A stretch of 64,000 nt of DNA from Candidatus Thorarchaeota archaeon (GTDB taxonomy: Archaea; Asgardarchaeota; Thorarchaeia; Thorarchaeales; Thorarchaeaceae), in assembly GCA_046482545.1 (NCBI GenBank), contig JAWOEX010000039.1, positions 96,001 to 160,000 on the forward strand, written 5' to 3'. This document shows positions 1 to 64,000 of this stretch, one piece after another. The first letter of the stretch is position 1, and the number at the start of each line of letters is the position of its first letter. Under the pieces are notes generated by a model, which did not search any database, was not told where the DNA came from, and worked only from the letters and a program-made list of their open reading frames with translations. A program made the translations under genes and the position numbers.

Positions 1-240
1 TTTGACCTCTGCTTCACCAGTAACAGACCTGTCGGTGAAACCTGTTTTGCCACCGTCCACTATAAGGAAGAGGTCAAGCTTCAGCTCCTCCCAGCGCTTG
101 CTGATGTCAATGGCGTTCTGTGAAAAGCGAATCTGTGAACCCGTAGACACAGTGCCCCTTGCTAGAATGCCTTCTGTTTTGTCTTCGGCATAATCAACAG
201 CAACATCAACATATTCCTTCAGTCGTTCTACATCTTCCAT
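1..240 (-). CDS. pmbA: TldE/PmbA family protein, 5' part (runs off window start)
   Basis: Manual translation from ATG 240-238: MEDVERLKEYVDVAV...SQIRFSQNAIDISKRW; IRFSQN is typical of the PmbA N-terminus; TAATG overlap with the tldD stop. Confidence 0.8.
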   Translation of the reverse strand, partial: MEDVERLKEYVDVAVDYAEDKTEGILARGTVSTGSQIRFSQNAIDISKRWEELKLDLFLIVDGGKTGFTDRSVTGEAEVK

Positions 241-1682
241 TAGGCAACACCTCCAAGTCGGATATCCCTGAATCGGACTTGCCCGCCTCCAGCATATACA
301 GGCACACCTTGCATGGGATCACCCTTACCGCATGTGGCGGGAAATTCTAAGCTGAACTGGTCAGAAACAGCATCTACCGAACTAAGTAGCCCAACACTGG
401 TAGTTTCTAGAACGGGACGTTTCACCATCGTATCGGTGAGTTCTCCCTCTCGTATGAGATACGCTTCAGAACCTTTGTACTTGCTCTGATAACGCCGGTC
501 GTCAATATTCCATTCAGCGAAACTACGCATGTATACACCTAGGTCGATGTCTTCTATAAGCTCATCAAATGAGTAGTCGCCAGGCTCAAAGAATGTGTTA
601 CTCATTCGGATGATTGGCTCACGGTTAAACCCAGAACATCGTGCGGCTCCATTTGAACCCATCCCGAATTTGACACCAAACTCTCTATTCAGAAGTGGCT
701 CATTCGCTATTCCATCTTTGATAAGTTCACGCTTGCGGGCCTCTACTCCCTCATCATCATAAAGATAGTAGCCGCCAGTTTTGGGAATTGTTGGGTCTTC
801 CGATACATTCACAACTTCAGAACCGACCCTAGATTGACCAATATTTAAGTCTCGCCAAAAGCTTTCACCTGCCTGTGCGCCTTCCCGCCCCATGATTCGA
901 TCCCCTTCGCTTGGATGACCTACATTCTCGTGGGCAATAATCCCGGCCACTTCAGGACCAACCACCATATCGATTTCTTGTTCCATAAGTTCGGGAATTT
1001 TCTTTGCTTCTTCTGCAGCCTTCTTGAGCCTATCCACTTTATCCTTCAAATCATCAATGAGATTTGCCTCCTGAATGCGTTCCCAGCCGCCACATTGCGT
1101 AAGATCGAAAAACTTCTGCTCAGTGCCTACCTTGGCCTTTGCTGTAAGTATGGTAAAAATAGTGATGAAACTCTTGAATGCAGTAATTTCACAGCCCTCG
1201 CTAGTCGCCAAGTACTTGTCATACTCAGTAGGCGACAAAATCAAAGTATATTTAGCCAATCCCTTCATCTGCTCGTTGAGCTCGTCACACACTTGCATGA
1301 TAGTGTCATTATCAACATCGGCGACTCGCTGGTCAACATCTACGCTCCATTTGGCTTTCGTATCTACTGGCTCGCCAAAATTAATAGGTTCCTTACGCTC
1401 TGCATTCTTTCCCATTTTGTAAGCGGCTTCAATAGCCTCTTTGGCTAGGTCCTCGTCCATTCGGTCAAAAGAGGCAAATCCCATTCCGCCATCCGCCAGA
1501 ATCCGAACACCGATTCCCTCTGAAGGTTGAAATCCCCCAGCCATCGGTTCTCCATTTCTATAAGCGAAACCTCGCGACCGCTGATTGATATAGCGAGCTT
1601 CAACATAACTGCAGCCCAGTTCAGTGCCGTAATCTACACAGAACTCAGCCATATCCTTTCCATTCTTCAAGGTGATTTCCAC
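240..1682 (-). CDS. tldD: TldD family metalloprotease
   Basis: HENVGHPSEGD zinc motif, DDEG, RMSNTFFEPG, CGKGDPMQ. Confidence 0.93.
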   Translation of the reverse strand: MEITLKNGKDMAEFCVDYGTELGCSYVEARYINQRSRGFAYRNGEPMAGGFQPSEGIGVRILADGGMGFASFDRMDEDLAKEAIEAAYKMGKNAERKEPINFGEPVDTKAKWSVDVDQRVADVDNDTIMQVCDELNEQMKGLAKYTLILSPTEYDKYLATSEGCEITAFKSFITIFTILTAKAKVGTEQKFFDLTQCGGWERIQEANLIDDLKDKVDRLKKAAEEAKKIPELMEQEIDMVVGPEVAGIIAHENVGHPSEGDRIMGREGAQAGESFWRDLNIGQSRVGSEVVNVSEDPTIPKTGGYYLYDDEGVEARKRELIKDGIANEPLLNREFGVKFGMGSNGAARCSGFNREPIIRMSNTFFEPGDYSFDELIEDIDLGVYMRSFAEWNIDDRRYQSKYKGSEAYLIREGELTDTMVKRPVLETTSVGLLSSVDAVSDQFSLEFPATCGKGDPMQGVPVYAGGGQVRFRDIRLGGVA

Positions 1683-1972
1683 ACAGCTTCAAGCAGGGTC
1701 ACAGAAAATAAAGACTCCGCATAACGCCACTCCTGCCGTACATGCAATGCGCTTTTCACTTGCTGAGTGTTGAAATGCCAGATTTCAGCATAGGGAGCTT
1801 TTGATGTGGATTCTCCTACTAGAATTCGGGTATCTTGTATTTCTTATTTTAATGGGAACTGCCAAAGAGCGCAACCTTAAAGGCCCAGCAGACTTCTAGC
1901 AAGTTCAAATACGTATCATACTACAGTCTTGAGTACGAACAGTTCAATCTCTATTGTTCCGAGTGGTTTACA

Positions 1973-3313
1973 GTGGAAGAAAAGGAAAACGCGTCAAAGA
2001 TTCGTACACGAAAGAACATAGCAATTGGCATGTTTATGATTGTTGATCTCGTTCAAATCATATTTGTTTCAATTCTCACATTCGATGAACAATCTCCCCT
2101 TGTGATTGGACTTGACTATACTCGTTCAAATCCATATAGCTCCTTATCGGTATTCACCGCCATTTGCTTAGCCCAAATTGTGCTGCTCTACTTGTTTACA
2201 GCCAGTATCACCAATAAAAAAGAAATCATCCAGCTCTATCCGAAGGGGGACAAAAAGCGACAATTGGCTTGTAACTATACTCGTAGAGAGATTGTCGAAT
2301 GGACCCAAGAATTGGCTCAGAAAGGCGCCCTAAAGGTTGATAGGATATTTTTGATGCAATCGCCCATGCCAAATGCATTTACGTTCAGTTTGCCTCTTAT
2401 TGGCAACACAATTATCCTCCATAGTAATACTCTTGACTTCTTGTTACCAAGCGAAGTCAAATCCATCATCGGTCATGAATTAGGTCATATCAAAAACAAT
2501 GACTCGCTAGTTAACATCCTAACCCATATGCCGGGATTTTTTGTGCAACTCATCTATCTCTATGTGTACCTCCGCATAGGCCTAGGAGCAGCTACATCGT
2601 TCATAGTAGATTTCAACCCGTTATTTGGAATCCTGAGAATTACAGTTCTTGCCGGTTTCTTTCTTCTATCGAGATTCATGGTAAACGTGAGCAATCTTTT
2701 CACTCAAAAAGCGTCAAGAGATGCAGAGCTTTTGGCGGATTTCTATTCTGCAGAGTTAACAGGACTCAATCAAACAATGAATGCTCTTGTTCGGCTGGGA
2801 CAAAGAGTAGAGGCAATCACCATATTCGTTGAGGAGCTCAAGTGGTTGGATTCTCTAAGTGATGAGAAGCGCTGTAAATTTACGGGAAACCAGCTGATGG
2901 ACATGGTTTTCTCATATCCATTGGATGAGATTGATGAAGCGAATGCCAGAGCAGAAGCGCCTAGGATTTACCTCACTAGGAAACTGCAGAATCTCAGGAA
3001 AAACTACAACTTGAAGATCTCAGATGAGGAAATAGAAGCAGCTGTTGACCCCGCGGTAGAATCCCTTAACATGGAAAGGGAGACGAAAGAGAAACTAGAG
3101 AATCTTAAAGAGAAGACTGTGGACTGGAGGGATGTGGACTACGACCGGAATGAGCGACTTGATGACGAGGAGCTGGTTGATTTAGTGAACCTGCTTCGGA
3201 CGAACTCGAATAAGCTCATGTTCACAAACGAAGTCGGAGCAAAGCTTCTCATGATTGACCATCCAGATTTCAGAGGGCGAATTTTGATGCTTGCAAATCA
3301 TTTTGACCTATGA
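1973..3313 (+). CDS. M48/HtpX-like membrane zinc metalloprotease with C-terminal insertion
   Basis: PNAF, HELGH, SRDAELLAD and terminal HPDFRGRI motifs; several TM segments. Confidence 0.85.
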   Translation: MEEKENASKIRTRKNIAIGMFMIVDLVQIIFVSILTFDEQSPLVIGLDYTRSNPYSSLSVFTAICLAQIVLLYLFTASITNKKEIIQLYPKGDKKRQLACNYTRREIVEWTQELAQKGALKVDRIFLMQSPMPNAFTFSLPLIGNTIILHSNTLDFLLPSEVKSIIGHELGHIKNNDSLVNILTHMPGFFVQLIYLYVYLRIGLGAATSFIVDFNPLFGILRITVLAGFFLLSRFMVNVSNLFTQKASRDAELLADFYSAELTGLNQTMNALVRLGQRVEAITIFVEELKWLDSLSDEKRCKFTGNQLMDMVFSYPLDEIDEANARAEAPRIYLTRKLQNLRKNYNLKISDEEIEAAVDPAVESLNMERETKEKLENLKEKTVDWRDVDYDRNERLDDEELVDLVNLLRTNSNKLMFTNEVGAKLLMIDHPDFRGRILMLANHFDL

Positions 3314-3708
3314 TACCGGTAATCAGTAATGTGTTCGCTATTGATTGGAGTGAGATCGCTTCGAAAAAAGTCATCTCATCAATTTCGTGAATGCTTCAAG
3401 CTCATCACACGGGGCAACGATTCGCGGAGTAACTTCATTGATGATTCATTTAGTATCATTTCGAACTTCCTGCTTATCTTCGGAAAAGTTGTCGAATATC
3501 GAGGTTCCGTCATAATCCACAAGAAGCTAGGTGTAGGCAATAGGTTCCATTTTCTTATTGTTCTTAGCGACAAGAAGGCTAACTTGGAACACCATTTCTA
3601 AGGAATCGATAAGCAGAGACAAATATTAGATATGCTATCCACAAAGGCTGAAGAGATAGATATGAAAAGCATTACTTGTACCTATATTGAATGGAGGTTC
3701 TTTAAAGA

Positions 3709-4545
3709 ATGAAATGGCCGGCTAAAAAGAAGTGTGCTGTTTGTCTTACTTTTGACCTTGACGCAGAGATTTCTTGGCGCAACATTCTCAGACGCCATGG
3801 AATAGATAGAGATAATCCCGTAGTGCTTTCTCAAGGGACATATGGTCCGGAGGCAGGGGTTCCCAGAATCTTAAGAATGCTAGAGAAAAACAATATCAAA
3901 GCAGGTTTCTTCGTCCCCGGCGAAGTTGCTGAACGCCATCCTCAGACTGTTATTGATATTCATAATTCCGGGCATGAGATAGGACACCACGGATATTCCC
4001 ATACGAACCCGGCAAGCTGTTCACTCGAGGAGGAGATGGAAGAATTCGAACTGGGATTCACTATACTTGCAGAGATAATCAGTGACCGACCACAGGGTTA
4101 TCGTGCGCCCGCAGCTGATATGAGTGAGAACACCCTTAGTCTTCTTGCAGATAACAACCTGATTTATGATAGTACAATGATGGGACAAGATTTGCCGTAC
4201 ATCATCGAAGTTGATGATCGACGGATTGTTGAATTACCAATTCGCTGGCTTCTTGATGACTGGGTACATTTTGGTTTCAACTACTTCCCACCGCTAGAAT
4301 ATCAGAGTGGAGTTAGCAGTTCAAGAAGGGTATTCGAAATGTGGCTTGACGAATTCGAAGCCGTATACGATGAAGGGCTCTATTACATGCTCGTTATGCA
4401 CCCACAAATAATGGGTGTTCCCTCAAGAACGGCTATGCTTGACAAACTCATAACTGAGATGAAATGCAAAGGCGATGTTTGGTTCGCTACTCCACTGGAA
4501 ATCACAGAACATTGCCTACAAACGTTGGAGGTGGAAGCCAAATGA
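3709..4545 (+). CDS. Polysaccharide deacetylase (CE4, PuuE/HpPgdA-like)
   Basis: TFDLD, HEIGHHGYSH, GYRAP, YDST, MHPQ motifs. Confidence 0.9.
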   Translation: MKWPAKKKCAVCLTFDLDAEISWRNILRRHGIDRDNPVVLSQGTYGPEAGVPRILRMLEKNNIKAGFFVPGEVAERHPQTVIDIHNSGHEIGHHGYSHTNPASCSLEEEMEEFELGFTILAEIISDRPQGYRAPAADMSENTLSLLADNNLIYDSTMMGQDLPYIIEVDDRRIVELPIRWLLDDWVHFGFNYFPPLEYQSGVSSSRRVFEMWLDEFEAVYDEGLYYMLVMHPQIMGVPSRTAMLDKLITEMKCKGDVWFATPLEITEHCLQTLEVEAK

Positions 4546-5297
4546 GATTTGAGGGGAAGACCTCAATTGTCACTGGTGCAAGTAGGGGAATCGGACGGGA
4601 AACATCTTTGCGATTTGGCAAGGAGGCGGCAACAGTAGTCTGTGCTGATATTGATGAGGCAGCAGGAAGAGAAGTAGCGGATCAAATTACTCAAGATGGT
4701 GGCAATGCAGTTTTCGTAAAGGCAGATGTTTCTCAGAAATCAGATGTTGTGCAGCTTGTTAAGAGAGCGATGGAACTGGGCTCTCCAGATATACTATTCA
4801 ACAATGCAGGGATTGAGGTTGTAAAGCCCCTGCAGGATACCACAGAAGACGAATGGGATAGAACAATGAGAGTGAATTTGAAGTCAGTTTATCTCTGCTG
4901 CAAATACGTTATTCCGAAAATGATTGAAGCAGAGGGTGGTGCGATAGTCAATACTTCATCAGCTGCAGGACTAGTTGGCTCTTTTTCCTCGGCTTACTCT
5001 GCCACGAAAGGAGGCATCATTGCATTAACAAAATCAATGGCTGTAGAACTCGCTAGGTATGGCATCCGTGTCAACTGTATTTGCCCTGGAGCTATTGAAA
5101 CTTCAATGCTTGAAAGAGTCATGAATAAACAAGGAGACTACGAGAAGATTCGTGAGAAAAGGTTGAAAAATTATCCTTTGGGAAGATTCGGAAAACCACG
5201 AGAAGTTGCTGATGCAGTTCTGTTTCTTGCATCTGATGAGGCTTCATTCATCACTGGCTCTGTCTTGACAGTAGACGGCGGATTCACTGCTCACTAG
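4542..5297 (+). CDS. SDR family NAD(P)-dependent oxidoreductase
   Basis: TGASRGIG, NNAG, YSATK; start moved to ATG 4542 (ATGA overlap with upstream stop). Confidence 0.92.
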   Translation: MRFEGKTSIVTGASRGIGRETSLRFGKEAATVVCADIDEAAGREVADQITQDGGNAVFVKADVSQKSDVVQLVKRAMELGSPDILFNNAGIEVVKPLQDTTEDEWDRTMRVNLKSVYLCCKYVIPKMIEAEGGAIVNTSSAAGLVGSFSSAYSATKGGIIALTKSMAVELARYGIRVNCICPGAIETSMLERVMNKQGDYEKIREKRLKNYPLGRFGKPREVADAVLFLASDEASFITGSVLTVDGGFTAH

Positions 5298-5367
5298 AAG
5301 GCGTACCAATTCTGCAGATTCGAATCCGAACCGGTGCTGAGCGATACTAGGAGCAGGCGAGCAGAGT

Positions 5368-6675
5368 CTACGAGGAAACTTGCCCACACCATTCAAGAGT
5401 AGTAGCGGCAACAGCCTTTGCCGTATCAATGAGGGAATCAATGTGGACTACTTCGTCAAACGAATGAATCCTTTCAGCCCTTGGACCACAAGTCACGGCT
5501 GGTATGCCGTGGTGAACAAAGTGCCGGGTGTCTAGCCCGGCAGAACCCCCATATAACACCGGCTTAGAACCCGTGACTGACTCCACTTCGTTCTTGATGA
5601 CTTCAAGAAACGAATCTGACAGATCTATTTCATGAGGACGGGCCCACCAACCGAACCATTCAACGGTGGGTGGATTCTTTTTCAGCCATTCGTCTTGTTG
5701 GGCGGCATTCTGAATCGCGTTTTCAACCTGTTCCATGACTTCTCCTCTTGTTTCACCTGGAGGCCAACCAATACGGTATTCAAGAACACAGTTGCCCGGT
5801 ACAGTAGATGGCCAATCGCCTGCAGAAATAACTCCCAGATTGATGGTTGTTGCATGATCTTTCATTTTGGGATCGACTTCAGCAAATGAATAGTGAATTG
5901 TTCTCTGGCGTTCTTGATTGAGTTGGGCTAAAGCCTGAATTACATGAATAGCCTTCTCAGCAGCATTAACACCGTAATGGGCTGTGGCTGCATGAGCTGG
6001 TCTCCCGGGAACAGTCACTCTGAAGTACATCACACCAGCACTGGCAACCGAGATGGACAAGTCGGTTGGTTCGGGAATAATTGCCGCGTCAGTTGGTGGT
6101 CGTACCATTCTGAGATAGAGAACTCCACCAATACCACCGTCTTCTTCTTCAATAGTGGTTTCAATCTGTACATCTCCCGCCAGCTTCACATCGCACTTCT
6201 GAAGAGCTTTTAGCGCATGAATCATAGCTGCTACACCACCTTTCATGTCACCCGATCCGCGTCCGTAGACTCCGCCATCATCAACCTCACCAGACCAAGG
6301 ATCACGGGACCATTTCTCTAGAGGTTCTACTGGAACTACATCGATATGACCACTCAGGCACATCGATTTTCCTTCGCCCGTACCTTCCCAAACGCCAACA
6401 ACATTTGGTCTATCCTCGTATTCATACTCTTTGAAAGAAGTGGTCTCGAAGTAGTCTTCATGCTCACGCAAATCCTCGATATCGGGATAGACCATCTCGG
6501 GGAAGAGGCCCATTTGCTCAAATTCCTGCTGAACCCGCACCTGAACATCATACTCTTTACCAGATACACTAGGAATCCGAACAAGGTCCTGTAGCAGGTT
6601 TACTAGGTCTGCTTCATTCTCATCTATCCAATCGAATACTTTCTGCTTGGTTGTTCCGTCATTCTCTTCGTTCAT
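5368..6675 (-). CDS. ArgE/DapE family M20 deacylase
   Basis: GHIDVVP, GRGSGDMKGG, EEE, HSFDE motifs. Confidence 0.9.
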   Translation of the reverse strand: MNEENDGTTKQKVFDWIDENEADLVNLLQDLVRIPSVSGKEYDVQVRVQQEFEQMGLFPEMVYPDIEDLREHEDYFETTSFKEYEYEDRPNVVGVWEGTGEGKSMCLSGHIDVVPVEPLEKWSRDPWSGEVDDGGVYGRGSGDMKGGVAAMIHALKALQKCDVKLAGDVQIETTIEEEDGGIGGVLYLRMVRPPTDAAIIPEPTDLSISVASAGVMYFRVTVPGRPAHAATAHYGVNAAEKAIHVIQALAQLNQERQRTIHYSFAEVDPKMKDHATTINLGVISAGDWPSTVPGNCVLEYRIGWPPGETRGEVMEQVENAIQNAAQQDEWLKKNPPTVEWFGWWARPHEIDLSDSFLEVIKNEVESVTGSKPVLYGGSAGLDTRHFVHHGIPAVTCGPRAERIHSFDEVVHIDSLIDTAKAVAATTLEWCGQVSS

Positions 6676-6724
6676 TTCTATTCACTGTTCCTTTCGCCAA
6701 AATCCTAATGCCGAATTTCCGTCG

Positions 6725-8341
6725 TCATTCAGCATCATTTGGTTGATACACTATGTTACCGTCAATTATCGTCATCACTACTTCAGTATCAATTATCTCG
6801 TCTGAAGGAATTGTCAGAATATCCTGTGAGAGTATAACTATATCTGCCAACTTATCAGGTTCGATTGAGCCAAGCCGATTTTCATCGAATTGTTGGTACG
6901 CCGAATTGGTGGTATAGAGTTTCAAAGCATCAAAAACTGGAATGCGTTGACTCGGCCCAATTGGTTGACCATTTTTCGTAATGCGATTCACAAGCGCATG
7001 AATCGCCATGAAGGGATTGAATGGTGCACATGGATGATCAGAATGCGCTGCAACTCTTATGTCTGCATCTAGGAACGAACGACCGCCGAACATCCATTCG
7101 AGGCGTTCCTCCCCGAATGCCGGTATCAGCTTGTCTCCATGATAATAGGCATATGGTCCAAATATCGTTGGTAAAACACCCAGTTTCTTGATTCTTTCTA
7201 CGATTTCGGGATTAATGACGGTGCAATGAATGTCCCTGTTCCTCGGGTCATCTTGCGGGTATTTCGCCTGAAGCCATTCCATGATATCAAGGTAAAGATC
7301 TATGGCTCGGTCACCATTGGCGTGAGCAGAAATACGATACCCCTGTGAATAAGCATCTTCAAGGGCTTCTCTTGCCTCCTCTTCAGTGGTTGCAAACACG
7401 CCATAGAAGTCAGGTCGGTTCAGATAGGCTTCTGATACAGCTGCAGTCCTAGCTGAGATAGCTCCATCGAAGAAGAATTTGATACCACATATCCTTAACC
7501 AATTGTCTCCCAAACCTCGGTGTATTCCAAGTTTCTTCAGTTCTTCTATGAGATCGATGGTCACATCCATTCTGACCCTGATTGGCAGTTCTGCGTGGTT
7601 CTTGAGATCAATTACAGCACGTATCTCATTTCTATCAACAGTATCGTAAACACACGTAAGGCCTACTGCCGCGCACTCCTTGAGAATCTCCTTTGCGCCG
7701 TCATACGCCTGTTGGCGTGTGGGCTCAGGCGGCCCTTGGGGTCGCAATATGTCATATGCCTTCTCATGGATGCCCCCTGTGATTTCGCCAGTCTCAGGAT
7801 CTCTGTCAAACTTCCCTCCAACAGGGTCAGGAGTATCCTTGGTCACACCCGCGTTCTCAAACGCCTTTGAATTAGCAATCCAAAAGTGGCCACCGACTGT
7901 TGTTACAAGAATAGGATGGTCTTCAGAGACAGCATCCAGCTCCCATCTTGTCGGATGCCGTCTCTCCACAAGTTTCGAATCATCCTCTTGATATCCAAAA
8001 ACCCATTCTCCATTCGGAGTGTTCTCTGCTTCTTTTTTCAGTTTCTTCTGAATGTGGGCAATGGAATGGATTCCGGCTTCCTCACTCAGGTCAACAAAGA
8101 TTTGGCGTGCTGAACCAGTGTTCATGAAATGACTGTGCGAATCTATCAGCCCAGGAATTGCTGTTTTCCCGTCTAAATCAATTACCCTCGTATCTGGCCC
8201 TATGAGAGGGTGGACCTCTTTCTCATTGCCCACAGCAACAATCCTTTCGAATTTGATGGCAACACAGTGAGAAATAGTATCGTCACTGTCCATGGTTACT
8301 ATCTTTCCGTTCTTCAGTACCAAATCAGCAAAAAGTGACAT
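6725..8341 (-). CDS. Amidohydrolase 3 (YtcJ-like) metal-dependent amidohydrolase
   Basis: PGLIDSHSH, KFFFDG, HANGD, HSDHP, GSIEPDKLAD; start moved to MSLFAD at 8341 to remove overlap. Confidence 0.9.
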   Translation of the reverse strand: MSLFADLVLKNGKIVTMDSDDTISHCVAIKFERIVAVGNEKEVHPLIGPDTRVIDLDGKTAIPGLIDSHSHFMNTGSARQIFVDLSEEAGIHSIAHIQKKLKKEAENTPNGEWVFGYQEDDSKLVERRHPTRWELDAVSEDHPILVTTVGGHFWIANSKAFENAGVTKDTPDPVGGKFDRDPETGEITGGIHEKAYDILRPQGPPEPTRQQAYDGAKEILKECAAVGLTCVYDTVDRNEIRAVIDLKNHAELPIRVRMDVTIDLIEELKKLGIHRGLGDNWLRICGIKFFFDGAISARTAAVSEAYLNRPDFYGVFATTEEEAREALEDAYSQGYRISAHANGDRAIDLYLDIMEWLQAKYPQDDPRNRDIHCTVINPEIVERIKKLGVLPTIFGPYAYYHGDKLIPAFGEERLEWMFGGRSFLDADIRVAAHSDHPCAPFNPFMAIHALVNRITKNGQPIGPSQRIPVFDALKLYTTNSAYQQFDENRLGSIEPDKLADIVILSQDILTIPSDEIIDTEVVMTIIDGNIVYQPNDAE

Positions 8342-8360
8342 TTCAATCAGGTTCTCCACA

Positions 8361-9362
8361 TTAGAATGAATACTCCTTGAATTCGCTACTATAGGAAAAT
8401 CCGTGAGCAATTTGTAAGGAGTTCTTACCAGATTCATATGTCCATGACCATATGGTTGAGAACGGTACGTCGTTTCTCGTAAAGTCTTGATATACTCCTT
8501 TTTTCTCATCGAAGCGTCCTTTCAGTATCTTCTGAGCTTCCTCGATAGCTATCGTTTCTTCCCGTCCGCGGAACCATTCATCGATTAACTTGAGACGGGG
8601 AACACTGGACTCAGGGATGCGTGATTCATCTTCATACGCCTGCATTTCATCACTGAGGAAATGATTCGTAGTTATTGCGATTCCATTATCAGCTTCATTG
8701 ACCTCAACCCGTTTCGGACTTGCTTGAATCAGCGCTATCGATCCTGAGCTATCTGCGACGAGATAGTTGTTTCCTCGAACATGAGGAATTCTTTCCAAGA
8801 AATCGACTGCCTCCGCTACATCCTTACAATTATCCAACACCCATCGCGTGGCAAGGTGTAGCATGACTCCAGGGTGGTCCTCCGTGCAACCAGGTATTGC
8901 TGTAAGTCCTATGGCTAGGCCGGCTTCGTTGATGCCCCCGTACCTGCCAACGAGCAAGTCTGTACAGCTTAGACTGGATAGGCCATCCGTAGGATATGCT
9001 CTGAAAATTGTAGAAAATTCTTGAAATTTTGTTTCCCAATCATAATTTCGTGCAAAGATGACGTTTCCATTCTCTGTGTAATCGCCAGACACTGCAAAAA
9101 TGCTACAGCTGTAATCAGGGTACGGAAGCAGTGATACCTCGAAAGCCTTCAGACTTGTATTTTCATAACCTCCAGCTTTAACCATTGCGTCGATTTCTTC
9201 AAGCAATGAAGGTGTGTATTTTCTCAGTGCTTTCTCACAACCCATAGCTAATTCATGACGGCTCTTGGGTACTGGAGGTGGCGAATACCCTGTCTTCTTC
9301 ATCATCTTGCCAAGCGAAGACCCCATCTGTATTGGGGTGCCTTTTAGAGTAATTTCATTCAT
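8361..9362 (-). CDS. C45 family autoproteolytic Ntn-hydrolase/acyltransferase
   Basis: CSIFAV nucleophile, ARNYDW, GINEAGL, TNHF. Confidence 0.88.
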   Translation of the reverse strand: MNEITLKGTPIQMGSSLGKMMKKTGYSPPPVPKSRHELAMGCEKALRKYTPSLLEEIDAMVKAGGYENTSLKAFEVSLLPYPDYSCSIFAVSGDYTENGNVIFARNYDWETKFQEFSTIFRAYPTDGLSSLSCTDLLVGRYGGINEAGLAIGLTAIPGCTEDHPGVMLHLATRWVLDNCKDVAEAVDFLERIPHVRGNNYLVADSSGSIALIQASPKRVEVNEADNGIAITTNHFLSDEMQAYEDESRIPESSVPRLKLIDEWFRGREETIAIEEAQKILKGRFDEKKGVYQDFTRNDVPFSTIWSWTYESGKNSLQIAHGFSYSSEFKEYSF

Positions 9363-9398
9363 ATTCAATTCAATCCCTAAAGTCAAATATTTCTATAC

Positions 9399-10286
9399 TT
9401 ACTCATCCCACTTTCTGATGCTTTCCTGTAATTTCAAATCCCCCAGTTTCTTGAATATCTCTCCTTCTTGTAATCTTTCATAGGGTGGAAACCTACCATT
9501 AATTGGAGAATCCCTAAGACTCTTCCACACAGGATTCATACCGATATATCCATGCTGTCTGACCCAGCTCACTTTCTCAAAATCAATAACGTGTGTTATG
9601 ATCGCCTCATGGGTGCCTGTCCGTTCTAGTATCCGCCCCTCTGAATCAACCCAGATTGACTCCCCTCCCCCTTGCGGAGAGATTGCATTCACATTCAAAA
9701 CATAGCATTGATTCATAATTGCTTGTGCCTGAGCAAGTATGAGCTCTGCCTGTCTATCAGATGTATAGGTAAGCGATGGCTGGAGAATAAGCTCAGCTCC
9801 CTTCCAAGCTAGCGTTCTGAACAACTCAGGAAACCATACATCATAGCAAATAACTATGCCAACCCGTCCGATGTCGGGAATGTCGAACGTAACAAAATCA
9901 GTTCCCCAACTCGTGTTCTCCTGAGGCATCCAAGGAAACATCTTCCGATATTTTGCCACAACATCCCCATTTGGACCGAATACAATAGCCGTGTTGAAAA
10001 TCTCATCTCCGTCTTTCTCAAGGAACGAGCCAGGTACTAACCAGCAGCCCAATTCTTTTGCAATCTCAGCTAGACCATCTGTTTGCTCGTTTGGTATTGG
10101 CTTTGCGAATTCCTTCCAATCTTTCCTGCCGTATTCTTGAAGATAGAGCTCCCCTGTGAAGATGAGATCAATCCAGGGGAATGAGGACTTGGTTTTCTTC
10201 GCTACTCGCTCAAACTTGTCTTTGTTGGCTTCACTATCTTGACTTCTCAGCAGCTGCAGCCCTGCTACACCCAGCTTCCGGCTCAT
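9399..10286 (-). CDS. Carbon-nitrogen hydrolase (nitrilase superfamily)
   Basis: E-K-C triad contexts FTGEL, YRKM, ICYDVWFPE. Confidence 0.9.
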   Translation of the reverse strand: MSRKLGVAGLQLLRSQDSEANKDKFERVAKKTKSSFPWIDLIFTGELYLQEYGRKDWKEFAKPIPNEQTDGLAEIAKELGCWLVPGSFLEKDGDEIFNTAIVFGPNGDVVAKYRKMFPWMPQENTSWGTDFVTFDIPDIGRVGIVICYDVWFPELFRTLAWKGAELILQPSLTYTSDRQAELILAQAQAIMNQCYVLNVNAISPQGGGESIWVDSEGRILERTGTHEAIITHVIDFEKVSWVRQHGYIGMNPVWKSLRDSPINGRFPPYERLQEGEIFKKLGDLKLQESIRKWDE

Positions 10287-10295
10287 GATTGACCC

Positions 10296-11591
10296 TCAGA
10301 TTTTTCCGAGTTCTTCGCTCATCTTTTGGACTACTTCGGTAGCTTGATCCTCGGAGATTACAAGGGGCGGCTGAATTCGTAGTACATTCTTGAATATGCC
10401 ACCAAGCCCAACAATAATTCCTTTCTTCTGTAGATTGGCAACCAATTCCTTTGCTTCCTGCTTCGCAGGTTTCTTCGTTTTACGATCTTTTACCAGCTCG
10501 ACTCCGATCATAAGCCCTTTTCCTCTAACATCCCCAATAATGCTCCTTCTTTCTTGGATTTCCCTAAGTCGTTTCATTATGAAGGCTCCAACCTTGGCGG
10601 CATTATCAATCAAACCCTCATTTCGGATGTATTTGATATTCTCAAGAGCAATAGCGCTTGTTACCGGGTTTCCTCCAAATGTAGAGAAGAAATCACCTGA
10701 TTCAAGGTGTGATGCTATCTCATCCGTAGTAACACAGGCCCCAATCGGAATTCCTCCACCCATACCCTTCGCCAAGCTCATGATGTCTGGTTCTAATCCC
10801 CAATGCTCACTGGCGAACAGCTTCCCAGTTCTGCCAAAGCCTGTCTGTACTTCGTCAAGAAACAAGGGAATCTCTCTTTCCTTCAGTATCTTGACAATCG
10901 TCGAGAAGTAGGAATCTGGTGGCACAATAATGCCCCCTTCCCCGAGAATTGGTTCCATAATAAACGCTGAAACATCGCCAGCTGTATGTCTATCGATGAC
11001 TTCTTCCAAACGATTTGCTGTTTCTGTCCCACACTCATCCTCAGAAAAAGCAGATCGGTAAGTATAGGGTGTCGGGGCATGCTTGACACCTGGTGCAATT
11101 GAGTATGCACCAAAGCCTTTCTTGTAGGAAGCATTTGCTGTCAGACTGAACGAGAAACCGAGACGACCATGGAAGGCACATTCTAACCCAATCAATGCCC
11201 CCCCAGTTTTACCTTGAGAAGAAGCATATTTCTTCGATAGTTTAATCCCGTTCTCGACTGCCTCTGTACCGCTGTTGCACAGGAATGTCTTTCTCAAATC
11301 ACCTGGTGTTACTTCTGCCAGTTTCTGAGCGAGAAGAGTCTGAGGTATTGTAAAGTACCTTCCCGACACATGGAAGAGCTTTTTCATCTGTTCGCATCCA
11401 GCTTGTATCAACGCATCAGGTGCGTGACCGGCATTAGCTGTTGCAATCCCTGCAAAGCAGTCGATATACTCATTGCCCTGAATATCCTTCAGAATTGCTC
11501 CTTTTCCTTCAACAATCACCAAGGGTACTCTGGTGTAACCCTGTTGATAGTACTTCTTGTCCAGTTCAAAAACTTCTTCAGCTTTCTTCAC
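10296..11591 (-). CDS. Class III PLP aminotransferase (GabT/beta-alanine transaminase-like)
   Basis: NSGTEAVE, FHGR, EPILGEGG, DEVQTGFGRTG, SLAKG, TFGGNP. Confidence 0.92.
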   Translation of the reverse strand: MKKAEEVFELDKKYYQQGYTRVPLVIVEGKGAILKDIQGNEYIDCFAGIATANAGHAPDALIQAGCEQMKKLFHVSGRYFTIPQTLLAQKLAEVTPGDLRKTFLCNSGTEAVENGIKLSKKYASSQGKTGGALIGLECAFHGRLGFSFSLTANASYKKGFGAYSIAPGVKHAPTPYTYRSAFSEDECGTETANRLEEVIDRHTAGDVSAFIMEPILGEGGIIVPPDSYFSTIVKILKEREIPLFLDEVQTGFGRTGKLFASEHWGLEPDIMSLAKGMGGGIPIGACVTTDEIASHLESGDFFSTFGGNPVTSAIALENIKYIRNEGLIDNAAKVGAFIMKRLREIQERRSIIGDVRGKGLMIGVELVKDRKTKKPAKQEAKELVANLQKKGIIVGLGGIFKNVLRIQPPLVISEDQATEVVQKMSEELGKI

Positions 11592-11616
11592 CTATTTCAT
11601 CTCCATTGGTGGTCAT

Positions 11617-11670
11617 GTATTCTCGCCGTCGCCATATATCAAATACAAACATATGATGGCGAGATGATAC
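11617..11670. promoter_or_regulatory. Inverted repeat in divergent intergenic region
   Basis: gtat-tctcgccgtc (11617-11630) vs gatggcgaga-tg-atac (11655-11670). Confidence 0.4.
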
Positions 11671-11771
11671 ACGATACAACAATTGATATTCTATATTGAA
11701 TGGAATTCAAAACAATGATATATATCTTGTGTGAGATACTGATATGAGTCTAAGAAAATGGGCAGATAATC

Positions 11772-12770
11772 ATGAATAACAGACAAACTGCAGGCTGTTT
11801 CATTGCATTCCTTTATCTGATATTGCTAACTCCGAAGCAGGCTGTCTGTCAGAGAAATGCTGATCTGGAGGGAATTGAAATTGCAATATATGATGGGGGG
11901 CAATACTCAGGATATGGAACACCTCGGGAAAGCAGTATGGCGGCCCTTTACTGGATGTTTAGATGGATGAATGCAACCGTTGAAATTGTTAATTCATCAC
12001 AGATACGAGCAGGATTACTGAACAACTTCCAAATGGTTGTTGTTCCAGGGGGATGGGCCTATGACTTCTATCAGGATCTCGGGTCAAACGGTCTAGAAGC
12101 TGTTCAATCGTTTGTCTCAGAAGGTGGTAGTTATTGGGGCAGCTGCGCGGGTGCTTTCCTTGCGTGCGAAAAAATCGTCTGGATAGAGAATCGCCGCGCG
12201 TTACCCTACAGTTATGGGCTAGCATTGTTTCCTGGAGTAGGAGTTGGTCCGATTGCCGAAATCGCAGACTGGCCTAATTATGTGATGACTGATATAGAAA
12301 TAAATCAAACCAATGGGCTTGTTAACGTGACAAGTCTGCCGCATACTCATAGTATCATGTACTATGGTGGCCCGTATTTTGATCTAGATGGTACCGAGAA
12401 TGTCACTGTTGTCGCTCATTATGGCCAAAATAGGGAAGCCGCTATGATTGCATTTCAATACGGAAAAGGGCGGGTATTTCTCAGCGGTGCTCATCCTGAA
12501 TGGGATGAGGATAGCGGCAGAGACGGATGTACATGGGAAAACAGTCTTGAGGATCAGGAATCAGATTGGGAGTTATGTAAAGCCGTTTCACACTGGCTTG
12601 TTGCCATTGAGTTACAAGCCCCCTCCCCTTTCGGTGGATACCTTATTTGGGCGGTTATCCTAGCTGGTTTCATAGGACTGCTCTCTGCAATTGTCTTGAT
12701 GAAAAGACGCACCCACAAAAGCTTAAGCGGCACTGAGCGCAAATTTATGCTCATATACAGCTCCAACTAG
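11772..12770 (+). CDS. Secreted, membrane-anchored BPL-N / class I GATase-like hydrolase
   Basis: Signal-like N-terminus, VVPGG, GSCAGAF nucleophile elbow, YYGGP, HPE; C-terminal TM followed by KRR. Confidence 0.82.
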   Translation: MNNRQTAGCFIAFLYLILLTPKQAVCQRNADLEGIEIAIYDGGQYSGYGTPRESSMAALYWMFRWMNATVEIVNSSQIRAGLLNNFQMVVVPGGWAYDFYQDLGSNGLEAVQSFVSEGGSYWGSCAGAFLACEKIVWIENRRALPYSYGLALFPGVGVGPIAEIADWPNYVMTDIEINQTNGLVNVTSLPHTHSIMYYGGPYFDLDGTENVTVVAHYGQNREAAMIAFQYGKGRVFLSGAHPEWDEDSGRDGCTWENSLEDQESDWELCKAVSHWLVAIELQAPSPFGGYLIWAVILAGFIGLLSAIVLMKRRTHKSLSGTERKFMLIYSSN

Positions 12771-12790
12771 AATTATTGTACACTATCCAA

Positions 12791-12821
12791 AATAACGATA
12801 AGTTATTGGTAAAATATTTAA
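12791..12821 (+). promoter_or_regulatory. Putative TATA box with adjacent palindrome upstream of SBP gene
   Basis: AATAAC-N5-GTTATT (12791-12807) then AAAATATTTAA (12811-12821); the same 11-mer occurs at 15108-15118 upstream of mmsA. Confidence 0.45.
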
Positions 12822-12871
12822 GTTGCAATCTTCTTTCTAACACACAATTAGGATATTAGGAAGGAGATTAA

Positions 12872-14812
12872 ATGAGAAAGAAATATGCATGTGCTGTACT
12901 CCTCATTGTTCTGTTTTTACCCTATGCTGTGAATTCTCCTAGTTACGTTACAGCCCAAGACACCGAGAAAGTGCTTAAGCTGGGCGTCATCGGAGATCCT
13001 GAGAATCTCAATCCAGTATTGGCGTGGACAGAGCTCTCCTGGATACTCCTCGAATGGATGTATGAGCCATTAGTTCGATGGGATGTTTCAGGAGGCGAAT
13101 GGAAGATACAGCCAGGATTAGCAGAGAGTTGGGAGTGGTCTGAGGATGGAACTCAGGTTACTTTCCATTTGGCTGAAAACGCAACTTGGCATGATGGAAC
13201 CCCGATAACAGCCCACGACGTGAACTGGACACTCTTCACTATGACGTGGATGGCTTGGTGGAGAGCTTCGACATCTCATATCGACCATGAGAATATCGAA
13301 GTGCTCGACAACTACACAATCAGGCTGAACTTCGTGATGAATGGCTACAAAGAAGGTTGGTTCTGGCAAGAAGATCCTCCGTACTATTTCTGGCGTGACT
13401 GGTATGACAACACATCTGTTGCAATCAGCAAGGACTACTTCATGCAGAGTATTCCATACCTACCAATACTTCCAGAGCATATCTGGGATCCCGTGACGTG
13501 GCATGATCCGGTCTATGGGGTGAATGGTAGTTTCTACGAGCCGTGGGGTTTCTGGGATTACCTGAACTGGGATGGCATCGGTTGGGGCACCCTTGATTAC
13601 ACATGGGAAGCACCCAAGGTTGGATCCGGGCCATTCGAATTCGTTGAATGGGTACCTGGTGAGAGCTTGACTTTTGAGGCGTATGAAGACTATCATTATG
13701 GAGCTCCAAATGTTGACGAGATTGAAATCGAAATCTACTCAACGATTGAAACAATGACCCAAGCTGTTCAGAGCGGTGACATAGACATATGTGAAACAAG
13801 CATCACATTCACCGAGCTAAGTGACTACGGACCCAATGTTGAGGTCGTTGAAAACCCGTTCATGGGCTTTTCCATGTTGGGAGTAAATCAGTACGAACCA
13901 TATCTGAATGTATCAGGGCAATACGAAGATCGGTCAGGCGGAAAACACAATGCATTACTGGAACCGGCCGTCAAGAAAGCGATTCATCAAGCGGTCAACA
14001 AGACGAAGCTTGCTGAAGTGGCTTATCTAGGCACCGCAAATGCTACAGATTCGGTCATACATCAAGCTCTACCCTGGCACAATGACGATTTGGAGACATA
14101 CACAACTGGCACGGAAGCTGCAATTGCGACTCTAGAAGATGCTGGGTGGAGCAAGAATGGAGAGGACCTCTGGCAAAAGGAAATCGACGGAATCAATGAG
14201 ACTTTGGACTTCGGTCTGAAATACACCTCGGGGATTCCCATTGACTTCTCCCTCGCCCAATTAATCGAGGAAGATCTTGAGGCAGCTGGTTTCGCCATAA
14301 CTACTCTGCCTACTGAAGCAACGACTTTCGTCCAAGATTTGACGCAGTCAGTCTGGAATTTTGACCTGATGATTACCTTCTACACACAACTGGGTGATCC
14401 GAACTACTTCATGAGCTATATGAGGGCTGAAAGCTACATTAACCTCAACGGAATCAATATTACAGCCATTGAGGACATGTTCTTGCAGCAGCAGATTACT
14501 GCAGATCCCGAGGAGCGAAAGGAGATCGTTGACGAGTTCCAGCAGCTCATCTACAATGACTCCAGCGTAATTCCACTCTGCAATTATATGGATGTCGAAG
14601 TCTACAGAAGTGACAGATGGGAGTTCACAGAAACTGACTGGCACAGTGGTATGATTGCAATACCCAATGTGGATGCGTGGAGAACCGTAGATGAGGCGCC
14701 TGAAACAACTACGCCTGCTGCTCCGCTACCAGTCGAGATGATCATCCTTGCTGTTGGTGTAGCGGTTGTTGTGGTTGTCATACTCGGTGCAATATGGATA
14801 AAACAACGGTAG
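12872..14812 (+). CDS. ABC transporter substrate-binding protein family 5 (OppA/DppA-like) with C-terminal TM anchor
   Basis: PGLAESW, TWHDGTPITAHDV, GSGPF; signal peptide, Thr/Pro linker and terminal TM. Confidence 0.9.
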   Translation: MRKKYACAVLLIVLFLPYAVNSPSYVTAQDTEKVLKLGVIGDPENLNPVLAWTELSWILLEWMYEPLVRWDVSGGEWKIQPGLAESWEWSEDGTQVTFHLAENATWHDGTPITAHDVNWTLFTMTWMAWWRASTSHIDHENIEVLDNYTIRLNFVMNGYKEGWFWQEDPPYYFWRDWYDNTSVAISKDYFMQSIPYLPILPEHIWDPVTWHDPVYGVNGSFYEPWGFWDYLNWDGIGWGTLDYTWEAPKVGSGPFEFVEWVPGESLTFEAYEDYHYGAPNVDEIEIEIYSTIETMTQAVQSGDIDICETSITFTELSDYGPNVEVVENPFMGFSMLGVNQYEPYLNVSGQYEDRSGGKHNALLEPAVKKAIHQAVNKTKLAEVAYLGTANATDSVIHQALPWHNDDLETYTTGTEAAIATLEDAGWSKNGEDLWQKEIDGINETLDFGLKYTSGIPIDFSLAQLIEEDLEAAGFAITTLPTEATTFVQDLTQSVWNFDLMITFYTQLGDPNYFMSYMRAESYINLNGINITAIEDMFLQQQITADPEERKEIVDEFQQLIYNDSSVIPLCNYMDVEVYRSDRWEFTETDWHSGMIAIPNVDAWRTVDEAPETTTPAAPLPVEMIILAVGVAVVVVVILGAIWIKQR

Positions 14813-14819
14813 CTAAGAA

Positions 14820-14867
14820 GAAGCTGCAGCTAGAAGTATTTGCTGCAGCTTCATCCCTTCTTTTTTT
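14820..14867 (+). terminator. Hairpin plus T-tract after SBP gene
   Basis: gaagctgcagc / gctgcagcttc perfect 11-bp stem, T7 at 14861-14867. Confidence 0.7.
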
Positions 14868-15195
14868 CTGGATATAGGACAAACAACTTGAGACATGCAT
14901 GTGTCTTCAGCAATACGACGGAAGCGATGCAAGACATCAAGAGAAAAACCAATATTGAGGTACGACTGCGATATACCTGCACCGCCCCAATGAGAAGAGT
15001 GACTGCCATCTTAGCTGAGATAGAATATTGCAACCACCCGATGGGCTCTTGGTGCCAAATATATCCCTTAATACCACAAAGATAGCTTGCAAAATCCCAA
15101 ATGATGCAAAATATTTAATAAGTTGGATGATTCTCATATTTTAACCATGATTTTCGTATGGTTTTTAAATAGAGGACAGTATGAAGGTATTTCTT

Positions 15196-16653
15196 ATGAC
15201 TAAAACGCCACTTCTTAGAAACTACATTAACGGGGAATGGATTGAGTCTGAATCTAAAGATATCCGAGATATCCTGAATCCCGCGACTGGAGAGACCATT
15301 GCGAGGGTTCCAATGAGCACTGTAAAGGAGACGAAAAGGGCAATAGAATCTGCTCATGAAGCATTCAAACCGTGGAGAGAAACGATTCCGCTTACAAGAT
15401 CCCGCTATCTCTTCGATTTGAAAGCTCTTATGGAAGAGCGATTTGAGGAGCTTGCAAAGTATGTGGTTCTTGAAAATGGAAAAACAATAGATGAAGCTAG
15501 GGGGGAGGTGAGGCGGGGTATTGAGAATGTGGAAGTCGCTACGGGCATTCCATCATTAATGATGGGTGTTAATGCCGAAGACATATCATATGGGATAGAT
15601 GAGATGGTAATCAATCAACCTCTGGGAGTTTTCTTCTGTCTTGCGCCATTCAACTTCCCGAACATGGTGCCTCTCTGGTTTCTTCCCTATGCAGTAGCAA
15701 CCGGAAACACCTACATTGTCAAACCTTCTCCCCAAGCACCCTACAGCATGGTTAAGCTCTTCGAGGTCCTAGATGAGGTAGGCTTCCCGCCAGGAGTGAT
15801 TAACTTGGTCCACGGTGATGTTGATGTCGCAGATACCCTCCTAGATAGTCCCAGAACGAAGGGCGTTTCTTTTGTCGGCTCCACAGCAGTTGGCAAGAAG
15901 GTATACGAAAGAGCAGCATCAAAAGGAAAACGAGCACAAATACAGGCGGGAGCTAAGAACTTTTTGTTAGTCATGCCGGACGCTGACCTTGAACGAACGG
16001 CCACAGCGTTTATGACTTCTTTCTTTGGTTGTGCTGGCCAGCGCTGTCTAGCAGGTGCCGTGGTGTTGGCAACCGAAGAGATACATGACGAGCTTACTAA
16101 TCTGATTCTAGAGAAAGCTAGGAGGATTAGTGTTGGATACGGCCTCAATGAGGGGGTACAGATGGGACCGGTAATTTCAGCGAACGCAAAGAAGAGAATT
16201 CTCGGTTATATAGAACAGGGGGTCAAGGAAGGAGCAGATTTGATTCTTGATGGTCGAGACATTGATGTGAATGGATATGCAAACGGCTTCTTTATTGGGC
16301 CTACAATTTTCGATAATGTAACTCCAGATATGAGCATAGCCAACGACGAAATCTTTGGGCCGGTTATGTCAATAATCAATGTGAAGGATTTTGATGAGGC
16401 TCTAGACATCATAGACAAAAATCCCTATGGAAATGCATCTTCAATCTTCACCGCAAGCGGAAAATGGGCAAGAAAGTTTCAATATAATGTACGCACTGGC
16501 AATATCGGAATCAACATTGGGATTGCAGCTCCGGTGGCCAATTTCCCATTCTCTGGAATGAAGGATTCGTTCTTTGGCGATCTTCATGGACAGGGACAGG
16601 ATGCAATTAGATTTTTCACAGAATCTAAAGTCGTCATCACAAGATGGTTCTAA
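15196..16653 (+). CDS. mmsA: CoA-acylating (methyl)malonate-semialdehyde dehydrogenase
   Basis: PFNFPNMVPLWF, FVGST, GAKNF, GCAGQRC, EIFGP, FPFSGMKDSFFGDLHGQG, VITRW end. Confidence 0.92.
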   Translation: MTKTPLLRNYINGEWIESESKDIRDILNPATGETIARVPMSTVKETKRAIESAHEAFKPWRETIPLTRSRYLFDLKALMEERFEELAKYVVLENGKTIDEARGEVRRGIENVEVATGIPSLMMGVNAEDISYGIDEMVINQPLGVFFCLAPFNFPNMVPLWFLPYAVATGNTYIVKPSPQAPYSMVKLFEVLDEVGFPPGVINLVHGDVDVADTLLDSPRTKGVSFVGSTAVGKKVYERAASKGKRAQIQAGAKNFLLVMPDADLERTATAFMTSFFGCAGQRCLAGAVVLATEEIHDELTNLILEKARRISVGYGLNEGVQMGPVISANAKKRILGYIEQGVKEGADLILDGRDIDVNGYANGFFIGPTIFDNVTPDMSIANDEIFGPVMSIINVKDFDEALDIIDKNPYGNASSIFTASGKWARKFQYNVRTGNIGINIGIAAPVANFPFSGMKDSFFGDLHGQGQDAIRFFTESKVVITRWF

Positions 16654-16675
16654 GATGACGAGGAATTGATAGAAA

Positions 16676-17116
16676 ATGGAATTGGGTACTGTGGGTGCAG
16701 TTCTCAGCTTCGCTCTCAAACAAGAAGAGAAGATACTTGGAGTATATGAAGAATCGATAAAAACTGAAAACGAATCTGATTTGCTTGATTTGCTGAGAGA
16801 GACAGCTAGAAATCACAAGAAAATGAAACGCGCCCTACGACGACTAAGGCGTGAGAACGTGACAGAAATGATTCTTGAACCGATTCATGGATTGAACAGC
16901 GACGATTTTGATATTAAGCAACATCAGGGTAAGAAGGCTAGTACTCAAGAATGGTTGGTTGCTCTTGAGAAGATTGAACGGAAGCAAGCAGAGTTCTTAG
17001 AGAAATCCGCTGCTAAGGTTTCCTTTTTACCTGAAGTTAGACAAAGGCTTGATACGATGTCGAAAACAGCAAGAATGAATGCTAGCAATCTTGATGAAGC
17101 GAGGAGTGTTGACTAG
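16676..17116 (+). CDS. Ferritin/rubrerythrin-like helical protein
   Basis: All-helical charged protein with ETARNH and RRENVTEMILEPIHGL segments; family assignment from recall only. Confidence 0.55.
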   Translation: MELGTVGAVLSFALKQEEKILGVYEESIKTENESDLLDLLRETARNHKKMKRALRRLRRENVTEMILEPIHGLNSDDFDIKQHQGKKASTQEWLVALEKIERKQAEFLEKSAAKVSFLPEVRQRLDTMSKTARMNASNLDEARSVD

Positions 17117-19783
17117 ATGGCCCTCAGGGACGTATTGGGAAAGCGCATTCTCCAAGCTATTGTCACTATATTCATAGTTCTCGCAATAGACTTTGCAATA
17201 TTCCATCTAATGCCTGGGAGTATCGAAGATCGGTTGGCAAGAAATCCAAATCTCACTGAGGAAATGATTAACCAGATAATTGCCAGGTTCGGCCTTGACC
17301 AACCGCTTCATATTCAATTTCTCATGTTCGTTGCTAACTTCCTTCAAGGTGACTTTGGAATTTCATTCTTTTACAGAGCACCCGTGGGTCCAATTCTTAT
17401 GACTCGTCTCGTAAACACCCTCTTCCTGATGATTCCGGCAGATATCATTGCCATTTTGGTGGGTGTCTGGATTGGGAAAAAGGCGGCTTGGAATCGAGAG
17501 AAGATATGGGGTACGCTGGGAGTACTGTTCTCTCTGATAACATATGCAATCCCTGGATTCTGGCTTGGTATGATTATGCTGAGCATCTTCGGATATGATT
17601 TGCATCTTGTACCAACAAGTACCTTCAACTTGGTACTATCTCTGCAAGACTACCCGAATGATCCGATTGGATACGTTGTCAATGCCCTTTCACATCTCTT
17701 CCTACCAGTTTTGGTGTTAGTCATAATCATCCTAGGCGTTTTTGCCCTATTAATGAGAAATTCATTGCTAGACGTACTAAGGGAGGACTACATGCTCACG
17801 GCAAAGGCAAAAGGATTGAGCGAGAAAGATCAGCTAAACAGAGAAGCAGTTCCTAACGCCCGCATTCCCGTGGCAACAGTTGTGGCAATCCAGATTGGCT
17901 TCTCAGTAGTTGGTGCTCTTCTGATTGAGATTGTGTTCAACTACCATGGGATTGGTCGCCTCATATGGGATGCCGTTGTGCATCGAGATTACCCCATGCT
18001 TCAGGCTTCATTTTTCATGTTTACCGCCGTATTGGTGTTTACCAATCTGCTTGCCGACATGATATACTTCTGGCTTGATCCCCGAATTCGTGTGGGTACT
18101 CCAAAGAAGGAAACAGAAGCTGTCCATAGGGACTTCTCTTCAAGACTACCAAGTTCTGGAAACTTAATTCTGGCTCTTCTAATAATAATCGATGGTGTTT
18201 TAGCATTTCTCAATCCAGCTATGTTATACATCTCAGTAACGGTAACGATAGTTGCATTATTAGTTGTCAAACGACATTCTATTCTGAACCTTCTGAAATC
18301 TGTTTTCACATCGTATACTCCCAGCAATCTAAAATACTACTGGAATCATAATCGTCCCGAAATCATCTCAAAGGTATTCTCACTTGTGGCGTTCATCGCC
18401 ATAATAGCAATCGCAACCTTGCTGGTGCTTCCATTTCTGGGTTACTCCGGAGTTCCGAACACTGCTATGATAACTACGATGGCTTTTCTTGGGATTGGTT
18501 TCATTGGGATTATCATTGGATCAGTTTTGAAGCGCCCAGAACGGTATTCATCTATTATGCATCAAGTTGCTGGTAATAACATGGGGTTAGCAGGTTTCGC
18601 ACTTGTTTTTGTGTTTGTTCTCTTGGCAGCCTTTGCCGACGTCATTGCACCTTACAGCGCCAAGAAGCTCTCAACGGGTCCCATCTTTTCACCGCCCACA
18701 CCGCTTCCCTTTGAGCATTTTGTTCTATTTAGCATTTCATTTACTCTTATGATTATGGGAGGGGTGTTTATTTTCGTATCCAACCACAAAGAGGCTCCAT
18801 CTATCCCATCCTGGTTTAAAAGAACGCTTTATGGACTTGTTCTTGGCGAAACAGGAGCGCTATTTACCATAGCATCCGTCAACGACAACAGTCAGATTGC
18901 ACTGGCGACATCGATTATTCTTCTCATTATTGCAGGAGGGATCATCTTCCAAGCATTGTTTCGTCAAAGGATGTCTGCAGATCAACAGATTATGTCATCG
19001 CGTTTGAGACTGCTATCGCAGCTATTCATCACCGCTGCTTTAGCAATCTTTGTTGTAGGGGTTTTTCTACTGGCATCATATCAACCGAAGAATATTGCAG
19101 ATTTCCATCTCATGGGGACAGATCAATTAGGTAGAGATATCTTCAGTGGTATAGTTACTGGGTCTAGGATTACTCTTCTAATTGGTGCGCTTGCTACTTT
19201 AATCTCCGTTGCAATCGGAACAACAATTGGATTGATATCCGGGTACTACGGAGGAAAGATTGATACCCTCCTTATGCGCTTCACGGACATCTTCTTTGTC
19301 ATTCCTAGTTTCATACTCATGGTCATTGTAGCTGCTGTGGTAGGCCCCTCAATTACAACAATGTTATTGGTCATTGGAATATTCTCTTGGGCAACAACTG
19401 CCCGAGTGGTAAGAGGACAGGTCCTGTCGATTAAAGAACGACCCTATGTTGAACGAATCAAGTCCATTGGAGGGAGCAATTTATACATAATCTCAAAACA
19501 TATCCTCCCAGGTGTGGCACCACTAATCATAGTTCAGACAGTGCTTCTTGTAATGAACTCAATCTTTTTTGAGATATCACTCGACTTTGTGGGACTCGGT
19601 GACCCCGCAATAATCAGTTGGGGAGCGATGCTCTATCTAGCGCAGAATCAAGGAGCTGTTTCGTTGCATATGTACTGGCTCATTCTGCCGCCAGGAATCG
19701 TAATCATATGCCTTCTGGTAGGAATTTCATTCCTCGGATTTGGACTCGATGAAGTTACTAACCCAAGATTGCGAAAAAGGTAG
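17117..19783 (+). CDS. Fused OppB-OppC peptide ABC permease
   Basis: N-half FGLDQPL, EDYMLTAKAKG, RDYP, DPRIR; C-half GTDQLGRD, RFTDIF, KHILP, SWG, NPRLR. Confidence 0.92.
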   Translation: MALRDVLGKRILQAIVTIFIVLAIDFAIFHLMPGSIEDRLARNPNLTEEMINQIIARFGLDQPLHIQFLMFVANFLQGDFGISFFYRAPVGPILMTRLVNTLFLMIPADIIAILVGVWIGKKAAWNREKIWGTLGVLFSLITYAIPGFWLGMIMLSIFGYDLHLVPTSTFNLVLSLQDYPNDPIGYVVNALSHLFLPVLVLVIIILGVFALLMRNSLLDVLREDYMLTAKAKGLSEKDQLNREAVPNARIPVATVVAIQIGFSVVGALLIEIVFNYHGIGRLIWDAVVHRDYPMLQASFFMFTAVLVFTNLLADMIYFWLDPRIRVGTPKKETEAVHRDFSSRLPSSGNLILALLIIIDGVLAFLNPAMLYISVTVTIVALLVVKRHSILNLLKSVFTSYTPSNLKYYWNHNRPEIISKVFSLVAFIAIIAIATLLVLPFLGYSGVPNTAMITTMAFLGIGFIGIIIGSVLKRPERYSSIMHQVAGNNMGLAGFALVFVFVLLAAFADVIAPYSAKKLSTGPIFSPPTPLPFEHFVLFSISFTLMIMGGVFIFVSNHKEAPSIPSWFKRTLYGLVLGETGALFTIASVNDNSQIALATSIILLIIAGGIIFQALFRQRMSADQQIMSSRLRLLSQLFITAALAIFVVGVFLLASYQPKNIADFHLMGTDQLGRDIFSGIVTGSRITLLIGALATLISVAIGTTIGLISGYYGGKIDTLLMRFTDIFFVIPSFILMVIVAAVVGPSITTMLLVIGIFSWATTARVVRGQVLSIKERPYVERIKSIGGSNLYIISKHILPGVAPLIIVQTVLLVMNSIFFEISLDFVGLGDPAIISWGAMLYLAQNQGAVSLHMYWLILPPGIVIICLLVGISFLGFGLDEVTNPRLRKR

Positions 19784-19793
19784 GTGACAAAGG

Positions 19794-20759
19794 ATGGGAA
19801 ATGACAAACCACTGCTCAATATCCAAAACTTGAACGTCCATTATGAGACGCTTAAAGGAGAAATTCAAGCCGTTCAGGACGTAGATTTCACTCTCGACCA
19901 TGGCGAGTTCTTAGGATTGAGTGGAGAAAGCGGTTGTGGGAAAACAACTACAGCAATGAGTCTCTTGCGGCTTCTTCCAAGTGAGGGTATAATTGACAGC
20001 GGGTCGATATACTTTGAGAATCAAGATGTCCTAAGCTTGGCAAAGGCAGAACTACGGGATTTTCGCTGGAAGAGAGCCTCAATGATTTTCCAAGGTTCAA
20101 TGAATGCACTCAACCCAGTTCATAGAGTCGTCGACCAAATGGTGGATGCTATCCAATTGCATGAAGACATTGCCAAGGAGGAAGCTACTGAACGCTCACT
20201 TGACCTCTTAGAAGGCCTTGGCCTTGAACGGTCTCGAGGCTACGCCTATCCCCATGAACTAAGTGGTGGCATGCTTCAGCGGTCCATGATTGCACTATCT
20301 TTAGCCTGTCATCCGTCACTTGTGATAGCCGATGAGCCAACTACAGCATTAGACGTGATGATTCAAGCCCAGATTCTTGATCTCATAAATAGCATCCGAA
20401 AAGAGACAGACCTATCTATGATTCTCATCACTCATGACCTCTCTGTTATTGCAGAGACATGTGATAAGGTGATAATCATGTACGCAGGGCGTATTGTGGA
20501 AGAAGCCTCTGTTCATGATTTGTTTACGTCTCCAGTCCACCCATATACAAGAAAGCTGATTTCTTCTTTTCCAAGCATACTAAAAGAAAAAGAAATAGAC
20601 TATATACCGGGAGTTCCCCCGGATTTGAGCAATCCCCCATCAGGATGTCCGTTCCACGATCGGTGTGAGTACGCGATAGATGAATGCAGAAAGACAGTGC
20701 CGCCTCTTGAAGAGAAGAATGGAACGCGGGTTGCATGTATCAGGAGTGATGAGATATGA
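19794..20759 (+). CDS. oppD: Oligopeptide ABC ATPase OppD
   Basis: GESGCGKT, LSGGM, DEPTTALD, C-terminal CPFHDRC. Confidence 0.9.
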   Translation: MGNDKPLLNIQNLNVHYETLKGEIQAVQDVDFTLDHGEFLGLSGESGCGKTTTAMSLLRLLPSEGIIDSGSIYFENQDVLSLAKAELRDFRWKRASMIFQGSMNALNPVHRVVDQMVDAIQLHEDIAKEEATERSLDLLEGLGLERSRGYAYPHELSGGMLQRSMIALSLACHPSLVIADEPTTALDVMIQAQILDLINSIRKETDLSMILITHDLSVIAETCDKVIIMYAGRIVEEASVHDLFTSPVHPYTRKLISSFPSILKEKEIDYIPGVPPDLSNPPSGCPFHDRCEYAIDECRKTVPPLEEKNGTRVACIRSDEI

Positions 20760-21757
20760 GCTCTAGTGCTATTCTTGAAATTCATGACATTAAGAAGTGG
20801 TTCGCAGTCAGGGGTGGTTTCTTGTCAAGTCTTATCAGATCGGAACCCGAAGAGTACATCAAGGCAGTCGATGGAATCAGCCTTGATATCAATAGGGGTG
20901 AGATTTTCGCAGTTGTTGGTGAGAGCGGCTGCGGGAAGACGACCCTTGCCCGACTTGTTATGGGGCTTGAGGTGCCAACTAGTGGTGAAATCCTACTTGA
21001 AGGTAACAAGATTTCGCACATGAGCCAGTCTGAGTTCAAGCCTATCCGAACTCGAATTCAGATGATTTTCCAAGATCCGTATGGCTCACTGAATAATTCC
21101 ATGAGCATAGGTGATATTGTTGCAGAACCCCTTAGAATTCATAATATCTGTAGAATCGCACAAGAGCAAGAAGAAAAGGTCAAAACTGCGCTAGAAGATG
21201 TGGGATTAACTCCTGCAGAAGATTATGTCAACCGTTACCCCCATGAACTGAGCGGTGGGCAACGGCAGCGAGTAGCGGTCGCCGCTGCACTTGTGCTTGA
21301 TCCAGAAGTCCTGATTGCAGATGAGCCAGTTTCAATGCTAGATGTTTCAATGAGGGGGCAGATACTGAAGATTCTCGTTGATTTGAAACATAAACGGGGA
21401 ATCACAATCATGCTTATCACACACAATCTTGCTGTCGCACGGCAAGTAGCTGATAGAATTGCGGTAACATACCTAGGAAAGGTTGTCGAAACAGGAGACA
21501 TCCGATCTATTATTGAAGATCCCGAGCATCCCTATACCAAGGCATTGATTTCAGTTGTGCCTGTACCAAATCCGACTGCCAAGAGAGAGAAGATGTTACT
21601 TTTTGGTGAAATACCAAGTCCTATCAATCTCCCTACGGGTTGTAGGTTCCATCCTCGCTGCCCATTTTCCAAGGAAAAATGCTCTTCTCAGGAACCTTCA
21701 TTAAGAACAGTAGAGGATGGACGTAAGGTGGCTTGTTTCACACCTGAAGAACAATGA
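20756..21757 (+). CDS. oppF: Oligopeptide ABC ATPase OppF
   Basis: GESGCGKT, FQDPY, LSGGQRQR, CRFHPRC. Confidence 0.9.
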   Translation: MSSSAILEIHDIKKWFAVRGGFLSSLIRSEPEEYIKAVDGISLDINRGEIFAVVGESGCGKTTLARLVMGLEVPTSGEILLEGNKISHMSQSEFKPIRTRIQMIFQDPYGSLNNSMSIGDIVAEPLRIHNICRIAQEQEEKVKTALEDVGLTPAEDYVNRYPHELSGGQRQRVAVAAALVLDPEVLIADEPVSMLDVSMRGQILKILVDLKHKRGITIMLITHNLAVARQVADRIAVTYLGKVVETGDIRSIIEDPEHPYTKALISVVPVPNPTAKREKMLLFGEIPSPINLPTGCRFHPRCPFSKEKCSSQEPSLRTVEDGRKVACFTPEEQ

Positions 21758-21760
21758 AAC

Positions 21761-22285
21761 ATGGAAATGAGGGAGATCAGAATGAAAACGAAACAGGGAC
21801 TTGACGAACTCGATTTGAAGATACTCTCGGAGCTCCAGAAGGACTGTCGAACGCCGCTCCAAGAAGTAGCTAAGCGCGTTGGAGCACCTTCGTCGACTGT
21901 GCATTATAGAGTAAAGAAGCTTGAAAGAGAAGGAATCATTGATGGCTATTATGCACACATCAATTCAGAAAAGCTGGACATGGACTACCTCACCATAATT
22001 CGCATAGGTGCCGAATATGGTCCCAAGTACTACGATGACGTGGGTAAGAAGTTGGCTGAAACGGAAGGGGTATGGGCAGTATACTTTGTCCTGGGAGAGA
22101 CAGACTTCTATGTTCTTACTAGATCAGCAGACCGCCGATCATACATGAAAATCCTTGATAGAATTATGTCTTTAGAACACATAAAAAGAACCTCCACGCA
22201 AGTCGTTGCAAAGGTCATCAAGGAAGATCCACGGCTCCAGATATTGACATTACAAAAAGAGGCGAACGAAGAGGAAAGCGCCTGA
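21761..22285 (+). CDS. Lrp/AsnC transcriptional regulator
   Basis: LDELDLKILSELQKDCR HTH, RVKKLEREGII, C-terminal RAM domain. Confidence 0.92.
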   Translation: MEMREIRMKTKQGLDELDLKILSELQKDCRTPLQEVAKRVGAPSSTVHYRVKKLEREGIIDGYYAHINSEKLDMDYLTIIRIGAEYGPKYYDDVGKKLAETEGVWAVYFVLGETDFYVLTRSADRRSYMKILDRIMSLEHIKRTSTQVVAKVIKEDPRLQILTLQKEANEEESA

Positions 22286-22399
22286 GCATTGTCAATGTTG
22301 AAACCAGAGTCATAAGCATCATTGTAGATAGGTATGAATGATTTTTATGTGAAGAAGTACAATATTAACTGCAGTAAAGACCTCGGAGAGGCTAAAATA

Positions 22400-22624
22400 G
22401 TGGTTGTAGTTATCGTGCTTACACAAGTTTCTGTGGGAAACGCAGAGAGCGTCCAAAAGAAAATGGAGTCCTTTGATGAGATAGAGTTTGCGCATGTTGT
22501 GACCGGTCCATACGACGTTATAGCTGTCGGTGAACTTGATTCAAAAGCAGACTTCCGAAGATTCGTGGACAGAATTCACGAAGTCGAGGGTGTCGTACGC
22601 ACAGAGACATGTCTGGGCATCTAG
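22400..22624 (+). CDS. Standalone Lrp/AsnC ligand-binding (RAM) domain
   Basis: VTGPYDVI, GVVRTET; GTG start at 22400 after GGAGAGG. Confidence 0.85.
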   Translation: MVVVIVLTQVSVGNAESVQKKMESFDEIEFAHVVTGPYDVIAVGELDSKADFRRFVDRIHEVEGVVRTETCLGI

Positions 22625-22760
22625 TTGAATTGGATGAATCAGTCAGGCAACTTCATCGAAACTGACTTCGCATTAGAGCGCTGATCGAGAAAGTGCTCAT
22701 CACATGTGATGGAAGAAGCATCTCTAAATCACTTAACCAGCTAGCACCCAATCAGAAATC

Positions 22761-23132
22761 CTAGAATTCGGATAGAGTTCCTCGAGAGCTTATATTTCTC
22801 TCCGTCAAACGGAATAGTAGCAATCCGATTGTAATGAATACAATATCGAGAACCACTAAAGCTACTACAGCGTTCATGGCAGTGGAGAATGCGAAACCCT
22901 CCATCAGAAAACCCCTAAAACCTTCTACACTCCAAGTAAGAGGTGAAACAACGGCCACATACTGAAGCAGTGGTGGTAACACAGCAATGGGATAGGACAT
23001 CTGCGCAACGAGCAGGAGGATACTGGACAGGAGTTCGACAATCATCCATGCTTGCTTCGCGACAACTACAATGCACACCACGCTTAACACAAGACCCCGC
23101 ATGGCAAGGATGGAAGGATAAATCATAGCCAA
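22761..23132 (-). pseudogene. C-terminal fragment of ABC-2 type permease
   Basis: SYPIAVLPPLLQYVAVVSPLTWSVEGFR is an ABC-2 C-terminal motif; N-terminal half and ATPase partner absent. Confidence 0.65.
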
Positions 23133-23168
23133 ATAAGAGAGGAATTTTGATTGAAATTCCGGCGCAAA

Positions 23169-23789
23169 TTACTTGCCCAATTTCTCGAGACGTTTCTCGA
23201 TTCTTTTCAGCTGCTCCTGCATCTTATCCATTCGCTTCTTAAGATTCTCCAGTTCTTGATCTGTTGAAGCAGAAGCTTGTGAAGTAGGAGCTTGCGGACC
23301 CGCACCAGTGCCGGGCCAGCGTCTAAAGCCCATTCCACGTCCACCTCCGCGTCCACCTCCGCGTCCCATGCCCATGTTAGGCGCGGCTCCGACTCCAGCA
23401 CCAGCTCCTGTGCCTGCGCCCGCACCTGTACCCATTGAGGTTCCTGAAGGCGCTACTGTTCCAGCTGATTCAGCATCGCCGCTTTTGAAACTCTCAACCG
23501 CATTTCGAATAGTGCCGCCTACACCTGTAACCATTTTAATCCCTGCAGCCGATAGTGCCTGTGTAGCATTTGGTCCAAGGCTTCCGGTCAGTACTGCTTG
23601 AACTCCCTTCTGTGCCATCATCTGTGCTGCCTGAATGCCTGCTCCTCTTGCGGCGCCAGCGGCTGTATTCTGTATGACCTCAGATTCCATGGTATCAGAA
23701 TCTACAACAACAAAATACTGACATCTACCAAATCTCGGATCTACTTCTGCGTCCAAACTCGGACCTGTTGACGATATTCCCAGCTTCAT
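23169..23789 (-). CDS. NifB/NifX (dinitrogenase FeMo-cofactor biosynthesis family) protein with Gly-rich tail and coiled coil
   Basis: VDPRFGRC, GAGIQAAQ, GPNA; GRGGGRGGGRG tail; ELENLKKRM coil. Confidence 0.88.
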   Translation of the reverse strand: MKLGISSTGPSLDAEVDPRFGRCQYFVVVDSDTMESEVIQNTAAGAARGAGIQAAQMMAQKGVQAVLTGSLGPNATQALSAAGIKMVTGVGGTIRNAVESFKSGDAESAGTVAPSGTSMGTGAGAGTGAGAGVGAAPNMGMGRGGGRGGGRGMGFRRWPGTGAGPQAPTSQASASTDQELENLKKRMDKMQEQLKRIEKRLEKLGK

Positions 23790-23991
23790 TTGAATTACTC
23801 TCGGTACTCTGTATTTGTGTTTATGCACAAATAAGATAACACTTGTGGTTTGTAACTGGCAACCACTTCGGAATCGGTAGGGATTGCTTGCTTACAATTT
23901 CTAGCTTTTCAGAAAGGTTCCCCCAAACCCGCGGATACTTAAATGATGAAACCAATAAACTGCCAAGCATCAAAGGTATCAAAACAGCAAG

Positions 23992-24396
23992 ATGAAACGA
24001 AAAGTCGATACCAAGATGCGAGGGATGAACATGATTCAGAAAAAACGAATGGGTATTTCTATTCTAGTGGGAGCTCTACTTGGAGTTCTGTGTATACTTG
24101 GAGTTGGCAGTAGGTTAGCAGGAGGATACATGACAAATGCAGTATTTCTTTTTGGTATGTGGTACAATAGAGTCATAATGGGAATACTGATTGGTTTTGC
24201 AGGGGAGGTCAACCTGTTAGGCAAAGAGGGTGAGAAACGACTGGTTAATGCCGCCGTTAAAGGATTGATTCTCGGAATCATAGTCTCATTTGCCATTTTC
24301 TTCTCCTCAGAATTCAGAGATCTTCCAAGCTTGTTTGCTGGTTTCGCGTATGGACCCATTATCGATATCGTTGCGACTTATGGTGAGACAAAGTAA
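23992..24396 (+). CDS. Small membrane protein, unknown function
   Basis: Four hydrophobic segments, WYNR motif; true start may be 24031. Confidence 0.7.
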   Translation: MKRKVDTKMRGMNMIQKKRMGISILVGALLGVLCILGVGSRLAGGYMTNAVFLFGMWYNRVIMGILIGFAGEVNLLGKEGEKRLVNAAVKGLILGIIVSFAIFFSSEFRDLPSLFAGFAYGPIIDIVATYGETK

Positions 24397-24463
24397 TGAC
24401 ATAATGACACACCAGAGGGGATTTGACCAGAAATATTAGCAGTAGGCCACGATTACAGTAATT

Positions 24464-25372
24464 ATGGCCCCTGTATCTTCAGATTTGGTCATTGGAGTTG
24501 CAGCCGGGTTACTGCATGCTCTCTTCTTTTCAATTTCAGTGAACATCTACAAGGGTCAACGTAAGGGAATCCACCCAGTAGCAGTTAGCGCATTGAAAAT
24601 GTGGGTCGCTTTCTTACTAATGGGATTCATTGTGTTAGTCACCCTAAGGACATCCGCACTACAAGTACCAATGCATAACGTTGTGATTCTCTCTATTAGT
24701 ATGATTACTTCAATGGTTGTTGGAGACACGTTCTACTTGTTATCTCAAGAACGGATTGGTGTGGCCTATGCCTATCCAATAAGCAATGTTTATCCGATAG
24801 TAACCTACATTCTCTCCATGGCCTTTCTCGGCGAGGCCTTCGTGATGGCACGCTGGTTTGGTGCGATTCTTGCTGTTACTGGAGTTGTATTGCTTTCATG
24901 GGAGCAAAACAGAAACAAACGTGAGGAAATACATGTTCGTGGGAAAACGATCGTCGGACTTGTCTTGGTTGTTCTAGCGATAATCTGTTATGCTGCCGGT
25001 ACCGTCCTCGTGCAAGTGGGTCTTGATGGTGTTGATCCTCTTGATGCGAATTTTGTGAGGACGTTCGTCTGTAGCCTTGTCTTCGTTCCGATATATGGCG
25101 TGGCCAGATACAGGGGGATGGATCAACCGACGAGAAAGGCAACGAAAATCACTGCTGTTGCCGCACTCTTTGGCATGGGTTTTGGTTCGTTGCTGTATGC
25201 AATCAGTGTGAAATATGTCGGAGCGACAACAATGTCAGTAATGGCTTCAATGGGTCCGATTTTCGGTCTTCCGATGTCAGTGCATCACCTGAACGAAAAA
25301 GTGACGCTCCGAGCTGTTGTTGGAACGGTAATCAGTATCCTAGGCGTTATTCTTGTGGTAATTGGATTCTGA
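24464..25372 (+). CDS. EamA/DMT transporter
   Basis: ~10 TM, two repeats ending FLGE and LNEKVT. Confidence 0.9.
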   Translation: MAPVSSDLVIGVAAGLLHALFFSISVNIYKGQRKGIHPVAVSALKMWVAFLLMGFIVLVTLRTSALQVPMHNVVILSISMITSMVVGDTFYLLSQERIGVAYAYPISNVYPIVTYILSMAFLGEAFVMARWFGAILAVTGVVLLSWEQNRNKREEIHVRGKTIVGLVLVVLAIICYAAGTVLVQVGLDGVDPLDANFVRTFVCSLVFVPIYGVARYRGMDQPTRKATKITAVAALFGMGFGSLLYAISVKYVGATTMSVMASMGPIFGLPMSVHHLNEKVTLRAVVGTVISILGVILVVIGF

Positions 25373-25681
25373 CTACCAGTAGAAGCATATAAGACTATGA
25401 TTTGCTGAGGCTCCGTAATGTCGGTATTCCTTAGAGAAAAGACATAATCGGCAGCGAGGGCGGGAATTCTTCATTGGCTTTCAGATTCTGAAGAATTGCA
25501 AGGAACAATGTATGTGTATACGTGCCCCAGTAAGAAATAGTACATACTTATAAGTAAAACAACAGGAAAAAAATGAAAAACTAGCATGCCGCGCTTTAAG
25601 CTCCTTTTGACGTTGAGCATGTCCAAGCTCACCTCAACTGAACGAAATCGTTGTGTGCAATACGTTATATAAGATGGAGTT

Positions 25682-28438
25682 ATGAAAATGAAAAGAAGAT
25701 TTTTGCCCTTGGTTTGTATTGCTTTGTTCTTGGCAAGCGCAGTGATGCCATTAACAAGCCACCTAGACTACGAACAAGAAGAAGCATTGAACATACAACC
25801 GACATCGAAACGAACATTATCCCAAGGATCATCACATTACATGAAGATCCCTGTTTTCGCTGACGAGGCCGTTGTTTCAGGACACCCTGATAACAATTAT
25901 GATAGCAATGAGCATAAAGGAGGCCTTTTCGTTGGTTACGGCAGTATAGCTCTATATGCCCGTTCTTGGCTCTTGTTTGACTTGCACAATGTTCCCACAG
26001 ACATAGCACTAATCAAAGCAGAGCTAAGAGTGCATCTCAATGATAGGGTAGCGGATAGTGATGATCTTGCAATTGGTATGTACTATTCTTCAAATAGCAC
26101 TTGGAACGAGACAGACATCACTTGGAATAATCAACCGGATTTTGCAGCATCACCAACAACAGTACTAGATACTTCCTTTGAAATCCAAGAATGGTATTCA
26201 TTCGATGTTACAAACGATGTAATGACATCCTTGAACGGGGACAAGATGCTCTCTCAAGTCTTGAAGCAGGTAGACGAAACGCTGACAAACAAAACCTTCA
26301 AGTACTTCACAGAGAGGGAACATGATTACTTCAACGCATCCTATCTTGCTATCGAATATGAAGAGCCGGTAACTACGAATCTTGCAGTTGATGGCGAATC
26401 AAGCTCGCCGCACATCGATTACATAAAGAGTGATGATCCAACACTCAGCTGGGATGTTGAAGACACCATTGGTGATTTCCAGCGAGGTTATGAGGTAGAG
26501 ATGTGGAACAGCAGCTCTTTCAATGAAACGATGCACTTACTGCGACATAGCCCTAAGTCTATCCTCAATGTTCATGATACCGGGAGTACTGGCAATTTAA
26601 GACCATTCGGAACCGACTCAGGGATGCGATTTCAGTTCAAGTATAATGCAACAGAGCTATCAGGACCGGGAGTAATAGACAGATTGTGCTTCGATGTTGA
26701 TTCTGACGCTGAAAGACCGGTCTTTGAGAATCTTGAGATACTTCTGACCCATACCAACGTTTCGGGTGCTCTAGGTAGCGACTTTCAAGCCAATCTGGGT
26801 GGTGCAAGACCGACAACAGTGCTTTTCAGAGATATCTACAGCCCCGAAAATCATGATGGCTGGCTAGTCTTTGATGTGGAGAATTCATTCTTCCTAAATA
26901 AGCGCTACGACCTAATCATCGAGTTCAGATTCACCAACAACACTGGAGATCTTCTGGCTTCAAAACACTCGTCTGACCTAGAAGGCTCAGTTGCCTATAC
27001 TTGGGGTGTTGGTGCAGAGAAGAGCACTGATGCAGACTATGCCTTTGCACGAGAGCACAACTTGCGTATCGACCTTTCAAGTCAGAGTGTCTTTGAGGGA
27101 CTTGATTCAACGCAGAATAGCTATCCATTCGATGTTGAATTGGGAACGAGAGGCATCTTCCAAATCAAATATAACAAATCTCTATTGCCAAATCCGGGAA
27201 CCATCGACAGAATGTACTTCCCGGTCAATCAATTCTTTGGAGATGTTGTATATGAAAATTTCACCCTGAGAATCCTAGAAACCCCGATTGAAGGCGAACT
27301 CGATCATACTGATTTCGAGATCAATTATGGCGGTATTCAGCCAACAGTACTGATTGACAAGAGCCTGTATCGGATTCGAAATATTGGTGGAGTATTGGCG
27401 TTTGATTTCGAGAATGCGTTCCAAATAACTGGGGATTTCGATCTGCTCATTGAGATGACCTGGGACTCTCTCAAGGAAGGTGGGCTGACTGTCCGTCGAC
27501 AGCTTAATGCTGGAGTGTATCGAGCATATAACCTAACATTCACCGGCTCCAATTATGCGGGCAATGACACAAGAGGATATGATTTGCATCTAGATGTTGT
27601 TTACTCGCAAGAATCACTTGTATATGATGGGTGTTATGTTCTTGAGAATGCTACCAATTACTTCTGGAGAGTTCGAACCATGGACTCAACGGGAATTTGG
27701 GCCCCTTGGGAATCCCAACAATTCAAGTACGAGGTGCTCACCAGCGTTCCAGAATACAGCAATCTAAACTTCTCACCTAGTCCCCTTGTTGCTGGTCAAT
27801 CCGTGACCGTATCGATAGAGGTTACTTACTTCTTGAGCGTGAATGCTGTCTGGTTTGAGTTTGGTGGAACCAATCATTCTATGACAGGTGTTGGCGATTC
27901 CTACTCGTACACGTGGACGCCTGCATCAAATGGAACATTTCCGTACACGATCTACATGGAGAGCTACATCAACACTTGGAGTTCCACACAAAGTACTATC
28001 GACATTGTTAGAGCGCCGGATTGGACAGACCTTGTGTTTACCCCCGAACCTGGAGTGGTAGGACAAGAATTGACTGTTTCCATTACTGTCCAACATGATG
28101 ATGGAATAGATGGTGTTTGGTTTGAGTTTGATGGGATAAACTATACCATGACCTCTTCGGGTGATGTCTACTCTTATACATGGACGCCTGCATCAAATGG
28201 AACATTTCCGTACACAATCTACATGAACAGCTCGATTGGTACGTGGAATTCCACATCTGGCAACATAGTTATCGATCCAGCTCCTGACGCAACAACTACT
28301 GATACAACCACTACTGAAACAGACGATACAACTCCACCGATTGGAGCAACAATTGATACTAATCTAGGGTTGCTCATTGCCATTGTAGTTGGCGTAGTAG
28401 TAGTAGCGTTGATTATAATAGTTCGGCGTCGTGAATAG
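25682..28438 (+). CDS. Large surface protein: DNRLRE-like domain, split Fn3-like domain, internal repeats, Thr-rich linker, TM anchor
   Basis: Signal peptide, RSWLLFDL...WNETDITWNNQP (DNRLRE-like), YFWRVRT, duplicated YSYTWTPASNGTFPYTIYM, terminal TM plus RRRE. Confidence 0.82.
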   Translation: MKMKRRFLPLVCIALFLASAVMPLTSHLDYEQEEALNIQPTSKRTLSQGSSHYMKIPVFADEAVVSGHPDNNYDSNEHKGGLFVGYGSIALYARSWLLFDLHNVPTDIALIKAELRVHLNDRVADSDDLAIGMYYSSNSTWNETDITWNNQPDFAASPTTVLDTSFEIQEWYSFDVTNDVMTSLNGDKMLSQVLKQVDETLTNKTFKYFTEREHDYFNASYLAIEYEEPVTTNLAVDGESSSPHIDYIKSDDPTLSWDVEDTIGDFQRGYEVEMWNSSSFNETMHLLRHSPKSILNVHDTGSTGNLRPFGTDSGMRFQFKYNATELSGPGVIDRLCFDVDSDAERPVFENLEILLTHTNVSGALGSDFQANLGGARPTTVLFRDIYSPENHDGWLVFDVENSFFLNKRYDLIIEFRFTNNTGDLLASKHSSDLEGSVAYTWGVGAEKSTDADYAFAREHNLRIDLSSQSVFEGLDSTQNSYPFDVELGTRGIFQIKYNKSLLPNPGTIDRMYFPVNQFFGDVVYENFTLRILETPIEGELDHTDFEINYGGIQPTVLIDKSLYRIRNIGGVLAFDFENAFQITGDFDLLIEMTWDSLKEGGLTVRRQLNAGVYRAYNLTFTGSNYAGNDTRGYDLHLDVVYSQESLVYDGCYVLENATNYFWRVRTMDSTGIWAPWESQQFKYEVLTSVPEYSNLNFSPSPLVAGQSVTVSIEVTYFLSVNAVWFEFGGTNHSMTGVGDSYSYTWTPASNGTFPYTIYMESYINTWSSTQSTIDIVRAPDWTDLVFTPEPGVVGQELTVSITVQHDDGIDGVWFEFDGINYTMTSSGDVYSYTWTPASNGTFPYTIYMNSSIGTWNSTSGNIVIDPAPDATTTDTTTTETDDTTPPIGATIDTNLGLLIAIVVGVVVVALIIIVRRRE

Positions 28439-28451
28439 TTTATCCACAGTA

Positions 28452-28490
28452 GGGTGAGCAAGGCATCTTGCTCATCCATCCATTATTTTT
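28452..28490 (+). terminator. Hairpin plus T-tract after surface protein gene
   Basis: gggtgagcaag-gcat-cttgctcatcc followed by ttattttt. Confidence 0.65.
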
Positions 28491-28550
28491 GTTCACCCAG
28501 ATTTGATCCCCAGGTTTCTATTTGTAGCTCAGCTCGTTAAATATCTCCTA

Positions 28551-28678
28551 GATAACCTGTTTCTTACACATTATGTGAACACAATCTGGTTGAAACTTCT
28601 AGGTTCCACCCGGCCCCCGTAAGTGTCACCACCTCCAGAATGGCCGAAGGCTTCCTTGTGGTCCTCGGGGACTCATCA
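28551..28678 (-). ncRNA. Structured repeat element copy A (putative omega-RNA-like scaffold)
   Basis: Shares GGGTGGAAC-N6-GTTTCA and GTAAGAAACAGGTTATC with copies B and C; 21 nt identical to B (28548-28568 = 43477-43497). Confidence 0.6.
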
Positions 28679-29013
28679 AATATGGGCTATCCAAGATTTC
28701 TATTCCTCAGATTACAGGCAAGAGTATTTTTCTTGCTGGGAATAAGTTGGGCTGGTCGTATTAAATTAGGATTTATCGATACAATTATTGACTCAGCCCC
28801 AATGAGTCCAACAACGCGTTCCATAGGGGTCATTCGGTTGCTCCTTTTGGTCTGATGGTTTGAGCGTCTTTCAGGGTGGATTGGGAAAGGCAATCGGTAG
28901 AAAGATACCGGAAATCCAAACATCAAATCTACTCATGGGCCAATCAAAAGTATCTCTCTATGAAATTCCTTGAATGAGATTCTGCCCCATCTCTTTTAAC
29001 GAGAGAAAACCAT

Positions 29014-29514
29014 CTTGTCATTATTCCAAAGGACTTAACGAGTCCTAGTGGGAAAAAGTACTACGCACCTCTTGCCACAAATGATAGCAGGTAATATCTC
29101 AGGAGTTATTGGTGCTGCACTCTATGCCCTTTCTGTCACTGTCTACCTGAGTATGCAGAAGACAGTGATGCTATTGCTGTAGCGTCAATCAAAATGTGGA
29201 TAGATTTACCATGTCCAGCTATTCTGTGATTCATTCTCTTTTTCCAGCTTCGCCAACCATATCATTCGTCACTACGGTCTTTCTGGCACTGTCTTTCATT
29301 ATAGGTGCCGTGGTTGAAGGTACCGTGTATCTACTGAACCAAGAATGTATCGGGTATCAGTAGTGTTCCTGATATCCACAAGTCTTCCAGTGTTGACATA
29401 CATACTAACAGTATTGTTCCTTTGAGAACCGCTTATTCACTTTAAGATTGGCAGGTTCCATTGGGGCCTTTTGGGGTTATCAAAGCCTCACTAGAGCAAG
29501 ACAGAGGCGGCGAT
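29014..29514 (+). pseudogene. Decayed duplicate of upstream region and 5' half of EamA gene 30570-31472
   Basis: Colinear nucleotide similarity to 30521-31025 (e.g. tatgccctttctgtcactgtcta, tcaatcaaaatgtggatag); ATG changed to ACG, frameshifts and stops. Confidence 0.88.
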
Positions 29515-29578
29515 TTGTTGAGGGGCCCTAATGTCGGTATCCTATAGTGTAAAAGTACCTCAAGACTGCAGAGTCAAC

Positions 29579-30484
29579 ATGACACTTCTCACCCAGGATC
29601 TTCTGATTGGCGTTTCTGCAGGATTGCTGGAGGCTGTTCTCTATGCTGCTTCGGTGACGGTATACAAATCACAGGAAGAGGGGATTCGGCCAATTGCAAC
29701 CAGCGCCATTAAGATTTGGGTGACCTTGGGTTTAATGACTACACTTGTTCTCGTTTTCTATGGAACACTACCGCTCTTCATGTCCCTGGGTACCTTATTC
29801 ATTCTCGCCCTATCAATTGTCGGACCTGTGATAGCAGATACACTTTATATTCAAGCCCAAGATAGAATTGGAGTTGCATTTGCTTTCCCAATTGCTTACG
29901 CATATCCGATTATGACGTATCTTCTCAGCGCTGCTTTCTTAGGAGAATCCCTACGTTTGACCAGGTTAGGGGGAGTCATCGTAGCGGTAGCAGGAATCGG
30001 TATCATCTCCTATGAGCGGAACAGGGAAACAGCTAAGGAGTTCAGATTAGAAGCTGGTCGTGTCGTCGGCATATTTCTCGCCATTTGTGCCCTGATTGGA
30101 TATGCAGTAGCTGTGGTATTGCTGCAAGTAGGACTGGAGGGTGTAGATCCCCTGCCGGCCAACTTCATTCGTTCCATTTTCGGTTCAATTGCGTTTCTGC
30201 CCATCTATGCAGGAGCTAGGATAAGTGGCATGAAGAAACCCAACCGACGATCCGCAGCAATCGTCGCTGTTGCCGCGCTGTTCGGATTCGGTTTAGGCTC
30301 ACTACTGTACACGATAGCAACCAAGTATGTTGGTGCAACCATCACTTCACTCCTCGATTCCATGGCCCCCATATTCGGTTTGGCCATTGCGGTCCCATTC
30401 CTAGGAGAAAAAGTCACCAAGAGAGTCATATTAGGAACCATCATGAGTGTAACAGGGGTCGCCATTGTCATCTTAGGATTTTGA
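29579..30484 (+). CDS. EamA/DMT transporter
   Basis: Paralog of 24464 and 30570 (QDRIGVAFAFPI, FLGE twice); start moved to 29579. Confidence 0.9.
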   Translation: MTLLTQDLLIGVSAGLLEAVLYAASVTVYKSQEEGIRPIATSAIKIWVTLGLMTTLVLVFYGTLPLFMSLGTLFILALSIVGPVIADTLYIQAQDRIGVAFAFPIAYAYPIMTYLLSAAFLGESLRLTRLGGVIVAVAGIGIISYERNRETAKEFRLEAGRVVGIFLAICALIGYAVAVVLLQVGLEGVDPLPANFIRSIFGSIAFLPIYAGARISGMKKPNRRSAAIVAVAALFGFGLGSLLYTIATKYVGATITSLLDSMAPIFGLAIAVPFLGEKVTKRVILGTIMSVTGVAIVILGF

Positions 30485-30569
30485 TGAGATGGTCATCTGC
30501 GTCGAATCAATCAAATGGACCTTGTCAACATCCCAAAGGACTTAACCACCCCTCAAGGAGAATCATGCT

Positions 30570-31472
30570 ATGCAGCTCTCGCCAGATATCATAGCAGGTA
30601 CTGTCTCAGGAGTTCTTGGTGCTGCGCTTTATGCCCTTTCTGTCACTGTCTATCGACGGTATGCAGACAACATCGATGCCATTGCGGTGGCTTCAATCAA
30701 AATGTGGATAGCATTACCATTTACAGCTGTTCTGGCACTCATTCTCTTTTTTCCAGCTTTACCAACCATATCATTCATGACCATGGTCTTTCTGGCTCTG
30801 TCAGTCATTCTAGGTGCAGTAGTTGGGGATACCATATACTTGGTGAGTCAAGAACGTATCGGAGTATCAATCGCGTTCCCGATATCTATGAGCTTCCCAG
30901 TCTTAACATATATACTGACAATATTCTTTCTTGGAGAAGCGCTTATCCCTGTAAGATTAGCAGGCACCATTGTGGCCGTTCTGGGTGTCATCATAATCTC
31001 ACGGGAACAAGACACAGGTGGTGATGAACATGAGAGTGAGGGTTATGATGTTCTCGGCATATTTCTTGCATTTCTCACGTCGGTATTGTATGCTACTGGA
31101 GCTGTCATACTTCAAGTTGGAGTCACTGATGTGGATCCGATATCAGGAAACTTGGTTAGAATCTTTTTTGGTTCAATTGCGTTCCTTCCACTTTTTGCTT
31201 TCGGTAGAAAAAGGGGCATGCGCATACCTCCATTGCGGGTAATCAAGGTCGTGGCAGTTGCCGCCCTTTTTGGAATGGCGATTGGTTCAATACTCTACGT
31301 TAATGCGACAAAGCTCCTGGGGGCAGCTACTACATCTGTCATTGTCTCATCAGCCCCGATCTTTGCAGTTCCAGTATCCGTGAAGTACCTCAATGAGCGG
31401 GTGACTCCGCGCATGGTCATTGGTATCATCGCCACTATTCTTGGTGTCGCACTAGTAGTTCTGACTTCGTAG
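30570..31472 (+). CDS. EamA/DMT transporter
   Basis: SQERIGVSIAFPI, FLGE, LNERVT. Confidence 0.9.
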   Translation: MQLSPDIIAGTVSGVLGAALYALSVTVYRRYADNIDAIAVASIKMWIALPFTAVLALILFFPALPTISFMTMVFLALSVILGAVVGDTIYLVSQERIGVSIAFPISMSFPVLTYILTIFFLGEALIPVRLAGTIVAVLGVIIISREQDTGGDEHESEGYDVLGIFLAFLTSVLYATGAVILQVGVTDVDPISGNLVRIFFGSIAFLPLFAFGRKRGMRIPPLRVIKVVAVAALFGMAIGSILYVNATKLLGAATTSVIVSSAPIFAVPVSVKYLNERVTPRMVIGIIATILGVALVVLTS

Positions 31473-31542
31473 ATTTCGAATATCAGGCGAAAACAGAAGT
31501 GCTTATTTCATACAGAAAGGAATGTATTAGCTGTGCTGTAGA

Positions 31543-32892
31543 ATGAGTAACGAAATCGTCGAATACATAGAGAACCATCTAGAAGACGCCATTGAGGATC
31601 TCGGTGAATTGTGCTCGATTCCATCAGTTGCTGCAAAGGGAGAACATATGAAAGAGGCTGCCGGTAAAACCAAGCATCTATTTGAATCAGCCGGCTTAGA
31701 AACATCCATTCAGCAAACATCAGGGTTTCCAGTCGTCGTTGGTGAACTCGACGTAGGTGCTGAGAAGACACTTCTGTTCTACGATCATTATGATGTCCAA
31801 CCTGCAGAGCCATTCGACCTTTGGGATACGCCACCCTTTGAATTGAACCGGCGAGATGGAAGGCTGTACGGTAGGGGAGTTGCTGACAACAAAGGAGACC
31901 TCATAACCCGTGTTTGGGCTCTCAAGGCATTCCAAGATAGTGCTACCGATTTGCCGGTCAACATCAAATTCATGGCGGAAGGTGAGGAAGAGATTGGTAG
32001 CCCACACCTCCACGAATTTGTGAAGGAGAATAAGGATTTCTTAAAGGCAGATGGTGGTATTTGGGAATTTGGCAGTTCCGATATAGAGGGAAGGCAAGAA
32101 GTTTGGTTAGGCCTCAAAGGGCTCCTCTATGTTCAACTTGAGATTGAACGATTAGCTATGGATGCCCACTCTTCCTATGCATGCATACTTCCATCGGCAG
32201 CTTATCGCCTAATTTGGGCTTTGAACTCGCTGAGAAACGAAGACAATCAAATTCTGATTGATGGTTTCTATGATGATGTCAAACCACTTTCCGAAGCTGA
32301 ACGAAAGGCAATCATGAACAATGATATGCATGAGAATGAAGTGCGCGAGTTCTATGATATCCCTGAGTTTCTTAATGGCATGACAGGAATGGAGTTGAAA
32401 GAGGCCTTCTATAATGCACCAACCTGTAACATCGCTGGAATAGACAGTGGTTGGCAGGGTAGTGGGGCAAAGACTGTACTGCCAGCGAAAGCATCTGTCA
32501 AAATCGATTTCCGCCTTGTGGAATCCATGCGCCCCGAGGATATAGTCAGAAAGCTCCGAAAGCATCTGGATAGAAAGGGTTTCTCAGACATCAAAATCGC
32601 GTGGCATCATGGCTATCCAGCCGCCAAGACCCGAATTGACCATCCGTTTGTCGATATTGCAAGAAAATCTACTAGACAGATTTTTGGTCATGAACCCGTG
32701 GTACATCCGACGAGTCCAGGGTCCGGCCCGCTATATCTCTTCAAGGGATTGGTGCCAATGGTCTCGGTGGGTTGTGGTGATTTCGAGTCCAGAGTGCATT
32801 CACCCAATGAGTCTATCATTGTTGAGAATTTCCTGAAAGCAACACAACGAATAGCCGCAGTAATTCAAAAGATGGGGGAGCAAACCGTCTAG
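31543..32892 (+). CDS. M20 family dipeptidase-like metallopeptidase
   Basis: HYDVQP, GRGVADNKG, EGEEEIGS, HSPNE. Confidence 0.92.
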   Translation: MSNEIVEYIENHLEDAIEDLGELCSIPSVAAKGEHMKEAAGKTKHLFESAGLETSIQQTSGFPVVVGELDVGAEKTLLFYDHYDVQPAEPFDLWDTPPFELNRRDGRLYGRGVADNKGDLITRVWALKAFQDSATDLPVNIKFMAEGEEEIGSPHLHEFVKENKDFLKADGGIWEFGSSDIEGRQEVWLGLKGLLYVQLEIERLAMDAHSSYACILPSAAYRLIWALNSLRNEDNQILIDGFYDDVKPLSEAERKAIMNNDMHENEVREFYDIPEFLNGMTGMELKEAFYNAPTCNIAGIDSGWQGSGAKTVLPAKASVKIDFRLVESMRPEDIVRKLRKHLDRKGFSDIKIAWHHGYPAAKTRIDHPFVDIARKSTRQIFGHEPVVHPTSPGSGPLYLFKGLVPMVSVGCGDFESRVHSPNESIIVENFLKATQRIAAVIQKMGEQTV

Positions 32893-32947
32893 TTCTCAGG
32901 GCCACTTCCGAGTTTAGCCCACGCGTGGCCCACAATACTCACAGGTG

Positions 32948-33418
32948 GCCATGTTGCCAGATTCTGCTGATTCAGATTTTGAAAACTTGTTAGCGCCTGT
33001 TCAAGGTTAGTCTTTGCTTCAGAAAGCTGGCCTAGTCCACGAAGAGGATTCACCAGACCGAAAGCATTCCAAGGAATGTACCATTGGTCAACAGTACTCT
33101 CAGCAGGAATCTATCCCATTCTGTCGGAAATATGTAGTTCATTCTTTGAGCTGCAACTTGGCCTAATTCCCGGCTGGCAGCAGACTCATACCGCTTGGTA
33201 GGTGCTTCTTTCAATAGCTCTTCATAGCGTTGTTACGTACTGTTAAGGTCACATTGGTTCATTGTGCAATCAACCATGACACGCAGTGCTTCAGTGGCCC
33301 GTTCGGGTCTATCCCCTTTCAAGAAAGATTTCCGTCCCTGTTCCGCTAAATTGAGTGCCTCTGCAAATTGTGATCTTTGATGCATATCTGCAGCTTGTTG
33401 AGGAAGGTTCTCACAATT
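32948..33418 (-). pseudogene. Decayed TPR-like helical repeat protein
   Basis: Manual translation: QFAEALNLAEQGRKSF...ATEALRVM...ST*QRYEELL...ELGQVA, frameshift, LRGLGQLSEAKTNLEQALTSF. Confidence 0.65.
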
Positions 33419-33596
33419 TGATGAAATGACCTAGTTTCAAAGAAATTTGGCATATAAGGAGCTCTCATTACTTGTGAAAAGGCGCCGAAAGCCCTAGAGT
33501 ACTCACCCTAAGAAACCGCAAGATTTCTATCTTATAACCAGATTGTCTACAGTAGGCTGTTCACTACAGCAACACTTCACCGTCGGAGGTTAGACT

Positions 33597-35129
33597 TTGA
33601 AGGATATTCCACGTGATTGGTCCTGGATCGGAGACTGGGCTGGAAGAAGAGCGACGCTTACTCCCAACAAAGAAGCGTTTTTCGATAACACAACAGACAA
33701 ATTGTATACCTACGCAGAAATGGAAACGAGAGCAAACCAGCTTGCGCGAGTACTCCAAGAATACGACATCAAGAAAGGGGATCGAGTGGCAACATACGCA
33801 AAGAATCGGTTTGAAATGATCGACCTTTTTCTAGCTACCGGAAAGATTGGAGCAATACTAGTTCCATTCAATGTGCGGCTAGCACCAAGAGAAGTTGAAT
33901 ACCTTCGTAGGAAGACCGAGCCATCACTGACGGTTTACGATTCAGACATAGGCCAGAGCTTTGAGGAAGTCAGACCGGACCACAATGTCTTAGCAATGGG
34001 AGAACCCGTGAACGATGATGACCAAGATATTAACGAACTCATGACTGAAGAATCCGCCGAACCTGTAGAAAGACCTACGCTGGTATTCGACGATCCACAC
34101 ATGATTGTATTTACTGGAGGGACCACGGGGCTTCCCAAAGGTGCGATACTCTCACATCGTCTCATCTTCTGGAACTCGGTTAATACCTGCATGAGTTGGG
34201 GGCTTCGACCAGATGATGTCCAACCTTTGTTGTTTCCGTTGTTTCACACAGGAGGGTGGAACGTGCTTTTGGTGCCCTGTTATCATCTTGGCGCAAAAAC
34301 CATACTCATGGGAGATTTTGACCCCAAGGAAACATTGCGAGTTATCGAAGATGAGAAGTGCACCATAGTGATAGGCGTTCCAACCATGTTTCAGATGATG
34401 GCTCAACATGAGAAATTCAAGAAGACCGATTTCAGCTCGGTCAGGGTCTTCATAAGCGGAGGAGCTCCATGCCCAGTAGCAATTATGGAGAATTATTGGG
34501 AGAAAGGCAAGCCGTTCAAGATGGGGTATGGTCTAACGGAAGTTGGTCCAAACAACTTCTACCTTCCAATAAGTGACATCAAGAAGAAACCTAATTCTGT
34601 GGGGTATCCTGTACTCCATTGTGATATGAAAATTGCAAATGAGGATGGCGAGGAGGTTCCACAAGGCGATGTGGGAGAGTTGCTTCTCAAAGGGCCACAC
34701 ATATTCTCAGGATACTGGGATGAGCCTAAGGAAACGAAAAAAACGATTGACCCGGATGGTTGGGTACACACCGGAGATCTTTGCCAAAAGGACGAAGACG
34801 GGGCTTACTACATCGTTGGCAGGAAGAAGGACATGTTCATCTCAGGAGGAGAAAATGTGTATCCCCCTGAAATAGAAGATGTCCTCTATAAGCATCCTGC
34901 GGTGATGGAGGCTGCAGTCATTGGTGTGCCCCATGATAAGTGGGGCGAGGTTGGCAAAGCATTCATTATGCTGAAACCAAACAAGTCCGCAACAGTAGAA
35001 GAAATCAAAGACTACTTGGATGGCAAGATTGCGAAATACAAGAGTCCAAAATATTACGAAATCAGGGAGGATTTGCCAATGAGTGCTGCGGGAAAAATTC
35101 TGAAACGGCAGCTGGAAGAAGAGGAGTAA
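33597..35129 (+). CDS. Long-chain acyl-CoA synthetase (AMP-forming)
   Basis: FTGGTTGLPKG, GYGLTE, TGD, GRKKDMFISGGENVYP, GKILK. Confidence 0.93.
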   Translation: MKDIPRDWSWIGDWAGRRATLTPNKEAFFDNTTDKLYTYAEMETRANQLARVLQEYDIKKGDRVATYAKNRFEMIDLFLATGKIGAILVPFNVRLAPREVEYLRRKTEPSLTVYDSDIGQSFEEVRPDHNVLAMGEPVNDDDQDINELMTEESAEPVERPTLVFDDPHMIVFTGGTTGLPKGAILSHRLIFWNSVNTCMSWGLRPDDVQPLLFPLFHTGGWNVLLVPCYHLGAKTILMGDFDPKETLRVIEDEKCTIVIGVPTMFQMMAQHEKFKKTDFSSVRVFISGGAPCPVAIMENYWEKGKPFKMGYGLTEVGPNNFYLPISDIKKKPNSVGYPVLHCDMKIANEDGEEVPQGDVGELLLKGPHIFSGYWDEPKETKKTIDPDGWVHTGDLCQKDEDGAYYIVGRKKDMFISGGENVYPPEIEDVLYKHPAVMEAAVIGVPHDKWGEVGKAFIMLKPNKSATVEEIKDYLDGKIAKYKSPKYYEIREDLPMSAAGKILKRQLEEEE

Positions 35130-35135
35130 TCGTAA

Positions 35136-36164
35136 ATGAGTTACAAACCTATTGGCATTGAAGCTATTGGAACATATATCCCGCCAGAGCGACACACTGC
35201 TGAGTACATCTCCGAACGCTCTGGCACGCCTGTTGATATCATGAAAACCAAGATTGGGTTGAAGAGCAAGGCAGTTCCAGGGGACGGAGATCACACCGTG
35301 GCGATGGGAGTGAAAGCAGCTGAAGTCGCAATCAAAAGAGCAGATATAGACCCTGAGAAGGATATTGACCTAGTCATCTGGGCAGGAGAAGTGTACGCGG
35401 AGCATCCTATGCAGACATACGGCATCAAGTTTCAAGGAGATATTGGAGCAACCAATGCTTGGGCATTTGACATCAACCAGCGCTGTGGTACTATCATCGT
35501 TGCCATGATGGTAGCTAAATCTATGATGAGAACTCATGGCTATGAACGGGTTATGATTGGCAGTGGGTACAGAAACTGCGACCTAATAGACTACAGCAAC
35601 ATCACAACAAGGTTCATGCATGACCTTGCGGCTAGTGGGGCTGCAGTCATATTACGGAATGACTACCCCAAGAATGTGATGCAAGAAGGCAGTGTGATAT
35701 CTGATGGTAGATTCTCAGAATATGTCTATGTCCCTGCTGGGGGAACGAAAATGCCTATCACTTGTGAAGCGATAGAGAAGGGATTGCATTATCTGGATGT
35801 CACAAATCCCAAGAAATTGAAGGAAGAACTCGACGACGTCTCCATGGAGAACTTCCTAAAAGTAGTTGACCAATCTCTAGAGAGAAGTGGATATACACGT
35901 GAAGATATAGACTACCTGGGCCTCATTCGGATGAAGCGGAGTGCCTTCGAGTACGTTGCTGAGGAACTCGGAGTCGATCCCTACGAAGAATCCACTTACT
36001 TCGAAGAATACGGACACATGGGACAGAATGATGCCATTGTCTCAGTCGAAGAGGGTCGCAGAGACGGTAAGATACACGATGGGGATCTCGTTGTTCTGAC
36101 AGCGGCAGGGATTGGTTGGTCGTGGAACGCACTTACGATAGAGTGGGGGAACCATAGGAGGTAA
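35136..36164 (+). CDS. 3-oxoacyl-ACP synthase III-like (FabH/KAS III superfamily) protein
   Basis: NQRCGT catalytic Cys, GYRN, YGHMGQND, AAGIGWSW. Confidence 0.85.
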   Translation: MSYKPIGIEAIGTYIPPERHTAEYISERSGTPVDIMKTKIGLKSKAVPGDGDHTVAMGVKAAEVAIKRADIDPEKDIDLVIWAGEVYAEHPMQTYGIKFQGDIGATNAWAFDINQRCGTIIVAMMVAKSMMRTHGYERVMIGSGYRNCDLIDYSNITTRFMHDLAASGAAVILRNDYPKNVMQEGSVISDGRFSEYVYVPAGGTKMPITCEAIEKGLHYLDVTNPKKLKEELDDVSMENFLKVVDQSLERSGYTREDIDYLGLIRMKRSAFEYVAEELGVDPYEESTYFEEYGHMGQNDAIVSVEEGRRDGKIHDGDLVVLTAAGIGWSWNALTIEWGNHRR

Positions 36165-36169
36165 ATGAA

Positions 36170-36598
36170 GTGAATGATATTACAATTCCAAGATACTCAG
36201 AAATAGAAATAGGTCAGACCGCCGAAGTTAAACACACCATAACTGAAGAGGACATTCAATCCTTTGGCGAGCTGAGTGGCGACAGGAATCCCTTGCATTT
36301 CAATCAGGAATGGGCTGAACAAACAATGTTTAAGGGACGAATTGCCCACGGGTTGCTTACGGCTGCTTTTGTGAGTACTGCAATTGGTATGAAACTACCC
36401 GGCCCAGGTACGATATATGTCAGTCAACATATGAATTTCAAAAGGCCTGTTCGAATCGGGGATAGCATTACAACAAAGGTTGAAGTAGCGGAGAAGATGG
36501 ACGAGAAGAAGCATATCAAACTCAATACAACTGTAGTGAATCAGGATGGGAAAACGGTCCTAGATGGATATGCGATTGTAACCTTGATGCGTAGATAG
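36170..36598 (+). CDS. MaoC-like (R)-specific enoyl-CoA hydratase
   Basis: SGDRNPLH, IAHG, FKRPVRIGD. Confidence 0.92.
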   Translation: MNDITIPRYSEIEIGQTAEVKHTITEEDIQSFGELSGDRNPLHFNQEWAEQTMFKGRIAHGLLTAAFVSTAIGMKLPGPGTIYVSQHMNFKRPVRIGDSITTKVEVAEKMDEKKHIKLNTTVVNQDGKTVLDGYAIVTLMRR

Positions 36599-36642
36599 AA
36601 CTGAGGAGAAGCCTGTGAATACATCCACTGGATTTCACCCCA

Positions 36643-38466
36643 TTAAGAGGTATCCAAATCTTTTGGCAGTCGTATTTCAAATGTCGTACCATCGGACCCG
36701 GATTCATGAAGCGTGAATGTGCCTTCATAAGCCTCCACTACCCTCTTGCAAAGGGATAGGCCCATACCTCTTGTACCAGAATACTTTTGTCGAAACAACT
36801 TTGAACGCATTGACTCAGGAATTCCAGGTCCGTCATCGGAAACCATGACAATCACATCATCCTTGTCTTCGGATATCTCGATACTAACATGAGCATTAGA
36901 ACCGGCATGTTGAACAACATTTCTCAGAAGATTATCGAATACAGGCCCTACTAACTCTCCCATCTTCCGGTTTAGCTTCCTTCTGTTGCCCACCATTTCA
37001 GTGGATATCACCAGACCGGGATTGGCCTCTTTGGAGTGTTCGATTGATGTCTCGATAATGTCAATTAGACCATCATTTTCACCGGTTCTTGATTCCGCAA
37101 AGATCTTCAGAAGCTTGGCCATCCGCTTACTGGCTGCCCTGACCTGTTTGTATTGCGTTTTCATGTCCTGAGGATCCTCTAGCATTTCTACGTATTCCAA
37201 GCGATTGATTAGTACTTGAATGTCATTTGCAAGGTCATGCTTGAGGAGAGAAGTGTATAGCTCTAGTTTCCTATTGGATTCTTTCAAATTCCGCTCGGCT
37301 CTCTTTTGATCAGTTATGTCTATTGCAATCTCAAATCGTACTTGTCTGCCGTCAGGCCATCGTATTGTTCTATCAGTAACCAAGAGATCAACATCCAATA
37401 TTGGATTGTGATATTCCCATTGATAGGGTTCACCTGGATGTTCTAGTATTATCTCATTAGTGCAGAAATCACAGGGTTTGTCAAAGCCCTGGAATTCTTC
37501 GTAGCATTTCCCTCCCACCAAATCTCGACCGAACTTTTCTTTCAGGTATTGATTTACGAAGAGTACTTCGTAGCTTTCTGGGTCAGACACGTAGATAATC
37601 TCATCAATGCTATTGAAAATCTCCAAGAGCTGGCTTCTTTCTTTCTGAAGGTTTTCTTGGGCATATTTTCGTTCAGTTATATTTAGGTGTATCCCAGTAG
37701 CACGGAGGGGCTGTCCATTCTCTTTTCGCTCGACCACTTTTCCTCTATCTTCTATCCATACCCAATTTCCATCTTTTGCCTTCACCCGATGCTCGGATGC
37801 ATAGTAGTCCGTCTCTCCCTCCAAGTGCTTGTTTAATGTGTCCATAACCTTTGGAAGGTCATCAGGTTGAACCCTTTTTTTCCATGCATCCAGATTTGAT
37901 TCAATTTCCGATAAATCATATCCAATCATATTTGCCCACTTATCATTGAAAACCACTTCACCAGTCTCAATATTCCAATCCCACGTCCCTAACCCAGCCC
38001 CTTCGACGACAAAGCGCAGTCGCTCTTGACTTGCTTCCAATGCTTTCTTGTATTGCATTCGTTTCGTTATGTCTCGGGCTACACTGATGATGACTTGTTG
38101 CCCATCGTAGTCAGCAACAGAACTCGCAATCTCAACAGGTATCTTCGTTCCATCCTTGGTTAGATGGACACTTTCAAATACCAAATGACCATTTTTACGA
38201 ATCTTCTCAATGCGCTTATCAACCAGCGATGCATATTCAGAAGCGTCAATTTCCTTGGGACCAATGTCGAGGAGCTCATCTCGTGTATACCCCAAACGCT
38301 GGAGAGCTGCTGTATTAGCCTCTATGAAATTGCCGCTCATATCATGAATTAGAACTGCATCGTCTAAAGAATTTAGAAGTGCATAATACCTATCAGAAGA
38401 ATGGCCTTCTCGTTTCTTCTCAGGAGAATCAACCTTTTGCTGAGGCATTTTCTTTTCATTCACCAT
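36643..38466 (-). CDS. Cytoplasmic multi-PAS sensor histidine kinase
   Basis: Three PAS/PAC repeats, KHDLAN H-box, NLLRNVVQH, DDGPGIP, GMGL; no TM. Confidence 0.9.
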   Translation of the reverse strand: MVNEKKMPQQKVDSPEKKREGHSSDRYYALLNSLDDAVLIHDMSGNFIEANTAALQRLGYTRDELLDIGPKEIDASEYASLVDKRIEKIRKNGHLVFESVHLTKDGTKIPVEIASSVADYDGQQVIISVARDITKRMQYKKALEASQERLRFVVEGAGLGTWDWNIETGEVVFNDKWANMIGYDLSEIESNLDAWKKRVQPDDLPKVMDTLNKHLEGETDYYASEHRVKAKDGNWVWIEDRGKVVERKENGQPLRATGIHLNITERKYAQENLQKERSQLLEIFNSIDEIIYVSDPESYEVLFVNQYLKEKFGRDLVGGKCYEEFQGFDKPCDFCTNEIILEHPGEPYQWEYHNPILDVDLLVTDRTIRWPDGRQVRFEIAIDITDQKRAERNLKESNRKLELYTSLLKHDLANDIQVLINRLEYVEMLEDPQDMKTQYKQVRAASKRMAKLLKIFAESRTGENDGLIDIIETSIEHSKEANPGLVISTEMVGNRRKLNRKMGELVGPVFDNLLRNVVQHAGSNAHVSIEISEDKDDVIVMVSDDGPGIPESMRSKLFRQKYSGTRGMGLSLCKRVVEAYEGTFTLHESGSDGTTFEIRLPKDLDTS

Positions 38467-38740
38467 TATTCGTGAGGCTCCCGTAATGCTCTGAAACCGC
38501 TTTGGGTTGTGCCTTGAATCTTCATTGCGGCCCCAAGACCAAGTCTACTAAATTTTCCTGGTTTTCTATAAAAAGCATCCGAATCAGTGTACCCTCTCTT
38601 ATCATGTCTCCAAGTATTTCCACATTGTTTCTACATATTAGACTCGACTATTCTGTTTCTTTCAGAAAACCTTCCCCCTACGGCGCATATGTCTGAAATA
38701 CTATTCAAACAACCCGCTCCTTGCTTCAAGATGCTGTGTA

Positions 38741-39511
38741 TCATATAACAAATGATCGAACCTGTTCATTGAATTCCTCAGCATGATCCAATATAACAAG
38801 ATGGCCAGCATTGGGCACAATCACCAATTCCGAGTTCGGAAGCCATTCATGCAACATTTCAGAGGCCCACACAGGGGTTGTGATATCTTCCTCCCCAACA
38901 ATTAGGAGAGTGGGAACCTCTAAGTCACGTAAATGCTCACAAATATTGAACTTGGCTGATGCAGCCGTAGCAAGCATTGCGTCCTTTTTCGACATGTGAT
39001 CTGACATCTGTTTGGCTACCCACTCTGCTATTTCCTCATCGTATGGTGATAATCCTCTCTTGCTGATACCCATTGCAAAATCATGAACTGGGTTGCTCTT
39101 CACGCGGCCAAGTACGTCAGTCGTGGCTTCATCACTGACAAAGCAATACGAGCTGCTTATGACCATCCGGTCAACTGAATCTCGATTTTCAAGCGCGTAG
39201 ACCAATGCAACCATCCCACCCAATGAATGGCCGATGAAGATGAAATCATCATCCCATCCAAGATGGTCCAACAGAATCTCCATATCCGTGACATAGTTCC
39301 TAATGGTAAATCGCTCACCAGGCTTGATAGAGCGGCCGTGGCCATGTAGATCGAATCGCAGAACTTGGTAATCAGGTTCGAACACAGGTAGCTGGTATTT
39401 CCAACAATCCGCATTGAGGAAAAGGCCATGAATGAGAATTATCTTTTGGCCATTCTCGTTTCCGCTTACTTCATAGGCGATTTTCGTGTCTTCTTTTTCC
39501 AAGAGGTCCAT
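38741..39511 (-). CDS. Alpha/beta hydrolase
   Basis: IHG, DLHGHG, GHSLGG, GEED, AGH. Confidence 0.92.
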   Translation of the reverse strand: MDLLEKEDTKIAYEVSGNENGQKIILIHGLFLNADCWKYQLPVFEPDYQVLRFDLHGHGRSIKPGERFTIRNYVTDMEILLDHLGWDDDFIFIGHSLGGMVALVYALENRDSVDRMVISSSYCFVSDEATTDVLGRVKSNPVHDFAMGISKRGLSPYDEEIAEWVAKQMSDHMSKKDAMLATAASAKFNICEHLRDLEVPTLLIVGEEDITTPVWASEMLHEWLPNSELVIVPNAGHLVILDHAEEFNEQVRSFVI

Positions 39512-39618
39512 ACACTTCTACCCCTCATTTTTGAATAATTTGTGGGCCATAAATATCATCCGATGCTTTAAAGTAGGACCGTTTCTATAAGAGTAGTACT
39601 TACTTGGGGTGAGAAATT

Positions 39619-40794
39619 ATGACATCTCCAGAGGATAAAAGAGCAAAAGAGAAAGTGCTAATCCCAGAATCGCAAGAAGCACCAATTGTGATGGTTCCAA
39701 GATGGAAGCAACCAATATCGGGCATTGTTTCCCTCATCTTGGTCTTCGTGATTACCTTCTTGGTATGGTTTATCCCGGGCGTAGCGACACTTTCGTCGAT
39801 ACTAGCGGGATTCGGGATTATGGGAGTGATATTTGCCATCTGGTTTGAAAACTGGCCGATATCCAAGTTACGTGAGCCATGGAAGATTGGACTTGTAGCA
39901 ACAATAGTAAACATCGTCATAGCATTCGTGTTCTTCTTTGTTGCCAACTGGTTCTCTATGGTCTATAGTCCATGGATTGGGGTCACGGATCCTGCGGCGC
40001 ACATCGGAGTAGGTTGGGCGATATTCGGCTCACTATCGGCCTCGATGTTTTCATTCGCCGTTCTATGGCTGGCAGGTAGCATGTACTGGCCCTGGTTTGA
40101 TAAGAAACAGCCAGGTCGAGGAATCAGGTTATTCATCGTTGGATGGATAATCACAATCATCGTGTGGCTCTTGCTGTTCTTCCCGTACGGCAATCCCGAT
40201 GCAGTCCCAACAGACATCCAAAGTTGGGTTTTGCCAATGTACGGCATCAATATGGGCTGGACACAATGGACGATTTTCTTCTCCCTCCTTACGCTCATGG
40301 CTTTCGAGTATTGGCCGTGGGACAAGGCGGGAAAGCAGCCAAAAATTGGTGTCGCAGCTCTCATTGGTTGCAGCGTATTGGGTCTAGTGATGGTTTATCT
40401 CGCGGGCTACATCGTGGCATTTGTATTCGTGCCAGTTTTTGCCATGGTAGGATATCCGGTACCGGGCATCGAGCAGCTGACAGTTGGCATAGGTCTCATG
40501 AATGTGGGTTATGCTGATTGGCTTATCGTTGCTGTTGTGGTTGTATCACTATTCTTTGACAACTGGCCCAAAGGCTTTAGCCAAGGCAAGAATCTAGCAA
40601 TAAGATTCATTGCCATTCTGGTTATTGGTACGGTGTTGTTTGGGGCATTCTACCTGTATTCGCCGTTCTTAGGGGCAGCCTATGTTGGATCACCTTTCCA
40701 TGACAACCCCACGAGCTTCTTACTAATGCTCATATGGGTCCAACTTATATTCGCCTACCTATGGAAGAAATGGCCCGTAGCCGAAGCACTATAA
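39619..40794 (+). CDS. Polytopic membrane protein with repeated WP motifs, possible transporter
   Basis: ~10 TM; FENWP, MYWPW, FEYWPW, FDNWP, WKKWP. Confidence 0.7.
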   Translation: MTSPEDKRAKEKVLIPESQEAPIVMVPRWKQPISGIVSLILVFVITFLVWFIPGVATLSSILAGFGIMGVIFAIWFENWPISKLREPWKIGLVATIVNIVIAFVFFFVANWFSMVYSPWIGVTDPAAHIGVGWAIFGSLSASMFSFAVLWLAGSMYWPWFDKKQPGRGIRLFIVGWIITIIVWLLLFFPYGNPDAVPTDIQSWVLPMYGINMGWTQWTIFFSLLTLMAFEYWPWDKAGKQPKIGVAALIGCSVLGLVMVYLAGYIVAFVFVPVFAMVGYPVPGIEQLTVGIGLMNVGYADWLIVAVVVVSLFFDNWPKGFSQGKNLAIRFIAILVIGTVLFGAFYLYSPFLGAAYVGSPFHDNPTSFLLMLIWVQLIFAYLWKKWPVAEAL

Positions 40795-40805
40795 TAGTTT
40801 AATAC

Positions 40806-40842
40806 GGGGAGAGATGCTGTCTCCCCAATCCCTTTTCTTTTT
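40806..40842 (+). terminator. Hairpin plus T-tract
   Basis: ggggaga-gatgctg-tctcccc then ttttcttttt. Confidence 0.7.
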
Positions 40843-40896
40843 CTACCGTTATGTAAATAAGCCAAGAATGGCAACACTTACACTGAGGCTTGGAGC

Positions 40897-41808
40897 GTGA
40901 CAGAGGGAAAATCAGGCCAATTGCCTGTTATCCAGATGACAGTGGAGATTCCCAAGGATATCAAGGAGACTTGGGACCTCTTTCTAAACGATCTGGTCAT
41001 GCTGCAGTGGCTCGGAAATGAAATCACAGCCAACCTGAAGGAGGGCGGAAAGATACAGTTTCTTGGAGACAATGCGCCCCATTCTCCCGAAGTTGCTAGC
41101 CAGTGGACCATTAAGAAAATCAAGGAGCATCGAGCGATTTTGTTCGAATGGGATATTCTGGGTGTGGAAACACTGGTAGTGTTCAATTTCAGCCCCTTTC
41201 AGACTGGAACTCTCATCGAGCTGAATCACGGTCCGGTTCCGGCTGCTGCACTACCTCTGAATATGCCAGAACACTGGACCATCATGCTCGCCAATTTCAA
41301 ATCATTTGTAGTATTAGGTGAACCAGCCCATAGGTTCGACTACTCAGATTATCATCCACTCAGACCTACGCGGTATGATCCAAAGGAAGTTCGTCAGAGT
41401 GTACTAATCAGAGCACCACCAGAACTGCCATTCGATGTCTGGACCAACCCTGAAAAGCTGAAGCGATTCATCCAAGCAGAAAATCCGGTTGTCGATAGAC
41501 GATATGCTGGTCTATATACATGGTGGGCGGAAGGCAAGGGACCAGTCGTTTTCAGAAAGCTGGAAGAAAACGAAGAGATAGAGTTCAGCTGGGTATATGG
41601 TGATGAGCCGGAAACAATCGTAAACGTAAGATTCGAACAAGTTGAAGACGATACGTTGGTTACTCTTCACCACTATGGATTTCGTAAACCTGAAGACGTA
41701 ATTGGTTATCGAGTTGGATGGGCTTCTGTACTTTGTGAGTTAAAGCTTGTCTGTGAATTGGGGGACTCGGGCATTACGCGTATAAGGGGCTGGGGAGAAG
41801 GTCTGTAA
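40897..41808 (+). CDS. Tandem SRPBCC/AHSA1 domain protein
   Basis: Two repeats each ending T-x-V-x-F...T-L-x-x-L-x-H...W...L. Confidence 0.8.
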   Translation: MTEGKSGQLPVIQMTVEIPKDIKETWDLFLNDLVMLQWLGNEITANLKEGGKIQFLGDNAPHSPEVASQWTIKKIKEHRAILFEWDILGVETLVVFNFSPFQTGTLIELNHGPVPAAALPLNMPEHWTIMLANFKSFVVLGEPAHRFDYSDYHPLRPTRYDPKEVRQSVLIRAPPELPFDVWTNPEKLKRFIQAENPVVDRRYAGLYTWWAEGKGPVVFRKLEENEEIEFSWVYGDEPETIVNVRFEQVEDDTLVTLHHYGFRKPEDVIGYRVGWASVLCELKLVCELGDSGITRIRGWGEGL

Positions 41809-41874
41809 TAGCAGGCTATTTGGGCTCAGAAAGACACATTAGCCGAACGGGATACTGAAGTAGATGTTGCCCCG

Positions 41875-42588
41875 ATGATAGCCTTCAATCTCGCACCTCC
41901 AACAGCCCATGATATCTTTTTGGCCGTCGTCTCGCTCTCAGCAATTTACTCTGCGCTTTATATCGCAGTAGTACTGAATAGAGAAGGTAGACCTGCGTGG
42001 ATTGGCCGAAAAGTGATTCATATCTCAGCTGGAACAATTATTGCACTTGTGCTCGTGTCTTTTTCCAGCCTGTATGCGCCTACAGTCACGTTAGTGGTCT
42101 TCCTTGGAAGCTTGTTTCTGGCATCTCTTTTCAACTTTGAATCTGTAAAAACCATGATTAACGCCGCCTCTAGAGAGGATGGAAGTACACAGGGGGCAGT
42201 CGCATCTGCAGCTGGAGCAGTTGTCTCGTATGGCATCGTGTTCTTTCTGACTGCTGATTCTCAATGGATTTTCGTGGCCGCCGTATTAGCAGTATCTTGG
42301 GGCGACGGCGCAGGAGAAATGATAGGGCGTCCTTTTGGGAACACGCACTATACAGTCGCGAAGACAACACGTTCACTTGAAGGAAGTCTAGCCGTGTTCG
42401 TCTTGACTGGACTAGCAGTTTCTGTTTCAATCGGCCTGTTCGGAAGTCACAAAGTCAGTTGTATCCTTCTATGGATCATTGGTGCGTCTCTGGTCGTTGC
42501 TCTGTTGGAAGCTGTTTCGCCATACTGGACTGACAATGTCTTCATTCCATTAGCTGTTGCATCAATGCTCACTCTACTGTCCTCTTAG
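41875..42588 (+). CDS. Phytol/dolichol kinase-like (CTP-dependent polyprenol kinase family) membrane protein
   Basis: RKVIH, SWGDGAGEMIGRPFG, RSLEGS, terminal DN. Confidence 0.82.
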   Translation: MIAFNLAPPTAHDIFLAVVSLSAIYSALYIAVVLNREGRPAWIGRKVIHISAGTIIALVLVSFSSLYAPTVTLVVFLGSLFLASLFNFESVKTMINAASREDGSTQGAVASAAGAVVSYGIVFFLTADSQWIFVAAVLAVSWGDGAGEMIGRPFGNTHYTVAKTTRSLEGSLAVFVLTGLAVSVSIGLFGSHKVSCILLWIIGASLVVALLEAVSPYWTDNVFIPLAVASMLTLLSS

Positions 42589-42634
42589 TTCGTCTTTCTT
42601 CTGTGAAGAATGGATGATTCAGTGTCAGGGAGGA

Positions 42635-43333
42635 TCAGAAAAGCAACACATCAGGGAAGATGAAAATCCACATGAACAATGCGGTGCCCCATGGTAACAA
42701 GAGATTATCGAGCCATCTTCGACTGACAAACTCAAGAAATGAAATACAAAGGCCAATTACTAGGATAGGAACGGGAGTATCGGGAATAGAGGCAGGCGAA
42801 TACAGGAGCAATGATGTCATACATGCAAGTATAGAAAAGACGAAGACCGCGATAGCACCCTCAATGGATTTGTCTCCGAAAGGTCTTCTAATCAGGGTCC
42901 CCCCATAGGGCCTGCCGATGATTTCTCCTGCTGCGTCGCCCCACGATACCGCGAGGATAGAGGCTACAAGAATACTCGGCTCCTTCAAGAATAGGAGGAA
43001 AACTAAGCCAAATGATATTAACCCAAAGATTCCTGAAGCGAATGTTCCGAAAGAGTTCTCTCCATCTCGACTCCCAGCAACAAGCAAATCCGATATCAAA
43101 CTGCTATCGTGGGCCCATACATACATGAGAAAGCCGCAGAAGATTACTGTTGCAAGTACAGGACCACTGATGGTAGAATATCTCATTATTGTAAGGCCGA
43201 TAATTGTTCCCATAGAAATATGAACCATCTTTCTAGCCTTCCAGCTTTCCACACCGTTTCCATGCCAATGGTAGGCTATTGCCAGTATAACAGATCCAGC
43301 TACCCCAGTAAGCACTGCAAGAGCTACGTCCAT
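42635..43333 (-). CDS. Second phytol/dolichol kinase-like membrane protein
   Basis: RKMVH, SWGDAAGEIIGRPYG, KSIEGA, LDN; start probably MDVALAV at 43333. Confidence 0.82.
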   Translation of the reverse strand: MDVALAVLTGVAGSVILAIAYHWHGNGVESWKARKMVHISMGTIIGLTIMRYSTISGPVLATVIFCGFLMYVWAHDSSLISDLLVAGSRDGENSFGTFASGIFGLISFGLVFLLFLKEPSILVASILAVSWGDAAGEIIGRPYGGTLIRRPFGDKSIEGAIAVFVFSILACMTSLLLYSPASIPDTPVPILVIGLCISFLEFVSRRWLDNLLLPWGTALFMWIFIFPDVLLF

Positions 43334-43479
43334 GCAGGTTAATGCCCCGAAGAATAGATGAACCATGATTCTCAGAGAAAAATCAGACATGCTCCCTTTT
43401 GTATATTGTTAAGGCCTAGACCCTTCTGGGCCATAATTGGGTGGTAGGCGCCCATCAATCTGTACACTTAACTATTCTA

Positions 43480-43960
43480 GATAACCTGTTTCTTACAGTT
43501 TTAGGAACTGTGTGAAACTCCTGTGTTCCACCCTTCCCCTGCCCAGCGTTGCCGCTATACCGGGGCACTACCCCGGCCAAGCAAGGGCTTTGGCCGCCAT
43601 CATCAGGACACGGTCCCTCGTGCGGTCTCGGCTTCTGTCTCCTGCCCTGACCCGGACACATCACTCCCGGGGCAGCGAGTGTTTCCACAGCTTTTGCCAC
43701 GGCGGAGTTATTATCGCTCGCTCCAGTCTCGTCACCGAAACTGGACAGGTCCAGTTGGACAAAGCGAACAGCCGCAGACTCTCCAGGGCCTGATGAGGAC
43801 CCTTGTTTGGAGAGTGAGGTCTTCTGCTTAGAAGACGGGGTCTTCCTCACAGCCTTCGGGCTGGGCGCTTCTCCCGCGGGGGAGTGGCCCACCGCCCTAG
43901 TCCTACTAGACTCGGATTTCTTACTAGGCCTAATAAACTCCCCTCGTCCGGTGTGACAAT
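43480..43960 (-). mobile_element. GC-rich non-autonomous element; its 3' ~125 nt are structured repeat copy B (probable IS200/IS605-tnpB remnant)
   Basis: Abrupt GC-rich hairpin-rich segment; 43480-43603 homologous to copies A and C; family assignment is inference. Confidence 0.55.
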
Positions 43961-44044
43961 AGTACTTGCAGGAAATTTTATACAAATCTTACACATTTGC
44001 ACTCGGATTTTTACGATTCTTGTAAAACTTGCCTACTCTAGATG

Positions 44045-44175
44045 GGCTCTGTGTGAAAAGTCAACAAGGAAGTAAGGAAACGGAGCAATCAAATTACAAG
44101 ATGCCTGATTTCTAACTTCATTTCCCTGTTTTGCGATCAGTCACATTCATCGCTAAAGACTTTTCACACAGCACC
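44045..44175. mobile_element. MITE, 131 bp, 18-bp terminal inverted repeats, flanking direct repeat
   Basis: GGCTCTGTGTGAAAAGTC (44045-44062) vs GACTTTTCACACAGCACC (44158-44175), 16/18 match; CTCTAGATG at 44036-44044 and 44176-44184. Confidence 0.88.
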
Positions 44176-44316
44176 CTCTAGATGCTAGGGCTTATATTGT
44201 CTTGTTCACCATACAAGTTGCTTACAATCTAGATATTCCAGGTCGCACATTTATTGACCAAAGAAATACCTTAGATATAATGAACAGCAGACCAAGTGTG
44301 AGTGGGAGGTTAGATA

Positions 44317-44925
44317 TTGAGAGATCAGGATGACGGTAGCAAAGTTGTCAAATCAGTACTCATCGGAGATGCCGCAGTGGGCAAGACGAGCATACGGCGG
44401 AATTACTTAGGCGAAGGCTTCGAGGCATCTCATCTACCAACTATAGGTGTAGACCTAGCCACAAAGAAAGTGCTTTTTGGGGATGATCTTGTCAAATTTG
44501 TGATTTGGGACCTAGCAGGCCAGCACAACTTCAAGTCGGTCAGGGGCCATTACTATCACGGTTCAAATGGAATCATTCTTGTGTACGATGTTGTGAATCG
44601 TGAATCTTTCTTCAATGCATCCAAGTGGTTGGTTGAAGCATACCGCAACATGGGACCCCTTCCACCGACAATAATTGTGGGTAACAAGATAGATCTCAGA
44701 CAAAGACCAGAATACACTGATGTAGTAACCACCGAAGAAGGAAAAGCATTCAGGGACAAATTCATTGAGAAGCTTGGTGTACCTGCTGTTTTCAAGGAAA
44801 CCTCAGCCAAGACTGGGGAGAATATCGACGACACCTTTACTGAACTCTTGGCCATGATGGAGAAAGACAGGCAACGAGAAGCCCCCGAAATCTACCAAAG
44901 CGAAAGTGCACCACGTATCAAGTAG
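44317..44925 (+). CDS. Rab-like Ras-superfamily small GTPase
   Basis: G1 GDAAVGKT, PTIGVD, G3 WDLAGQ, G4 NKID, G5 ETSAK. Confidence 0.95.
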   Translation: MRDQDDGSKVVKSVLIGDAAVGKTSIRRNYLGEGFEASHLPTIGVDLATKKVLFGDDLVKFVIWDLAGQHNFKSVRGHYYHGSNGIILVYDVVNRESFFNASKWLVEAYRNMGPLPPTIIVGNKIDLRQRPEYTDVVTTEEGKAFRDKFIEKLGVPAVFKETSAKTGENIDDTFTELLAMMEKDRQREAPEIYQSESAPRIK

Positions 44926-45046
44926 AAGTATCCTTCAGATTTTCGATAGCACTCAATCGCAACTATTATTAGGATAAAGCCGTTAACTATTGTTAAAGGT
45001 ATATGCACTAGCAGTAGTACTGCACTGCCTTTTCAGAGGGGTATTA

Positions 45047-47818
45047 ATGAACCAAGAAGAAAAAGAAAAGAAACAGAAGAAGCTATCAATTAATGTTGAA
45101 GGAATGCATTGTGCTTCGTGTGTTGCAACCATCGAAAAATCACTACTGAACGAAGATGGCGTTATCAAAGCCAGTGTGAATCTTCTTGATGAAAAAGCAC
45201 TTGTCCAATATGATGCTGGTAAAGTGAATCGCTCAAAGCTAGAGAAAGCGGTTGAGAACACTGGTTACAAGGTAAGAAGGGCGGGCATAACTTACTCTCT
45301 CGATCCCACTCCTGAAACTGACGGATGGGAAACTATTCGGGAAAACATGCAAAGTATGGAGGGCATTATCACAGTAAACACGTACCCGGAAACCGGACGT
45401 GTTCTGTTAGAGTTCGACGAAGAGCTGCTCAAACCTAGAACAATCAAGAATGAGTTAGAGGGTTTGGGATATGATGTGGAACAAAGCGGAGGTTATGCAG
45501 CAGACAGAGAAGCTTCGGCTAGAACCGAGGAAATAAGGAACTACTTTCTGCTATTCGCATTCTCACTAACTCTGACAGTTCCAGTAGTTCTCATCATGTT
45601 CAATGTTATCACACCATTTCTTCCATCTTGGATGCCCCCAGAGATTCTGATGTTCGTCCTTACAACCCCTGTCCAGTTCATTGCGGGATATCCTTTCTAC
45701 AAAGCAAGTTTTCGCGGATTAATTCACGGCAAGACGAACATGGATACTCTCATCATGCTCGGAACGAGCGCAGCATACTTCTACTCTGTTGCTGCCACGT
45801 TCCTGTTTCCCTCTTTCGCATCTTTCTATGACACATCGGGCATGCTAATCACCTTCATTCTGTTGGGTAGAACACTCGAAGCTATAGCGAAGGGAAGAAC
45901 ATCAAAAGCCATACGGAGTCTCATGAGCCTACAAGCGAAAGTCGCCAGAATCGTCCGCGATGGTGAGGAGAAGACAATACCCGTAGAGGACGTACGACGT
46001 GATGATATAGTTCTTGTCAGACCTGGCGACAAAATTCCGGTCGATGGAGAAGTAGTAGAGGGACATTCAACCGTAGACGAGTCTATGATAACTGGCGAAT
46101 CAATACCTGTTGAAAAGGCGATGGGTGATTCAGTCGTTGGAGCGACCATCAACAAGAACGGGGTTCTGCGGGTTCGTGCAACCGAAATCGGAGAGGATAC
46201 TGTTCTCTCTCAGATTGTCGAGCTTGTGGAAAAAGCACAGACAGAAAAGCCGCCTATCCAACGAAAAGCTGATGCCATAGCTGAGGTCTTTGTGCCAGTA
46301 GTTCTCTTAATCGCGGCCATAACCTTCGCGGGTTGGCTTGTCATCGGTGCTGCTTCCTGGACCCGAGCACTCAGTTTCACAATTGCGATTCTTGTTGCAG
46401 CCTGTCCTTGCGCTCTTGGACTTGCAACTCCAACGGCAATCATGGTTGGCCTAGGAAAAGGCGCAAAGAATGGAATCCTCATTAAGAACGGTTCAGCACT
46501 AGAAGCAATCCCTAACATTGACATCATCGTTTTCGACAAAACCGGTACTCTCACGACTGGAAAGCCACAAGTGACTGACTTTATCACAGATGACGATTTG
46601 GACAAAGAAAGCCTACTCGCAAGTATAGCATCAATCGAAAAGAACAGTGAGCATCCTCTTGCAGAGGCCATAGTTGAGTATGCGGATGACCAAACCTTGG
46701 TCACGCAATCTGTTGAAGATTTCAAAGCGTTATCTGGCATGGGTGTGAGAGCACGAATAGGTGACAATGAATATCTAATCGGCAATCAGAAATTGATGGA
46801 AGAGAACGCTATCAGTATCAAGGATATCACGTCACACAGTAAAGTGCTGGAAGAGCAGGGTAAGACAACAGTCTATTGTGCGCAAGATGGTATTGCAAAG
46901 GGAGTTTTTGGAATCGCGGATACACTCAAAGCTAGCTCCGCTGACACCGTAGCAGCCCTTAGTAGAAAGGGAATAGAAGTCTGGATGATTACAGGAGACA
47001 GAGAGCGTACTGGGCGGGCGATTGCAAAGAAAGTTGGGATTGACAGTGTGATGGCGGAAGTTATGCCATCGGAGAAAGCAGAAAAGATCAAGGAATTACA
47101 GGCAGAGGGGCGGGTTGTTGCTATGACTGGGGATGGAATCAATGATGCTCCGGCCTTAGCGCAAGCAGACGTAGGCATTGCTCTTGGCTCTGGTACTGAT
47201 GTATCGGTTGAAACTGGTGATATAGTGCTGGTGCGAGACAACCTTCTCGATGTGGTCAATGCCATTGAACTAGGTAATCGTACTATGACAAAAATCAAAC
47301 AAGGCTTTTTCTGGGCACTTGTCTACAACATGGCGTTATTGCCAATCGCTGCAGGACTGCTTTATCCTTTGTTTGGATTGGCATTACGGCCAGAATTTGC
47401 CGGGCTTGCGATGGCATTATCAAGCGTAAGTGTCGTGTCCAATGCGCTACTACTGAACAGGTTCGAACCGAGTCGTGATACTGAATCTCAGACGGAACCC
47501 GTTCCGAGAGATCACCAAGTTGTAATTGATCCTGCGTGTGGAATGGAAGTTGACCCAGAGACCTCGCATCTGTACACTGACTATGAAGATAAAAGATACT
47601 ACTTCTGTGCTCCCAGATGCAAGAAGAAGTTCGAGGAAAATCCAAAGAAGTTCATAGGCAAATATGAAGAGCAAGAAATTGCAATCGATCCTGTTTGCAA
47701 AATGGAAGTCAATCCCCAGACCACCGACCTTTATACAGATTATCAGGGCGAGAGGTTCTATTTTTGCAATCCATATTGCAAAACCAGATTCCGAGAGAAT
47801 CCCGAAAAGTATCTGTAG
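45047..47818 (+). CDS. copA: Cu(I)-translocating P1B ATPase with two C-terminal YHS/TRASH domains
   Basis: GMHCASC, TGES, CPC, DKTGT, SEHP, GDGIND, YN, MALSS; two DPxCxMEV...YFC...C repeats. Confidence 0.95.
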
Positions 47819-47930
47819 ATGAGTTGATATCGCCAATTTAACAACCAACCCGCAAGCAACCTCGTCTCGGTAGAAATTAATACCCCGCCCTCAGTGCAAG
47901 AGATAACCAGCATCGCCTGAGGGAAAGGGT

Positions 47931-49265
47931 TTGCTTACAAGATTTCAGAAAGTCTACTATGGAATGGCTAGATTCGGCCCGAGTGCCATGCTTGATATGC
48001 TTGACATAGCAACTTCGCTTTTTTATTTCTCAATTCAGCGGTTACCAGCCATCTATACAGGCATATCAATGGGTGTGAGCTATATCGCAATCATGGTTTC
48101 CGAGTTGGTGTTCGGCAATCTTTCAGATCGCACACGAACAAAAGTGGGACGCCGGAAGCCTTTCGTGTTGGTAGGAGCACCAGGAATGGCTCTCTCTTTT
48201 GCACTAGTTTTCACACCGCATCTTTTCCTTGTTCAAGGTGATGTGATTGCCCTATTTCTTTACGCACTCATAACTCAAAGCCTTTTCAAAATCTTTTACG
48301 GAATGACAATGACACCGTTCCAATCATGGATGCCGGAACTAACAGAACCCGAAGAACGGCCGAGTGTGTCATCATGGCAAAATATCGCTAATTTCATGGG
48401 ATTTGTGGTTGGTGTATTCGGAACAACATTGCTGGCTGTCGAATCCTACAGATGGTGTCTTCCTCCAACTCTTCGGTACATGTTAATCGCGTTTATTTGG
48501 ATTCAGCTAGCAGGTTTCATTGCGCCTCTTACCGGGCTAAGGAAAGAGGGAAAACACATAGAGCAACCAGATCTATTGAAAGACGTGAGACGAGCCCTTC
48601 GCAATCGAGATTTCTTGGGCTGGATTCTAGCTCAGGGTCTTTTGTCAATTGGCTTCGCAATGGTGATTAAATCGGCTTTTCCATTCATCAATGACTATCT
48701 TCATTTTGGTACAACGGAATTCGCCATATTCGGAGCCGAACTGCTCCTTATCGTGTTTGTGTTCTTCATGATATGGCGCTGGATGATTAAGAACAAAGGA
48801 AAGGGTACAACCCTCCGAACAGCTATGATTATCACTGCCTTGAGCCTAGTTCTTACCCTCATCGTGCAGAATGCCCTGCAGGGTTTTATCATGATTGCCT
48901 TAGTAGGGGTAGGGCTTGCAGGGTACTACCTGATGCCATATATCATATACGCTGATTTCGCCAACAAAGACGAGATAATCACGGGTGAATCTAGAGCTGG
49001 ATTCTATACCAGTTTCCCCTCTATCCCCCTCAATACCTGTCAGGCTATCTCTGCGTTTCTGTGGGGATTCGTCTTCAGCCTACCTGAAGTTGCTCCAGTT
49101 CCGAGTACTCCCTCTGAGACGGTCAGCCTTGGCTACTTGTATTGGGGGCCGATAGCAGCGGTATTCATTCTCTTAGCGGTGGTAATATTGACCCAGATTA
49201 ACATTGATCCCGACTTCGAGAAACTGAAAAGTGTGGCACAAAGGGGGGTTCAGGGGGCTAAATGA
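47931..49265 (+). CDS. MFS transporter, GPH/MelB-like
   Basis: GNLSDRTRTKVGRRKPF, PELT...ER, DEIITGESRAG. Confidence 0.88.
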   Translation: MLTRFQKVYYGMARFGPSAMLDMLDIATSLFYFSIQRLPAIYTGISMGVSYIAIMVSELVFGNLSDRTRTKVGRRKPFVLVGAPGMALSFALVFTPHLFLVQGDVIALFLYALITQSLFKIFYGMTMTPFQSWMPELTEPEERPSVSSWQNIANFMGFVVGVFGTTLLAVESYRWCLPPTLRYMLIAFIWIQLAGFIAPLTGLRKEGKHIEQPDLLKDVRRALRNRDFLGWILAQGLLSIGFAMVIKSAFPFINDYLHFGTTEFAIFGAELLLIVFVFFMIWRWMIKNKGKGTTLRTAMIITALSLVLTLIVQNALQGFIMIALVGVGLAGYYLMPYIIYADFANKDEIITGESRAGFYTSFPSIPLNTCQAISAFLWGFVFSLPEVAPVPSTPSETVSLGYLYWGPIAAVFILLAVVILTQINIDPDFEKLKSVAQRGVQGAK

Positions 49266-49462
49266 GAGCCCGAGAGGAATGATACGATTCAGAAGACTGT
49301 GTCTGATTGCAGGGTTTGGTGCGGGCAATAATCGGAAACAGTCGCTGAGCTGGTTTGAGCTCATCTGGATGATAATGTCGTGTGTGGCAGTGATGATATG
49401 GAGGTCTACAGAATTGTTTGGTCATAAAGCGACTCTGAGTCCCCTAATATCGCTCCTGTTTC

Positions 49463-50230
49463 TTAGAAAGCAAGCCAGCCACCATCGACAGCAAGAACGT
49501 GCCCGGTCACATATCTGGCATCATCACTAGCTAAGAAGCAGATAGCACCCCTAATCCATTCCTTCTCTGCAAGCATCGGCAATGCAGTCCGCGGTTTAAT
49601 CATATTCTTTCGGATTTCATCATTCGTCATCGCATCGATGCTTTGCTCAGTAGGAAAGAAGCCAGGCGCTATTGCATTGACTCGAATATTATATTTTCCA
49701 AGTTCAACAGCTAGACCTTTTGTAAGACTCACAACCCCACCTTTGGCTGCGTAATATCCCACAACCGGAAACTGCGTTGCGCCAAATGCGAATGTGGACG
49801 CCATATTGATTATCACTCCGGTTCTATTCGGAATCATGACCTTCGCTGCTTCACGGCTTCCAAGAAACGCAGAAGTAAGATTAAGATCTATAGCATAGCG
49901 CCAGTCCTCAAGCGTCTGTTCAATTAGCGGCTTTGACACATAGTCGCCTACGTTGTTGACCATGATGTCGAGCTTCCCGAACTCATCAACAGCAGTGTTC
50001 ACTGCTCGGATGATGTTACTTTCCTTGAGGACATCAGTGAGTACAACAAGTGTCTCGACTCCGTAGTCTTTCTCAATCTTCTCCGCATTTGCCTCAAGTT
50101 CATCCTTACTGCGTGAAGCCAAGACTATGTTGGCCCCAGACTCAGCAAGACCGTAACAGAACTGTTCACCTAGTCCGGCTGAAGCACCAGTTACAATAGC
50201 TGTTTTGTCACCCAAATCATAATCGGCCAT
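49463..50230 (-). CDS. SDR family oxidoreductase
   Basis: TGASAGLG, YYAAKGG, VNAIAPG. Confidence 0.92.
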   Translation of the reverse strand: MADYDLGDKTAIVTGASAGLGEQFCYGLAESGANIVLASRSKDELEANAEKIEKDYGVETLVVLTDVLKESNIIRAVNTAVDEFGKLDIMVNNVGDYVSKPLIEQTLEDWRYAIDLNLTSAFLGSREAAKVMIPNRTGVIINMASTFAFGATQFPVVGYYAAKGGVVSLTKGLAVELGKYNIRVNAIAPGFFPTEQSIDAMTNDEIRKNMIKPRTALPMLAEKEWIRGAICFLASDDARYVTGHVLAVDGGWLAF

Positions 50231-50308
50231 TACATCAACACATCCGAGATAGTATTCACTGTTCGTTGATGACGTATTAAATGCTTAAGGCAAGAAGAAC
50301 CGCAATAC

Positions 50309-51271
50309 CTAGCCAGGCGGTACGTCGCATTCCTCATCATCTTGTTGAATGAATTCATTCCCCGCTTGCCGAATCTGGTAGTATCTTAGAAGACCAATCG
50401 GAACCACAATGAACAGCCAGATGATTATGTCACCGATAGTAGCAATCATGATGCTCTGATCAGCAGGATCGAGCCACATTTGTCCCAGTTTCATCATCTT
50501 CACAAGGGGGAATACCAAGACCAAGCCGAATACTCGCTTGAGCCCGACAGCATCAACCTCGCAGGCAATCCGTGGACCAATCTGAGCGCCGACTATCATG
50601 CCTATGCCCAGAGCTATAGCGAAGAATGGATTGATGTGGCCACCCGTGTAGTTTCGAAGTGTGCCAGCGCTTGCAGTGAAAATCATCGTGAACATGGAAG
50701 TTGCGACAGCCCCGTGAATGGGCATGCCCATCAGAATTGTCAACACTGGAACGACAACTGCACCACCACCTATCCCAAGTAACCCTGCAGCCGTACCGCC
50801 GACAAAGCCGCCGACAAGTGATATCGCAAGTCTTGTGTAACTTATATCTGAAAAATCGAATAATGCCATATCTTCAGCAGAAGTGCCCCGGCGTTTGGCG
50901 AATAGCATTTTCAGCGCAACAGGGAAGAGCGAGATGCCAAAAATCAATCGGAGGATGTAATCATTAGGAATAATCTCTCGTAGTACAACACCCACCAGGG
51001 AACCAGGGATCGTCGTTATGGCTAGGAACAGTCCTGCTTTCGGAACTATCGGAGATGGATCTTGCCGTGCGTAAGAAATCGTACTTGCTACCGCAACAAA
51101 TAGGGCTGCAACCAAGGCTGTTGCCGGTGCCGCCTGTTCGTTCAGTAGGAACACAATAATGAGTAGAGGCGTATTGATAATTCCGCCACCGATCCCTACC
51201 ATAGAAGAAATCGTTCCAACGGCGATGGCGAATAGTGCTATTGGCAAAATGTCAAGCAGCAGTTGTTGCAT
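50309..51271 (-). CDS. TauE/SafE (TSUP) family transporter
   Basis: Two GIGGG...P repeats, AVATS. Confidence 0.9.
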   Translation of the reverse strand: MQQLLLDILPIALFAIAVGTISSMVGIGGGIINTPLLIIVFLLNEQAAPATALVAALFVAVASTISYARQDPSPIVPKAGLFLAITTIPGSLVGVVLREIIPNDYILRLIFGISLFPVALKMLFAKRRGTSAEDMALFDFSDISYTRLAISLVGGFVGGTAAGLLGIGGGAVVVPVLTILMGMPIHGAVATSMFTMIFTASAGTLRNYTGGHINPFFAIALGIGMIVGAQIGPRIACEVDAVGLKRVFGLVLVFPLVKMMKLGQMWLDPADQSIMIATIGDIIIWLFIVVPIGLLRYYQIRQAGNEFIQQDDEECDVPPG

Positions 51272-51364
51272 TTGAATCGTCCATCCGGCAACACTCCGAG
51301 CGACTGTACGGGTACTTAAAGCGTACTATGCATACACCTCGATTCTATTGCAATGCATCAGCCA

Positions 51365-51793
51365 TTACTGCGGTGTCTTGCGGGTTCCTAAGTAGTAGCA
51401 GCCGCTGAACATAATAGCTATGCCTACTAGCAAAACAATTAGCATGAAATTTTGTGTTGGTATGTCTGTTGATAACAAATACCCTGCCAGAGAAATCAAA
51501 ACTACAATGAAACCAATTGCGGCAACTATTCGTCCTGGACGTGGATTGAATTTCATGAATGGAGGAACATCTTCTTCCGTTGATTTCATTTCATGTTCAA
51601 TCTCAACATCATCCCCAAAGAACCTCTCGCCATCTTCAGTGATATAACCGTCAAGCTCTCCCTCTTCAACTAAATGTGTAAGGTAGTCCCTTACAGTTTC
51701 TAAGTCCAGATTGAGTCTTTCGGCCATGACCTGGATGGAGGTCAGATGCTCCTTTTTCACTACCTCTAGCAATTTTTCCTTTTGGGAGGTCAT
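51365..51793 (-). CDS. PCI-like winged-helix protein with two C-terminal TM helices
   Basis: SIQVMAERLNLDLETVRDYLTHLVEEGELDGYI; two TM at C-terminus; start probably 51793. Confidence 0.65.
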   Translation of the reverse strand: MTSQKEKLLEVVKKEHLTSIQVMAERLNLDLETVRDYLTHLVEEGELDGYITEDGERFFGDDVEIEHEMKSTEEDVPPFMKFNPRPGRIVAAIGFIVVLISLAGYLLSTDIPTQNFMLIVLLVGIAIMFSGCYYLGTRKTPQ

Positions 51794-51865
51794 AAGTATT
51801 CTCACTGCCTCTAGCAATTTCCTCTTGTGAGAGCTCAAAAACTTGTTGCTTGGATTCTCGGTGAC

Positions 51866-52330
51866 CTATTTACAGCCAAAAACCGCTTTTCCCCATAAAT
51901 TGTCAGTGAACTTTCGCAATATCTCATCGATCCACTTCTTTTTGACAGCCTCTTGTTCATCAAAGTCTCTTGTGAACAATATATAGCCTTCAAAGAACTC
52001 TACCGTTAGGGGCTCAGCTGGAATCACATCAAGGATTTACTCCAAGTAACAATCCGGTTTGTTGGCTTCTTTACAGACGAAAAATGTGGCGAGTGGACTC
52101 TGAGATAGAGCTGACTGTTTCTCCGATACGAACTGGAGAATATCATCTTGTACCTTGCCCCCGTATACTGCAGAGTCAAATACCACCCTATCATGAGATT
52201 TTGGAATCATTTTGCTAGGCCTGCCGGCCTCAAAATGAACTTTATGACTCTTCAAAGCACTGGGTAGTCACTTAACTGTTGATATGGTAGCTTTCTCCCG
52301 CTTACTGGAGTATACAACTCCAACTTTCAT
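51866..52330 (-). pseudogene. Flavodoxin-like (HemG-type) pseudogene
   Basis: One frame: MKVGVVYSS...VK*LPS...DSAVYGGK...ATFFVC...YLE*ILD...KKWIDEI; two internal stops. Confidence 0.8.
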
Positions 52331-52462
52331 TTGATTCAACCTGCCTGTATGAATATTGCTTTCTAATGATTTAGCAAGAAGAGGGATTCTTCGTGATTAG
52401 TATCTCCTAAAGAAAACACATGCCTTATCAAGCGAGATTCTCGAGTAATCATAGTGATTTCC

Positions 52463-53122
52463 ATGGATGATAAGGAAGACATCTCGGTTTCAGCACCCGA
52501 AGAGTGGATGGGGGGTTGGAACAGACACTATGGTGATTTGCTTGAAAGCCAAGATGAACAACTCCTTGACTTCGTGCCCCCTCATCCAATAACCCGCCTT
52601 CAACACGCGTTTAAAATTGAAGAAATCGATGCTGAAGAAATTGAAGCTTTGGAGCTTGCATGCGGAGATGGCAAATCCACATGTACCCTGGCAAAATGGG
52701 GAGCATCAGTAACTGCAATGGACGCACTCGATTCTGCGGTCAAACTTTCAAAGAAACGTGCCAAAATTGTCGGTGTGTCCGATCGCATCAGATTTTTGAA
52801 GGGAGACATAGACTCATGGCCGATTGGAAGCAGCAGCTATAATGTTATTGTAGCAATCCAAATCCTTCAGTACCTCTTCGAGAGAGCGATACCAAGACTT
52901 CAAGAAATAAAGAATGGTGTACGGCCTGGAGGCTTCTTGGTATACTCTGGCAATGTCGAACCGCACTTTGAGACGGATCCCGAAATCCGATTTATCACAG
53001 AGACAGAGCTCACAGAAATATTAGAAGGCTGGAAGATTCACAGTATCGGAAAAGAAGAGGTCCTCATTAGAGAAGAAGACCGGAGGGGCTACATTTGGGT
53101 TGTAGCCCAGAAGCCCCTTTGA
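52463..53122 (+). CDS. Class I SAM-dependent methyltransferase (TehB-like)
   Basis: LELACGDG, VTAMD, VRPGG. Confidence 0.88.
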   Translation: MDDKEDISVSAPEEWMGGWNRHYGDLLESQDEQLLDFVPPHPITRLQHAFKIEEIDAEEIEALELACGDGKSTCTLAKWGASVTAMDALDSAVKLSKKRAKIVGVSDRIRFLKGDIDSWPIGSSSYNVIVAIQILQYLFERAIPRLQEIKNGVRPGGFLVYSGNVEPHFETDPEIRFITETELTEILEGWKIHSIGKEEVLIREEDRRGYIWVVAQKPL

Positions 53123-53129
53123 TATTCTG

Positions 53130-53648
53130 TTAACGGTTGTCTTGGAAAAACATCATGTCGACAACTATGGCTGCAGTCACACCATGAAGCCAGTCCATGT
53201 ACTCTCCAACTGTGACTCTGAATTCATCCCGTACACTAATGACTTTTTTATCCAGCTTAAGGGCGAAATGCCCTAAACTACTGTAGCCTTCAAAGCCCCA
53301 ACCCAAGATTCCGCCGTCAGCTTTGATTACCTCATCACGATAGAGGATTTTAAATTTCTTGCCAAAGGAAAACCAAGGCCGCTCAATAGCACCGACGACC
53401 TCACCAGATGGTTCTATAAGTTCGAATTTCTTCTTGAAAAAACCGCTCTTCGCGGTGAGTAGCCTGTTTTCGTTTGGATCTTCGATGTTGATGGTAGATC
53501 TCAGAAAACTCATCCATGTCTGACGACCAATGGCGACCTTCTTATCGGTGGCTTCCTCGTAAATCTCATAAACTGGTCTCAGCGATATGATCTTCTGTTT
53601 GACTCTGAACTGTCTCTGTTCTGTGGGTGTTCCAGTGTCAGTCTCCAA
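53130..53648 (-). CDS. LURP-one/scramblase (Tubby C-terminal-like) protein
   Basis: VKQKIISLRPVYEI repeated beta units, SVRDEF, terminal hydrophobic helix AAIVVD. Confidence 0.75.
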   Translation of the reverse strand: METDTGTPTEQRQFRVKQKIISLRPVYEIYEEATDKKVAIGRQTWMSFLRSTINIEDPNENRLLTAKSGFFKKKFELIEPSGEVVGAIERPWFSFGKKFKILYRDEVIKADGGILGWGFEGYSSLGHFALKLDKKVISVRDEFRVTVGEYMDWLHGVTAAIVVDMMFFQDNR

Positions 53649-53709
53649 TGTACCTACTTCCTTGGATACCCTTTTGTTTCGTTCCTAATAAACAAGATTT
53701 GCACAGATA

Positions 53710-54375
53710 TCAAGAGGTCCTCTTCACTGCAAAAGTAATTCCATCGCCAATTGGGATGATGGTGCTCTCCAAATCTCGGGAATGTGCAACTTTCTTATTG
53801 AAGGTATGTATTGATTCCATCCTAGCATCCCAATTCTCTCTATCTTGGCGCAATGGAATAAAAGCATCGTCAGCTAAGAAGAGTCCTCCAGGCTTCAAGA
53901 CCCTGATGCATTCATCTAATAGGAGAGGGTATAGTGTTTTGTCAGCATCTTGAAAAACTACATCAAAGGTTTCAGACTCAAATTCGGTAATCAGTTCGGA
54001 GGCATCACCGATTCTCACTTCGATAGAATCCTCCAATCCAAGCCTTTCAAAATTCTTTCGAGCAAATTCAACAATATCAGAATCTATCTCTAGACTTGTA
54101 ACATGGCCACCATGAGGTTTGATGGCATTTGCAATTGAGGATGTTGAAAAGCCGATACTCATGCCTATCTCAAGAACATGCTGAGCGCTTACAAGATGCA
54201 ATACAACTCTGAAGAAATCCGCCACCTCGTCTTCTATCACTGGTACAAAGTCATCTGTGAGTGTTCGATCTATGTATTCCTGATGTCTGGGTCGCGGAGT
54301 GTCTGCATAAATCCGTGATATGTAATCTAGTGACTTAGAATAATCCATGCAATCTAATCCCGTAGTCTCTGACAT
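53710..54375 (-). CDS. O-methyltransferase (COMT/CCoAOMT-like)
   Basis: LEIGMSIGFS, FQDADK, LKPGG, IGDG; start probably 54375 or 54348. Confidence 0.9.
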   Translation of the reverse strand: MSETTGLDCMDYSKSLDYISRIYADTPRPRHQEYIDRTLTDDFVPVIEDEVADFFRVVLHLVSAQHVLEIGMSIGFSTSSIANAIKPHGGHVTSLEIDSDIVEFARKNFERLGLEDSIEVRIGDASELITEFESETFDVVFQDADKTLYPLLLDECIRVLKPGGLFLADDAFIPLRQDRENWDARMESIHTFNKKVAHSRDLESTIIPIGDGITFAVKRTS

Positions 54376-54559
54376 GGACACTTCTGTACAAAACCGTTTG
54401 CCTTGTATAGAAGATTGAGCAGCCGCGTTCATGCAATTGCTGAAAATGAGCAAAAGCATTAGTGACTGGACTAGAGTTATCCACAAGAAGGATGCAGTAG
54501 CCACAAGGCAACGAAGAATGGACAGTAACTTCGCTGCCCTGTGATACTGTCTGTTCCAA

Positions 54560-55624
54560 TTACTTCTCGTAGAAGTATTTCCCTTCGGAGTAGATTACCT
54601 CATCTCCTGCCAGCACTTTTCCTTGCTTCATGTTTTTTATCATATCAACATGTACGGCACTGTCATTAGTCCCATTACAGTCCTTGTATGCTCTACCCAA
54701 AGCGCAATGCACAGTATCGCCTATCTTCTCGTCGAAGAGCATGTTGAGCGTATACTCCTTAATGCCACGATTTGTTCCGATAGCCATCTCACCAAGATAG
54801 CGAGAGCCTTCGTCCGTATTGATGATAGACTCCAGTACTTCTTCGTTCTTTTCCGCCGAGTAATCAACAACTTCACCGCTTTCGAAGACAAGCCTTACGC
54901 CTTCGATAACCTTGCCCTGCTGCATAAACGGAATATCGAAGTAAATCGTGCCTTCAACGGTATCTTCGACAGGTGCAGTGAAAACCTCTCCACTTGGCAT
55001 GTTATGTTTTCCATCGGATGCTACCCAGATTCGTCCTTCGGTTGAGGCTTGGAGATCTGTCTCGGGTCCTACAAATCGGACATCATCGTGTCGTTCCAGA
55101 TGCTCTTTCATGAGATACATATTCTCACTTGCTTGTTCCCAATCGATGAGTGTAGCATTGTATACGAAGGTCTGGTACTCGTCTAGGCTCATATTGGCTT
55201 GTTGAGCCAATGTTCGGCACGGATGGACGGTCCCGCACCATCGCTTATCCATGATGATATCGCTTAGCTCTTTGCGTGTCTTGCGGGAAATCATTTGTCT
55301 TTTCGGATCAACATTGGCCATAGCTTTGGTGTTTACTGGCGAGCTGACACCGATGAATACGTCTGCAGCTTCAACCGCAGCTTTCTGGTGCTTTGGGAAG
55401 ATTTTCAGTGTCTCGTCCGATGCTCCGTCAAAGAAGGCTCTGGAGGCCTCTTCGCTTGACATCAAAACCATTGGAACTGCGCCTGCCTTGGCTATTTCGC
55501 GGTTTAGTGCGACAACCAAATCATGGGCATCAGGGTGCGCTCGGATTATTACCATGTCGCCTTCTTGGACTTCGGTAGACCATTCGACAAGAATTTGTGC
55601 ATGTTTCTCAATTCTCGAATCCAT
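54560..55624 (-). CDS. M29 aminopeptidase (AmpS/AmpT-like)
   Basis: NMPSGEVFTAP, GEMAIG, FDEKIGDTVHCALG, SAVHVD. Confidence 0.93.
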   Translation of the reverse strand: MDSRIEKHAQILVEWSTEVQEGDMVIIRAHPDAHDLVVALNREIAKAGAVPMVLMSSEEASRAFFDGASDETLKIFPKHQKAAVEAADVFIGVSSPVNTKAMANVDPKRQMISRKTRKELSDIIMDKRWCGTVHPCRTLAQQANMSLDEYQTFVYNATLIDWEQASENMYLMKEHLERHDDVRFVGPETDLQASTEGRIWVASDGKHNMPSGEVFTAPVEDTVEGTIYFDIPFMQQGKVIEGVRLVFESGEVVDYSAEKNEEVLESIINTDEGSRYLGEMAIGTNRGIKEYTLNMLFDEKIGDTVHCALGRAYKDCNGTNDSAVHVDMIKNMKQGKVLAGDEVIYSEGKYFYEK

Positions 55625-55769
55625 AGAATATCACAACAAATAGAATCTGAGAATATGCAGGTGATATAGATTCCGAATGCAGCGACAACATATTGAATCT
55701 CAAACTAAAGAGTCATACAAACAGGGATACAAATGGGGTTTCCAACTATTGGCACCTGAAGACTCGGGA

Positions 55770-56200
55770 AGTTGGTATATCAGCTGTGTAGATGGCTCGT
55801 TGAGCACCGGTGGGGTTTATCTTGTTATGGTGGCCTTTACTGATACGACTAATCTATAGACGAATTTTCCGTGGGTATTTTATGCGTTCTTTGAGATAGT
55901 GGTTGTGACTGCTATTCTCAGGTTCGTGGGCAAAGGCTGGAGACTTGACTCGCATAGAAAGGATGAATTCATCAAGGTTGACACTAGTTTACTTCGGAGC
56001 GTTGTTGTCAATGACGAATGAATCATTTTCGGGCCACCTCAATCAACATTAGGTGAGGCGTGACGTGCAGACTTGTCTTTCGAGACTATCAAAGAGGAGG
56101 GCAAGTGAATTATCGAGAACACACAAAGCAATGATATCACTCGAAAACGGTTGTCGGACTATGACGGGATTGCCATAATCGTGGCGAAATACGGTTCGGA
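55770..56200 (+). pseudogene. Decayed paralog of the TM + ubiquitin-like gene at 56367
   Basis: One frame with 4 stops: ...FIKVDTSLLRSVVVNDE*IIFG...EA*RAD...GK*IIENTQSNDITRKRLSDY; aligns to FTEVDTSQLHRVVI...NDITDKKLSDY. Confidence 0.82.
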
Positions 56201-56366
56201 ATGCACCCGAAACTATCACATCGAGAGTAGGTCTTACTCCTCGATAGAAGACAGCGTCGAATTCTATGGTTGCTCATGAACCACTCTCATGAAACAGCAC
56301 TTTTGCAGTTAAAACATAAAAGCAGAAATGTCGGAAATGTAAGTGTACGTAGGAGGTCCAAGAATA

Positions 56367-56849
56367 TTGGATTACGAGTCAATTAAGAATCTTGCCAAGC
56401 TCTTTGTGTCAGCGTTTGTTGTTACCGTAATGTTCATCTTACTCTATCCGTTCCTAGGGCCATATCTATTGTTCTCGAGCTTGATGAATACCCCATTGGG
56501 GTTGTTTGTGATGGCTTTCACTACTGCGCTGGTGGCAGTCACACTTTTCTCCTATGCGAACAGCCGAATTGGTGCTGCTGATCAAAGAGACCGTAGTTTC
56601 ACCGAGGTTGATACTTCTCAATTGCACAGAGTAGTTATTGATAACCTCACCGGTGAAGAAAAAGTAATCTCGGGGAGTCAAGATGTAACATTTCGATCGG
56701 CAGCTCAGAAAAACTGGCCTTTTGAAAGAATAGACAAAAAATCAAACTGGGTAATCGTAGATGAGCGTGGAAACGATATTACGGATAAGAAACTAAGCGA
56801 TTATCATGAAATCACCAGAATACAACTGAAACATGAAACCAGTGGGTAG
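56367..56849 (+). CDS. Two-TM membrane protein with C-terminal ubiquitin-like domain (putative)
   Basis: TTG start after AGGAGG; two TM; soluble domain aligns by eye to ubiquitin (LTG, LSDY). Confidence 0.7.
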   Translation: MDYESIKNLAKLFVSAFVVTVMFILLYPFLGPYLLFSSLMNTPLGLFVMAFTTALVAVTLFSYANSRIGAADQRDRSFTEVDTSQLHRVVIDNLTGEEKVISGSQDVTFRSAAQKNWPFERIDKKSNWVIVDERGNDITDKKLSDYHEITRIQLKHETSG

Positions 56850-56908
56850 TGAGGGTAGCACAAAGGCACTGGAAGTCGGTTCATAGATATACCCGAAATT
56901 GTGGATTT

Positions 56909-57556
56909 CTAGCCGCACTGCCTTGACCGTTCAAGCAAGTTCCTGACTTCTTCGTCAGTGGTCTGCGAGAAGTCTTCATACCAAGCCCCGACTCCAAAGA
57001 AAGGAGATGGTGTAACAAGACTAACTGTATCATCAACCATTGAGTCGAGTTCCCTTAGAGTGTCAGGAGGTGCCGTTCCCACAGCTACCACCAAACGTTT
57101 TGCACCAGCTTGCTTCAATCCTTTGACTGCAGCCCGCATAGTAGCCCCAGTAGCCATTCCATCATCAGCAAGAATTATCGTCTTGTCCTCAATGTCAGCC
57201 TCGAGTAGGGCGCTCCCATACTGTTTCTGGCGTCTTTCAAGCTCTTTCTGTTCCTTCTGGACTACTTGCTCGATGCTCTCTTGTGTGAGATCCGCCCGGT
57301 GTACCATATCTTGGTTGATGGTCTTTATTCCACCCGAAGCAATAGCTCCGAATGCGACCTCTTGGTTGTATGGCAAGCCAAGTTTCCGCACAATTAAGAC
57401 ATCTAACGGAGCATCCAAGCTTTCAGCTATCTCATACGCGACTGGAACGCCGCCTCTGGGAAGTCCCAAAACCATCACATCGTTTTGGTCCTCGTATTCA
57501 GCAAGTTCCTTGGCCAGCTTTCTGCCTCCTTCACGGCGGTCTTCAAAGCGATTCAT
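56909..57556 (-). CDS. Phosphoribosyltransferase family protein
   Basis: FEDRREGG, LPRGGVPV, ADDGMATGAT. Confidence 0.9.
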   Translation of the reverse strand: MNRFEDRREGGRKLAKELAEYEDQNDVMVLGLPRGGVPVAYEIAESLDAPLDVLIVRKLGLPYNQEVAFGAIASGGIKTINQDMVHRADLTQESIEQVVQKEQKELERRQKQYGSALLEADIEDKTIILADDGMATGATMRAAVKGLKQAGAKRLVVAVGTAPPDTLRELDSMVDDTVSLVTPSPFFGVGAWYEDFSQTTDEEVRNLLERSRQCG

Positions 57557-57767
57557 GGCCCATCATTCTCTTGACGAGCTTTCTTCCTCTCCTGATTTAT
57601 TCTTAGGTTTGGTAATTCTATTGGGTTGAAAAGGCGAAAAGTAGAGCGTTGGAAGAAGCTCAAATCCCTCTCAAGTCCATTTTCCAGCGGTAGGGTGTTC
57701 AAAATCCTCTGGAAAATCGACTCGCCAGTCACTATAAGAAGACTGGAGGGAATCAGTGCTACGTGCG

Positions 57768-58016
57768 TTATTCTACGAGAAATACCTCATCATGCTTGCG
57801 TACACGGTTCTTTACTTTGATAGCTATCTCTTGACCTGGCTTACCTGTCTCAATTGGGTCACGGTCGACTTCCATCGAGTCGATTTTCTGCTCGAAATCT
57901 GTAGTATGACCTTTGATTCTGACTGTGTCACCCACGTTCAACTCATCTTCAAGCATGATTGCGGCAACGTCTATATTCGTGAAATAATGTGTGATTTCTC
58001 CAACTTTTCTCTCCAT
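57768..58016 (-). CDS. EF-Tu domain 2-like small beta-barrel protein
   Basis: VGEITHYF, GDTVRIKGHTTDFEQ, GQEIAIKV. Confidence 0.82.
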   Translation of the reverse strand: MERKVGEITHYFTNIDVAAIMLEDELNVGDTVRIKGHTTDFEQKIDSMEVDRDPIETGKPGQEIAIKVKNRVRKHDEVFLVE

Positions 58017-58086
58017 GATTTTCATCCACACTCCATAGGTGGTTCCTACCTAGAAAAAGTCTTTGTGTTGCACAAAAACTGATTTT

Positions 58087-59082
58087 CTATCTAGGTTTTA
58101 CAAATCCACGCCACTCAACCATATCTTCAACAGTAGATACCAAGCCCCATTTGGAACGGTACCCGAGCTCTTCACGGATTTTGCTATCGTCAATGATGTA
58201 CTCCGAACCAAACATCTTTGCCCTGAAAGCAGTTAGGAGAGGAGCATTGTCTCGCCCAAACGCTCGATACAGTGACCCCAAAAATCCCCCCACAGTCTTG
58301 GCCAGTCCATATGGAATCTCCCTAAATGATGGTTCGACATCAACTTCCTCTGCTATCGCTTCCATGAGCTTTCTGAACTCACAGGTAAATGACGTTACGT
58401 TGAATGCTTCATTTCTGGCTGACTCGAAATTCTCTGCGGCCACAACAAGACCACGCGCGACATCCTCTGCATGAACGAAACTCTGTTCATTGCTCCCGTC
58501 GCCAAAAACGACCATGCTCCCCTCTTCAATCCGCTCAATAAACTGCGGACCCGTGAACAGGTCTCCTTCACCGAGAACAACAGGGGGTCTGATCATCGCC
58601 GCTTCAATACCATAATCAGCCACGTATCGGCGAATCAATTCCTCTGAAGCCAGCTTGGACTCTTGATATGCGTTGGCTGGATTCTTTTCCCAATCTTCCG
58701 TGATAGGCTCAGAAGTCTCCGGAAACCCATATACCGCGGTAGAGGAAGTATGCAATAAGCGAGGGATGTCCTTTCGACGAATCACTTCGAGTATGTTCTC
58801 TGTTCCACCAACATTGACCGGAAAGAAATGCTCCTTGTCTCCCCAATCGGCCATGATGGCGGCGTTATGAAACAACCACTCTGTTGAATCCGGAATACCT
58901 TCCAGAAGGGTGTCCAAGTCAGTAACATCGCCCACAGTCGTTTCATATTCAAGGCCGTCCAAGAGATTTAGGCTTGAATCCTCTCTGATGAGGATGCGAA
59001 CGTTGTGTCGATTTTGTCTGAGTTGTTTGACGATGTGATGCCCGATGAAGCCGGTAGCCCCGGTAACAAAGCAATCAGCCAT
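58087..59082 (-). CDS. NAD-dependent epimerase/dehydratase (3beta-HSD-like)
   Basis: TGATGFIG, HTSS, YQESK. Confidence 0.9.
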   Translation of the reverse strand: MADCFVTGATGFIGHHIVKQLRQNRHNVRILIREDSSLNLLDGLEYETTVGDVTDLDTLLEGIPDSTEWLFHNAAIMADWGDKEHFFPVNVGGTENILEVIRRKDIPRLLHTSSTAVYGFPETSEPITEDWEKNPANAYQESKLASEELIRRYVADYGIEAAMIRPPVVLGEGDLFTGPQFIERIEEGSMVVFGDGSNEQSFVHAEDVARGLVVAAENFESARNEAFNVTSFTCEFRKLMEAIAEEVDVEPSFREIPYGLAKTVGGFLGSLYRAFGRDNAPLLTAFRAKMFGSEYIIDDSKIREELGYRSKWGLVSTVEDMVEWRGFVKPR

Positions 59083-59179
59083 TGATATTCATTGAAATAA
59101 CGAAACACCGCATCTTAGGTCTTTCGAACACAAGGTATAATGGGTAGTAGTAAGCGATAGGAATAAACTAGGTGATAAG

Positions 59180-59512
59180 ATGACTTCGAAAGTTTTAGTG
59201 ATAATAGCAAGCTCAAATGCCGATACTGCTCTGGCAGGAATGATGTACGCACGCAATGCGATTGCTCACAAATGGCTGGATGATGTCAAGGTCGTATTCT
59301 TCGGCCCATCCGAAGAGCTGCTGGCTTCCAATGAGCAGGTTGCCAAGTCTGCAGCCGCTCTTGCTGATGTTTCTGAACCACTTGCCTGCAAGTATATCTC
59401 CGACCAGCAAGAAGTATCTGAGGATATTACTGGATTGGGAGTAGGTGTCGAGTATGTAGGCACGGTCGTCTCGGATTTCATCAAGCAGGGATATACTCCT
59501 ATGGTTTGGTAG
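59180..59512 (+). CDS. DsrE-like protein
   Basis: WLDDVKVVFFGPSE, PLAC, GVEYVG. Confidence 0.75.
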   Translation: MTSKVLVIIASSNADTALAGMMYARNAIAHKWLDDVKVVFFGPSEELLASNEQVAKSAAALADVSEPLACKYISDQQEVSEDITGLGVGVEYVGTVVSDFIKQGYTPMVW

Positions 59513-59657
59513 TAGCAGTTCTGCGATCAATAGGCGAATTTCAACCTCATTTGGAAGCTACAACATGAGACATCAGGCATGAGGGCTTTGTCTTTCTCCT
59601 CAATCCCGCTCCACATGTTCTTCTTCAAACATGTTCAATATTTCGCCTTTGGAGCTA

Positions 59658-61082
59658 CTAGTGATGGTGATGTTCATGACCACCAAGCGGAGCTAGACTG
59701 CCGGCGGCCCGCTGAACGACCTCCGAAAGCGCTGGATGAATGTGAATGGCTCGCAGCAAAGGTACGAAACTCTCATTCTGTGTATACATAAGATTGGCAA
59801 TTTCTTGGATGAGTACAGGAGCATGGGGTCCGATAATGCTAGCTCCAAGCAACCTACCTGATTCTTGATCTGCTATGATTCGAACAAAGCCCTCTGGATT
59901 GCCCATAGCCATGCCTTTTGCGGTATCGATGTAGGGCGCCTTGCCAACAAGCAATTCATGGTCGGATTCCTTGGCTTCCCTCAATGTCATGCCAACTGTA
60001 GCAATTTGTGGGTCGGAGAAGACGGCTTTAGGTACTGCGTGATAGTCGGCAGGAACAAGTTCTTCGTCACTAACATCCGGGTCATTGATTGACTTGACCA
60101 TGTTGTGCCAGACCATTTGTGATTCATCATTGGCCATATGACGGAACATGTGCTTGCCAATGGCGTCTCCAAATGCCCAGATTCGTTCCTTTGAGGTGTG
60201 GAAGTAATCATCTACGATTATCCATCCGTTCTCGTCCGTGTCCACACCGGTATTCTCCGGCTTTAGCAGATCCGAGTTCGAACGACGACCCGTCGCAATC
60301 AGTATTTCCTCAGCTTCAAATTCTAGCTCTTTCCCGATCTCCCGATTCTTGGCAATTGCTTTTTTGAGATTGCCTGACTCTTCAGCATGCACTACTTCAT
60401 GGTTAGTATACACATGCATACGCTTGGACAGCTCAGACTTCAATAAATCAGAAACATCATGATCTTCATCAGGTACAAGATAGGGATTCCTTCCTAGGAT
60501 GGTCACATCGGTTCCAACAGCAGAGAAGAAATGTCCAAATTCAGCTGCTATGTAACCGCCCCCCACAATAATCAATGAATCAGGTTTCTCCGTAATCTCT
60601 AGAATGGTCTTACTGGTATGGTAGTTGATATCATCAATTCCATCTATGGGAGGTATGAGGGGTCTGGCCCCACTGGCTAATACGATGTGCTCGGCTCGAA
60701 TCTTCTCACTGCCAACCTGCATCGTGTAGTCGTCAATGAACTCGCCGGTCTTATTGTAGAAATCGTAGTTCTCGGTTTGAGCAACAGATTTCTCAATTTG
60801 CTCAGAATCACCCCATGTCTCTTCGTGCATTCGCTCCATCAAACCCTGAAAATTGACCTCATCAACGCTCGCCTTCAGGTTAATGTCTTCGGACTTCTCG
60901 ATTCTCCTGATAGTATCAGCAACATACACGAGAATCTTCGTGGGTATGCAACCCCGATTTAGACAGGTACCACCAAATCTTCCGTTGTCAATAATAGCAA
61001 CAGACAGACCCTGTTGATATGCAGGTGCTGCCACATTTGCTCCAGCTCCAGATCCGACTACTAACAAATCGTAGCGCTTCAT
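59658..61082 (-). CDS. Dihydrolipoamide dehydrogenase/mycothione reductase-like flavoprotein disulfide reductase
   Basis: GSGAG, GGTCLNRGCIP, GGGYIAAE, HIHPALSE; start at MKRYD 61082. Confidence 0.9.
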   Translation of the reverse strand: MKRYDLLVVGSGAGANVAAPAYQQGLSVAIIDNGRFGGTCLNRGCIPTKILVYVADTIRRIEKSEDINLKASVDEVNFQGLMERMHEETWGDSEQIEKSVAQTENYDFYNKTGEFIDDYTMQVGSEKIRAEHIVLASGARPLIPPIDGIDDINYHTSKTILEITEKPDSLIIVGGGYIAAEFGHFFSAVGTDVTILGRNPYLVPDEDHDVSDLLKSELSKRMHVYTNHEVVHAEESGNLKKAIAKNREIGKELEFEAEEILIATGRRSNSDLLKPENTGVDTDENGWIIVDDYFHTSKERIWAFGDAIGKHMFRHMANDESQMVWHNMVKSINDPDVSDEELVPADYHAVPKAVFSDPQIATVGMTLREAKESDHELLVGKAPYIDTAKGMAMGNPEGFVRIIADQESGRLLGASIIGPHAPVLIQEIANLMYTQNESFVPLLRAIHIHPALSEVVQRAAGSLAPLGGHEHHHH

Positions 61083-61204
61083 GATTGTTAAGTTTCTGAA
61101 TTGTATGATAAAGATAGTGGTCTGGAAAACGGAAACCTCACCTATGCCAATGTTTTTCACCACAAATTACAGGTTATTAAATATAGTTAAGAGAGGTGTT
61201 CATA

Positions 61205-61447
61205 ATGGAAGTAATCGAAAAAAGAGTTGCACAAGACAAAAACACGGTTATGAAAGAAGCCAAGGATTTCTTTGAAGGAAGACTAGGTCTCTCTCTTCGT
61301 GATGAAATTGAAAATTGCTGTCTTGAATTCAATACAGACCTTGGATTCATCAACGTTCAGGTAAATGAACGAAACGGGAAAACAGCAGTCACGCTTCGAA
61401 GCAGGGAATACGAAAGACAAGCTAGAGAGTTCCTCGACACTCTATAG
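61205..61447 (+). CDS. Small hypothetical protein
   Basis: GAGGTG upstream of ATG 61205; 80 aa with alpha/beta pattern. Confidence 0.7.
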   Translation: MEVIEKRVAQDKNTVMKEAKDFFEGRLGLSLRDEIENCCLEFNTDLGFINVQVNERNGKTAVTLRSREYERQAREFLDTL

Positions 61448-61567
61448 AGAATAAGGGGGTAATTTTCCCAATTTCAGTTGCCTCAATACGGATTGTATGT
61501 GTAATAGAATACCACAGAAAAACTATGAGCTGAGTTGAAACTAACTCCGGCTGTGATTGAATTTTGC

Positions 61568-61935
61568 ATGGCGTGCAGGACAGGAGGTTTTTTGGTCATT
61601 TGCATGCTTGCCCTGGTAGTCATGCCTCGCGGTACCTCTTCTGCTTCAATGACAACAGAATCAATCAAACAATGACTCTTTTTGGATAAGAGTGTATTTG
61701 ATTATCCTCACAATTACCATGGCCTGATAGAGGGTCTACTGGATGATGAAATCCAAGTTGTTGATGACGTAATACAATAGAGTGTCCTACCTGAATTAAG
61801 GGAAGCCGAGAACACCAAAACAGCTGAAATCCTCAGAGATGGCTATGGATATCTCAGCATCAACTGTGCAAAATATCCATTCCACATAACCGCATTCAGG
61901 AAGACTTTCGCATTTGCAATTGACAGTCATACTCT
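61568..61935 (+). pseudogene. Truncated family 5 substrate-binding protein pseudogene
   Basis: Signal peptide, two in-frame stops, LRDGYGYLSINCAKYPFHITAFRKTFAFAID, then similarity ends. Confidence 0.72.
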
Positions 61936-61995
61936 CTGCAGTGGTCATCCTCCGACTTACATCAGCAAAAGGGATAGAAAAATCTTAGATTGCGC

Positions 61996-63009
61996 TCATT
62001 TGTCGAAAAAGGTTGATTGTAGAGACGCTAGAAGTTCGTTTTCGCTGGCAAAATCTCTCTCCTCTATGGTATCAAAAACCTCTCTCACCTTTATGCTCTC
62101 ATCAGGTTTAATCCAAACCCACCAATCTCCACACTTTGAAAGTATTTCATCTTTGGTGATGGGATATTGTACATCAATTTCTGCCATTACAGCATCAGCG
62201 CCCCAAGAAACTTCTGGGAATTCGTTCTCTCGGAGGTATTGGACAAAACGCCTACAGTCGTTGTGCATCTCATAGTTGTTGAAGAGCACATAGACCATCT
62301 GATTCGCGTATTCCTCACATTTCTCATAGAGTCTCTTCAGGTCATCATTGGTGAATTTGTATCTATACTTCTGTGACCCTAATCCATGCAGTCTGAAGTA
62401 CTTCAGGTCAACATTATCAATCTTTAGCGTTTCACTCTTGAGAGGATCAACCACATTGACAAGCTTGTATTCATCACATAGATCGCTAATGATATCGTCA
62501 GTCCATTCAGCTCCACGGGTCTCCAATGCCAAAGAAAAATCGGCATCGGTGCCTTCCAAAAAATTGCTTAGATTGGATAGATGTTCGTCAGACGGTTCAA
62601 AACTTGAAGGCGTTTGAAGCAAGCAGATGTCGGCAGCCAGTTCTTCACAGATGGCTTTCGTTTCAAGCCATGCATCAAAAACCTCTTCGGTCGGTCTAAA
62701 GGAGCCATAATTGTCCACTTTCCCCTCCTCAACTTCAATGCCTCCTTTGTCATAGGTAGGACTTGAAGGTTCGTGAGTGATTCGTTGATTGGCCTTAACA
62801 ACGAATCTGAAATCAGAATTTACCTCATCGACTAGTTTCCGCCATTTTTGGGCAGTCCTTTTCATTGGCAATTTGTAGAAGGACGAATTCAATTCTAGAA
62901 GAGGATATTCATCCGAATAAGCCTGTATCTTCTGTACGTATTTTTCTTTCCACCCTTCAGGAGGTCGGTAGTATCTATATCCAGAACAACCAGGTACAAT
63001 CTGCGCCAT
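61996..63009 (-). CDS. DUF72 domain protein with C-terminal extra domain
   Basis: GCSGY, ELNSSFY, KANQRITH, LLQTPSSF, YFRLHG, LFNN; start MAQIV 63009. Confidence 0.88.
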   Translation of the reverse strand: MAQIVPGCSGYRYYRPPEGWKEKYVQKIQAYSDEYPLLELNSSFYKLPMKRTAQKWRKLVDEVNSDFRFVVKANQRITHEPSSPTYDKGGIEVEEGKVDNYGSFRPTEEVFDAWLETKAICEELAADICLLQTPSSFEPSDEHLSNLSNFLEGTDADFSLALETRGAEWTDDIISDLCDEYKLVNVVDPLKSETLKIDNVDLKYFRLHGLGSQKYRYKFTNDDLKRLYEKCEEYANQMVYVLFNNYEMHNDCRRFVQYLRENEFPEVSWGADAVMAEIDVQYPITKDEILSKCGDWWVWIKPDESIKVREVFDTIEERDFASENELLASLQSTFFDK

Positions 63010-63299
63010 TACATTCCCTGTTGTATCTTCAACTGCGCACCTAAAATTCCTTTCAAAACGTAAAATAAACAGCAAAATCAAATCAGAGGGAGTTTCCCTC
63101 ATCGAGAATACTAACCAAATGTTATTCTTGGAAATAAAACACCCCAATTAGCTGAATATGTCGTTGCGGCTATTCTCGATATCAATAGCGCAAAAGACCT
63201 GAGTGGAAGAACTAAAGCCCACGAACATGTTTTTGGTGCCATAATCATTAGAATATACAAATCTTGGCAACAAGACATGAATGGAGGAAATATATTCCA

Positions 63300-63426
63300 A
63301 TGAAGACGGACAAAGCCCCTGCTAACTCACGGGCCTACGGGTACCGTGGGAGCGGCGATGCTGGCAGGGGAAGGGTGGAACACAGAAGTTTCATGCAGTT
63401 CCTAGAACTGTAAGAAATGGGTTATC
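63300..63426 (+). ncRNA. Structured repeat element copy C (putative omega-RNA-like scaffold)
   Basis: ggcaggggaagggtggaacacagaagtttca...cagttcctagaactgtaagaaatgggttatc closely matches the reverse complement of copy B. Confidence 0.65.
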
Positions 63427-63535
63427 AAGAAGGGGTAGCACAACACAGGAAAAATGAACTTGAAAACGGTTTGTCTCACTCCTAGGGCATCACTCTTAAG
63501 AATGTGAATGCTCATCATAAACACGGGTTCTCATC

Positions 63536-64000
63536 ATGAGGATGCTTCAAATCCATAGCAACAGCTTTTCGTTTGAGCTTAAAAAGAAAGCTCTGAAAAA
63601 CGCAGAAGAAGTCGAAGATGAGTCTATATCAATCTCAGATTCGTGTTTGGTCAATTTCATTGCTGGCGAAAAGAGTGACAGCACAGATATTGAACTTGTT
63701 TCAGAGAAAACAGCTGAGATGATAGCTGCAGCCGCCGAAGATGTCAATGAGAATAGAATCGTTGTATATCCCTGGGTGCATCTTACTGAGAATCCAAGTC
63801 CCCCACATGTTGCACTCGCGCTTCTCAGAAATGTGGCATCAAAGCTTCGGGACATGGATTATGAAGTCACTAGAGTTCCATTTGGCTGGTACAAGGAATT
63901 CTCTATTCACTGTAAAGGCCATCCATTGGCTGAGAGATCCAAAGTCCTAGATATTTCCAAAGCTGAAGCGCAGACGGAAGTTACCGTTTCAGAGGACCTT
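63536..64000 (+). CDS. thrS: Archaeal threonyl-tRNA synthetase, N-terminal editing domain (runs off window end)
   Basis: Manual translation MRMLQIHS...VYPWVHL...RVPFGWYKEFSIHCKGHPLAERS. Confidence 0.9.
   Translation, partial: MRMLQIHSNSFSFELKKKALKNAEEVEDESISISDSCLVNFIAGEKSDSTDIELVSEKTAEMIAAAAEDVNENRIVVYPWVHLTENPSPPHVALALLRNVASKLRDMDYEVTRVPFGWYKEFSIHCKGHPLAERSKVLDISKAEAQTEVTVSEDL

Follow-up and report, generated by a model that had tools for sequence, protein, structure and literature searches.

The window analysed here is a 64,000-nt stretch of the genome of a Candidatus Thorarchaeota archaeon (assembly GCA_046482545.1, contig JAWOEX010000039.1, positions 96,001 to 160,000). It contains three segments, copies A, B and C, whose strands and shared end, GTAAGAAAYRGGTTAT, are as described in the initial annotation; the unit to which they belong is far longer than was proposed there. 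Copy B is a complete non-autonomous element of about 560 bp (43481-44041, minus strand), with a left end, a TATA-like box, a whole RNA and a right end. The left end (44021-44041, minus) consists of the core CTAGA, 9 nt and the subterminal stretch TTTTACA, which mirrors the right end as an imperfect inverted repeat. The TATA-like sequence TTTATTA (43931-43937, minus) is located 33 nt upstream of the first RNA helix. The RNA (43481-43904, minus, about 425 nt) is homologous to a tnpB 3' end and would be a TnpB scaffold of the omega or tracr-like type; an HMM of 65 tnpB-linked RNAs matches 43904-43482 (E 1e-84). In its long-range helix (43521-43690, minus), CTGTG (43686-43690) pairs with CACAG (43521-43525). 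The right end (TGTAAGA...GGTTAT, 43481-43497, minus) is also the 3' end of the scaffold, and the right core CTAGA (43476-43480) with its flank makes up a would-be cis guide (43461-43480, minus), for which no target enrichment was seen. The guide boundary in B is placed by analogy with the end of a leader RNA, described below, where GGTCAG gives way to the guide.

Copy C is a 5'-truncated element that keeps the last third of the RNA and the right end (63283-63425, plus strand; HMM E 5e-20), followed by the core CAAGA (63426-63430). Copy A is a decayed remnant comprising ~90 nt from the 3' end of the RNA together with the right end (about 28552-28642, minus; HMM E 7.5e-10), and its match is confined to 28553-28642; its core is CTAGG (28547-28551), and the CACAG strand of its long-range helix is mutated. 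The GTTCACTC anti-repeat loop is missing from B and C. On their given strands B and C fold better than shuffled sequence (z -3.5 and -3.2), and A does so weakly (z -1.7). Two congeneric genomes lack B in the orthologous intergenic region; the orthologous site of A was not found in congeners.

Rather than the three dispersed copies first counted, the genome holds about 80 copies of this protein-less element of ~570 bp, 32 of them full-length and over half truncated. Two elements of 8.2-8.3 kb, outside the window in the same genome, carry the same RNA and ends as these minis and have matching cores (TCAGGA and TCTGGA). From the left end onward, these parents carry a giant aCas1 gene, a promoter region that is shared, a short leader RNA, tnpB and then the long RNA, which overlaps the tnpB tail and is followed by the right end. 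Judged from these sequence relationships, A, B and C are almost certainly copies of a ~570-bp internal-deletion derivative of a Thorarchaeota aCas1-TnpB transposon. The aCas1-associated TnpB family (Cas1H-Asgard-1/-2) is a predicted one, presented in section 9 of PMC10691335 with reference to Makarova et al. 2020. The parents resemble it in their Asgard host, the Cas1-fold partner by tnpB, the flanking repeats and the presence of GTTCACTCA downstream of tnpB; the main text of PMC10691335 gives no element ends, target core, RNA fold, leader RNA or minis. Homologues were found in 43/76 genomes of the family and 3/11 genomes of one other family, and are named as Thorarchaeota (Asgard).

The partner of tnpB is a divergently oriented gene encoding 1400-2000 aa with Cas1, PD-(D/E)XK and RecA-like folds. 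It adjoins tnpB at 31/39 loci, while 8/39 have no aCas1 beside tnpB. Residues 14-272 have a Cas1/casposase fold (the top 12 structural matches, Z 8.7-12.5, rmsd 3.5-4.8) without the N-terminal beta domain of Cas1; residues 290-600 match MGME1, Cas4 and RecE (Z 6.5-8.7), and the next domain is RecA/KaiC-like (Z 9-11). By sequence, the giant protein has no match in Pfam (its Cas1 family included), NCBIfam, PDB or the ESM Atlas, and Foldseek places Cas1 only at E about 0.1; the Cas1 homology holds at the fold level only. TnpB proteins keep the D, a shifted E (66/67) and NADxN (67/67).

The survey of other recombinases in the 99%-complete genome covered the serine, tyrosine and Y1 types. No tyrosine recombinase was found. 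There is no serine recombinase match (PF00239), nor any in the two complete parents, and membership of IS607 was rejected. The sole Y1 TnpA is a truncated IS200 TnpA unlinked to the element. We consider it quite probable that aCas1 mobilises the elements, and it would act in trans on both parents and minis. Casposons (PMC9939771) similarly have a Cas1-fold integrase, terminal inverted repeats and a frequent tRNA association. In contrast to casposons, the present elements have no PolB, carry TnpB, join the integrase to nuclease and RecA-like domains in one protein, and show a core of 5 nt where casposons have a 15-bp duplication. Casposon membership was rejected on the length of the duplication and the absence of PolB, since neither complete parent has an extra gene of PolB size.

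The long RNA is a covarying scaffold of ~430-450 nt. It overlaps intact tnpB genes at their 3' ends, both in this genome and at no fewer than 65 loci in relatives. This overlap bears out the omega-RNA reading of the initial annotation, and the long RNA is predicted to be the TnpB scaffold. Covarying helices were recovered from 65 homologues, among them the outer stem and the GNRA hairpin proposed from the three copies. The stem TGGAAC-N6-GTTTCA, which had been called invariant, has 70% canonical pairs, compared with 99% for the CACAG:CTGTG pairing that passes through its supposed loop to a partner ~165 nt upstream and shows compensatory changes. No Rfam family matched A, B or C at the gathering score. 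Hammerhead, C/D box, group I/II intron and RNase P were dropped, as the diagnostic motif is absent and the overlap with tnpB was found. A literature search returned no paper on the leader RNA or the long-RNA fold. In cis, the long RNA may act as a single guide that stops at the right end; in trans, it may serve as a tracrRNA for the leader.

The crRNA-like leader, placed upstream of tnpB, covaries with the GTTCACTC region of the long RNA, which in this respect resembles a tracrRNA. Over 53 loci, the duplex is -20.1 kcal/mol for cognate and -16.2 for non-cognate pairs, and 0/10,000 permutations were equally good, although permutation p-values and MI scores are overstated because they treat related loci as independent. 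Changes occur even within the conserved motif. The leader guide, 12-15 nt, matches the TATA box of its own element after a clade-specific TTAAT or TTCAT (TTVAT). Leader tails match their own promoter at 13.0/14 positions compared with 9.2 across loci, and the match is at -64/-65 in 28/30 loci. TTVAT is a candidate TAM, to be compared with TTGAT of ISDra2 (PMC8612924), although TTAAT, given its place ahead of a TATA box, may instead represent a BRE element. The guide is probably too short to support cleavage, in which case TnpB would occupy the element's own promoter and repress it. Such tracr/crRNA-type autorepression appears fairly likely. Leader units are single in this genome, with a second repeat in a few relatives; a search of the genome for dispersed crRNA-like units yielded six leaders only, five of them at tnpB.

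In the parents, GTTCACTCA follows a variable region downstream of tnpB, as published for aCas1-TnpB; the motif is missing from B and C and partial in A. PMC10691335, in its main text, suggests that the hypervariable stretch before this motif is the guide, whereas here it behaves as an anti-repeat or stem, and the guide boundary lies ~25-30 nt further 3'. The covarying anti-repeat:repeat duplex resembles the tracrRNA:crRNA of type V (Cas12f) systems, and the short own-promoter match by a PAM or TAM resembles autoregulatory guides (Cas9 tracr-L and crlRNA mini-arrays; 10.1101/2023.03.03.530964, a survey whose text does not contain 'TnpB'). Both differ from the present case, where there is no CRISPR array and the effector is a transposon TnpB.

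The elements insert at T^CNNGA, with the core matched between donor and target and present at both the left and right junctions. The last shared letters, C(T/A)AG, do not belong to the scaffold but begin this core, and so the likeness of TCAA to IS608/ISDra2 is a coincidence. With TCAA one variant of the junction core, a Cas1-fold partner and only the unlinked truncated TnpA, the suggested IS200/IS605 assignment is not supported. The NN of the core is the same at both ends in 52/60 elements (22 expected), and is common to the nearest left-end neighbour in 15/30 (versus 3). A target duplication longer than 5 nt (10-14 bp) was not significant (positions 6-14, p 0.2). Plain target duplication is doubtful, given that mismatched cores exist and that the core tracks the left end of the donor; insertion would take place at T^CNNGA targets sharing the 5-nt core found at that left end.

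Insertion at exactly the boundary between T and guide, with an inherited core, might suggest RNA-guided transposition, where TnpB and its RNA pick the target and aCas1 integrates, as in CRISPR-associated transposons. The guides would be the 5-nt seed CNNGA here and tRNA-matching 14-19-mers in relatives, where in 26% of 50 loci (controls 6% and 2%) at least 13 of the 14 nt that follow the scaffold agree with a tRNA gene. However, the match ends at 5 nt, and the left end predicts the core more than the RNA part does. The matched tRNA often adjoins the element, sometimes on the opposite strand, but these matches lack TTVAT, vary in distance and direction from the ends, and many could have been left behind when elements integrated into tRNA genes. 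RNA-guided transposition is therefore unlikely. We would put the use of flank guides by TnpB somewhat below even odds.

A second possibility is classical homing, in which TnpB cuts the empty sites left by excision. In its favour, the scaffold ends at the right end next to a flank-derived guide and spans the tnpB 3' end, as does the 150-nt reRNA of ISDra2 (PMC8612924), and the catalytic residues are conserved. Homing predicts enrichment of the TAM at empty sites, which instead lack TTVAT: T at -4 occurs in 0/50 insertion sites (29% background, p 5e-8) and 0/15 in congeners, a total of 0/65, which is the opposite of the expectation and makes this reading quite improbable. The elements further differ from ISDra2 in having no Y1 TnpA, a rearranged RuvC-II and a second RNA in trans.

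Full-length minis have kept the RNA complete from the first helix onward, together with a TATA-like box whose spacing is constant. The register of this box, a putative promoter, is the same in 21/28 copies of this genome and in 11 congener minis, 7 of them exact. This, with 91% canonical pairs, would fit standalone cassettes under selection, each a different guide for TnpB in trans in defence or regulation. Contigs from three metatranscriptome studies cover the RNA region, which is weak support, as a DNA run gives the same multi-copy profile and the contigs do not demonstrate transcription. No circle junction was present among the matches listed in that comparison, which carries no weight either way. 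Against such cassettes, TAM-flanked targets within the genome itself occur for 7/71 flanks versus 12/142 controls; in phages or plasmids, chance matches to a 12-14-nt guide plus TAM would be expected. Private substitutions number 0.50 per paired and 0.46 per unpaired column, 41/54 break a pair, and the truncations and the lack of B in congeners point the same way. Decay of resident copies is neutral, paired and unpaired columns being mutated alike. Of the orphan scaffold-and-guide family first envisaged, the TnpB omega-RNA part stands, while standalone selected guides have little likelihood. It is preferable to regard the minis as non-autonomous derivatives of the transposon in which the whole RNA and a TATA-like box were retained, plausibly served in trans by TnpB; they would spread because active masters keep ends, promoter and intact fold, and decay after insertion.

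This neutral decay, and the loss of the anti-repeat loop in 35/71 copies, would also suit an inert hitchhiker RNA, the leader match being a functionless local promoter duplication. Yet the duplicate follows the promoter of its own locus, at a constant offset, across proteins of only ~45-50% identity, leader and long RNA covary, and minis gained TATA at fixed spacing; this explanation is very unlikely.

At the level of sequence, parent identity, ends, covarying fold, partner folds, leader:long-RNA complementarity and covariation, and the TATA-box match may be regarded as established. We give the model as a whole, an aCas1-TnpB parent with minis, a two-way scaffold RNA and promoter repression, a probability of roughly 0.8. 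A bolder version is improbable: a natural RNA-guided transposon with a Cas1-type integrase and a TnpB that has a two-part guide (tracr plus crRNA-like), in which TnpB selects the sites (tRNA genes included in relatives) and represses its own promoter, the minis being programmable cargo.

The aCas1-TnpB family has so far been predicted from gene neighbourhoods only. From the copies described here come the element ends, the target rule, the complete scaffold RNA, the guide boundary and a candidate TAM, all of them required for testing the Asgard Cas1 as a transposase. Avoidance of the TAM at insertion sites would contradict the standard TnpB homing model. If true, the combination of promoter autorepression and a covarying tracr/crRNA-like pair in a transposon TnpB, without a CRISPR array, would represent an independent step on the path from TnpB to Cas12, within an element that also carries a Cas1 integrase.

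Three intergenic segments of the window (A, B and C) had been annotated as copies of one structured RNA, and all were recovered as described; none matches a family in Rfam. A profile built from them finds about 80 matches across the 3.05-Mb genome, and extending these outward gives a repeat unit of about 570 bp with 32 full-length copies, identity among copies being 57–95% over the RNA. Copy B is complete (43481-44041, minus strand), copy C keeps the last third and copy A the last 90 nt. Two congeneric genomes lack copy B in the orthologous intergenic region, so this copy inserted recently. Its insertion point is the terminal TCTAGA of a second, unrelated miniature element of ~135 bp (44037-44182), which has 19-bp terminal inverted repeats, TCTAGA on either side and about seven matches in the genome. 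Elsewhere in this genome (G000), two full-length copies in opposite orientation are joined left end to left end (G000:C20:181316-182444), a ~55-bp palindromic element consists of a GTTCACTCA loop flanked by two back-to-back right ends (G000:C28:231780-231835), and one copy appears by eye to be interrupted by an IS5-like DDE transposase fragment (G000:C22:70600-70845). The window also contains a ~500-bp duplication (29014-29514 and 30521-31025, 78% identity), which covers the beginnings of two tandem EamA transporter genes together with the sequence upstream of them.

The proposal that these segments are related to TnpB omega-RNAs was correct, since repeat positions 140–535 correspond to the 3' end of tnpB genes (~550 aa) located elsewhere in the genome. 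The encoded TnpB has the RuvC-I Asp and NADxN; at RuvC-II, Gly replaces Glu, and a shifted Glu precedes the zinc finger. These features are kept in nearly all of 67 homologues; such proteins have been described as rearranged and presumably active (PMC10691335). Two complete parents (C28:133386-141689 and C20:228518-236747) start and finish with the ends of the miniature element, and both carry a gene of 1400–2000 aa divergent from tnpB, which adjoins tnpB at 31 of 39 loci in relatives. Its homologues are Thorarchaeota proteins. In a structure model of the first 600 residues (pLDDT 87), residues 14–272 align to Cas1 and casposase and residues 290–600 to PD-(D/E)XK exonucleases; the following domain has a RecA/KaiC-like fold with no clear Walker A motif. 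The parent belongs to the aCas1-TnpB family, predicted as a distinct transposon family marked by a GTTCACTCA motif (PMC10691335), which is present here. The element is thus a member of a predicted, so far uncharacterised family, for which no description of RNA anatomy, guide boundary, leader pairing or target rule was found in the searchable literature. In one parent, the promoter and aCas1 are separated by a 224-aa ORF that belongs to no known family (L007:1867-2541); L110 and L113 have ORFs of like size at this position. At G000:C28:236400-237628, the start of an Lrp-type HTH gene runs in frame into tnpB sequence coding for the C-terminal half of the protein.

A leader RNA of ~70 nt upstream of tnpB has the 3' end GGTCAG, and the long scaffold RNA finishes with the identical motif. 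The leader block GAGTGAAC-TCAACTG is complementary to the variable stretch of the long RNA plus GTTCACTC. The two partners covary (over 53 loci, −20.1 kcal/mol for cognate and −16.2 kcal/mol for non-cognate duplexes), also inside one clade. The hypervariable region has been proposed as the guide (PMC10691335); this covariation indicates that it behaves instead as an anti-repeat, with the guide starting after GGTYAK. The GTTCACTC loop is lost and the cis hairpin kept in B and C, as in 35 of 71 copies. Just past the scaffold end, the terminal repeat motif recurs after the first guide in L103, L059 and L062, an arrangement resembling a two-unit mini-array.

The 12–15 nt after the leader GGTCAG copy the TATA region of the same locus, at −64/−65 in 28 of 30 loci, with 13.0 of 14 matches to the own promoter and 9.2 across loci. 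One clade has TTAAT ahead of the match and other clades have TTCAT, a motif that resembles the ISDra2 TAM TTGAT (PMC8612924), although a BRE element could contribute to this signal. By analogy with Cas9 tracr-L and crlRNA, short guides that act as repressors on the nuclease's own promoter (10.1101/2023.03.03.530964), the leader may repress its own promoter. An orphan leader unit without tnpB (G000:C38:60479-60549) has a tail that does not match an upstream promoter.

An IS200/IS605-type end, as first suggested, is not supported. Both junctions have T-CNNGA. NN is identical on both sides in 52 of 60 positions (22 expected by chance), with no significant extension of the agreement beyond the core; one relative has G to the left and T to the right, which sets the core length at 5 nt. 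Subterminal inverted repeats (TYTTACA/TGTAAGA) lie 9–10 nt inside the ends. Because NN is shared within left-end subfamilies (by 15 of 30 nearest neighbours, vs 3) and the two cores of some copies do not match, target choice by match to the donor core would fit better than plain duplication. At −4, where the inferred TAM (TTVAT) always has T, this base occurs at 0 of 50 sites here (29% expected) and 0 of 15 in congeners. Either the integrase dislikes T at this position, or TnpB destroys TAM-bearing junctions, for example by way of a guide that spans the junction of a circle, although no circle was seen.

In an alignment of ~450 columns from 65 tnpB-linked copies (effective number 51), many canonical covarying pairs define at least 11 helices, the scores being uncorrected for phylogeny. 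The outer stem (stem 1) and GNRA hairpin (stem 3) of the initial annotation hold; its stem 4 fails, with just 70% canonical pairs, and the pairing partner of the supposed loop is instead CTGTG, 165 nt upstream (99% canonical, compensatory changes). Full-length miniature elements begin just ahead of the first helix, and TTTATTA at a fixed spacing, 33 nt upstream of it in 21 of 28 here and in unchanged register in 11 of congeners, suggests that they have their own promoter.

Relatives often show matches to tRNA genes, without a TAM, in the 14 nt that follow the scaffold (26% vs 6% and 2%); such stretches may guide homing or be left over from integration into these genes. After the scaffold end, about 12 loci belonging to a single clade (L041-L053) share a fixed 13-nt tail starting TGCATGCA, with a near match downstream in L121 and L122. 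In this genome, flank guides show no excess of TAM-flanked targets, and private mutations spare paired columns no more than unpaired ones, mostly breaking pairs; a selected guide family is therefore not supported. This disregard of pairing indicates that selection acts on the master elements and not on the resident copies.

Follow-up and report, generated by a model that had tools for sequence, protein, structure and literature searches.

A Thorarchaeal family of small membrane proteins with a predicted ubiquitin-like domain and sequence kinship to an operon-type prokaryotic Ubl

In eukaryotes, the integral membrane proteins HERPUD1 and TMUB1/2 and the membrane-anchored ubiquitin-fold (MUB) proteins present a non-conjugated ubiquitin fold on the cytoplasmic side of a membrane, where it has an adaptor role. 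Among prokaryotic ubiquitin-like proteins (Ubls), bacterial BilA, the protein of PDB entry 8tyx, belongs to an antiphage system (10.1101/2023.09.26.559546), and Ca2+-dependent Ubl filaments have been described (PMC11601603). Among Asgard archaea, the Thorarchaeota are reported to stand apart in having ESCRT but no ubiquitin (PMC9192718). The gene considered here lies in a window of 64,000 nucleotides, the whole stretch of DNA that was analysed, taken from the genome of a Candidatus Thorarchaeota archaeon (contig JAWOEX010000039.1, positions 96,001 to 160,000). A preliminary description, made from the letters of the window, had proposed a membrane-tethered, possibly undescribed Ubl-domain adaptor whose soluble part aligns by eye with ubiquitin.

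The gene starts with a TTG codon located 10 nt downstream of an AGGAGGT ribosome-binding site. Comparison with two same-genus orthologues gives a dN of 0.23 and a dS of about 2.7, the latter near saturation, hence the gene is under purifying selection. This selection, the ribosome-binding site and the two transmembrane (TM) helices establish that the gene is real. Contigs that match the 3′ half of the gene exactly occur in RNA runs of two metatranscriptome studies, in both of which the 5′ part has no contig cover; these contigs confirm the sequence of the gene, including its end, and not its transcription or level. Hydropathy gives two hydrophobic segments, in line with the two TM helices of the preliminary description, and the anchoring of the protein in the membrane stands (Table 1). 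In the 58 two-TM members of the family described below, Lys and Arg residues average 2.4 in the N-terminal flank, 0.2 in the loop and 2.4 in the C-terminal flank. Since these residues are found on both flanks and are nearly absent from the short loop, the termini and the soluble domain are predicted, by the positive-inside rule only, to be cytoplasmic.

Table 1 Positions of the features discussed in the text; locus handles precede positions outside the window.
Feature	Position	Strand	Remark
Gene for a 160-residue protein with two TM helices and a β-grasp domain, tail-less type	56367..56849	+	
Ribosome-binding site AGGAGGT	56350..56356	+	Shared by both orthologues, at equal distance from a GTG start
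TM helix 1, about residues 12–30	56400..56456	+	Kyte-Doolittle, 19-residue window
TM helix 2, about residues 44–62	56496..56552	+	Hydropathy; N-in/C-in topology inferred
Predicted cytoplasmic β-grasp (ubiquitin-like) domain, about residues 82–155	56610..56831	+	
C-terminal HETSG, of which ETSG arises by read-through of the stop codon found in the orthologues	56832..56849	+	DNA comparison
Decayed tandem paralogue, tailed type, directly upstream	55659..56267	+	tblastn
M29 aminopeptidase, divergently transcribed	54560..55624	-	Commonest neighbour, 11 of 21 loci
Winged-helix protein	51365-51838	-	
Heavy-metal P-type ATPase	44990-47818	+	
Two-TM protein with zinc ribbon	L045:12322-12747	-	
Five-gene cassettes	L122:7997-12903, L123:4703-9682, L124:3939-8893, L127:5001-9916		

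AlphaFold2, run with an alignment of 88 sequences, models the soluble domain as a five-stranded β-grasp with a pLDDT of 89 and a pTM of 0.76. The elements follow the order EEHE(E)E, with a mixed sheet over one helix, and include the short bridge and the helical turn that characterise ubiquitin-like folds. A Foldseek comparison with the PDB placed bacterial BilA (8tyx) first with an E value of 2e-4, and further matches were SUMO, ubiquitin, NEDD8 and ISG15; TM scores of the PDB matches were about 0.6–0.66. A wide structural search returned RBD, Ubl and FERM domains with largely tied Z scores of 6.4–7.8, and its best 50 rows were all ubiquitin-like. Matches in the ESM Atlas, with TM scores of 0.64–0.74, comprise YukD, Rad60-SLD, DUF2604 and unnamed Thermoplasmatota proteins; the best-fitting Atlas β-grasp domains are those of Thermoplasmatota proteins of 219 and 228 residues and of a 567-residue JAB protein (TM 0.69–0.74). 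All clear structural neighbours being ubiquitin-like, the ubiquitin-like fold first suggested by eye is borne out, and a prediction other than β-grasp, which the preliminary description had named as grounds for refutation, did not result; the predicted β-grasp assignment is secure, and structure cannot pick a subfamily. Conserved residues of the domain, whose net charge is -3 to -5, are R88, E98, G103, T108, W117, F119, W128, D132, the GND(I/V)(T/S) segment at 135–139 and L143, and the Arg on strand 1 is invariant in the family. D132 is kept in 84 of 87 relatives, N136 in 78 and D137 in 77.

The likeness to ubiquitin itself fared differently. The preliminary description had aligned the domain without gaps to ubiquitin residues 2–45. 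The eight identities of that alignment are present, and its global score exceeds those of 4999 out of 5000 shuffles for a stretch that was picked post hoc; the local score of 28, on the other hand, is no better than shuffles, 607 of 5000 (12%) reaching it. Averaged over 88 family members, the local score against ubiquitin is 21.8, and that of their shuffles is 22.4. Sequence searches of Pfam, PADLOC and the PDB with the protein or the family profile yielded no meaningful match, to ubiquitin or otherwise; the ubiquitin profile PF00240 gave no Pfam match, and comparison with six Asgard ubiquitins by hhalign gave 1.4%. The alignment had been staked in advance on the preservation of the matching residues among homologues, and these are largely lost among 87 relatives: the equivalent of L8 (L94) is kept in 6, E34 in 7, K29 in 8, D58 in 15, T9 in 19, I36 in 37, Y59 in 38, D52 in 39, S57 in 41, G10 in 53, G47 in 69, T22 in 73 and L56 in 74. 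The I44-equivalent is Ile in 43 of the 87 and I, V, L or A in 85. The pattern at this residue, I130, fits a buried, L43-like site in a register set from sequence alone, and the adjoining V131 is variable. With the L8-equivalent kept so rarely, the L8/I44 patch is not a feature shared across the family. Judged from the alignment, the ubiquitin matches that persist are probably fold-determining positions only, the surface ones (L8, T9, K29, E34 and D58) having been lost, and the sequence match to ubiquitin is mostly incidental.

The single Gly at the C-terminus, also pointed out at first, belongs to the window protein and not to the family. Two of 97 proteins end in Gly, one of them the window protein, and the C-terminal residues of the relatives are D, E, N, T, H, L and others. 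Both same-genus orthologues stop (TAG) after IQLKT and the window gene has no such stop; its ETSG end exists because that stop was lost and the former 3′ flank is translated. Unlike ubiquitin, SAMP, BilA and Ufm1, the family has no Gly(-Gly), conserved or open to maturation, directly behind strand 5. A link to Ufm1, suspected by eye, was dropped, as no Ufm1 match over the cut-off occurs in the genome and none in Pfam for either the family or the free Ubl described next.

The closest detectable sequence kin of the domain is an operon-type prokaryotic Ubl, in place of the ubiquitin named in the preliminary description. This free Ubl of 77–79 residues ends in DIAGG plus one residue and is encoded by the first gene of a five-gene cassette, the others encoding E2-like, ThiF E1, JAB and transglutaminase proteins. 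The cassette E1 is about 610–630 residues long and has an N-terminal ThiF-like part; the E2 was called from a motif pattern and a weak PADLOC match (E 0.003). The cassette resembles a self-contained conjugation system, although ubiquitin is reportedly absent from this lineage. Its Ubl was found in 4 of 400 Asgard genomes, namely 3 of 85 from Thorarchaeaceae and one from a different Asgard family, and the host genome of the window gene has no cassette orthologues. An hhalign comparison of the family with the free Ubl gave 96.5% over 67 columns, versus the 1.4% for Asgard ubiquitin, and HMM scores of 25–28 bits stand against shuffle maxima of 8–12, with reversals also far below. On these grounds, the membrane domain is kin to an operon-type modifier. 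Both share a W-x-x-x-D-x-x-G-N-D-I-T motif, and the window gene is the sole match of the free Ubl in the host genome by tblastn (E 0.003). Since the free Ubl keeps Gly-Gly and its enzymes, descent of the membrane domain from a modifier Ubl would be the simpler reading.

The family comprises 98 representatives at 50% clustering (about 100), with profile matches in 57 of 85 Thorarchaeaceae genomes at 1–6 copies each, often in tandem. The 314 other Asgard genomes yielded three weak profile matches and no TM-anchored member; two of the three are short stop-containing stretches and the third is the cassette Ubl. Among the Asgard genomes searched, the family is restricted to Thorarchaeaceae. The named members are Candidatus Thorarchaeota, with one Lokiarchaeota-labelled record falling in the same 90% cluster. 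A single-protein search for related loci returned one Stenotrophomonas stretch, which was taken as chance, and longer fused forms of up to 2000 residues were absent from 8000 candidates scored. Because the family is missing from 28 of the 85 genomes, many of them incomplete, and copies decay, it does not serve a core function. The early suspicion that the family is undescribed agrees with the searches: no Pfam family covers these proteins, and no description was found in the literature searched.

The Asgard ubiquitin systems invoked as context by the preliminary description are lacking in the host lineage, the Thorarchaeaceae, in agreement with PMC9192718. Ubiquitin and E2 exceeded the cut-off in 0 of 36 Thorarchaeaceae genomes each, versus 20 of 24 other Asgard genomes that served as positive controls. 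The host genome, 98.9% complete, yielded no E2 family member; it contains two ThiF/E1-like genes and one JAB gene, all away from the locus, and its ESCRT-III genes sit on other contigs. The host-genome ThiS/MoaD proteins tested gave no score with the family profile. The complementary distribution of the family and ubiquitin is that of a single lineage and not a statistical result, and for this reason does not show that one replaced the other.

The earlier statement that no E1, E2 or E3 gene adjoins the window gene is correct, and the inspection of neighbourhoods for ESCRT or proteasome genes that it recommended found none at 21 family loci, where no Snf7/ESCRT, proteasome, PAN, Cdc48, AAA, ThiF or JAB homologue occurs. 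Recurrent neighbours other than the aminopeptidase of Table 1 are a CitMHS-type transporter (8 loci), TauE (7), DinB (7) and a molybdopterin oxidoreductase (6), and such metabolic neighbours may reflect synteny only. In the winged-helix protein of the window, a weakly PCI/DDRGK-like domain (Pfam E 0.002–0.008) precedes two TM helices; the family of this protein is found near 7 of the 21 loci. Another two-TM protein, which carries a zinc ribbon at its C-terminus and matches no Pfam family, is encoded near 4 of them. The P-type ATPase carries metal-binding domains at its N-terminus and, at its C-terminus, two repeats with Cys residues (DP-x-C ... YYFC) that are YHS/TRASH-like by eye.

About 45 of 97 members extend past strand 5 into an acidic linker, predicted to be disordered (pLDDT < 50), that terminates in a V-E-[YF]-Y-D motif; the fuller pattern of this tail is Y-S-x-(I/M/L)-x-x-(G/S)-V-(E/T/K)-(Y/F)-Y-D. 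Among 45 tail ends, V occurs in 42, Y/F in 44, Y in 42 and D in 42. In a monomer model of a tailed member the tail is undocked, and this model gives no support to self-binding in cis. No other ORF of the host genome bears this ending. A DNA-pattern scan of 86 genomes listed 29 matches: 19 lie at the ends of family ORFs, one more is a similar orphan tail, and the remaining 9 are close to the count of 11 obtained with a reversed-pattern control; the ending is specific to the membrane Ubl family. The window protein, with its ETSG end, has neither the tail nor a C-terminal hydrophobic-Tyr-X. Over the stretch that aligns, its decayed upstream paralogue is interrupted by five in-frame stops; it also shows a gap of four codons and what is left of a tail, ending in SVEFY, and matches the intact tailed gene at the same position in genome G001 with 48% identity (tblastn, E 9e-69). 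In a domain tree, which is unrooted, built from few columns and has open forks, tailed and tail-less members interleave with 16 tail-state changes, 5 of them forced by starred branches.

Starting from the fold, the two TM segments, the lack of a conserved C-terminal Gly, the restriction to Thorarchaeaceae and the kinship with the cassette Ubl, which are direct results of the tools, the probable role of the protein is that of a non-conjugatable cytoplasmic docking or adaptor module, its ubiquitin-fold domain being presented from a small integral membrane anchor. Fold, tether and apparent novelty of the adaptor proposed at the outset survive in this reading; the L8/I44 patch, the terminal Gly and the ubiquitin context that had been cited in its support do not. 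A cassette-type Ubl would have been fused behind a TM hairpin, followed by loss of Gly-Gly and expansion by tandem duplication. The partner would be bound non-covalently by a conserved surface specific to the family and not by the I44 patch of ubiquitin. A candidate for this surface is R88/E98 on strands 1–2 together with the D-x-x-G-N-D hairpin common to the free Ubl, their outward orientation being suggested by the sequence pattern. In tailed paralogues, V-E-[YF]-Y-D on its disordered acidic linker could be a second ligand, such that two partners would be bridged at the membrane, and tail-less copies such as the window protein would offer the domain alone. By analogy with the membrane Ubl-domain proteins of eukaryotes, the pathway may lean weakly towards membrane protein turnover, with recruitment of a protease or AAA ATPase. 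Points that speak against the docking module are the metabolic neighbours, the lack of ESCRT, proteasome, AAA, ThiF or JAB homologues at the 21 loci, and the missing or decayed copies in part of the Thorarchaeaceae.

A special case of this docking module would be a membrane-tethered proteasome adaptor, in which the tail would enter the 20S α-ring pockets as an HbYX-type motif and the Ubl would bind a substrate or unfoldase. The tail does place hydrophobic-Tyr-X at the extreme C-terminus of a flexible linker (Y/F in 44 of 45, Y in 42 of 45), the PAN of the host genome ends in HbYX, the commonest neighbour is an aminopeptidase, and 19 of 19 Thorarchaeaceae genomes checked have two proteasome α subunits, with a Lys at the K66-matching position in those read. 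However, 42 of the 45 tails have Asp as X, and an acidic X abolished activation of the mammalian 20S by HbYX dipeptides (PMC10349142). The fixed Asp suggests a different pocket, and the tail may instead be read by one that is Asp-specific. TPR clamps, for comparison, read EEVD. Half of the family, the window protein included, is tail-less, and the neighbourhoods contain no proteasome genes. A complex prediction for a 32-residue tail with two α-1 and one α-2 subunits of the same genome scored 0.05, the mark being 0.32, and counts neither for nor against this reading. The proteasome adaptor is considered unlikely; if true, it would mean turnover of membrane proteins without ubiquitin. A combined reading also seems unlikely as a whole, in which the Thorarchaeaceae, themselves devoid of the Asgard ubiquitin system, would have turned a cassette-type Ubl into membrane adaptors with a proteasome-binding tail for conjugation-free degradation of membrane proteins, with the tail-less paralogues as partners or modulators. 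Of the two α paralogues of these genomes (L049 and L052 in the genome of the window gene; also L048–L055), the second has diverged in its N-terminal signature, which reads RIFAAEYA instead of RLYQVEYA.

A part in conflict or defence is decidedly unlikely; as a decoy or sensor bound to the membrane, the protein would imitate the cassette Ubl and capture Ubl-handling enzymes, either viral ones or those of the mobile cassette. The kinship with a Bil-like cassette Ubl, the best Foldseek matches to BilA of an antiphage system (10.1101/2023.09.26.559546) and the variable copy number, with its tandem arrays, pseudogenes and repeated tail-state changes, are in keeping with such a part, but the cassette Ubl is rare in Thorarchaeaceae and missing from the host genome, a PADLOC search with the membrane β-grasp domain gave no match, and the neighbours are metabolic and not defence genes. 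Little weight is given to a self-assembling membrane scaffold, whose domains would oligomerise, possibly via cations on the acidic D-x-x-G-N-D-x-T-D hairpin, in the manner of bacterial Ubl3. Its near-constant D132, N136 and D137 are also kept in the free Ubl, the helix is short as in bacterial Ubls and tandem paralogues could co-assemble; the D-x-x-G-N-D motif is, however, also an ordinary Asx β-turn.

It is very improbable that the protein is an effector of the Ras-binding-domain kind, holding small GTPases at the membrane. The RBDs of RAF1, BRAF and RGS14 rank 1, 2 and 5 by Z in the wide structural search, 22 Ras-family matches over the cut-off occur in the host genome and the strand-1 Arg is invariant; yet the top Z of 7.8 is tied within 1 with many other Ubls, the sequence kinship indicates a modifier Ubl, a small GTPase gene lies near only one of the 21 loci, and the domain is net acidic. 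RBD faces are basic. A conjugatable membrane-anchored modifier, to which the terminal Gly of the window protein, the two ThiF/E1-like genes and the JAB gene might point, can be dismissed as extremely improbable, its Gly being a recent read-through that the varied C-termini of the homologues contradict and the E2 being missing.

Compared with known systems, the family is nearest in sequence to the cassette Ubl (L122–L127), with the 67 aligned columns and the common motif given above; in gene content that cassette resembles Bub operons and the type II Bil systems of bacteria (BilA, PDB 8tyx/8tyz). The family differs from the cassette Ubl in having no Gly-Gly, in lying behind two TM helices and outside conjugation operons, and in being often acidic-tailed. 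With eukaryotic and Asgard ubiquitin it shares the five-stranded β-grasp and the T22, G47 and L56 positions, while it lacks profile similarity, L8/T9/K29 and the di-Gly; its helix is short and its strand 3–4 hairpin longer. YukD/EsaB and the N-terminal Ubl of EccD are likewise prokaryotic, non-conjugated and near the membrane (Atlas TM 0.67–0.68, feature score 0.79), and differ in topology; the YukD/EsaB Pfam profile (PF08817) matched 0 of 88 family members at E up to 1, and no type VII secretion genes are among the recurrent neighbours. The tailed members have hydrophobic-Tyr-X on a flexible tail in common with the HbYX activators PAN, Cdc48, Blm10/PA200 and Bpa, from which they are set apart by the fixed Asp at X, by being membrane-bound and by having no known ring.

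The likeness to HERPUD1, TMUB1/2 and MUB is one of analogy only, a cytoplasmic, non-conjugatable Ubl being joined to a membrane anchor in a topology that is predicted for the family. In HERPUD1 and TMUB1/2 the Ubl precedes the TM segments and MUB is lipid-anchored, and all of these act within a ubiquitin system, unlike the Thorarchaeal proteins. Membrane-held Ubl domains are thus already known as a kind, and the Thorarchaeal family itself is undescribed. Its 80-residue domain and five-residue terminal motif are two small, testable handles. Thorarchaeota do carry ubiquitin-fold domains, which are fixed to the membrane and apparently derive from an operon-type prokaryotic Ubl and not from ubiquitin. 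As a docking module, the family would allow one to trace how a conjugatable modifier became a membrane adaptor, the same step as that taken by eukaryotic Ubl-domain proteins.
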